DNA from: a virus | Lineage: Duplodnaviria > Caudoviricetes | Length of the DNA: 32,606 nt | IMG/VR virus record: IMGVR_UViG_3300014613_000065 | Location: 1-32,606 of that record | Reading direction: 5' to 3' (one strand) | Shown here: in pieces, positions 1 through 32,606 of the stretch | Layout of the letters: each line of letters opens with the position of its first letter | Numbering within the stretch: position 1 is the first letter of the stretch | Translations under genes and position numbers: made by a program | Notes under the pieces: model-generated | What the model was told of the DNA's origin: nothing | Seen by the model: the letters and a program-made list of their open reading frames with translations, nothing else | Database searches by the model: none

Positions 1-7
1 GTAAATT

Positions 8-343
8 ATGCCTATAGCAACAGGTAGTCAAGCACTAGCGGCAGATGTAAATGCGTTAAAATCCACATCAGGCAGTTATGCGGGAAATGATACTGAGAAC
101 AGAGCTATTCCTCATGGATTGAGTGCCGCTCCAAAACTTGTGATTTTAACGGTTACGGGGAGTCTGTATTGGTATCTTATACAAATAGGGCAAGATATTA
201 TATCGTACCAAAATGCCGCTGCAACAGGGGCATATGCTGTCACCGCCGTTAGCGCTACTGATTTTTATGTTGGTGATGCAGCTAGTTATCTCAATAGCGC
301 TAACCGTACCGGGGATACTTATTACTGGGTAGCGTTCCCATAA
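8..343 (+). CDS. Putative tail/tail-fibre-associated structural protein
   Basis: Beta-rich Gly/Ala/Thr sequence (SGSYAGND...IPHGL...PKLV...YYWVAF) typical of tail-fibre C-terminal modules; lies just before lysis-type genes. Confidence 0.45.
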   Translation: MPIATGSQALAADVNALKSTSGSYAGNDTENRAIPHGLSAAPKLVILTVTGSLYWYLIQIGQDIISYQNAAATGAYAVTAVSATDFYVGDAASYLNSANRTGDTYYWVAFP

Positions 344-355
344 AGAGAGGTTAAA

Positions 356-742
356 ATGAAATATTGGAAGCGAATAAACGTGCTAGGTGAAACTACAACG
401 GTCGAAAGTTACTCCTATGATTTACCTGTTGAAGGGGCTATTGAGATAGACGAGCAGGAATATAACGATTACTTAGCTTCACTACCGCCACCTCCACCGC
501 CAGTGCCCCCGATATCATCTCATATTTCAACCCTGGTATCGGTTGACGTGGCTAAGGCCAGGCCCGCTAAAGTCAAGAGGGTGTGGAATGGCCATGATTA
601 CCTTTATGACTGTTTCGTCACCCAGACTGTTAAAAACGAATACCAAGCCGGCAGTATTCAGATAGGGGATTTTTTGCTAGTCCACTTTGATGACACAGGT
701 GAGCAGGTAGTGACTGCTAAAGTATTCAAATCTTGGGCTTAG
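356..742 (+). CDS. Hypothetical protein, possible tail-fibre assembly helper with poly-Pro linker
   Basis: RBS GAGG; AIEIDEQEY motif followed by LPPPPPPVPP; position after tail gene. Confidence 0.4.
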   Translation: MKYWKRINVLGETTTVESYSYDLPVEGAIEIDEQEYNDYLASLPPPPPPVPPISSHISTLVSVDVAKARPAKVKRVWNGHDYLYDCFVTQTVKNEYQAGSIQIGDFLLVHFDDTGEQVVTAKVFKSWA

Positions 743-751
743 GAGACTGCT

Positions 752-1003
752 ATGCCAAACGGTCGAGAAATAATCAACGAGCTGGACTACAGGCAGCGAA
801 TCAAGATAATGGGTGACCGTGAACTCTCGGAATTTACGGCTTTCCAAGTATACGAGACGTGCATCATAGTCCAAAATCACGGCAAACGCATTGAAAAGAT
901 GGAGAGTCGGGACCGTAAAACCTTTGGCTACGTAGGCGGGATAGGTGGACTAATCGGAGCAATCATCGCAGGCACGATTGACTTCTTTATACGGAGGGGT
1001 TAA
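752..1003 (+). CDS. Holin-like / XhlA-like protein with C-terminal transmembrane helix
   Basis: RBS AGGAG; RIEKME coiled segment, then GYVGGIGGLIGAIIAGTIDFF and a basic tail. Confidence 0.5.
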   Translation: MPNGREIINELDYRQRIKIMGDRELSEFTAFQVYETCIIVQNHGKRIEKMESRDRKTFGYVGGIGGLIGAIIAGTIDFFIRRG

Positions 1004-1004
1004 G

Positions 1005-1451
1005 ATGCTTGGTTCGTTCTTTTGCGCAATATGCAAATCTCTGGGATGGTATACGGAATCTTACTCTGTGATAAACTCCGCGGGGAAGATAAATATAAAT
1101 CATATGTCATCTATCTTGCTGGACAAGTTAGATGAGATGGGTGATACGCAGGCAGATATCAAACTGCCGGATACCCCGTGCAAGGTTTATGATAAAGAAG
1201 AAGTTAAGAAGTTCCTATCCCTTGATGAGACTGATAAAATCCCCTATGTAGCAGAAGAACATGACTGTGATGATTTTGCTGCTAAACTATTCGGAAAGTT
1301 TGCTGGCCTAGTTTGGTCAAACGTTCATGCATTGAACTGGTTTGTTGACACTGACGATACGTTATGGTTTATAGAACCTCAACAGGATAAGATTTCGCAG
1401 AATCTTGAGAACTGGCAAGGTTACGATATTCAATTCTTTATCGGGAGGTAA
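1005..1451 (+). CDS. Papain/transglutaminase-like cysteine peptidase (MOA agglutinin C-terminal-like)
   Basis: DCDDFA...HALNWF...IEPQ gives a Cys-His-acid arrangement; RBS GGAGG precedes ATG 1005. Confidence 0.6.
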   Translation: MLGSFFCAICKSLGWYTESYSVINSAGKININHMSSILLDKLDEMGDTQADIKLPDTPCKVYDKEEVKKFLSLDETDKIPYVAEEHDCDDFAAKLFGKFAGLVWSNVHALNWFVDTDDTLWFIEPQQDKISQNLENWQGYDIQFFIGR

Positions 1452-1454
1452 GCC

Positions 1455-1685
1455 ATGGACTTTGATACGATAGCGCAGATAGCCGCAGTTGCCCTGTTCC
1501 TGATAAGTATAGTGCTCGGTTTGAAGTGGAAGCAGGCTAAAAACCTGTTAAAGCAGGTGGCTGAAGCTCTAACTGCCACCAGCGCTGCTCTAGAGGATGA
1601 TGACGTGACTGATATTGAGAGACGCAAGTTGTTGAAGGAATGGAGCGATGTTATCACGGCAGCAAAGTCCCTGATAGGAAAGTGA
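1455..1685 (+). CDS. Small membrane protein, holin-like
   Basis: N-terminal hydrophobic helix (IAAVALFLISIVLGL), charged C-terminus, RBS GGAGG. Confidence 0.5.
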   Translation: MDFDTIAQIAAVALFLISIVLGLKWKQAKNLLKQVAEALTATSAALEDDDVTDIERRKLLKEWSDVITAAKSLIGK

Positions 1686-1686
1686 A

Positions 1687-1860
1687 ATGCCGGATGATGC
1701 GGATGCAATAGAGCAACTTGAAATTGACGTTGACATGCTGGTAAATGCCGGCCACAAACAAGGCTTAAATTACTGGCAGATACTCAAGGTATTTTTAGTA
1801 AGGTGCGTAGACTTATATATCCAGGCTGAAGCCGAACACCATGTGAAAGGCAGTGGATAG
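1687..1860 (+). CDS. Hypothetical 57-aa protein
   Basis: Hand-translated MPDDADAIEQ...HHVKGSG; starts 1 nt after the previous stop; below ORF-track cutoff. Confidence 0.5.
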   Translation: MPDDADAIEQLEIDVDMLVNAGHKQGLNYWQILKVFLVRCVDLYIQAEAEHHVKGSG

Positions 1861-1929
1861 CCGCCGCGTGCCTCTACAATCGAAATCTAGGCGCATGTAG
1901 TTCTTATTGAGTGGTATTCTATCACCCTA

Positions 1930-1966
1930 CCCCTTTCCTTAACCGGAAAGGGGGATTTTTCTTTTT
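1930..1966 (+). terminator. Intrinsic terminator ending the late operon
   Basis: CCCCTTTCC-ttaacc-GGAAAGGGG followed by ATTTTTCTTTTT. Confidence 0.8.
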
Positions 1967-2007
1967 GTAAGAAGCAAAATAAATATTGGAATTATGCCGT
2001 TTAGGGC

Positions 2008-2036
2008 TTGACAAACGGTGTAGGTAGGTATATTAT
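2008..2036 (+). promoter_or_regulatory. sigma70-type promoter, probably leaderless
   Basis: TTGACA-N17-TATTAT, then 6 nt to ATG 2043; no SD sequence. Confidence 0.8.
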
Positions 2037-2042
2037 AGTTAT

Positions 2043-2414
2043 ATGGGAACTGAGAAAGAGCAAAAACAAATATTGTTATCAACGGATGACAAGAGGCTTA
2101 TATTAGAAAATGCTCACTATGTATGCTCTAGATGTGGAAAGTCAGGTAAACCCTCCACTAAGAAGCATCGGTATCTACATATTCATCATAGAGATGAAAA
2201 CCCCTTTAACAACAGCCCTACTAATTTAGAAGTTCTATGTGTGAAATGCCATATTAAGCACCATCTTTTGGTTAATTTAGGTATCATCTGCAAAAAGTGC
2301 AGCTCAACTCAGATAGTAAAACTTGGCTTCAAGGTGACAAAGCTAGGTCAATTGCAACGCTATCAATGCAAGAAATGCGGGTATGTGTTTACTGGCAAAG
2401 GGGATGAGAGATGA
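2043..2414 (+). CDS. HNH endonuclease fused to a C-terminal zinc ribbon
   Basis: CSRCG...LHIHHRDENPFNNSPTNLEVLCVKCH; CKKC...QRYQCKKCG (IS1 InsA-like ribbon). Confidence 0.8.
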   Translation: MGTEKEQKQILLSTDDKRLILENAHYVCSRCGKSGKPSTKKHRYLHIHHRDENPFNNSPTNLEVLCVKCHIKHHLLVNLGIICKKCSSTQIVKLGFKVTKLGQLQRYQCKKCGYVFTGKGDER

Positions 2415-2959
2415 ATAATACTAATCAGTTATTATTGATAAAATCCCCCTGTCCTATTTGCGGGCAAGAGTCTGAAAATATTGTCAAGCATCATTGGTAT
2501 GAATTGCCTGATTTGAAATTGTATGAAAGGGAAATATGCCAGTCTTGTAACATGGTATTAAGAACTCATCGCTTCTATTCATCCAGATTTTATCGAGAGC
2601 ATAAGAACAACCTTCACCATATTCTGCCACCATGGGATGAGCAATTAAAACTTATCCAAACTGTGCTGGAACGCAAAGCTCAGGCTGAGTTGAAATGCCG
2701 AGCTAAATTGGAACGTAAAATTCAGAAAGCCCAAAAAGAGGCGGAGCGGGAAGCACCATTTCCTGAACCAATTGAATACCGCAACTATATAGTAGACTCC
2801 GATATTTGCGATGACTCTGATAGCATTTATTATAGGGTGCAAATTGGTTTTGAGACATTGGAACAAGCCAAGAAGTGTATCGACAAATGGTTAGACTCAG
2901 GAGATATATCTGAGGACTTCTGGAGTGTCTGTAACCGGCCACCAGACCGCGTAGAATAG
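2411..2959 (+). CDS. Hypothetical protein with N-terminal Zn-binding, HNH/EndoVII-like motif
   Basis: CPICG...HHWY...ICQSCN; ATGA overlap with the upstream HNH gene. Confidence 0.5.
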   Translation: MNNTNQLLLIKSPCPICGQESENIVKHHWYELPDLKLYEREICQSCNMVLRTHRFYSSRFYREHKNNLHHILPPWDEQLKLIQTVLERKAQAELKCRAKLERKIQKAQKEAEREAPFPEPIEYRNYIVDSDICDDSDSIYYRVQIGFETLEQAKKCIDKWLDSGDISEDFWSVCNRPPDRVE

Positions 2960-3012
2960 AAATCTAGGCGATTTGTGTCGTTATCTAAGGAATTGTATAA
3001 GGAGGTCAGTAA

Positions 3013-3165
3013 ATGAATGAGGTTGTTGACACTGTAAAGATGCTGATAAAAAAGGGATTGACGGAAGATGAAGCTATGGCGGAGGTTGAATCGAAACTAC
3101 ACTGTAGCCTGCCACCCAAAGTAAGGGAAATCACACTTGAGCAGTTGAGACTGGAACGCTACTAG
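3013..3165 (+). CDS. Hypothetical 50-aa protein
   Basis: Strong RBS AAGGAGGT; hand-translated MNEVVDTVKML...LERY. Confidence 0.55.
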   Translation: MNEVVDTVKMLIKKGLTEDEAMAEVESKLHCSLPPKVREITLEQLRLERY

Positions 3166-3373
3166 GGGGGATAATATGGAGAACACAGGACAAACTAAAG
3201 GGGAATTGTACTTAGTATCAGAGACTGAATACGACCACATTATTTACCTCAGGGATAAACCCAACAGGCGAGACAAAATAGTAGCAAGATTTATCAATTA
3301 ACCCCAATAGTGATATATTTTACAAAGCCTGCGAAAAAGCAAGAGTAGCCCTAGCCAAAGGGGAGGGAGTAAA

Positions 3374-3565
3374 ATGAGACTATTCAAACGTAAAGCAGAT
3401 AAACAGCGCGAGGCAATCATGGACCAAATCATAGCAGCTACCAAAGATGGCTATTGTGTCATCCTGGGTGAAACGCCAACTGGAACGAGAGTCATAATTC
3501 TTGGCTGTGATAAACTGGCACAACAACTAGAGGAAATTGCCAATAAGGAGGAAGTAATACTATGA
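3374..3565 (+). CDS. Hypothetical protein
   Basis: RBS GGAG; ATGA overlap with the next gene. Confidence 0.55.
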   Translation: MRLFKRKADKQREAIMDQIIAATKDGYCVILGETPTGTRVIILGCDKLAQQLEEIANKEEVIL

Positions 3566-4893
3566 AGTGCGCACGACACAATGTAGAGTTTGACCCATTG
3601 GAAGGAGAGGGATGTCCGCAGTGCATTGACGAACTCTGGCATGATGCCACCGACCCGCCGAATGATGAGATGGAGGATGGCCTTAATTCGGAAGTGCTGA
3701 CTCTGGCAAAGCCAAACATCGTCAAGGTGCAATACTATTCCGAGACCACCGGGGAACTAAGCCTACGGGAATATACCTATTACTCAGCAGACAAGCTCAA
3801 TGTAGGAGACATCGTTATCGTACCGGTAAGGGATACCACTGGCAAAGCGAAGGTCAGCGCTATTGACGTGCCTGAAGCAGAGATAGCCGCTTTCAAGGAC
3901 AAGGTTAAGACGATACCAGCAGGGTCAATCCGGCCTAGTCCCGCAACTGAAGCACCAGAAGTCGAATTACCAGTGGGCGGTTTGGCGGAAGCGGCACGGG
4001 CAGCGGGGGCAGAAGTTCACGCCGTAGCCTTTGAAAATATGGCTGTCAATCTTGGTATTATGCCGAAACCAGAAATAAACCTATGTGACACTTGTAGCAA
4101 ACGAAAAGATTATCCTATGTGCTGCTCGCCCGATATTATCTTCGGCGACGGTGTGGGGAATGACAATATTATCAAGTGTAGCAATTACGACAATGGGGAA
4201 GCCAAACCTTGCACGATACCACTCACTGTGGTAATCACTCCAGAACCCGAAACCGCCTTAGCCCTCCGGCCCGGGGCAGATATCGAAGCCATGAACTGGC
4301 ACGCCGAAGCCCTGAAAGCCCTGGCCTATGCTAACGACAGGAAAGTCACCAACGCCGACGAATACGCGCTGGCCAGCGATGACCTCAGTATTGTGTCGAA
4401 GCTCAAGAAGCTAATGATAGCGAGGCGCAAGGAATTGCTCGACCCGCTGAAGGCCGAGTCAGACGCCATCCGAGAGACTTACACTTTTCTCATGGAGCCT
4501 GTTGATAAAGCAGACCAAATCACCCGCGCGAAGATGACGGCCTATCTCTCCGAGCAAGCCCGAATCAAAGCGGAGCAAGAGCGGATAAATCAGCTCCGGA
4601 TGGAGGCAGCCCAGAAAGAGGCAGCCCTTTCTGGAACTGGTGAGATAACCGAGTCGGTGAACCTGATACCGGTCCAGATGGATACTCCTAAGTCGATAAA
4701 AACGGCACTTGGAAGCTCAGGACTCACGGATCACTGGACTTATGAAATCATAGATATCAGTTTAATCCCGCGAGAGTATATGATGCCCGACACCGTCTTA
4801 TTGGGGAACACGGCCAAGAAGTACCATGACACGAAGCCAGTTGACGGAGTCCGCTTTATCAATAAGCCCTTCATGTCGAACCGAGCGAGGTAG
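3562..4893 (+). CDS. Multidomain early protein with long coiled coil, adjacent to the recombinase
   Basis: N-terminal CxxH/CxxC, REYTY...VGDIVIVP small beta domain, Cys-rich insert, coiled coil, C-terminal WTYEIIDISLIPREY..GVRF motif recalled from phage recombination modules. Confidence 0.55.
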   Translation: MKCARHNVEFDPLEGEGCPQCIDELWHDATDPPNDEMEDGLNSEVLTLAKPNIVKVQYYSETTGELSLREYTYYSADKLNVGDIVIVPVRDTTGKAKVSAIDVPEAEIAAFKDKVKTIPAGSIRPSPATEAPEVELPVGGLAEAARAAGAEVHAVAFENMAVNLGIMPKPEINLCDTCSKRKDYPMCCSPDIIFGDGVGNDNIIKCSNYDNGEAKPCTIPLTVVITPEPETALALRPGADIEAMNWHAEALKALAYANDRKVTNADEYALASDDLSIVSKLKKLMIARRKELLDPLKAESDAIRETYTFLMEPVDKADQITRAKMTAYLSEQARIKAEQERINQLRMEAAQKEAALSGTGEITESVNLIPVQMDTPKSIKTALGSSGLTDHWTYEIIDISLIPREYMMPDTVLLGNTAKKYHDTKPVDGVRFINKPFMSNRAR

Positions 4894-4895
4894 AT

Positions 4896-6182
4896 GTGGG
4901 ATATTATTTAAGTAGCGATGACCGGAAACTTGTAAAGAAACTGCTCAAACATCAAGCCTGCGCTGAATGTGGAGGTCGGCTTGAGGCACTCTACGATATG
5001 GAGAAAAAGCTACCATATCTTCAATGCAAAGCCAATCCTCAGCACGAGGGCATCGAGCGCGAGGCTAGCCGTTATGAAATGAATGGTTTATCATCCCTCA
5101 ATATCCCTACAAGAAGGGAAATATTAAAAAAGGAGTTTGGAACAGAAATGACAACGCAACTAGAAAAGTATCAAGGTGGAGGCCAACTAACCCAAGAAGC
5201 CGCAATGACTATCCTGAAACTTGTTTATCCTAACTGCCCGGAGCCTGAGATAATCCGGACAGCTATCCTGTGCAGAGACTTCGGGTTACACCCGCTTATG
5301 AAAGAAGTCTATCTGATACCATTCAAGAATAAAAAAGGCGGCGATGACTATGCAACAGTTATCGGCATTACAGCTAATCGAAAGATAGCATCAGCGAAGA
5401 AAGGTGCCTTCTCATTCTTGGATGATACCCCACGGGCTGCCAGTCATGCGGAGATTGTGAAGCAGTTTGGCGATAACAGTCAAGAGGAACAAGAAAATCT
5501 CATTTCAATCTGCCAATTGAAAGGTGAGAAAGGGAATACTGCAACTGGCTTTGGATTATGGCCAAAAAATTCGAATCCCTACGGCATTGACAAAGGAAAT
5601 ACTAAACGGAATATGGCGAATATCCGCAGTGAGAGACAGGCGCTTGACCGATTGCCTGGTGAAGCGCTACCTCTCAAGGGGATAGAGGTCATAGATGAGG
5701 CCTATGCCGAAGTGCCAGATGTCGGCAAGGTAAATACCAGAACCGGCGAGATAATCGATGGTGAGTCCAGGGAACTCCCTGAAAGCGAGCCGGAGTCAGT
5801 TCCACCGACAAAAGAGCACTGGTGCGAAGTTCATAATTGCGCTTTTGAACTAAAGACCGGAAAGTTCGGGGCGTTTTATGCACACAAAAAGCCTGAAGGT
5901 GGCTGGTGTAATGAGAAAAAGAAAAAGGAAGAGCCACCAATGGCTGAGCCAGAACCAGAGCCAGTGCAAGAACTGGTTGAAGATGAGAAGCAGCCTAGCC
6001 AGGGACAAGGATGGCCTCACCTATCTACTGTCGGGGAACTCTTTACCAGGGGGAAGAATTATAACCTGACCCGACAAGAGGTATTTATAATCAATGAGAT
6101 AACGGACTCTTCCGAACTCTCAGACTTGGATGAGGCATGGCTAAGGGTGGCTAAAGACAAGGGATTTACTCAGCCGGAATAG
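4896..6182 (+). CDS. RecT/Red-beta-like single-strand annealing protein with Zn-binding extensions
   Basis: CRDFGLHPLMKEVYLIPF...NMANIRSERQAL matches the RecT/Bet core; CAECG at the N-terminus; WCEVH...HK..WC near the C-terminus. Confidence 0.65.
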   Translation: MGYYLSSDDRKLVKKLLKHQACAECGGRLEALYDMEKKLPYLQCKANPQHEGIEREASRYEMNGLSSLNIPTRREILKKEFGTEMTTQLEKYQGGGQLTQEAAMTILKLVYPNCPEPEIIRTAILCRDFGLHPLMKEVYLIPFKNKKGGDDYATVIGITANRKIASAKKGAFSFLDDTPRAASHAEIVKQFGDNSQEEQENLISICQLKGEKGNTATGFGLWPKNSNPYGIDKGNTKRNMANIRSERQALDRLPGEALPLKGIEVIDEAYAEVPDVGKVNTRTGEIIDGESRELPESEPESVPPTKEHWCEVHNCAFELKTGKFGAFYAHKKPEGGWCNEKKKKEEPPMAEPEPEPVQELVEDEKQPSQGQGWPHLSTVGELFTRGKNYNLTRQEVFIINEITDSSELSDLDEAWLRVAKDKGFTQPE

Positions 6183-6188
6183 GCATAA

Positions 6189-6537
6189 GAACCTTAACAA
6201 CTGAATAGAGAGGAGATAGTTGACTTGGGTCTGGCCTTCAAACGACTCCTTATTAAACGGTAGCAAGGCCAGCACAAGAAGCCTGAGTTGAAACGGCGTT
6301 TCGCTAGAGTTCGCTCAGGCAAAGCCAGCTACAGCCTCGATGCTTGAGAGGACTGTCGTAGGATGGTTCGGCTGGCTACCAGCCGAAAGGGATGGTAAAA
6401 TTTCCTGACACCGAAACCATAAGCGGGGGTAGGCTGGCAAAGGGGTAAGTAAGGTGGGGTGATACGGATACTTAATGGTGTGGTGAGTCATGATGTAGTA
6501 AACCCTACTAGACGGATGTGGCACACCAGCCCCACCT
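6189..6537 (+). ncRNA. Tandem array of predicted structured RNA elements
   Basis: Consecutive closing stems at 6231-38/6265-72, 6281-87/6314-20, 6323-29/6371-77, 6379-84/6432-37, 6452-59/6530-37; no credible + strand ORF. Confidence 0.5.
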
Positions 6538-6568
6538 GAAAGCCAAACTAACAGGAGAAGAAAGAATA

Positions 6569-6766
6569 ATGGATAAAGTTCAATTTGTTTGGTGGTGGAG
6601 GTGGCCACGGTTTAAGTGGTGGCACTTCCCTCGACATCCATCAGGTTATTACGAATTTGTTTCACATCCGATGTTTTATGGTTTGTATCTAGGGATAGTT
6701 GAAATAAGGTTTTGGCCAAAGATAGAGAAGATGGAGGAAGCAGGAGACGGTAATGCCAAAAGGTAA
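6569..6766 (+). CDS. Hypothetical Trp/aromatic-rich protein
   Basis: ATG 6569 after AGGAG; overlaps the next gene start. Confidence 0.5.
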   Translation: MDKVQFVWWWRWPRFKWWHFPRHPSGYYEFVSHPMFYGLYLGIVEIRFWPKIEKMEEAGDGNAKR

Positions 6767-6953
6767 GTATAAAACTAGTGGAGATGGGCAGCCTCATTAC
6801 TGGCGGCTTGATACCTATGAGATATATGTCTCGCGGGGTGTCTGCGACTGCGGGGCCATCAAGTTCTTTGCCAATGATTTAAGCAAGCAGTCACAACAGC
6901 GTGCCGAGTACCTCACCCAGAAGAAAGGTAAGAAAGGTTGCGGGCACAGATAA
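6753..6953 (+). CDS. Hypothetical small His/Cys protein
   Basis: RBS AGGAG; PHYW...VCDCG. Confidence 0.55.
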   Translation: MPKGKYKTSGDGQPHYWRLDTYEIYVSRGVCDCGAIKFFANDLSKQSQQRAEYLTQKKGKKGCGHR

Positions 6954-6963
6954 GGAGGGAAAG

Positions 6964-7212
6964 ATGGTAGAAGCCGAGGAAACTTTTAAGACTCCCTGGG
7001 AGCAAGCGAAGCGAACGGGCAAAACGATTATCACACCTATAATCGGGCCAATGATAGGAGTCTACTATCCGTATCGCAAGAGTGGCGACCTTTATGTGGC
7101 ATTGAAAGATTCGCCGGTATTCTGTTGCCAGTGTGAAGCCGAGTTCTCATTTGAGGAATTACCTCAGCATATAGATAGCCACGACCGTCGGAGAAAGAAA
7201 GCTAGACAGTAG
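6964..7212 (+). CDS. Hypothetical protein with C2H2-like zinc finger
   Basis: RBS AGGAGG; CCQCEAEFSFEELPQHIDSH. Confidence 0.55.
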   Translation: MVEAEETFKTPWEQAKRTGKTIITPIIGPMIGVYYPYRKSGDLYVALKDSPVFCCQCEAEFSFEELPQHIDSHDRRRKKARQ

Positions 7213-7241
7213 GAGAATACTGTGAGCCAAAAGGTGGAAAT

Positions 7242-7448
7242 ATGACAGCTTATATCACCGGCATAATTGGGGCATGGCTTTTCAGTGATGGCTTGTTAAG
7301 CATCTTCCTTTACTTAAATGAAATCGGCTACCACGGGAAAAAGCAGACTTGGCGCCGGGACCACTGGATCCGTTGTGTCCGGATGGGGCTGGGGTTAATA
7401 CTAATCGGGATTGGAGCTGCTGAATTGATAAATCGAGGGATAGCATGA
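7242..7448 (+). CDS. Small two-TM membrane protein
   Basis: Two hydrophobic segments separated by a basic loop. Confidence 0.55.
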   Translation: MTAYITGIIGAWLFSDGLLSIFLYLNEIGYHGKKQTWRRDHWIRCVRMGLGLILIGIGAAELINRGIA

Positions 7449-7543
7449 GTAGTTTTACTACCCCGCTGGTGGTCTCGCCTTTAACTGATGGCCGGCGCTG
7501 GCGGCTGCCATTGGGTCGAAGAGGATCTGTGTTCAGCCTGTGA
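7445..7543 (+). pseudogene. Truncated DUF1353-like gene
   Basis: MSSFTTPLVVSPLTDGRRWRL resembles recalled DUF1353 N-termini; stops after 32 aa. Confidence 0.45.
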
Positions 7544-7633
7544 AGCCTAAGAGTAAACAGTAGCCAAGTACTGTGTGAGATCGCGCAAGGGCCTGAGGCT
7601 AATAAACATTAGTGAAAGGAACAAGTGAATATG

Positions 7634-7753
7634 GCCACCTGCCTTTACCACCGCTGACGTAGGTCGGCGTGTAACGGAGAGGGCGCAGGGATAGTGTAAA
7701 AGGATGACATATCCCATGTTTACCCCTGAGACATCCGAGCGGCACCAGGTGGC
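7634..7753 (+). ncRNA. Predicted multibranch RNA structure
   Basis: 8-bp closing stem GCCACCTG/CAGGTGGC enclosing a GC-rich intergenic segment with internal hairpins. Confidence 0.4.
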
Positions 7754-7787
7754 TAATTAACAGTATAAGCATACCGTGAGGAGGTGA

Positions 7788-8048
7788 ATGATTAAAATGG
7801 TTAAAAAGGATAAAACCGAAGACAAGATGCAATTGGACTGGGGCGAAAAAACCAGGTTACATGAGATTGGAGATTTGAGGGGAACGTTAATAGAACTCCA
7901 AAATGCTCTTATACCACTTGGAAGGCAGATTGTAATGAGGCAGCGAATATGGTGGGATAGAGTGCTAGATGCTCGAGGACTTGATAGAAAAGATGGTGAA
8001 TATACAACAGATGGCAAGAAAGTCATTCTGAATCAAGAAAGGAAATAA
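7788..8048 (+). CDS. Hypothetical protein
   Basis: RBS GAGGAGGTG upstream. Confidence 0.55.
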   Translation: MIKMVKKDKTEDKMQLDWGEKTRLHEIGDLRGTLIELQNALIPLGRQIVMRQRIWWDRVLDARGLDRKDGEYTTDGKKVILNQERK

Positions 8049-8186
8049 ACAGTAGGAGAATACCATGAAGTGTGAAACATGCAAGCACTGGAAGATACTG
8101 AACCAGCGTCATATTGTTGACGGGAAGCCGGTGAAAACCTGTGATATTGGTGAGTATCCTGGCTGCTGCAAAGGAGAGATGGAGCT

Positions 8187-8255
8187 ATGCGATGGAATAA
8201 CTTAGAATTACCAGAACCTTACTATCAGGATGATGCGGTCTATATCATTCATGGG
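8187..8255 (+). pseudogene. Orphaned 5' end of a DNA methyltransferase gene
   Basis: MRWNNLELPEPYYQDDAVYIIHG aligns with KPYFKDDSVAIYNR(DCREIL) of 8809..9606; ends exactly at the LAGLIDADG stop codon. Confidence 0.75.
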
Positions 8256-8759
8256 CTAAATCATGCTTTGTTGGCTAATCCTGTTATCATGAAGCGAGCG
8301 CAATTCTTCAAACAATTTGGTGCGGTAATCTACTACTTCTATCGGGAGAGGGTTAGCACCCTTACGCCCTTTGGACATCCAGCTATACTTGAGCTTGTTA
8401 ATATTCTCCTGCAAAAGCATACAAATCTCTGCCTGTCTCTGCTTCACTTTAAGGAAAGGAAAAAGGTCTTTGGCAATATGGTATGCTTCTTTAGAGGATA
8501 CAGTCCAGTAGTAGTTTGGCCTCCAGCCATTAGTCTTTTCACCTTTCTTTTGCCTAGCTTGGCGCAACCTTACCGCACCTCCAAACTCTTTTGCCAGTAT
8601 ATCAGGAATAATGGAATCCACCTGACAAAATCCTACACCAAGATAGAACGAGAAATTAGCCCTACCGCCACCAGATTCAGGTTTTATTTTACGAATCATA
8701 AACCAACCATCAGAGTCCATAGCACCAGCCAAGTAAGCCTTTTCAATATCATTCAACAT
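8256..8759 (-). CDS. Single-motif LAGLIDADG homing endonuclease
   Basis: EKAYLAGAMDSDGWF; FPFLKVKQRQAEI; own RBS AGGAGGT and promoter. Confidence 0.9.
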   Translation of the reverse strand: MLNDIEKAYLAGAMDSDGWFMIRKIKPESGGGRANFSFYLGVGFCQVDSIIPDILAKEFGGAVRLRQARQKKGEKTNGWRPNYYWTVSSKEAYHIAKDLFPFLKVKQRQAEICMLLQENINKLKYSWMSKGRKGANPLPIEVVDYRTKLFEELRSLHDNRISQQSMI

Positions 8760-8780
8760 ACTACTTTACCTCCTATCTAT

Positions 8781-8809
8781 ATTATATCACAATAATAATG
8801 GAGATACAA
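8781..8809 (-). promoter_or_regulatory. Promoter for the LAGLIDADG gene
   Basis: Minus strand TTGTAT-N17-TATAAT with a TGn extension. Confidence 0.7.
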
Positions 8810-9606
8810 TGGATTTTGAAGAATTAGTAAAAACCATAAACATAAAGCCTTACTTCAAAGATGATTCAGTGGCGATATATAACAGGGATTGTCGTGAGAT
8901 ATTGCCCCAACTTTCCAACATTGAGACTGTTATCACTGACCCTACATGGCCGGATGCGAATGTTAAAATAGTAGGACATGAAAACCCGTATCAGTTATTT
9001 GCCGATATGTGCCGTGTAATCCCGCGGGGGACTGAGCGTCTTATTGTGCAACTTGGCTGTGACAGTGACCCCCGTTTCCTCGGCGGTATCCCCAAAGAAT
9101 GGCCCTTTCTCCGAGTGTGCTGGCTGGACTATGCAAGGCCGTCTTATAAAGGCAGACTGCTCTACACCGGCGACGTGGCTTATGCTTACGGAATACCGCC
9201 GGCGTTCATCAAGGGACGACAGGTAATGAGCGGAATGTGTCGCAGCTCTAGGTCTGACCCAAATAATCTGCGCCACTCGCACAAACCCGGCTCAGGTGGT
9301 GGTAGATGGACGGGACGGGCCGATGAAGACGGTTTGCCCCATCCATGCGCTCGACGACTTCAACACGTCGAATGGCTGGTGCATCAATTCAGCGATAACG
9401 TGGTATGCGACCCGTTCATGGGGAGCGGTACAACATTAGTAGCAGCGAAGTATCTTAACAGGATTTCCATTGGAATAGAAATAAAAGAGGAATATTGTGA
9501 GCTGGCAGTAAAACGATTATCGCAGAGTGTCATGAACTTCACTCAACCGCCTGGCCCCTCCGGTGTGCATCTAATCATCCAGGACGCTCAGGAGAGTAGA
9601 GAATGA
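8809..9606 (+). CDS. N4-C/N6-A DNA methyltransferase, beta-class motif order
   Basis: VITDPTW (DPPY-like), then HPC...DPFMGSGTT...IGIEIKEEYC. Confidence 0.85.
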   Translation: MDFEELVKTINIKPYFKDDSVAIYNRDCREILPQLSNIETVITDPTWPDANVKIVGHENPYQLFADMCRVIPRGTERLIVQLGCDSDPRFLGGIPKEWPFLRVCWLDYARPSYKGRLLYTGDVAYAYGIPPAFIKGRQVMSGMCRSSRSDPNNLRHSHKPGSGGGRWTGRADEDGLPHPCARRLQHVEWLVHQFSDNVVCDPFMGSGTTLVAAKYLNRISIGIEIKEEYCELAVKRLSQSVMNFTQPPGPSGVHLIIQDAQESRE

Positions 9607-9645
9607 AGAAGTACCAGATATATGCTGAAAGGGGAAAATAATAGT

Positions 9646-10392
9646 ATGTCTCGTAAAATAGATGACTCTACATTAGCAGTTTTAAGCAGCGTTACCGTTG
9701 ATGGAAATACCATTGCCTTGAATTGTGGGCAACTAGAGAGGAAGCAATATGTTAACGTAAATAAAATATTAGAGGCAATGGGGGGCAAGTGGAACAGGCA
9801 AACTAAAAGGCATATATTCTTAGATAGTCCTAACGATAAAATTGAAGCCATACTATTAACAGGGGAATATGAAAAACCATCTGATTATGGTTACTTTCCT
9901 ACACCGATGGACTTAGTTGATAAGATGGTGTTTATGGTAGAGTTAACTCCCGATATGGTGGTGCTTGAACCATCCGCCGGGAGAGGGGCAATAGCTGAAA
10001 GGGTAGCAAGAATCGTTGGGCATAATAATGTCCACTGCTTCGAGTTATTACCTGATAACTGTGAAGCCTTAATGAAATATGGGTTTATGAAAACAGAATG
10101 TTGCGATTTTCTTAAGGTTGAACCCAAGCCTCTATATGACCGAGTAATTATGAACCCGCCTTTTGCCAAACAACAGGACATAGACCATGTTGCTCATGCG
10201 CTAAAGTGCCTTAAAAATGGAGGGATGTTAGTTAGTGTTATGTCATCTGGGGTTACTTTTAGACAGGACAGAAAAACTACTGATTTCTTGAACTCAATAA
10301 ACGGGCATAGTGAGATAATCACCAACCCACCTGAAACTTTTAAGTTATCTGGAACATTAGTGAATACAGTAACTATTATTGTTGCCCAATGA
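9646..10392 (+). CDS. N6-adenine DNA methyltransferase-like protein
   Basis: YFPTP, VLEPSAGRG, IMNPPF motifs; start at 9646 after GGGG RBS. Confidence 0.85.
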   Translation: MSRKIDDSTLAVLSSVTVDGNTIALNCGQLERKQYVNVNKILEAMGGKWNRQTKRHIFLDSPNDKIEAILLTGEYEKPSDYGYFPTPMDLVDKMVFMVELTPDMVVLEPSAGRGAIAERVARIVGHNNVHCFELLPDNCEALMKYGFMKTECCDFLKVEPKPLYDRVIMNPPFAKQQDIDHVAHALKCLKNGGMLVSVMSSGVTFRQDRKTTDFLNSINGHSEIITNPPETFKLSGTLVNTVTIIVAQ

Positions 10393-10562
10393 AGTCAATA
10401 GTGATATAGATTTACATAAGGTCATAGGGGAGTGGAGAATGAGCACACAAAACGCCTTGCTGCTGGCCGGCTTAACCTTATTGGCCATATTCTTACTGAT
10501 AACTAAATTGACCGGCTGGTGGTGAACTGAACTAAAAACCTTTGAAAATAGGTCGATAGGTA

Positions 10563-10600
10563 TTGACTTTTAGCAAAAGACTGTATTATAATTGTAATAC
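10563..10600 (+). promoter_or_regulatory. Promoter with overlapping near-palindromic operator
   Basis: TTGACT-N18-TATAAT; GTATTATAA/TTGTAATAC inverted repeat at 10583-10600. Confidence 0.65.
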
Positions 10601-10601
10601 T

Positions 10602-10787
10602 ATGATAAATACAAATTGGGAAACACCAAGAGAGCTACGAACAGTAAATATCATTGTTCGCCTGACACCAGAAGAAAAACAGTCGCTATTCCGAGAAGCT
10701 CAGAAAGCAGGTATCAGTATATCAGCTTTTGTGCGTTTGCTTATGCGAAACTGGGCTGACGGGATTAACTTCTCTAAAAAGGGGTAG
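10602..10787 (+). CDS. Ribbon-helix-helix (CopG/Arc-like) DNA-binding protein
   Basis: IIVRLTPEEKQSL..EAQKAGISISAFVRLL; the ORF-track TTG start is actually the -35 box. Confidence 0.75.
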   Translation: MINTNWETPRELRTVNIIVRLTPEEKQSLFREAQKAGISISAFVRLLMRNWADGINFSKKG

Positions 10788-10789
10788 CT

Positions 10790-11173
10790 GTGCTTAATAC
10801 GGGGATCACAGAGGCCACATTAGAGGCTGAGGAATGTCTCATCGGGTCTATTCTGATAGAATCTGCTACTTATGGGACAAGGCAGTCCATCATCCAAGCC
10901 GTGGAGTATGTGTCCCCGCTTGACTTTTACTCAGAGCAGCATCGAGTTATCTTTGAGGCAATGATAAAATGTCCGAAGCCTCCGCATATCATCAATACAG
11001 CAATGCAGATGCAGTCCGAGGGAACACTAACTCCTAAACTGCCAGCCCACCTTCGCCATTGCATCTCAGTAGTGCCTTGTTCGTTGGACTATCTTGATTA
11101 CGCAAGGGCAGTGAAACAATACAGTGATTCCAGACAAGGAAAAGCAACCCGAACTATCAAAGGGGCGTTATGA
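10790..11173 (+). CDS. Stand-alone DnaB-like helicase N-terminal domain
   Basis: EAEECLIGSIL...DFYSEQHRVIFEAM...YARAVKQYS. Confidence 0.75.
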   Translation: MLNTGITEATLEAEECLIGSILIESATYGTRQSIIQAVEYVSPLDFYSEQHRVIFEAMIKCPKPPHIINTAMQMQSEGTLTPKLPAHLRHCISVVPCSLDYLDYARAVKQYSDSRQGKATRTIKGAL

Positions 11174-12435
11174 CAGAACTGCCAGTCGGCAAGCCAGAAG
11201 TTACTTATGGAATCTACAAAAACACCTTTGAGTGGAAAGACCTTTCTCTCGCAGTAAACGTTGAGAGAATCACCGATGATGGTAAGGCGGAGCTTTATTT
11301 CTACCACATAAATAGCGATGGTAAAAAGCTCCTTCACATGGGCAATGCTAACCTGCTGTCATCCACGATGCAGCGCGAGTTTAAGAAGTCCCTCTCCACC
11401 AGGGGACTTGATGTTGATTGGCAAACACTGTTGACTTATGTTGCCCGGGACACAATGGAACACTTGCGACAGGGTGAACAGATTATTATGCTTGATGCCA
11501 GTTTCGGCAAGTCACCACCGGCCTATCTACTGAGTCCTTTATTTGTGAAAAACGCCGCCAATATAATCTATGCCGACAAGAGCAGCGCAAAAAGTCTATT
11601 TATGACGCTAATTGATATTACCCTCTCACTTCCCTGGTACGAAAACCCTCTCGGCCTGAACATAGCCAAAGACACCCGACATACGGTATTGTTTTTAGAC
11701 TGGGAGAATGATGCCAATATTACCGGCTGGCAAAAGGAATGTATAGTAAGAGGGATGGGCCTTGAATGGTGCGACCTACCGTACCTTCATTGCAGCAGAC
11801 CATTGCATGATAGCATAGAGCATATCAGGAACAAGATAATGGAGATAAGTGCTGATGTGGTTATCGTTGATAGTTTGGGCATGGCAGTCGGGGATGACTT
11901 GAACCTTACGAAGCCAGCGTTCGCCTTTTACGCTGCCCTGCGGCAACTTCCTGTGACTCCCCTTATCATAGCGCATACTTCAAAGGACATAAACAATAAA
12001 AGAAAAACAGTTTACGGCAACGCGTATTATGAAAATGAAGCGCGTTCTGTCTGGGAAGTTTCCAAACAACAAATATCAGGGGATAATCAACTGACCATTA
12101 CCTTATATCATCGCAAGTCTCCGCCATTCTCAGGTTATCACGAACCGTTGGCATGGAGGTTTACTTTTGAGGGAGATAACACCATAGTAGAACTTGACAG
12201 CCCTGTGATAGATGGCAGAGGAACTACAGAGGAACGTTCGGTAGAGGATAAGATAATGGGAATTTTGATGCTATCAAGTAAGCCCATGTCAGCGACAGAC
12301 ATCTTGCAACGAAGTAGAGAAAACAAAGAACCTATAAAAGAGGGTAGCATACGGACAACTCTTGGTAGACTGGTCAAAAAGAGAGAACCCGACATCGCTA
12401 AAGATTTGGAGGGGAAGTATTATTATTTACCGTAG
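11170..12435 (+). CDS. RecA-family (RepA/AAA_25-like) replicative helicase with C-terminal wHTH
   Basis: IIYADKSSAKS (variant Walker A), VLFLDWE, VVIVDS, IIAHTSK, YGNAYYENEARSVW; C-terminal SIRTTLGRL. Confidence 0.75.
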   Translation: MTELPVGKPEVTYGIYKNTFEWKDLSLAVNVERITDDGKAELYFYHINSDGKKLLHMGNANLLSSTMQREFKKSLSTRGLDVDWQTLLTYVARDTMEHLRQGEQIIMLDASFGKSPPAYLLSPLFVKNAANIIYADKSSAKSLFMTLIDITLSLPWYENPLGLNIAKDTRHTVLFLDWENDANITGWQKECIVRGMGLEWCDLPYLHCSRPLHDSIEHIRNKIMEISADVVIVDSLGMAVGDDLNLTKPAFAFYAALRQLPVTPLIIAHTSKDINNKRKTVYGNAYYENEARSVWEVSKQQISGDNQLTITLYHRKSPPFSGYHEPLAWRFTFEGDNTIVELDSPVIDGRGTTEERSVEDKIMGILMLSSKPMSATDILQRSRENKEPIKEGSIRTTLGRLVKKREPDIAKDLEGKYYYLP

Positions 12436-12515
12436 TGTTACCGTTACAACACTACTCCTAAAGGAGTAGTAGTGTGTGTAACGTTACGAAACACAGTGTA
12501 ACGTTACATGTAACA
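12431..12515. repeat. Palindrome/iteron cluster, candidate replication origin
   Basis: ACTACTCCT-aa-AGGAGTAGT (12451-70); GTAACGTTAC at 12478-87 and 12498-507; further GTTAC/GTAAC copies. Confidence 0.6.
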
Positions 12516-12680
12516 GCCAGTGGATTGTGGGCATAGCTTAGGAGTGAGAAGCGAAAGAAATTAAATGTTGTTGTAACGGTTGTGGTGAAATTTGTTGTAA
12601 CGCTCGATTACCGGCCACTTAAAAAGGAGAGGTTGTAGTGGCTATCTTGGTAGGTGATTATAGTTTGAGGGAGGGATAAC

Positions 12681-12869
12681 TTGAACGGGATATTATTCAA
12701 ACCAACTCTAATAAAGGCGATTGTTGAGGGCCGGAAAACGGTTACACGGCGAGTCATAACGCCACAGCCGAGCCACTTCCATTACGCCGCCGATGCTCAA
12801 TACCCCTGTAAACCTGATGGTGAGCAAATACAACCTAAATACCACGTAGGCGAAACAGTGTCAAAATGA
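12681..12869 (+). CDS. ASCH/PUA-like protein, N-terminal half of a split gene
   Basis: [24 protein letters not shown]...PKYHVGETV, then SK*. Confidence 0.75.
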
Positions 12870-12877
12870 AAGTATAC

Positions 12878-12907
12878 TTGACAAACGATGCTATGTTATG
12901 GTAGTAT
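12878..12907 (+). promoter_or_regulatory. Promoter of the NUMOD4-HNH cassette
   Basis: TTGACA-N18-TAGTAT with TGn extension; RBS AGGAGGT follows. Confidence 0.65.
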
Positions 12908-12928
12908 GGCTATAGGAGGTAATATAGC

Positions 12929-13495
12929 ATGAAAGATATTAAGTTACCAAGTGGGGTTTTGTTGAAGCAAATACCCGTTGCTCCGAATGATGATTACATG
13001 GCTGGTTCTGACGGTCAGATATATTCTCGATTTAGATATAAAGGGCAAGGTAAAACACTGTACAGGGATTGGTTTCCTCTCAAATCTTGGCCTGATAAAA
13101 ACGGATGGTATAGGCATGTCACTATTTCGCATAATAATATTAGAATCACGAAATCAGTTCATACATTGGTCTGCATGGCCTTTCATGGAATGAAGCCATT
13201 TCTAGCAGCACAGGTAAGACATCTTAATGGGGATGACCAAAACTCTAAACCGGACAATTTGGCTTGGGGTACTCGTGTCGAAAACTGGGCAGATAGGAGA
13301 ACCAACAGGCAACGTAACGAAGGTGAACAAAATAGTAATTCAAAGTTAACCGACTTTGAAAGAAGTGCTTTAAGATGGGCTATAAACAAAGGATTATGTA
13401 GCCAGCGTCAAGCTGCTAGGGTGACGGGCATGAGTCAAACTTCAATGAAACAAATAGCTCATTCTAAAATAGATTGGGGGTTTGGTAATGGATAA
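12929..13495 (+). CDS. NUMOD4-type HNH homing endonuclease with C-terminal HTH
   Basis: YMAGSDGQIYS; VHTLVCMAFHG...VRHLNGDDQNSKPDNLAWGTRVEN; GEQNSNSKLT; SQRQAARVTGMSQT. Confidence 0.9.
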   Translation: MKDIKLPSGVLLKQIPVAPNDDYMAGSDGQIYSRFRYKGQGKTLYRDWFPLKSWPDKNGWYRHVTISHNNIRITKSVHTLVCMAFHGMKPFLAAQVRHLNGDDQNSKPDNLAWGTRVENWADRRTNRQRNEGEQNSNSKLTDFERSALRWAINKGLCSQRQAARVTGMSQTSMKQIAHSKIDWGFGNG

Positions 13496-13910
13496 AGGCA
13501 TAGTCTATATAAAAGAAGCATGGGCGGCTGAAAAGCAATTTGACCATCTGAAACCGAGAGATATACCACATACGGCCAAAATATTCTACCTAATGGATGG
13601 CTACGACCAATCCACAATGGGCAAAAAGCGTTCCCCATTATTTTTACCAGAGAAGTTTGCCCGTTACCATATCCTGATAACAGGGGTAAGGGCTGAGAGA
13701 ACAAAGAATATTACTCACGAAGATTGTTTACTGGAAGGCATTATCTTTGCTGGTGGGTGCTACTGGACTGCTGAAGATGGCATAGCATTTGATACCTCGC
13801 AAGATGCATACTTCGCCTTATATGACAGCATCAATGGCAAAGGCTCGCATGAGAATAATTGGGATTGGCGGTATGAGTTTAAGTTTACAGGGAGGGATAA
13901 TGGACATTAA
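13488..13910 (+). CDS. ASCH/PUA-like protein, C-terminal half of a split gene
   Basis: MDKGI+VYIKEAW...SPLFLPEKFARYHILITGVRAERTKNITHEDCLLEGI...YDSING...WRYEF. Confidence 0.75.
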   Translation: MDKGIVYIKEAWAAEKQFDHLKPRDIPHTAKIFYLMDGYDQSTMGKKRSPLFLPEKFARYHILITGVRAERTKNITHEDCLLEGIIFAGGCYWTAEDGIAFDTSQDAYFALYDSINGKGSHENNWDWRYEFKFTGRDNGH

Positions 13911-14418
13911 AGAACAGGTGGCAAAGGTAATAGACAAGGTTTTAATGGCTGATATGGTAGACGGTCGTTTCGGTTCAGAACCATACGCTAAAGAAATCCA
14001 CGACCTCTATGCTCCCCTTATAGAGCAGGCAAGGCTACCACCCCCACCAGAGGATAAGGTGGAGGCGGTAGCAAGGTATTTATTCAACATTGAATATGCA
14101 AAAGTGGCCTGGAATGAGCCACAGGATGATGCTTGGCTTAATTGCCCCGTAAGTAGTAGGAAGTTCTGGTATATACCAGCTCGTGAAATCCTCTCCCTGC
14201 TCTCCTCTGTATCACCGGAACTGACGGTGCTGGATAAATTAAAGGTTCTCTTTTGGTTTGACGACGATTCTAAAACTGCGGGTACGCTTGTTACCGGAAG
14301 TGTGATATATAGCTACTTCAAAGAACTAGAAGCCCAACTTGCCCACAACCAAGAGGAACTGAAGGGGGAGAAACATGGAACCCTGGCAATTTATGCAAAA
14401 GCAGAGCCTGCCATATAA
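13900..14418 (+). CDS. Hypothetical mosaic phage protein
   Basis: RBS GGAGG before ATG 13900; MDIKEQVAK...AQLAHN. Confidence 0.55.
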   Translation: MDIKEQVAKVIDKVLMADMVDGRFGSEPYAKEIHDLYAPLIEQARLPPPPEDKVEAVARYLFNIEYAKVAWNEPQDDAWLNCPVSSRKFWYIPAREILSLLSSVSPELTVLDKLKVLFWFDDDSKTAGTLVTGSVIYSYFKELEAQLAHNQEELKGEKHGTLAIYAKAEPAI

Positions 14419-15412
14419 AGAGAAGCTTACTCTCGCCAAGAGAAGGGCGCGGGAGTTTTACGACCACTGTCAAGGCAATGTATTTGCCTCTGTAGCAGGC
14501 ATTGATAGTATGACTATGGTGCTCTTTCTCTGGAAATATATCAGCAAAGATATTCCAGCCGTGTCTGTTTCAGTATTGGAAGATAAAAGCATTCAGGAGG
14601 CGCATCGGCAAATTGCACAGATGGGCGAGTTTGTCTTTCTCAAGCCTCTTAAGTCGAAAGTTCAGGTCATTCGTGAGCATGGATACCCGATTATCGCGAA
14701 GGACAAGGCGGGGAAAATAAAGTTGCTACAAAATCCTACTGAGAAGAACGCCACCGTCCGGCACGCCATCATGACTGGGGAAACCGGCATGTATGGCGGA
14801 TTCAAGACCATCGCCACCGGCTCACGCATGAGATTGCCGCAGAAATGGCTCAACCTTTTTGGCGGGCCAGAAAACGAGCATTATGGCACAGACTACCAGA
14901 CAGCACCCTTCAAAGTTTCGAGCGATTGCTGCTATTACATGAAAGAGCGCCCTTGTGACATCTATGCCAAAAAAACAGGTCGTTCACCTTACATGGGGCT
15001 TATGGCCTCCGAGGGCGGGCAGCGCGAGAAGGTGCTGATGAAAACCGGCTGCAATTTGTACGGCAAGACGGTCACACGCTCTTGCCCCTTCGCCATCTTC
15101 TCACGGCAAGACATTTTACGACTGGCGCTTGAGATGGAGACGCCTATCCCCGCCATCTATGGCGAGATAAAACAGCAGCCTAACGGGTTACTTGAAACGA
15201 CTCGCGCCAAGCGCACCGGATGTTCTATGTGCGGCTTCGGTATACACATTGAAAAACGCCCTCACCGCTTTGACCGGCTGCTCCATGATAACCCAAAGGA
15301 ATGGAGTTTCTGGATGTATGATATGGGATGGGGAAAAGTCCTTGATTATATCGGCATAGCATGGGAGAGCGAAATTGAAACGCAAGCGCAAATGAACCTT
15401 GATGTAGAGTAA
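14375..15412 (+). CDS. PAPS-reductase family (PP-loop) protein with Fe-S-type Cys motifs
   Basis: SVAGIDS (variant SGGKDS), VSSDCCYYMKE, GLMASEG, RTGCSMCGFG. Confidence 0.8.
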   Translation: MEPWQFMQKQSLPYKEKLTLAKRRAREFYDHCQGNVFASVAGIDSMTMVLFLWKYISKDIPAVSVSVLEDKSIQEAHRQIAQMGEFVFLKPLKSKVQVIREHGYPIIAKDKAGKIKLLQNPTEKNATVRHAIMTGETGMYGGFKTIATGSRMRLPQKWLNLFGGPENEHYGTDYQTAPFKVSSDCCYYMKERPCDIYAKKTGRSPYMGLMASEGGQREKVLMKTGCNLYGKTVTRSCPFAIFSRQDILRLALEMETPIPAIYGEIKQQPNGLLETTRAKRTGCSMCGFGIHIEKRPHRFDRLLHDNPKEWSFWMYDMGWGKVLDYIGIAWESEIETQAQMNLDVE

Positions 15413-15531
15413 TACCATGAGCAGACCAAAAGGGCTGATTACAGATGCAGAACCCCTGGAGCTTTGGGAGTATGCTCTACCTACCCAAGCTCAACTTGCC
15501 CACAACATTAGGGAACTGAAGGGGGAAACAG

Positions 15532-15843
15532 ATGGAAGCTAAAGATACAGTGATGGATGAAAGAGACATTAAGAATATGTGGGAGAGTTGGCCTAATGAT
15601 AAGCCGGCGGCTCCAACCTTTGACCAATGGCTATGCCAAGCCCAATCTGAAATATCATTTAAGGCAGGGCGTAAGTCGGTACTAGATGAACTTAAACATG
15701 CTGGGACAGGGTTTTCTTTCAAACAAGAGCCATTTGATATTATTGTCAGAGAAGTTGGAACAGGAAAGATGCTGGTGGAATGGACAAACTGTTTACCTAA
15801 TGAAATTGGTTATGTAGTTATTATTCCAGATAACTTAACTTGA
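15532..15843 (+). CDS. Hypothetical protein
   Basis: RBS GGGGG; AQSEISFKAGRKSV motif. Confidence 0.55.
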   Translation: MEAKDTVMDERDIKNMWESWPNDKPAAPTFDQWLCQAQSEISFKAGRKSVLDELKHAGTGFSFKQEPFDIIVREVGTGKMLVEWTNCLPNEIGYVVIIPDNLT

Positions 15844-16031
15844 TAACAGGAGGAAACGATGGAAGATAAAGAACAGATGGCAAAGTATGGTGGTATAAGT
15901 CTATTACCAGAATGGAAAGCTGGCTATGTGCTGATTGCTTAGAAGATAAGGCTGGGGATATTTGAAACTACATTGGATTAGTCCACCAGCCCCAGGGGTA
16001 AAGGAGTAAGAGATTGATAAAGGAGGATAGT

Positions 16032-16070
16032 ATGCGTATCTTGGCATTGGATCCCGGGACGCACTGTGGA
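16032..16070 (+). pseudogene. ruvC: N-terminal remnant of a RuvC-like Holliday junction resolvase
   Basis: RBS AGGAGG + MRILALDPGTHCG (RNase H-fold first strand with catalytic Asp); frame runs into a promoter and stops at 16103. Confidence 0.7.
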
Positions 16071-16071
16071 C

Positions 16072-16100
16072 TTGACAGCTATCCCTTTAAGGTATATACT
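16072..16100 (+). promoter_or_regulatory. Leaderless-type promoter of the HNH-rusA cassette
   Basis: TTGACA-N17-TATACT, 6 nt, ATG 16107. Confidence 0.85.
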
Positions 16101-16106
16101 TAGAAT

Positions 16107-16235
16107 ATGATAAACATATATAAATGCTTACGATGTGGACACGAATGGGCAGGCAGGCTTAAAAGACCTCCAAAAGTATGCCCTAATCCCAAGTGCAAAT
16201 CACCTTACTGGTTTAGACCTCGGAGGGTAAAATAA
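16107..16235 (+). CDS. 42-aa zinc-ribbon protein
   Basis: Hand-translated MINIYKCLRCGHEWAGRLKRPPKVCPNPKCKSPYWFRPRRVK; TAATG overlap with the HNH gene. Confidence 0.75.
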   Translation: MINIYKCLRCGHEWAGRLKRPPKVCPNPKCKSPYWFRPRRVK

Positions 16236-16753
16236 TGCCTGAGATTGGAGAGATAAGACTTGGTTCTGAGATTGGATATAAACATAACCGCAAGCATATT
16301 TGGCATGCTTGCGAAAAGTGCGGTAAGGAACGATGGGTTAGACTCATAGGGAATAAACCTGTATGTAACAGATGTTTATCATGTAGCAAGATTGGGAACA
16401 ACTATAATTGGAGAGGTGGGCGGGGGAAGAGCGGCGAGGGGTATTTCACATTAAAACTCACACCTGATGACTTTTTTTACCCAATGGCAATGAAATCTGG
16501 TCATGTTCAAGAGCATCGTTTGGTTATGGCTCAATATCTCCAACGTTGCCTATTGCCTTGGGAGATAGTTCATCACAAAGGCACTAAGCATCCTATCGAC
16601 AGCAAGGAAAATAGAGGCGATAACCGAATAGAAAATTTAGAACTCGTGGGGTGCAACGGCAAACACAATAAGTTGGCAGAAAAAGTATTAAGAGGGCAAG
16701 CTAGATTAATTGAAAAGCTGCAAGCCCGAATCAGAGAACTGGAGGCTAGGTAA
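16235..16753 (+). CDS. HNH endonuclease with N-terminal zinc finger
   Basis: CEKCG..CLSC; EHRLVMAQYLQRCLLPWEIVHHK...DNRIENLEL. Confidence 0.9.
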   Translation: MPEIGEIRLGSEIGYKHNRKHIWHACEKCGKERWVRLIGNKPVCNRCLSCSKIGNNYNWRGGRGKSGEGYFTLKLTPDDFFYPMAMKSGHVQEHRLVMAQYLQRCLLPWEIVHHKGTKHPIDSKENRGDNRIENLELVGCNGKHNKLAEKVLRGQARLIEKLQARIRELEAR

Positions 16754-17200
16754 ATGAGAGCCACAATCTATGTTGAGCCTCACGCCAAGGGCAGAGCAAA
16801 GGTCGGTATGTTCGGTGGCCATGCTACGATGTATACGCCCAAGAAGACCCGCCTTGCCGAGGCCGACATTAAGGCTTCTATCCGCAAGGATATTATGGAG
16901 CAGGAGAGATTTAACTCTGGTGAACCACTTGTGTTATGGGCTATATTCTATCGGCAGAAGCCACAGTCTGCTGCCAAGAAGCTAAAACAACCTATAGCAA
17001 GACCTGACCTCGATAATTATTTGAAAACCTTACTCGATGCGCTCAATAAGTTTGCCTACTCTGATGATTCCCAGATAGTAGAAATACACACTAAAAAAGC
17101 CTTTGCAGAGATAGGCACTCCACCTCGAATAGAGTTTACTTTAGATATAAAAGACGACAATCAAGGAGATGCCCTGTTCTTATGGGCCATGGGCGAGTAA
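16754..17200 (+). CDS. rusA: RusA family Holliday junction resolvase with a RuvC-derived tail
   Basis: RPDLDNYLKTLLDALN...DDSQIV; ends in DDNQGDALFLWAMGE. Confidence 0.9.
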   Translation: MRATIYVEPHAKGRAKVGMFGGHATMYTPKKTRLAEADIKASIRKDIMEQERFNSGEPLVLWAIFYRQKPQSAAKKLKQPIARPDLDNYLKTLLDALNKFAYSDDSQIVEIHTKKAFAEIGTPPRIEFTLDIKDDNQGDALFLWAMGE

Positions 17201-17246
17201 TGAATATAACCACCAGATATGAGATAACAGGGATACTGAGGTTAAA

Positions 17247-17477
17247 ATGCTGTTCGATAACATCCCAATAGATAAAATTGGCAAGGCTTTTGTTGACCTG
17301 GCTCAGTATCAATGGGAAAATTATGGCGAGATACTTCAGCGGCCCCCTGGTATGCTCGGGGAAGATACCATGCCATTGCCACCAGTCATCAACGCCCCGG
17401 ACTATGAAGAACTGGAGGAAATAAAGCTGGAGAAATTCATGCGGCAGAGGCCTCACCATCCGAAGAGGGTAAAATGA
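17247..17477 (+). CDS. Hypothetical protein
   Basis: RBS GAGG; ATGA overlap with the next gene. Confidence 0.5.
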   Translation: MLFDNIPIDKIGKAFVDLAQYQWENYGEILQRPPGMLGEDTMPLPPVINAPDYEELEEIKLEKFMRQRPHHPKRVK

Positions 17478-18364
17478 AGGCTGAAGAATTGGTAACACTT
17501 ATCAGAAAGCGCTATGCTACTGAGTCTAATGGTTACAATCCTTGTGTGGTTTTGGAGCAAGTGCCTGATGGAACCGGTTTATATCAAAGCCATTGGATTG
17601 ATGTAGCTACATTCCAGATGTGGGCTTCAAAGGGGCTTACTAGGTCGGCATTTGAAATAAAGGTTGCTCGGTCAGACCTTTTATCTGAGTTACAACACCC
17701 AGAAAAACATGCTTGGTGTAAGGAGTGCTTTCACTACTTTTGGTTTGTTGCCCCGAAGGATGTTATACAACTTGAAGAATTACCCGATGGTATAGGATGG
17801 ATGTATCCGAGAGGGCAGAAACTATATATTGCTAGGGCAGCCAAGTTCAACGATAAGCCTAAATTAGATGACCACCTATTAGCTGGCTTTCTGAGAGCAG
17901 CATACAAGGAAATTAAGCACTCAAAACAGGTTAATCTGGAGGAGGTGCTGACTACAAGTGACGCATACAAGAAGGCAAGTTCGTACATGGAAGCTACTCG
18001 TAAGTTCCTGGAAATAAGGGGCAATCCATTTTTTATACCAGATACAACTGAGAGCATAATTAATGCGCTAGAAGAAGCAACTTTTGATAAGCAATTGAAG
18101 CAAGATAGAGACCGCTTACTTACGGTAACAGGGCGATTTCAGCGAGATATAGCAGGCTTATTAAATCTATTCCTAGTTATCGCTAATAAGAGTTTATTGG
18201 CTAGAGATGAATTAGGGAAGTATATCGTTAGCGATTATGGGGGACATGACGAAGAAGGATTAGACGAACTGAAAAAAAGAGCAAGGGGAACAAAGGCAAC
18301 TACTTATGAGAGGCGATATGCCGAGTTGGTAGAGCTTTTATTGAATTGGGAAAAGTTAGGGTAA
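17474..18364 (+). CDS. PD-(D/E)XK nuclease-like protein (MmcB-like)
   Basis: IDV...AFEIKVARSDL...YFWFVAP...ELPDGIG. Confidence 0.65.
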   Translation: MKAEELVTLIRKRYATESNGYNPCVVLEQVPDGTGLYQSHWIDVATFQMWASKGLTRSAFEIKVARSDLLSELQHPEKHAWCKECFHYFWFVAPKDVIQLEELPDGIGWMYPRGQKLYIARAAKFNDKPKLDDHLLAGFLRAAYKEIKHSKQVNLEEVLTTSDAYKKASSYMEATRKFLEIRGNPFFIPDTTESIINALEEATFDKQLKQDRDRLLTVTGRFQRDIAGLLNLFLVIANKSLLARDELGKYIVSDYGGHDEEGLDELKKRARGTKATTYERRYAELVELLLNWEKLG

Positions 18365-18543
18365 TGAAGTAGATAGTGACATAGATTTATGAAAAGCACA
18401 TGCGAAAGATGCCCTTTTCGAGTAGACGCTAGGACTTGCCGATTACCTGTAGGCCCTCCATCGGGGAGTGTCAAGACGGCGAAAGAACACTACCGGAAAT
18501 ACTTCGGCCAGCCTTGCAAAAGATAATAATCGAGAGGTAGTAA

Positions 18544-18960
18544 ATGACGGATGGGGAATGGTTTGCGCCCAGGGAAATCAGGTTTAACAGACGAACAACT
18601 ATATGGCTACTTGAGAACCTGGAGACTCTTCAGTCCGGTATCTGGCCTCCAGAAGCAAGCAACTATATCGACACCAATATAAGAAAAAAGGGAGTCAGCC
18701 GCAGAGCTCCATCTGCAACACCTATAGAGTACGCGGCAGAAATTGAGCAGCGCTTGGAGCGAGCGGGGCTTGACGGTCTAATCTTGGAGGCCATCGAGTG
18801 CTGGGATAGAACTGCGGAATCCCTCTCCAAACAATTGAATATGGCTGAGTGGACAATCTCAAAAAGGCGGAAGCGAGCCTTGAGATTTGTTTCTGGATGG
18901 AGGCGGAAAGGTTCTTATAAAATATGGCAAAGTGGAAGGAATAAATCTATTGAATGCTAG
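18544..18960 (+). CDS. Putative late transcriptional regulator with C-terminal sigma4-like HTH
   Basis: TAESLSKQLNMAEWTISKRRKRALRFV HTH-like segment; position at the end of the early operon (Q/RinA/ArpU-like slot). Confidence 0.55.
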   Translation: MTDGEWFAPREIRFNRRTTIWLLENLETLQSGIWPPEASNYIDTNIRKKGVSRRAPSATPIEYAAEIEQRLERAGLDGLILEAIECWDRTAESLSKQLNMAEWTISKRRKRALRFVSGWRRKGSYKIWQSGRNKSIEC

Positions 18961-19358
18961 CACCTAATGGCTATTCGCTTGGAGGTATATGGGTGGCGAT
19001 GCAGAGATTTGGAATACCTCGTAGAACTAGAAGCGAGCGTGCAAGTGGAGAATTGCACTGGCGATGGCAAGGTGGTAGGAAAAAGCCTCGTAGCGGTTAT
19101 ATTCTACTGTATAGGCCCGACCATCCCAGAGCTGTGAAACGATATGTTCCTGAGCATATTTTGGTTTGGGAAGAGACTCACCACCAGTCTTTGCCAGATG
19201 GTTGGGAAGTTCACCACATTAACGGAATTAAGGATGATAACCGATCTAAAAATCTATTGGGTATGAGGAAAGGTAAGCATAGGCTGATAATACCAGAACT
19301 CCAAAAGCGAATTCAGCAATTGGAAGCTCAATTGAAAAGTCAAGGTCAATTACTTTGA
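18954..19358 (+). CDS. HNH endonuclease
   Basis: GYILLYRPDHPRA..YVPEHILVWE...EVHHINGIKDDNRSKNL. Confidence 0.9.
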   Translation: MLAPNGYSLGGIWVAMQRFGIPRRTRSERASGELHWRWQGGRKKPRSGYILLYRPDHPRAVKRYVPEHILVWEETHHQSLPDGWEVHHINGIKDDNRSKNLLGMRKGKHRLIIPELQKRIQQLEAQLKSQGQLL

Positions 19359-19493
19359 TGGCTTACAACTTCAAAGCGCAAAGGGTGAAACCTACCAGGA
19401 ATTTGAGGATAGGAAGAAGGAATCAGGCAAACCTACTCGAACCTGAATTCCTAAAATATAATTAAAAATAAAGCTAAAAAGCCTGTTTTACTA

Positions 19494-19532
19494 TTGACAA
19501 TGGCCTCTTAATGCTCTATAATAATTATAGAG
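19494..19532 (+). promoter_or_regulatory. Consensus sigma70 promoter with palindromic operator
   Basis: TTGACA-N17-TATAAT; A/T-rich UP region; CTCTATAAT-a-ATTATAGAG at 19514-19532. Confidence 0.85.
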
Positions 19533-19556
19533 ATTATAGAAGGGGGATAAAGGAAA

Positions 19557-19862
19557 ATGGGAAAATCAATCACTTGTAATTATGAGGTTCAGGTTCACAA
19601 TCCAGTAACGGATAGGTTACATCTTATAGGTGCTATGCGATTTAAGGAAGCTAAGGACAAGCTATTGAATGAGGCTCAGCGGCTAGGCTCAGAACTAGGT
19701 TATATCTGGCCACAAACAAAACTCGCAGAGCGCAAGATAAATAATATACCCTGGGTTACTAATCAAAAAGGCATTGACTACCTGAAAGTAACAATCTCAG
19801 TCAACACACCAGAGCGCAAGGTATACACACTATCAGGAGGAAGCTGCTCAAATGAGTGCTAA
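19557..19862 (+). CDS. Hypothetical protein
   Basis: First ORF after the promoter; purine-rich RBS. Confidence 0.5.
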   Translation: MGKSITCNYEVQVHNPVTDRLHLIGAMRFKEAKDKLLNEAQRLGSELGYIWPQTKLAERKINNIPWVTNQKGIDYLKVTISVNTPERKVYTLSGGSCSNEC

Positions 19863-19911
19863 ATTGATATTTTATAAGTTACCTGAAACAAGAGAGGAAG
19901 GAGGCAATACC

Positions 19912-20670
19912 ATGCTAAGAAAAGGCCTTATCATCTATGAATCAAAGGGAAGAGCCCAGGAATACTGCCCGCTTGCCCTCAACCTCTACCGTGGGTGCGC
20001 ACATTTTTGCCTATATTGTTATGCCCCGGATGCTACATTTATGGATACTGAAACTTTCAAGAAAGCAGTCCCCCGTGAAAACATTATCGAGAAACTGAAA
20101 AAAGATGCCCCGAAGGCTGCGGCGGATGGAGCCACCGGTAATATCCTTCTCTCATTCACATCAGATTGCTATCAGCCCATAAACGACATTCACCAGCTCA
20201 CACGCCAAGCTATAATCATACTTCACCGGCATGGCTTTAAGGTCACTATATTGACCAAAGGCGGACACAGGGCCATACAAGATTTCGACATTCTCGGCCC
20301 AGGCGACCAATTCGCCACCACGCTAACATTACTGGATGAAAAGCAATCCCTTGAATGGGAACCACAAGCGGCTATTCCAGTCGATAGAATCGAAACACTG
20401 AGGTATGCCCATGACCTCGGCATCGAGACATGGGTAAGCCTGGAGCCGGTTATCGACCCCGAAGTGACCCTTGAAATAATCAGGCAGACTCACACCTTCG
20501 TTGACCTGTTCAAGGTAGGCAAATTGAACTATAGTGAGAAACTTCCGGAGCCATACCGCTCCCAGGTAAAGGATATCGACTGGCGCAAGTTCGCCAAAGA
20601 TGTCACCGCTGTGCTGAACGAGTACGGTTGCCAGAGTTACATAAAGCAAGATTTAAGGAGGTATTTATGA
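19912..20670 (+). CDS. Radical SAM protein, spore-photoproduct-lyase-like (Rv2578c-type)
   Basis: LNLYRGCAHFCLYCYA (CxxxCxxC), SDCYQP, ILTKG, WVSLEPVI; RBS AGGAGG before ATG 19912. Confidence 0.85.
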   Translation: MLRKGLIIYESKGRAQEYCPLALNLYRGCAHFCLYCYAPDATFMDTETFKKAVPRENIIEKLKKDAPKAAADGATGNILLSFTSDCYQPINDIHQLTRQAIIILHRHGFKVTILTKGGHRAIQDFDILGPGDQFATTLTLLDEKQSLEWEPQAAIPVDRIETLRYAHDLGIETWVSLEPVIDPEVTLEIIRQTHTFVDLFKVGKLNYSEKLPEPYRSQVKDIDWRKFAKDVTAVLNEYGCQSYIKQDLRRYL

Positions 20671-20852
20671 ACGACAAGGCAGGAGGTACAACTAAGTTAA
20701 CTCCAGAGGATTTGAAGTTTGAAGAATGCCGACCTATTACTGATGAAACATGGTGGCAGCTCCGGGATGCTATGCGAGATATGATTCTTAGGCAATTCGG
20801 CATCCCGCCTGTAATTCTTGCGCAACAAAGGAGAGAAAGGAGGATGAAATGA
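20667..20852 (+). CDS. Hypothetical protein
   Basis: RBS AAGGAGGT; ATGA overlaps at both ends. Confidence 0.55.
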   Translation: MNDKAGGTTKLTPEDLKFEECRPITDETWWQLRDAMRDMILRQFGIPPVILAQQRRERRMK

Positions 20853-21223
20853 TGAAATTCATAGCCGTCGCAGCAAGTCTTACGAAGCCTGACTCCAATG
20901 GGGAAGCATTCTCGCTGGAGGCTCTACAGCAAATAACTGAACAATGCAAAGGTAAGCCTATCCATGTAAACTTTGACACCACTAAACCTCCTATTGGTAT
21001 TGTATCTAGTGGAAAAGTCATCGATGATAAGGTAGAAATTAAAGGGGAACTGTTCCCGTATGCTTATCCTAAGAATGGGTTTATTGTACCTGGCTACTCT
21101 GTTGAGAAAAGCTCTACCGAGAATAATGTACAGATTCACACAGACATAAAGCTGATGGATTTTGGGTTAACTCAAATGCCATCAGACCGTAATATCACAG
21201 AGATAAAAGAGGACGATACGTAA
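20849..21223 (+). CDS. Prohead-protease-fold paralogue lacking catalytic residues
   Basis: PDSNGEAFSLEAL...PIHVNFD..PPIG aligns by eye with PDSYGDIVDPGAF...SLFNHS..EPIG of 29481..30011. Confidence 0.55.
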   Translation: MMKFIAVAASLTKPDSNGEAFSLEALQQITEQCKGKPIHVNFDTTKPPIGIVSSGKVIDDKVEIKGELFPYAYPKNGFIVPGYSVEKSSTENNVQIHTDIKLMDFGLTQMPSDRNITEIKEDDT

Positions 21224-21235
21224 GGAGGTAACAGA

Positions 21236-21382
21236 ATGAGCGACAAAACATCAATCCAGGTAACCAAGGACACCAAGGACCGGCTGGATAAGGTCGGTAT
21301 GAAAACCGACACCTACGATGCCATTATTCAGAGGCTCCTGGACCAGATGGGCGTCAAGGGGAGAAAACGCAAGGCTGAATAA
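21236..21382 (+). CDS. 48-aa ribbon-helix-helix / antitoxin-like DNA-binding protein
   Basis: RBS AAGGAGGT; TSIQVTKDTKDRLDKVGMKTDTYDAIIQRLLD. Confidence 0.7.
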   Translation: MSDKTSIQVTKDTKDRLDKVGMKTDTYDAIIQRLLDQMGVKGRKRKAE

Positions 21383-21418
21383 AATCATGGGAGCGAATAG
21401 ATAGAAAGGAGGGACCTT

Positions 21419-21613
21419 ATGAGAGACCTTAAATGCAAGAAGTGCGGCAGGGTAATAATCCGTATTGGTGATGATAGCTGTATACAAGCAAGGAACGCAG
21501 TTGCGGAAAACATACAGGGCGGTGCCCCTCAACCTGGAGATATATGTAAAGTCATCTGCAAGTGTGGTTTTCATATTATAGGATTTACCTCTGATTATCT
21601 AATAGAGGGATAG
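21419..21613 (+). CDS. Small zinc-finger protein (Mu Com-like)
   Basis: DLKCKKCGR...ICKCG; RBS AGGAGG. Confidence 0.55.
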   Translation: MRDLKCKKCGRVIIRIGDDSCIQARNAVAENIQGGAPQPGDICKVICKCGFHIIGFTSDYLIEG

Positions 21614-21631
21614 ATTAAGGAGCTAGGCAAA

Positions 21632-21934
21632 ATGCTAGAGGATAAAATAAATTGCGAAACCTTGCTGAACCAATGTTATAGGCTATTAAATAGAGCTTAT
21701 AAACAGGCATATGGACAGGGCCAAGTCAAACCGTTGTTTCGGGTAGTACTAACACATGAGGAGATAATGGCACTCCGGCGCCATGTGGCCAATCTGCCAC
21801 CTGCAGAGAAGCTGTTCATAGGTATAGATAATCAGAAGATATTCGGGCACACCTTAGAGGGACAAAGAAGGACCCCATATCTGGCTAATATCGACCTGCC
21901 CGATGATGCCAAAAAGGTAGAAAGGAGGCTATAA
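21632..21934 (+). CDS. Hypothetical protein
   Basis: RBS AAGGAG; ORF track. Confidence 0.55.
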   Translation: MLEDKINCETLLNQCYRLLNRAYKQAYGQGQVKPLFRVVLTHEEIMALRRHVANLPPAEKLFIGIDNQKIFGHTLEGQRRTPYLANIDLPDDAKKVERRL

Positions 21935-22098
21935 TGAAATTTCAACGCATATTTGGGTTTTTTATCATAGCGTGTGCAATTACAGCGGCTATAACCGCCG
22001 CCATTTTGGGGGAGGTGAAAACGTACGTTTTCTACATCTGGCTCGCAGTTGTGATAATTTCCAGGCTACAAATTCTGTTCGATGACGCCAAAAAGTAG
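21934..22098 (+). CDS. 54-aa two-TM membrane protein
   Basis: Hand-translated MKFQRIFGFFIIACAITAAITAAILGEVKTYVFYIWLAVVIISRLQILFDDAKK; RBS AGGAGG. Confidence 0.6.
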   Translation: MKFQRIFGFFIIACAITAAITAAILGEVKTYVFYIWLAVVIISRLQILFDDAKK

Positions 22099-22103
22099 AC
22101 AAA

Positions 22104-22138
22104 AACCACGCTCAAAAAGGCGAACCACGCTCAAAAAG
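22104..22138 (+). repeat. 16-bp perfect direct repeat
   Basis: AACCACGCTCAAAAAG at 22104-22119 and 22123-22138. Confidence 0.9.
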
Positions 22139-22195
22139 TTTTTAGATACGAAAAATAGGGGCAAAATCCTTCTTTCAGGCTCAAAATAGGGGGTA

Positions 22196-22222
22196 TTGAC
22201 AAACTATGCTATAATGTAAGAT
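22196..22222 (+). promoter_or_regulatory. Candidate late promoter with non-standard spacing
   Basis: TTGACA 22196-201; TGcTATAAT 22207-15 (spacer 8); TAAGAT 22217-22 (spacer 15). Confidence 0.55.
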
Positions 22223-22233
22223 AGCGAAAGCGT

Positions 22234-22274
22234 ATGAGAAGAGCCCGGGATTAAACACCCCGGGTTTTTCTCAT
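22234..22274 (+). terminator. Terminator/attenuator hairpin upstream of the terminase genes
   Basis: ATGAGAAGAGCCCGGG / CCCGGGTTTTTCTCAT 16-bp stem (two G-U pairs) with a U-run. Confidence 0.7.
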
Positions 22275-22292
22275 TAAATTATCAGGACTGTA

Positions 22293-23339
22293 ATGACACA
22301 AAAACAGCATACAGATATTCAAAGAAAAATCAAGCTCCGGCAGCAACTCATCGAGAAACTTGGCAAGTTCACCGGGGCTATATATGTGCCGTTTATCGGA
22401 GAGGGTGATATAGCGGTCGCTCTATATAGTGATAATAAGATATATGGTGCCGATATTGACCCTGCTATGGTTGAGACAGCCAAAGCCCGGCTACCGGACG
22501 CCGAGATAATAACTGCCGACTGCGACAAATACCCCTTCAAGAAAAGTGTCGCAACTTTTAACCTGGCAGACTTTGACGCCTATAGTTACCCATATGATTC
22601 CTTTCGTTCCTTCTTTGAGACGGCTAAAATTGGCTCTCAGTGTGCCTTAATTTTTACAGACGGCCAAAGACAGGCGATTATACACACCGGTCACTATAGA
22701 ATGCCTGACGGAAAGAAGCAACATGCCAAAACAGTAACGGAAAAGCGCGATGTCTTTAACTTCTACTTCAATAAGACAATTCTGCCCTGGTTCAAGGACT
22801 ATATAAAGCCATGGCGTATATTATATATAACTAAATATCTCCGGGGTACCAATCAGATATACTGGGGAGCCATCATATCCAAGAACGGTAACGGCAAGAC
22901 TTTACATAATGGAAAAACAGGCGAGGTTGATAGTAACAAATGCAACGATATTAAAAAAGATGCTTACCTCGAATATATAAGAAACGGTCATACACGGGGA
23001 TATGCCGCAACCCTCACTGGCTTAAGCAGGGTAACGATATTCCGCCACATGAAGAAGGATGCGGAGTTTGCCGAGGCAGTCTCTGAGGCAGAGACCGACG
23101 CTATAGCGAAGGTAGAGAACGCCCTATATGAAGCGGCGACGTCCGGCAATGTTACCGCTATACAAGTCTTTCTATATAACAGGGACCCGAAGCGATGGAG
23201 CGACCGGAGAAACATCCAGATAGCCGGTGAAGGTGGTGGGCCGATAAAGGTGGAGCATGACCTATCTGACGAGCAGCTTACCGAAATTATCAATAGAAGC
23301 CGCGGCAGAGGAGCTACTAAAGAGGAGGCAAGCACGTAG
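22293..23339 (+). CDS. terS: SAM-methyltransferase-like domain fused to terminase small subunit
   Basis: YVPFIGEG..YGADID..ADFDAYSYP Rossmann motifs; C-terminal HTH (AATLTGLSRVTIFRHMKKDAEFAEA)...VENALY...AIQVFLYNRDPKRW...GEGGGPIKV. Confidence 0.75.
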   Translation: MTQKQHTDIQRKIKLRQQLIEKLGKFTGAIYVPFIGEGDIAVALYSDNKIYGADIDPAMVETAKARLPDAEIITADCDKYPFKKSVATFNLADFDAYSYPYDSFRSFFETAKIGSQCALIFTDGQRQAIIHTGHYRMPDGKKQHAKTVTEKRDVFNFYFNKTILPWFKDYIKPWRILYITKYLRGTNQIYWGAIISKNGNGKTLHNGKTGEVDSNKCNDIKKDAYLEYIRNGHTRGYAATLTGLSRVTIFRHMKKDAEFAEAVSEAETDAIAKVENALYEAATSGNVTAIQVFLYNRDPKRWSDRRNIQIAGEGGGPIKVEHDLSDEQLTEIINRSRGRGATKEEAST

Positions 23340-24669
23340 AAATCTCCTCCCATTCTGCCAATACACTATGCCGGACTATATACCTGCTCCACATCTCGGT
23401 TTGCTGGCTGAGAAGTTAGAGTCCATAGAGCGCGGTGACCTCAAGAGGCTAATCGCCATCATGCCACCCCGCCATGGTAAAAGTGAGCAGGTATCAAAGC
23501 GGTTCCCTTGCTGGTATTTGGGTAAGCATCCTGAGGCCGCAATAGTCGAGGCCGGATACGCTGAATCTATAGCCCTTACCCATTCAAGGCAAGCCCGTGA
23601 TGTATTCATCAGCCAGGAGATGGGCAATCTCTTTCCGCAGGTACACCATCGCCCAGAAAGGGCTGGTCAAATGGCCATTATCCCAGAACGTCAAGCAGCT
23701 CATGAATGGGGGACATGGAGTGGCGGCTCTTATTATGCCGTTGGCATCGGTGGCGGTCTTACAGGCAGGGGCTATGACATTGGCGTCATCGACGACCCTG
23801 TGAAAGACGAAGAAGAGGCAACGAGTTTAACTTATCGGGAACGAGCCTGGGACTGGTATCAGAAGGTATTTCGGACAAGGGCAGAACCGGACGCTGCTAT
23901 CATTGTGGTGATGACTCGGTGGCATGAAGATGACCTTGTGGGGCGTCTCTTGGAGCAGATGCGCAAAGACCCAACCTCCGACCAATGGGAAGTGCTGCAT
24001 CTATTGGCCATCAAAGACGGTCAAGCATTATGGCCAGCCCGCTACCCGCTCGAAGTGCTTGAGAAGACCCGTGCATCGATGGGAAGTCGAGCCTTTGAAT
24101 CACTATATCAAGGCAATCCCACAGTAGCCGAAGGACAAATAATAAAGCGGGAGTGGTGGAAATATTTCAGGGAGAAGCCCACGTTCACTAGGATGATACA
24201 TAGTTGGGATACAGCCTTCAAGGATAAGTCCCAGAATGATTACTCGGTTTGCACGGTATGGGGAGAGGCACTTAATGGATACTACCTGCTAGATGTATGG
24301 AGAGCAAAGGTAGAGTTCCCAGAACTAAAAAGAGCCGCCATAGCATTAGATGCAAGGGATAGTCCGAGTGCTGTAGCAGTAGAAGATAAGGCAAGTGGTC
24401 AGTCGCTTATTCAAGAGTTACGGCGGGATACTAAAATACCAGTCTTGCCCGTCAAGGTTGACATCAATAAAGTGGCTAGGGCAAACGCAATTACCCCACT
24501 AATAGAGGCTGGGAAGGTGTTCTTGCCTGAAAACGCCCCTTGGTTATTTGACTACATAGAAGAACTTTCCGCTTTTCCGAATGCGACACATGATGACCAG
24601 GTGGATAGTACAACCCAAGCCTTGTCATTTATGAGAGGGCCCCAGGGCAAGCCGTTCATGGTGGGATAA
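23257..24669 (+). CDS. terL: Terminase large subunit
   Basis: MPPRHGKS Walker A, IDDPVKD, MTRWHEDDL, SWDTA, EDKASG, HDDQVDS; exact start uncertain. Confidence 0.95.
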   Translation: MTYLTSSLPKLSIEAAAEELLKRRQARRNLLPFCQYTMPDYIPAPHLGLLAEKLESIERGDLKRLIAIMPPRHGKSEQVSKRFPCWYLGKHPEAAIVEAGYAESIALTHSRQARDVFISQEMGNLFPQVHHRPERAGQMAIIPERQAAHEWGTWSGGSYYAVGIGGGLTGRGYDIGVIDDPVKDEEEATSLTYRERAWDWYQKVFRTRAEPDAAIIVVMTRWHEDDLVGRLLEQMRKDPTSDQWEVLHLLAIKDGQALWPARYPLEVLEKTRASMGSRAFESLYQGNPTVAEGQIIKREWWKYFREKPTFTRMIHSWDTAFKDKSQNDYSVCTVWGEALNGYYLLDVWRAKVEFPELKRAAIALDARDSPSAVAVEDKASGQSLIQELRRDTKIPVLPVKVDINKVARANAITPLIEAGKVFLPENAPWLFDYIEELSAFPNATHDDQVDSTTQALSFMRGPQGKPFMVG

Positions 24670-24679
24670 GGAGGAATGG

Positions 24680-24901
24680 ATGAGGGTACTTAATATTGAG
24701 GATAGATGCAAAGCAGTTTCAGCGGGTATTGAGGCATGGAAAAAGGAAATCATAAAGCGTTCAGTGGACTGCGAACCTTTTGTACATAGTGCGCTTCTCG
24801 AAGCCCAGCATCGTCAGGATATAAAGGATTTCATAGTGATGTTAGAGAGTGGGCATAGTGTAGACTATATCATGGAATGTCTCAAGCAGTTAGTGGGATA
24901 A
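24680..24901 (+). CDS. Hypothetical protein
   Basis: RBS GGAGG; between terL and portal. Confidence 0.55.
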   Translation: MRVLNIEDRCKAVSAGIEAWKKEIIKRSVDCEPFVHSALLEAQHRQDIKDFIVMLESGHSVDYIMECLKQLVG

Positions 24902-25071
24902 TGGAACGAATTATATTAACCAAGCCAACAGAGATGCCTTCAAGGTTCAAGGCTTCTCCGACTATGCGAGTTCGTTTTGGCGACGGCAAAGCCATAGCGA
25001 TGAACCGCAAAGAGAGGCGGCGCAATCACCTGTATGGAGACCAACTCACGGTAAACCGGAGTAGGAGATAA
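24901..25071 (+). CDS. Small basic hypothetical protein
   Basis: TAATG coupling at 24901; MNRKERRR. Confidence 0.5.
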   Translation: MERIILTKPTEMPSRFKASPTMRVRFGDGKAIAMNRKERRRNHLYGDQLTVNRSRR

Positions 25072-25073
25072 TC

Positions 25074-26966
25074 ATGCTAGAAACTTTACGCGCTAGGCTA
25101 GCCCTGGCTGTGCTGCCGAGACAGAAGGCCGACAATAGAAACGGCCCCAGCCCATTTCAGATAATTTCTACACAGCCGGCCAATATCCCAGTATATTCAG
25201 ATATGACTGTCAGGAAGTCGACGCGCGAGGGCTACAAGCTCAGCGTCTACGTCTACCGTGCCGTGAGGACTATCATCCAGGCGGCCAGCGCCGTTCCTTG
25301 GGTCGTGCTCGATGACAAAGGGGAACAAATTGAAGATCACCCACTGACCGAAGTCCTGAAGAATCCCAATCCCGTATTCTCCGGACAGGATATGATTGAG
25401 TTTCTGATTGGCCACCTTGAGCTCGTCGGCAACGCATTGTGGCAGCCGATTATAGTAGGAAACAAGGTGAAGGAAATCTGGCCTGTTATGCCCGACTTGG
25501 TACAACCTATTCCGTCAGACGTACCTGGTGAATGGCTTAAAGGCTGGCAGGTAACTGAGGCGAACGGTCGCCTGCAAATCGTAGAACCGAATCGGTTCAT
25601 TCACTTTATGCAGATAGACCCGGGCAATCCCTACTGGGGAATGGGGCCTCTCCTGGCAGCGGCTCGTACCATCGATACCGATAACGAGGCGCAGGATACG
25701 CAGAAGATATCGATGCAGAACCGGGCGACTCCTGACGGAGTATTCACTCACGAGGACATACTGACGCTGGAACAGTTTGAGGAAGCCCGCCGTCAGATAC
25801 GGGAGCAGTATCTAGCCAAGAATAGGCGGCGTGAGCCGTGGGTATTGGGCGCTGGTACAAAATGGAATCAGATGAGTCTTACGCCTGTCGAGATGGACTT
25901 TATAGCGAGCAGACTTGCCAATCTCAGGGGTATAGCCGCAGCCTTCGGCATCGACCCGTGGTGGCTCGGAGACAAGAGTGCCTCGACATACAACAATGTT
26001 GAGGAGGCTCGCAAGGCTCTATATGAGGTGGTTGTGCTCCCGATGCTGGACGATATAAAGGCCACGCTCAATCTCCGGATAGCCCCGATGTACGGGAATA
26101 TAGTCATCGCCTATGATACCTCAAAGGTAGCGGCGCTGAGGGCAGACTACAGCAAGAAGGTAGAGCAAGCCAAGAGCCTATGGAGCATGGGCGTACCATT
26201 CGACAAGATAAACTCAAGGCTAGAGATGGGCTTTGAGGAGTTCCCTGGCTGGGATGTTGGATATTTGCCATTCACCCTGGCGCCTGCTGGGACGAGCGGA
26301 CCCATTGCTCCAGCAGTTGAGGGAGCCGCGGCGGGGGAGCCGATAGAATCGAAGACCTTAACGCCCCGGGACTGGGAAGAGGCGTATAGTGATGACCCGC
26401 CACATTGGGCGGTGGATTTAACCCCGTCGTTATTTGCTCAGGAATTTGCCCAGGAGATGGCAGACCGCAAACTAAAGTCAGTGCTGGAGATAGGTTGCGG
26501 CAATGGTCGAGACTCTATCTTCTTTGCTAGGGCCGGCTTCAAGGTGACCGCCATCGATGTGGCCCCCAGTGCTATTAAGCTGGCGGAGGAAAACACCAAA
26601 GAGGCTGAGGTCACTATAGACTTCCAGGTGGCCAATGCCGAGAAGTTACCGTTTAAGGACGGCGAGTTTGACGCCATGTTTTCCCTGTCAGTGCTGCATG
26701 CCACAAAGCTATCGAAGTCTTTACCCGAAGTCAACCGGGTACTGGCTGATAACGGCCTTGCCTTTGTTTATATATACGGCGATACTGAGTTCGCCAACGG
26801 CCAGCGAGAGGAAGTAATCACCGCCGACAAATACCTTGAGTTGGTTAAAGCCTTGAATTTTATCGTGTTGGACTTCTACTCTGAGCAGGAGACGCAATTC
26901 GACGAATTTGGCGAAAAGCACTTGATACTTGTTTCATTGCTGCAGAAGGCAGGAGAACCGAAATGA
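25074..26966 (+). CDS. HK97-family portal protein fused to a class I SAM-dependent methyltransferase
   Basis: Portal motifs (LVGNALW, YWGMGPL, EMDF, IAAAFGIDP, STYNNVEEA); after a Pro/Ala linker, VLEIGCGNGRDS..VTAIDVAP..AEKLPFKDGEFD from ~26355. Confidence 0.9.
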   Translation: MLETLRARLALAVLPRQKADNRNGPSPFQIISTQPANIPVYSDMTVRKSTREGYKLSVYVYRAVRTIIQAASAVPWVVLDDKGEQIEDHPLTEVLKNPNPVFSGQDMIEFLIGHLELVGNALWQPIIVGNKVKEIWPVMPDLVQPIPSDVPGEWLKGWQVTEANGRLQIVEPNRFIHFMQIDPGNPYWGMGPLLAAARTIDTDNEAQDTQKISMQNRATPDGVFTHEDILTLEQFEEARRQIREQYLAKNRRREPWVLGAGTKWNQMSLTPVEMDFIASRLANLRGIAAAFGIDPWWLGDKSASTYNNVEEARKALYEVVVLPMLDDIKATLNLRIAPMYGNIVIAYDTSKVAALRADYSKKVEQAKSLWSMGVPFDKINSRLEMGFEEFPGWDVGYLPFTLAPAGTSGPIAPAVEGAAAGEPIESKTLTPRDWEEAYSDDPPHWAVDLTPSLFAQEFAQEMADRKLKSVLEIGCGNGRDSIFFARAGFKVTAIDVAPSAIKLAEENTKEAEVTIDFQVANAEKLPFKDGEFDAMFSLSVLHATKLSKSLPEVNRVLADNGLAFVYIYGDTEFANGQREEVITADKYLELVKALNFIVLDFYSEQETQFDEFGEKHLILVSLLQKAGEPK

Positions 26967-27172
26967 GTTGCACATGGGAAAAGAAAAACGGGCGCTGGGT
27001 TTGTCAGGCAAAGGAATGCACACATTGGAGAGAAGATGGTTGTGAACTTGGCAAGGTATCTCTGTCCTGTGATAATTCAGATTGCAAATGGCATATTGAA
27101 ATATCTAACCGCTGTATGTGCATGGATGTTCACCTTGATGCCGATGGTAAGTGCTTAGGAGTTAAGTCGTGA
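26963..27172 (+). CDS. Cys-rich small protein with two internal repeats
   Basis: CQAKECTHW...C and CDNSDCKWH...C; ATGA/GTGA overlaps. Confidence 0.6.
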   Translation: MSCTWEKKNGRWVCQAKECTHWREDGCELGKVSLSCDNSDCKWHIEISNRCMCMDVHLDADGKCLGVKS

Positions 27173-27516
27173 ATCTTAAAAAAGGCACCTCGAATTATAA
27201 AAGGTATATGACTAAATGCTTATCCACCAAGTCTATCAACCTCTCAACTGATGAGCAAAAGACAGCTCACTGGAAGCGGATAGACCGCAGACGTGTAGGC
27301 TGGTGGGGAGTGGTGAACAAGAAAGTATTACCGCTCTATGATGCCGAAGCCAAGGCCGTTGAAAAGGCTATCAAAGGCAAGACACCAGAGCAGCTAGTTG
27401 ATGCAGCCGAAAAGGCTATCAATGCTGGCAGACCTGAATGGGAGAAGATGCTGACCGCTATTTCGATGAGTATCATAGAAGACTTCGGTAATGAAACGGC
27501 AGAGGATTTACAATAA
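27169..27516 (+). CDS. MuF/SPP1-gp7 minor head protein, N-terminal part
   Basis: Helical sequence after the portal gene, ending abruptly (EDFGNETAEDLQ*) 5 nt before a promoter; MuF core follows the insert. Confidence 0.6.
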   Translation: MNLKKGTSNYKRYMTKCLSTKSINLSTDEQKTAHWKRIDRRRVGWWGVVNKKVLPLYDAEAKAVEKAIKGKTPEQLVDAAEKAINAGRPEWEKMLTAISMSIIEDFGNETAEDLQ

Positions 27517-27521
27517 ACCAC

Positions 27522-27550
27522 TTGACAATAAGGGCTGGTTGTTGTAATAT
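27522..27550 (+). promoter_or_regulatory. Leaderless-type promoter of the HNH cassette
   Basis: TTGACA-N17-TAATAT, 6 nt, ATG 27557. Confidence 0.8.
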
Positions 27551-27556
27551 AGAAGT

Positions 27557-27724
27557 ATGGAAAGGATAGATTTACAACAGTTAGCCGAAGAAATCAGGCA
27601 CATGAAGCGCCATCAGCCCTTTTATAGGTTGCTTAAAGCGGAACTAGAGCAGCTTGGTTATTGGAAGAATAGGCAACGAGGAGACCCTGCCAAAGGTTAT
27701 AAAGAGAGGGGTAAAAATGCCTGA
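27557..27724 (+). CDS. 55-aa protein leading the HNH cassette
   Basis: Hand-translated MERIDLQQLAEEIRHMKRHQPFYRLLKAELEQLGYWKNRQRGDPAKGYKERGKNA; overlaps the HNH start. Confidence 0.7.
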   Translation: MERIDLQQLAEEIRHMKRHQPFYRLLKAELEQLGYWKNRQRGDPAKGYKERGKNA

Positions 27725-28304
27725 GATTGGAGAGATTAAACGAGGCAGGGAAATTGGTTATAAAAGCGGGGATAAACATATCTGGATTGCCTGCCAAGAA
27801 TGCGGGAAACAGCGGTGGGTAGTATTTAGAGAGGGATATCCGCAAGCCACTATATGCCGGAGTTGTTCAGCTAAAAGACCTGAACGCTTGGCCAAAGTAT
27901 CACAAAAATTAAAGGGAAGATTTACAGGGATAAAGGCAAGTGGTTGGAAGGGTGGCCGGTACATAGATGATGGTTATATTTTCGTTAGGATTTATCCCGA
28001 TGACTTCTTTTACCCGATGGCTCATAAGAATGGTTATGTTCTTGAGCACCGCCTAGTGGTAGCGAAAGCAATAGGCCGGTGTCTCCATCGCTGGGAGATT
28101 GTTCACCACCTGCACGACAAATATCCTGCGGGAAGTATTGATGACAAGCAGGATAATAGATACCCTGAAAACCTTCAGCTTGTTCAAGAAATGCAACACA
28201 GGCAGATTACCAATCTAGAAAATAGAATCAAATATCTTGAGGAGCGAGTTACGCTATTAGAAGCTGAGAACGTAGTATTAAAGGCAGAGCAAATGACCAT
28301 TTAA
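27717..28304 (+). CDS. HNH endonuclease with N-terminal zinc finger (paralogue of 16235..16753)
   Basis: MPEIGEIK...CQECGKQRWV..CRSC; EHRLVVAKAIGRCLHRWEIVHH...DNRYPENLQL. Confidence 0.9.
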   Translation: MPEIGEIKRGREIGYKSGDKHIWIACQECGKQRWVVFREGYPQATICRSCSAKRPERLAKVSQKLKGRFTGIKASGWKGGRYIDDGYIFVRIYPDDFFYPMAHKNGYVLEHRLVVAKAIGRCLHRWEIVHHLHDKYPAGSIDDKQDNRYPENLQLVQEMQHRQITNLENRIKYLEERVTLLEAENVVLKAEQMTI

Positions 28305-28332
28305 TCATATCTGCCGAGCGTAAAATGGAACT

Positions 28333-28359
28333 AGAGCCGTTCAGAAATGGACGGCTTTT
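28333..28359 (+). terminator. Terminator-like hairpin closing the HNH cassette
   Basis: AGAGCCGTTCA-gaaa-TGGACGGCTTTT; short U-tract. Confidence 0.55.
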
Positions 28360-28378
28360 GCATTGAGGAGATATTTTA

Positions 28379-28846
28379 ATGGTAGAAAAGAAATTCGTGT
28401 TCGACCCGATGAGCGCAGCTATACGAGCTTGGATAGCAAAGAACGGCGCTGCTTCTATTAAAACTATCCTGGCTACTAATCTTGAAGATGTAAAAGGTGT
28501 TATCCTGGCCGGTGTGGATGAGAACCTGACTACCGTGCAGATAGGCCGGAACCTGCGGCAATTCTACACAGATAGGAGTCCCTTCAAAAGTATGCGTGTT
28601 GCTCGAACTGAGACGAGCCATGCTGCGGGATTTTCGCAAAGGGAAGCTGCCAGGCAGTCGGGCGTAGTTAAGACGAAGCAATGGATTTCAAGCCGGGACG
28701 ATAGAGTTCGGGATGAGCATCTGGCTATGGATAGCGACTCTCATTATGAAGCAGTGCCATTTAATGAACCCTATCCGAATGGCGATATGTACCCTGGAGA
28801 GAATTCTATTATGTGCCGATGCGCTGAATCGTACGGGACCAGATAA
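28379..28846 (+). CDS. MuF/SPP1-gp7 minor head protein, C-terminal core
   Basis: RVARTET...KQWISSRDDRVRDEH...YPGE..IMCRC; RBS GAGGAG. Confidence 0.85.
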   Translation: MVEKKFVFDPMSAAIRAWIAKNGAASIKTILATNLEDVKGVILAGVDENLTTVQIGRNLRQFYTDRSPFKSMRVARTETSHAAGFSQREAARQSGVVKTKQWISSRDDRVRDEHLAMDSDSHYEAVPFNEPYPNGDMYPGENSIMCRCAESYGTR

Positions 28847-29367
28847 TGGAACGATTGGTAGACTATAAATATTCCGAGTTGATATCAGCTGGATTCGACA
28901 GGCTACCTCCGGGAATAGCTAATCGATTGCGATATACTCACTTCTTCACGGGTACTGACCCAGTCTATGCGGGCCTGTTTGATTATGATAAAACTGACGA
29001 CGGCAGATCATATCATAATGAATGGTGTGTAGCTTATCCTTATCACCTAACTAAGTTACCCAAGAGGCTTAGGCAGACGACAGTCATAATGCCGGAATTT
29101 GATAAAAGATATCCTGTGATGCTATTACCCATGCTAATAGTCCATGAGCTTGCCCATGTGCTTGATGGGATACTGGGGTTTGACTATATGGCTGAACCAG
29201 TGACGCAGTATGCCGAGACAGACCGGATGGAAGCCTTCGCTGACGCATTTGTACTCTGGCAAAATCCAGGGTATAGGCAGTATTATGATTTAATTCGTAC
29301 GGTAGATGATAGAACATCGAGCCTCTTCAGAGAATTAGAAGAACTGTGGAAAGTAAATATTCAGTAA
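28846..29367 (+). CDS. Zincin-type metallopeptidase
   Basis: VHELAHVLD...QYAETDRMEAFADAF; TAATG coupling to MuF. Confidence 0.75.
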   Translation: MERLVDYKYSELISAGFDRLPPGIANRLRYTHFFTGTDPVYAGLFDYDKTDDGRSYHNEWCVAYPYHLTKLPKRLRQTTVIMPEFDKRYPVMLLPMLIVHELAHVLDGILGFDYMAEPVTQYAETDRMEAFADAFVLWQNPGYRQYYDLIRTVDDRTSSLFRELEELWKVNIQ

Positions 29368-29480
29368 AGTGCATAGAGTGTGGCCAGAAATGTACTAGTT
29401 TTACTGCATACCTTCACATGATTAAAACAGGTCACAATAGATGGACATTATTGTTACCCAGAAAACAGGGAGGTTAAATC

Positions 29481-30011
29481 ATGTTAGAGCGCAAGACAGT
29501 CAACTTTAAGGTCGATAAAATCGATGAGGAGGAGGGAACCTTCACCGGGTATGCTTCAACCTTCAGTGACGTGCCGGATAGCTATGGCGACATAGTTGAC
29601 CCCGGGGCGTTCAAGAAGACCCTGAAAGCGCAGAAGGGGCAGATAGTAAGCCTTTTCAACCACAGCATTATGGAGCCTATAGGCAAACCCACGGAGATGG
29701 CAGAGGATGAGAAGGGGCTGCTAATAAAAGCAAAACTGACCCTCGGTGTCCAGCGGGCAAGGGAAGTTCTCAGCCTGATGAAAGATGGTGTCATTACCCA
29801 GATGTCTATCGGCTATGAAACCATGAAGGAAGTATATACAGATGGCATAAGACACCTGAAGGAGGTCAAACTTTACGACGTTTCGCCTGTGGTTTTCGCT
29901 GCCAATCCCGAAGCTAGGATTGTCGGTGTCAAGTCTAAACAACCAAAAGAGTTTAAGAGTCTTGAAGACTTTTATGAATCTACTGAGGTATGGGAATATG
30001 ATACTGTTTGA
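29481..30011 (+). CDS. HK97-family prohead protease
   Basis: FTGYASTF, DSYGDIV, LFNH, PIG, MSIGY, LYDVSPVVFAANPEA. Confidence 0.95.
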   Translation: MLERKTVNFKVDKIDEEEGTFTGYASTFSDVPDSYGDIVDPGAFKKTLKAQKGQIVSLFNHSIMEPIGKPTEMAEDEKGLLIKAKLTLGVQRAREVLSLMKDGVITQMSIGYETMKEVYTDGIRHLKEVKLYDVSPVVFAANPEARIVGVKSKQPKEFKSLEDFYESTEVWEYDTV

Positions 30012-30540
30012 GAAGGGTCTCAAGTTGGGCGATTCTAGTAATCATATCTGTCAAAACATGGTTTTGCTGAGTAGTAACAAGTTCAAGGTTTGCTGGAATA
30101 TTATTAGTTCTATTGCCATCTTTGTGATGAATATGCTCCCAGCGTTTAAGTGGGCGACCCAACATTTGACTCATTACAAAGCGATGTTCATATACTTCAC
30201 TCCGGCAATCTGCCATAGGACTATCGGGCTTCCAAAGTCTAATATAACCATGAGAGGTATGTCTTATGTGCGGTATTTTAATTCGGCCCTTTTGTTCCCA
30301 AGGAAACTTTCTGACACAATGATTACAACAGCCCGTAAAAACTTTATGTTCATTTCTTTTATCAAACTGATGGACTGCAACCCATCTATCCTGTCCACAA
30401 CTACCACAAGTTACAAGAATGGCAAGCCTATTTTCTCTACCTCCCATAATTTGGTGGCAAATTGTATCCCAATGGAGAACAGAACCAGTTATTTTGATAA
30501 CTTCATCGCCAAACGGTCTTTGTTTTCTCGGTTGTGCCAT
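29980..30540 (-). CDS. HNH endonuclease, inverted orientation
   Basis: CGSCG..CNHC; YEHRFVMSQMLGRPLKRWEHIHHKDGNRTNNIPANLEL. Confidence 0.9.
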   Translation of the reverse strand: MAQPRKQRPFGDEVIKITGSVLHWDTICHQIMGGRENRLAILVTCGSCGQDRWVAVHQFDKRNEHKVFTGCCNHCVRKFPWEQKGRIKIPHIRHTSHGYIRLWKPDSPMADCRSEVYEHRFVMSQMLGRPLKRWEHIHHKDGNRTNNIPANLELVTTQQNHVLTDMITRIAQLETLLKQYHIPIPQ

Positions 30541-30561
30541 TTTATTTCACCCCTTGATATT

Positions 30562-30590
30562 ATTATACCATACTTTAAAGAACAATGCAA
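30562..30590 (-). promoter_or_regulatory. Promoter for the inverted HNH gene
   Basis: Minus strand TTGCAT-N17-TATAAT with TGn extension; RBS AGGGGTG. Confidence 0.75.
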
Positions 30591-30604
30591 TAGGAGGTTG
30601 TACA

Positions 30605-31207
30605 ATGCCATATCCGCAAGAACATAGTTGTAGAATTTCCCCTCCTGAAAATTACGAGAAATTCAGGAGGGGTAAACGTAAACACGAAGGTAAAGAATAT
30701 AGTGTTATTTACGGTAAGCTGAAGGATGAGAATAAGTGGGAAGACCAAGCCTTCCGCTACGACAAAGAGGTGTGGGAGGCAGACGACGCCAAAACTCACT
30801 GCAAAGACCACGATGGTACATTTGAAGCTGCTACTGATACTGAAAAGACTCTTGTCTTTGCCAACCAAGCTAAGATGGCGCTTGCTGCCATCGAAACGGC
30901 GCTTGCTGCCGTTAAGGACTTGGTTACCCGTATTGAGGCGCTTGCTGCCTTGAGGCGGAAGGAAGGCAGGGTATTCTCTAATACCAACCGTAGATTGCTT
31001 GCTGATTTACGGGAGGAAATTCTAAAGGTGGCTAAAGTTATAGATGAGCTACTTGAGGCCACAAAGCCGGAGGATGGGAACGAAGATGGGGAGAAGATGA
31101 CATCGCTCGCCTTAATTGTTTCTGGACTCAAGGCCGAGAACGAAGGTTTCGATATTAAACAGGCCGAGGGCCGCATCGAAGCCAAACTTGAGCAACTGAG
31201 AAAATAA
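30605..31207 (+). CDS. Detached C-terminal region of the prohead protease/scaffold
   Basis: RBS AGGAGG + ATG; PYPQEHSCRI...CKDHDGTFEAA domain and KEGRVFSNTNRRLL helix, recalled as protease C-terminal extensions. Confidence 0.65.
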   Translation: MPYPQEHSCRISPPENYEKFRRGKRKHEGKEYSVIYGKLKDENKWEDQAFRYDKEVWEADDAKTHCKDHDGTFEAATDTEKTLVFANQAKMALAAIETALAAVKDLVTRIEALAALRRKEGRVFSNTNRRLLADLREEILKVAKVIDELLEATKPEDGNEDGEKMTSLALIVSGLKAENEGFDIKQAEGRIEAKLEQLRK

Positions 31208-31228
31208 AAACAAGCGAGGTAAACTAAC

Positions 31229-32464
31229 ATGGACCCTGAAGAGTTCAAGAAATTAACTGATATGATCCAAAGCGCAGTTAATGAACTGCACAAAGCCACG
31301 GAGCGCCAGGACGCCGAGATTACGAAGTTCGGCGGAGTCACCGGAGAGACCAAGTCGTCTGTGGACAAGATTCAAGCCGATTTGACCGGGCTTCTTGGCC
31401 AGAAGGCTGACCACGATAAAAAGCTAGAAGAGATGGAGGTCAAACTCCAGCGCCAGACGATACCGGGAGCAGCACCTATTACCAGCCCGGCAGATGAGAC
31501 CAAAGCAGCGCACAAGGCCGCCTTCTACAAATTCATCAGAGGCGGCATGTCGGCAATGGCTCCTGATGAGCGGAAGGCTCTGGTGGAAGATGCCACTGGT
31601 CAGATACTGGTTGAGCCCGAGCTGGACATGGATATTATCCGGGAGCTACCAAAGATTACTGCCGTCCGGCCACTAGCTACGGTAAGGACTATCGGCAAAG
31701 ACCGCCTGAAGATGCGCAGCATTGGTGGCGTGACCGTCGGCTGGGGTAAACTGGAAACAGGAACCGCCCCGACCGAATCCACGCCCACTGTAGCCGCGGC
31801 TACCTACCAGTACGTTGAAGACCTCATGGGTCTTGTCAAGATTGGTGTGGACGAGCTGATGGATGCTGACTTCAACCTCGAAGGTATTCTGGCAGAGGAA
31901 TTTGCCAGGGCGCTGGGCGAGGAAGAGGATAAGCAGTTCATACTCGGCGATGGCCATGCCAGCCAAGAGCCAGAGGGCATTACCATTAATGCCACTCTCA
32001 TCGGAAATACCGTAACCACAACCGCTGCAGGGGCTGTCACCGTAGAGAAGTTCATGGAGATGCTCTACCAATGCCCGACTCAGTACCGGAGAAACGGGAC
32101 ATTCATGGTGAACTCTACTGTCGAGCTTGCCATGAGGCAGCTTAGAGGGCTAACCGGCGCGACCTACGAGGGGCCATTCCTGTGGCAGCCAAGCGTTATA
32201 GCCGGTACGCCCAACACCTTCCTGGGCCATCCCATCGTCAATCAGGACGACATGCTGGACCTTACCGCCGTTAGTGCGGTCATCGCTATCTTCGGCGACT
32301 TCAAAATGGGTTATCGCATCGTCGATAGAATGGGCATGACCATCCAGAGAATCACCGAGCTGTACGCCGAAGCCGGCCAAGTCGGCTTCTTGATCACCAG
32401 GAGAGTCACCGGTGGAGTCCTGCGTGCAAGCCAGCAACCACTGGTACTGTTAACCGAGCTTTAG
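31229..32464 (+). CDS. HK97-fold major capsid protein with N-terminal delta/scaffold domain
   Basis: Coiled-coil N-terminus; FILGDG..EPEGI; FLWQPS..TFLGHPI; IFGDF..YRIVDR; GQVGF. Confidence 0.95.
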   Translation: MDPEEFKKLTDMIQSAVNELHKATERQDAEITKFGGVTGETKSSVDKIQADLTGLLGQKADHDKKLEEMEVKLQRQTIPGAAPITSPADETKAAHKAAFYKFIRGGMSAMAPDERKALVEDATGQILVEPELDMDIIRELPKITAVRPLATVRTIGKDRLKMRSIGGVTVGWGKLETGTAPTESTPTVAAATYQYVEDLMGLVKIGVDELMDADFNLEGILAEEFARALGEEEDKQFILGDGHASQEPEGITINATLIGNTVTTTAAGAVTVEKFMEMLYQCPTQYRRNGTFMVNSTVELAMRQLRGLTGATYEGPFLWQPSVIAGTPNTFLGHPIVNQDDMLDLTAVSAVIAIFGDFKMGYRIVDRMGMTIQRITELYAEAGQVGFLITRRVTGGVLRASQQPLVLLTEL

Positions 32465-32606
32465 GCCTCTTAGACCGCCTGGCAGCGGTTAAGCACACCT
32501 GATGAGGTGAAGCGAATAAGTAACAAGGTAATATGAAGGAGGACGGAACATGGAAAATAAATTAAGGGGTGCGTGTTTAGGGGCAACTTACTGACCCACC
32601 CCTAAA

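What the first reader, a model, noticed from the sequence alone, without database searches (positions are those of the whole stretch)
8187..31207. Family of intron-less homing-endonuclease cassettes that insert inside genes and repair the damage
Seen in sequence: six endonuclease cassettes (8256-8808, 12870-13495, 16071-~17150, 18954-19358, 27517-28378, ~29940-30604) are flanked by pieces that read as parts of one host gene. The cassettes are filled almost completely by promoter and ORFs, leaving no room for a group I/II ribozyme core, and none is an in-frame intein. Inference: each offsets the disruption by supplying a stop plus restart, a replacement terminus, or a replacement gene. Established: free-standing HNH endonucleases normally sit between genes, and the split nrdA of phage Aeh1 (mobE) is a rare intragenic precedent. 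Six such events using four repair modes in 23 kb suggest a general third route to neutral homing besides introns and inteins.
Basis: partly seen in the sequence, partly recalled or inferred. Interest (0 to 1): 0.92.

Follow-up and report, generated by a model that had tools for sequence, protein, structure and literature searches.

The report
Nuclease cassettes that patch invaded genes
Six DNA-cutting-enzyme genes sit inside other genes of this groundwater phage with no recognisable intron or intein, each insert carrying a new start, a new gene end or a substitute gene that likely keeps the host function alive, and one of them likely spreads between phages with its restart codon written into the nuclease's own tail.

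Summary
Relatives carry all six host genes unbroken: a methylase, an ASCH-fold gene, RuvC, a Q/sigma-like regulator, MuF and the prohead protease. No cassette has an Rfam intron match or an intein, and each has only 2-114 non-coding bases.

It is not one family: one LAGLIDADG and five HNH genes, with no shared ends. Homing is supported only for cassette 2. The same restart occurs in 7 other proteins, the ATG is encoded in the nuclease tail, and split alleles match near the site (78%) but scatter distally (one clade rejected, p-AU 7e-9). In related phages, 10 of 96 HNH sites cut or duplicate a host gene against 0 of 89 controls; the rest showed no such signal.

The 'third route' is already in print (Aeh1 mobE/nrdA, T4 mobA, fungal mORF hybrids), and this scan noted similar cassettes on other DNA. 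New here are the density, the lineage-wide recurrence and a self-encoded restart that splits a single fold. Cleavage, expression and reassembly are untested.

The parts
8187..8255 (+). C1: abandoned 23-codon N-terminal stub of the DNA methylase, with its own RBS
   Evidence: Sequence; relatives continue from 8255 into D-C-R-E; L020 whole gene
8256..8759 (-). C1: single-motif LAGLIDADG endonuclease, antisense; TGnTATAAT and AGGAGG in 8760-8808
   Evidence: promoter read by eye
8809..9606 (+). C1: N6/N4 methylase with a replacement N-terminus (new RBS and ATG at 8809; rejoins the D-C-R-E motif at 8887)
   Evidence: relatives cover the stub and the far 3' end but hardly the middle (table 2)
12681..12869 (+). 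C2: N-half of the ASCH-fold protein, ending ..GETV plus a 2-residue new tail and stop
12870..13495 (+). C2: TTGACA promoter (12878), RBS and HNH_3 nuclease 12929-13495, whose last codons hold the SD-like run and ATG of the restart
13488..13910 (+). C2: C-half of the ASCH-fold protein with new start MDKGIV, joining the host frame at 13506
   Evidence: relatives enter the window at 13505
16032..16103 (+). C3: 13-codon RuvC-like stub running into the cassette promoter (TTGACA at 16072) and a stop
16107..16753 (+). C3: 42-aa Zn-ribbon ORF and HNH nuclease 16235-16753
16754..17200 (+). C3: RusA resolvase (replacement gene) fused at about 17150 to the leftover RuvC C-terminus, which carries a 1-nt insertion at 17187
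18544..18960 (+). C4: Q/sigma70-r4-like regulator; 91% identical to L005 up to about 18731, then a foreign 3' half
18954..19358 (+). C4: HNH nuclease overlapping the host stop
19369..19446 (+). C4: displaced native C-terminus without a start (73% identical to L005's C-terminus)
25074..27172 (+). Portal fused to a SAM-methyltransferase domain plus a 69-aa Cys-rich ORF: a nuclease-free insert that separates portal from MuF, which are one ORF in relatives
27169..27516 (+). C5: MuF N-part ending ..EDLQ-stop
27517..28378 (+). C5: TTGACA promoter (27522), 55-aa ORF, HNH nuclease 27717-28304, hairpin and RBS
28379..28846 (+). C5: MuF C-part with new start; a linker of about 10 residues is lost or replaced
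29481..30011 (+). C6: complete S78 prohead protease domain with a new 25-residue tail from 29934
29980..30540 (-). C6: antisense HNH nuclease; TGnTATAAT and SD in 30541-30604
   Evidence: promoter read by eye
30605..31207 (+). C6: former C-terminal part of the protease gene, restarted with AGGAGG and ATG

Best explanation
Six free-standing endonuclease genes lie inside host genes of this phage with no recognisable intron or intein, and the host functions likely survive at the DNA and translation level because each insert supplies a stop plus restart (C2, C5, C6), a replacement start (C1), a replacement end (C4) or a substitute gene (C3). Likely mechanism in three steps. (1) Inferred: a nuclease module that normally lies between genes (promoter, often a small ORF, nuclease) enters a gene by a nick- or break-induced recombination that is illegitimate at one end and often homologous at the other, so it brings in part of a foreign allele and leaves a stub. 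(2) Inferred: only products that still make a working protein persist. (3) Inferred, best supported for C2: sitting in its own target would disrupt that site, and the flanks give homology on both sides, so the whole cassette, repair signals included, would then home into empty alleles with a short co-conversion tract. These are parallel events by unrelated nucleases, not one element family.
For: Unbroken alleles exist for all six. No intron match and little non-coding room; two nucleases are antisense. Restarts have SD-like sequences or overlap the nuclease stop. C2: 7 of 27 homologues are stand-alone C-halves starting at the same site. Split alleles are 78% alike over the first 54 residues and 37% distally, whereas whole alleles are 44%/42%. 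One clade of split alleles is rejected distally (p-AU 6.6e-9) but not proximally (0.10), and the window's distal part nests among whole alleles at 70-75%. The (D/E)WG tail that covers the restart is in 7 of 119 listed nuclease homologues, all among the 8 closest, and 4 end in NG as the window's does. Three nuclease/half pairs share longest-contig lengths 7141, 6099 and 32244. The window's half keeps 34 of 35 conserved columns. C5's N-part recurs with the same ends at 67% identity (P0030). C4's closest nuclease relative (58%) sits inside the same host gene family in L161. Lineage test: 9 of 96 non-window HNH sites scored >=50 (10 by eye) against 0 of 89 controls, Fisher p 0.003, or 0.019 if one shadow ORF is counted. 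RNA-library contigs cross three junctions unspliced.
Against: No cleavage, expression or assembly data. 86 of 96 related HNH sites showed no intragenic signal, and the LAGLIDADG relatives I viewed (15 of 16 sites printed, output partly cut) looked intergenic. No DNA context was seen for the other C2 halves: the pairing rests on contig lengths and protein ends. The ASCH family is mosaic anyway, and 5 whole alleles share the proximal type at 65-74%. Three of 8 split halves are more eroded (25-29 of 35 columns). ASCH-like (6 of 50), RuvC-like (2 of 50) and RusA (2 of 50) genes are accessory, so repair there may not be under strong selection. A nuclease-free insert also splits portal-MuF. No second occupied allele was found for C1 or C6. 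The control set was filtered after a first look.
Confidence: 0.68

Rival explanations
1. Survivor filter only: ordinary phage mosaicism (illegitimate or homeologous recombination; the phage encodes a RecT-like protein) scatters promoter-bearing modules, some land in genes, and viable ones persist. The nuclease plays no part in targeting or spread.
For: The same modules lie between genes in L176, L169, L064, L113, L040 and L042. A nuclease-free insert splits portal-MuF. C6 is at a domain boundary: cultured-phage proteases match only residues 1 to about 190 of the fused form, and the downstream domain has stand-alone look-alikes (leads only). RecT hit at 4896-6182. This may well explain the first step of every event and all of C3, C5 and C6.
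Against: HNH sites exceed control genes, 9 of 96 against 0 of 89. The C2 cassette is found in unrelated distal backgrounds with a conserved nuclease and proximal tract. Related nucleases recur in the same host gene: the C4 gene in L161, and a DUF5131-like gene at one site in L101 and L193.
Confidence: 0.18
2. Some or all of the interrupted genes are dead, and the restarts are incidental.
For: ASCH-like and resolvase genes are missing from most related records. C2 cuts at the start of strand 75-79 of a single predicted ASCH fold, so function needs fragment complementation. Three split halves elsewhere are eroded.
Against: The downstream halves are open and keep conserved residues while the displaced remnants decay (frameshift at 17187). 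The same splits persist in divergent phages. The phage sequence is held at half or more of its words by 10 runs (4 may be its source). The protease domain is complete.
Confidence: 0.09
3. The cassettes are removed at RNA level by an unrecognised intron type, or are bypassed by the ribosome.
For: C2 and C1 could be excised precisely (3-nt shared AGT at C2). The RNA data are thin, and U/G-type in-frame joins exist by chance near every junction.
Against: No Rfam intron in the window or in 8 related loci. 2-114 non-coding bases and no group II ends. C3 lost about 110 RuvC codons and C5 and C6 lost linker codons, so excision would not restore the allele. Conserved new starts would be pointless. No splice joint appears among those shown, though 33 joints were hidden.
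Confidence: 0.05

Closest known systems
Aeh1 mobE in nrdA; T4 mobA splitting topoisomerase 39/60; seg43(25) in gene 43 (PMC2988022, passages; PMC3045599, abstract and discussion)
   Same: A free-standing nuclease inside a gene, no splicing, two separately translated parts; new tails on the parts. Already proposed as a possible general solution.
   Different: Those are isolated, transposition-like cases. Here there are six in 23 kb, including head genes, and the C2 split recurs in 8 divergent alleles with the restart encoded in the nuclease tail. Assembly is shown for Aeh1 but untested here.
Fungal mitochondrial mORF gene hybrids (Allomyces atp6; Glomus atp6, atp9, cox2, nad3; PMC3630166, passages)
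   Same: The nuclease brings a foreign terminus and the native terminus is left behind. C4, L111 and L146 have this layout.
   Different: A phage, mostly HNH nucleases; also mirrored at the 5' end (C1, L161, L131, L196, L150), and one case with a non-homologous substitute gene (RusA inside ruvC).
Intronless homing by T4 Seg/Mob and Skunavirus HNH nucleases (PMC2988022, PMC12724721, passages)
   Same: Free-standing nuclease genes with co-conversion of flanking DNA.
   Different: Those lie between genes and cut hundreds of bases away; these lie within the host gene. Their cut site is unknown.
ShiLan domain of actinobacteriophage methylases (PMC11855218, abstract and outline)
   Same: A homing HNH inside a phage gene, neither intron nor intein.
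   Different: ShiLan keeps the host frame open across the insert; here the host frame stops and restarts or is replaced.

Membership tests
Free-standing homing endonuclease gene | Nuclease of a homing family (HNH, LAGLIDADG) | tested here: met
Free-standing homing endonuclease gene | Cognate empty allele exists | tested here: met
   All six
Free-standing homing endonuclease gene | Spread into unrelated allele backgrounds with co-conversion | tested here: inconclusive
   Signature present for C2 from proteins only; hint for C4; no data for C1, C3, C6; one further split for C5
Free-standing homing endonuclease gene | Site-specific cleavage of the empty allele, occupied allele immune | not testable with these tools
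   Needs in vitro cleavage
Group I intron | Catalytic core P3-P9 and precise religation | tested here: not met
   No Rfam hit; 2-114 non-coding bases; codons lost at C3, C5, C6
Group II intron | GUGYG...AY ends and RT/maturase | tested here: not met
   No such in-frame ends at any of the 6 junction windows; no RT among 46 ORFs scanned
Intein | In-frame insert with splicing motifs | tested here: not met
   All six break the host frame with stops; an intein-type in-frame insert was seen by eye in the L003 portal for contrast
Aeh1 mobE-type split gene | Two ORFs with separate starts from one ancestral ORF | tested here: met
   C2, C5, C6
Aeh1 mobE-type split gene | Halves assemble into an active protein | not testable with these tools
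mORF-type gene hybrid | Foreign terminus in frame, native terminus displaced beyond the nuclease | tested here: met
   C4; mirror image at C1
mORF-type gene hybrid | Hybrid transcript expressed | tested here: inconclusive
   Only short RNA-library contigs, which may be DNA
Single mobile-element family (IS-like) | Shared ends, terminal repeats or a common enzyme | tested here: not met
   No shared cassette ends among the repeats listed; only C3 and C5 are close paralogues, 44%

The most novel reading that the evidence does not exclude
In uncultured phages, intron-less homing cassettes that carry their own host-gene repair are a general, evolved strategy. Cassette 2 is the clean example: an HNH gene whose added C-terminal tail exists to spell the ribosome site and start codon of the severed half, splitting one ASCH fold into two complementing chains and homing into divergent alleles. 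The same logic lets nucleases occupy terminase, MuF and protease genes without splicing.
Probability: 0.45. Interest if true: 0.8.

Novelty: new variant of a known kind. Interest (0 to 1): 0.62.

Why it matters
Homing nucleases gain most by sitting in their own conserved target, and introns or inteins are usually thought necessary for that. If restart or replacement cassettes do the same job and then home, split and chimeric phage genes are an expected product rather than rare accidents. This offers a route to gene fission and allele chimerism, and many 'fragmented' gene calls in viromes would be real and functional. The C2 set (8 split and 21 whole alleles, 8 close nuclease homologues) makes the long-standing proposal from Aeh1 directly testable.

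Tried and rejected
Rfam scans of the window and 8 related loci found no intron. The U/G join scan is uninformative, because chance joins exist at every junction; a loose intron-motif scan gave one hit inside the C1 ORF.

The first control comparison was swamped by antisense shadow ORFs (18 of 131 at score >=55). I removed shadow ORFs and 14 unrelated loci afterwards. The test caught only 2 of 3 window sites, so the rates are lower bounds.

No viral relative of the C1 nuclease was found. The search for a host through terminase gave one irrelevant hit, so the host is unknown. The HNH profile found no meaningful PDB relative. No contig joint skipped C5 or C6 in the 4 runs laid; missing cover is no evidence. 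Small-share runs were not used.

No look-alike earlier finding was held for this DNA.

Literature: 7 answered searches. None of the listings, nor the passages of the 9 papers I opened, described a restart encoded in the nuclease tail or this lineage. Subscription papers and supplements were not seen.
Full report
Setting. The window is a whole 32.6-kb viral contig with terminase, portal, MuF, S78 protease and capsid genes. Ten runs hold half or more of its sampled words, all labelled groundwater; 4 of these may be its source. The host is unknown.

The observation. All six nuclease ORFs are present. C1 is a single-motif LAGLIDADG protein; C2 to C6 match HNH families. Only C3 and C5 are close paralogues (44%). 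Every flank pair is one ORF in relatives.

C1: a 23-codon methylase stub ends at 8255. Contigs of relatives leave the window exactly there and go on with D-C-R-E (3, 6 and 3 contigs in three runs, and 2 at 8253 in the fourth). After the antisense nuclease a new RBS and N-terminus lead into the same motif. Relatives' depth is high on the stub and on the last part of the gene but not in the middle, which suggests that most of the methylase came in with the cassette.

C2: the halves end ..GETV and resume YIKEAW; L014 and L198 are unbroken. The whole protein is predicted to have an ASCH fold (pLDDT 92; best Foldseek hits are ASCH structures at E 2e-3 to 2e-2, none under 1e-3; Pfam ASCH in 4 of 18 members). 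The cut lies at the start of strand 75-79.

C3: 13 N-terminal and about 17 C-terminal codons of a RuvC-like gene (whole in L016 and L020) flank a promoter, a Zn-ribbon ORF, an HNH gene and a RusA gene. RusA is fused to the RuvC tail, as in L005.

C4: a Q/sigma70-r4-like regulator (a lead) is 91% identical to L005 up to about 18731 and then switches to an L008-type end. After the nuclease lies L005's type of C-terminus, 73% identical and without a start.

C5: MuF is split in a variable linker of about 10 residues. C6: the protease gene is split at the end of the S78 domain.

Splicing. Rfam finds no intron. The cassettes hold 49, 59, 2, 20, 114 and 67 non-coding bases and no group II ends. All six break the host frame. 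C3, C5 and C6 lost host codons, so excision would not restore the allele. Contigs of one RNA library cross the left junction of C2 and both junctions of C3 unspliced with no mismatches. They may be DNA, and 33 joints were not shown, so this is weak.

Is there homing? For C2, 27 non-self homologues of 77-245 aa were found: 7 stand-alone C-halves beginning at the same site with a similar non-native start, 19 whole proteins and 1 fragment. Split alleles are 78% alike over the first 54 residues and 37% beyond, whereas whole alleles are 44% and 42%. On 29 rows (fragment left out), one clade of split alleles is rejected for the distal part (p-AU 6.6e-9) but not for the proximal part (0.10). The window's distal part is 70-75% identical to whole alleles. 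The nuclease has 8 homologues at 72-83% identity. A (D/E)WG tail occurs in 7 of 119 listed homologues, all among those 8. In the window this tail spells the SD-like run and the ATG of the restart; 4 homologues end in the same NG. Three nuclease/half pairs share longest-contig lengths. I infer a cassette of stop, promoter, nuclease and restart that moves with about 50 codons of flank. The DNA of those contigs was not seen, and the family is mosaic in general, with 5 whole alleles of the same proximal type.

Other hints of targeting or persistence: the closest relative of the C4 nuclease (58%) lies antisense inside the 5' end of the same gene family in L161. A DUF5131-like gene (name recalled; phrog_2045) is split at one site in L101 and L193. 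The MuF N-part recurs with the same ends at 67% identity. Nothing comparable was found for C1, C3's nuclease or C6.

How general? The C3/C5 nuclease family is large (527 matching viral stretches; about 3000 metagenome stretches estimated). Of 162 distinct sites, 121 had both flanks of 250 nt or more and 99 had a usable homologue nearby. Leaving out the window's 3, 9 of 96 scored 50 or more, and all 9 held up by eye; L146 (score 47) is a tenth. They include a split terminase large subunit (L138), a split nuclease-like gene (L044), duplicated C-termini (L111, L146) and abandoned N-termini (L161, L131, L196, L150). The last three follow an overlapping upstream gene and are weaker cases. Controls: 175 non-HNH ORFs, 155 testable, 107 after I removed shadow ORFs and unrelated loci after a first look, 90 with a hit, and 1 flagged, itself an antisense shadow. 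Fisher p is 0.003 (0 of 89) or 0.019 (1 of 90). So intragenic placement is enriched but is a minority state. The same promoter+small ORF+HNH modules are intergenic in L176, L169, L064, L113, L040 and L042. LAGLIDADG relatives occur in 10 of 50 records and looked intergenic. This phage is unusual in having six.

Function. The downstream parts are open and have RBSs or coupled starts. The C2 half keeps 34 of 35 conserved columns, although 3 of 8 split halves keep only 25-29. Displaced remnants decay: a 1-nt insertion at 17187 is absent from relatives. Against strong selection, ASCH-like genes occur in 6 of 50 records and RuvC-like and RusA genes in 2 of 50 each; many of these records are fragments. 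The C4 gene occurs in 25 of 50. A nuclease-free methyltransferase insert also separates portal from MuF, so not every split needs a nuclease.

Mechanism. Shown: anatomy, empty alleles, lack of known splicing elements, recurrence. Inferred: entry by one-sided recombination, a survival filter, then homing of the repaired cassette. Untested: cleavage, expression, reassembly.

Comparison with what is known. PMC2988022 (passages) lists mobE/nrdA, mobA/39-60 and seg43(25) as non-splicing splits. PMC3045599 (abstract and discussion) shows functional assembly and proposes a general mechanism. PMC3630166 (passages) describes mORFs that bring foreign C-termini, four in one mitochondrial genome. PMC11855218 (abstract, outline) describes a non-splicing homing HNH in phage methylases. 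I also read passages of PMC3653736, PMC6279837, PMC12724721, PMC8351571 and PMC10448857; no supplements. Earlier notes of this scan report similar single cassettes in other genomes (unchecked AI notes).

Verdict. The feature is real and works like known non-splicing nuclease insertions; it is a new variant rather than a new kind. What is new is six events with four layouts in one small phage, lineage-wide recurrence, and a split cassette with a self-encoded restart and a homing signature. Interest 0.62.

Noticed in passing
window 25074-27172; L005 7032-8044: The portal is fused to a SAM-methyltransferase domain and followed by a 69-aa Cys-rich ORF. This nuclease-free module splits the portal-MuF ORF of relatives; in L005 the same module is fused to another head-region gene.
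   Followed up: partly
window 22293-23339; L009 9335-10405: The gene at the small-terminase position carries an N-terminal methyltransferase-like domain.
   Followed up: no
window about 1880-2970: A seventh HNH gene (2043-2414) and a 182-aa ORF with their own TTGACA promoter lie between genes, flanked by a 12-bp direct repeat.
   Followed up: no
L138 1797-2357: The terminase large subunit is split by an HNH gene with a stop and an overlapping restart, about 20 residues lost; no Rfam intron hit.
   Followed up: partly
L003 about 1560-2840: Intein-type in-frame insert with a LAGLIDADG-like region in a portal-MuF fusion gene, read by eye.
   Followed up: no
G028 (L238, L246, L249-L251): One 42-kb phage record carries five single-motif LAGLIDADG-like genes.
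   Followed up: partly
window 16072, 27522, 12878; L193 about 3950: The left edge of several cassettes coincides with, or lies within 20 nt of, a TTGAC -35 box, as if the promoter marks the module boundary.
   Followed up: no
window 16465-16692: A variant of the C3 nuclease in run X3 differs at four sites (two silent, two conservative).
   Followed up: partly
L147 about 6230-7600: A head-tail-region gene with what looks like an in-frame intein-type insert, beside two HNH genes.
   Followed up: no
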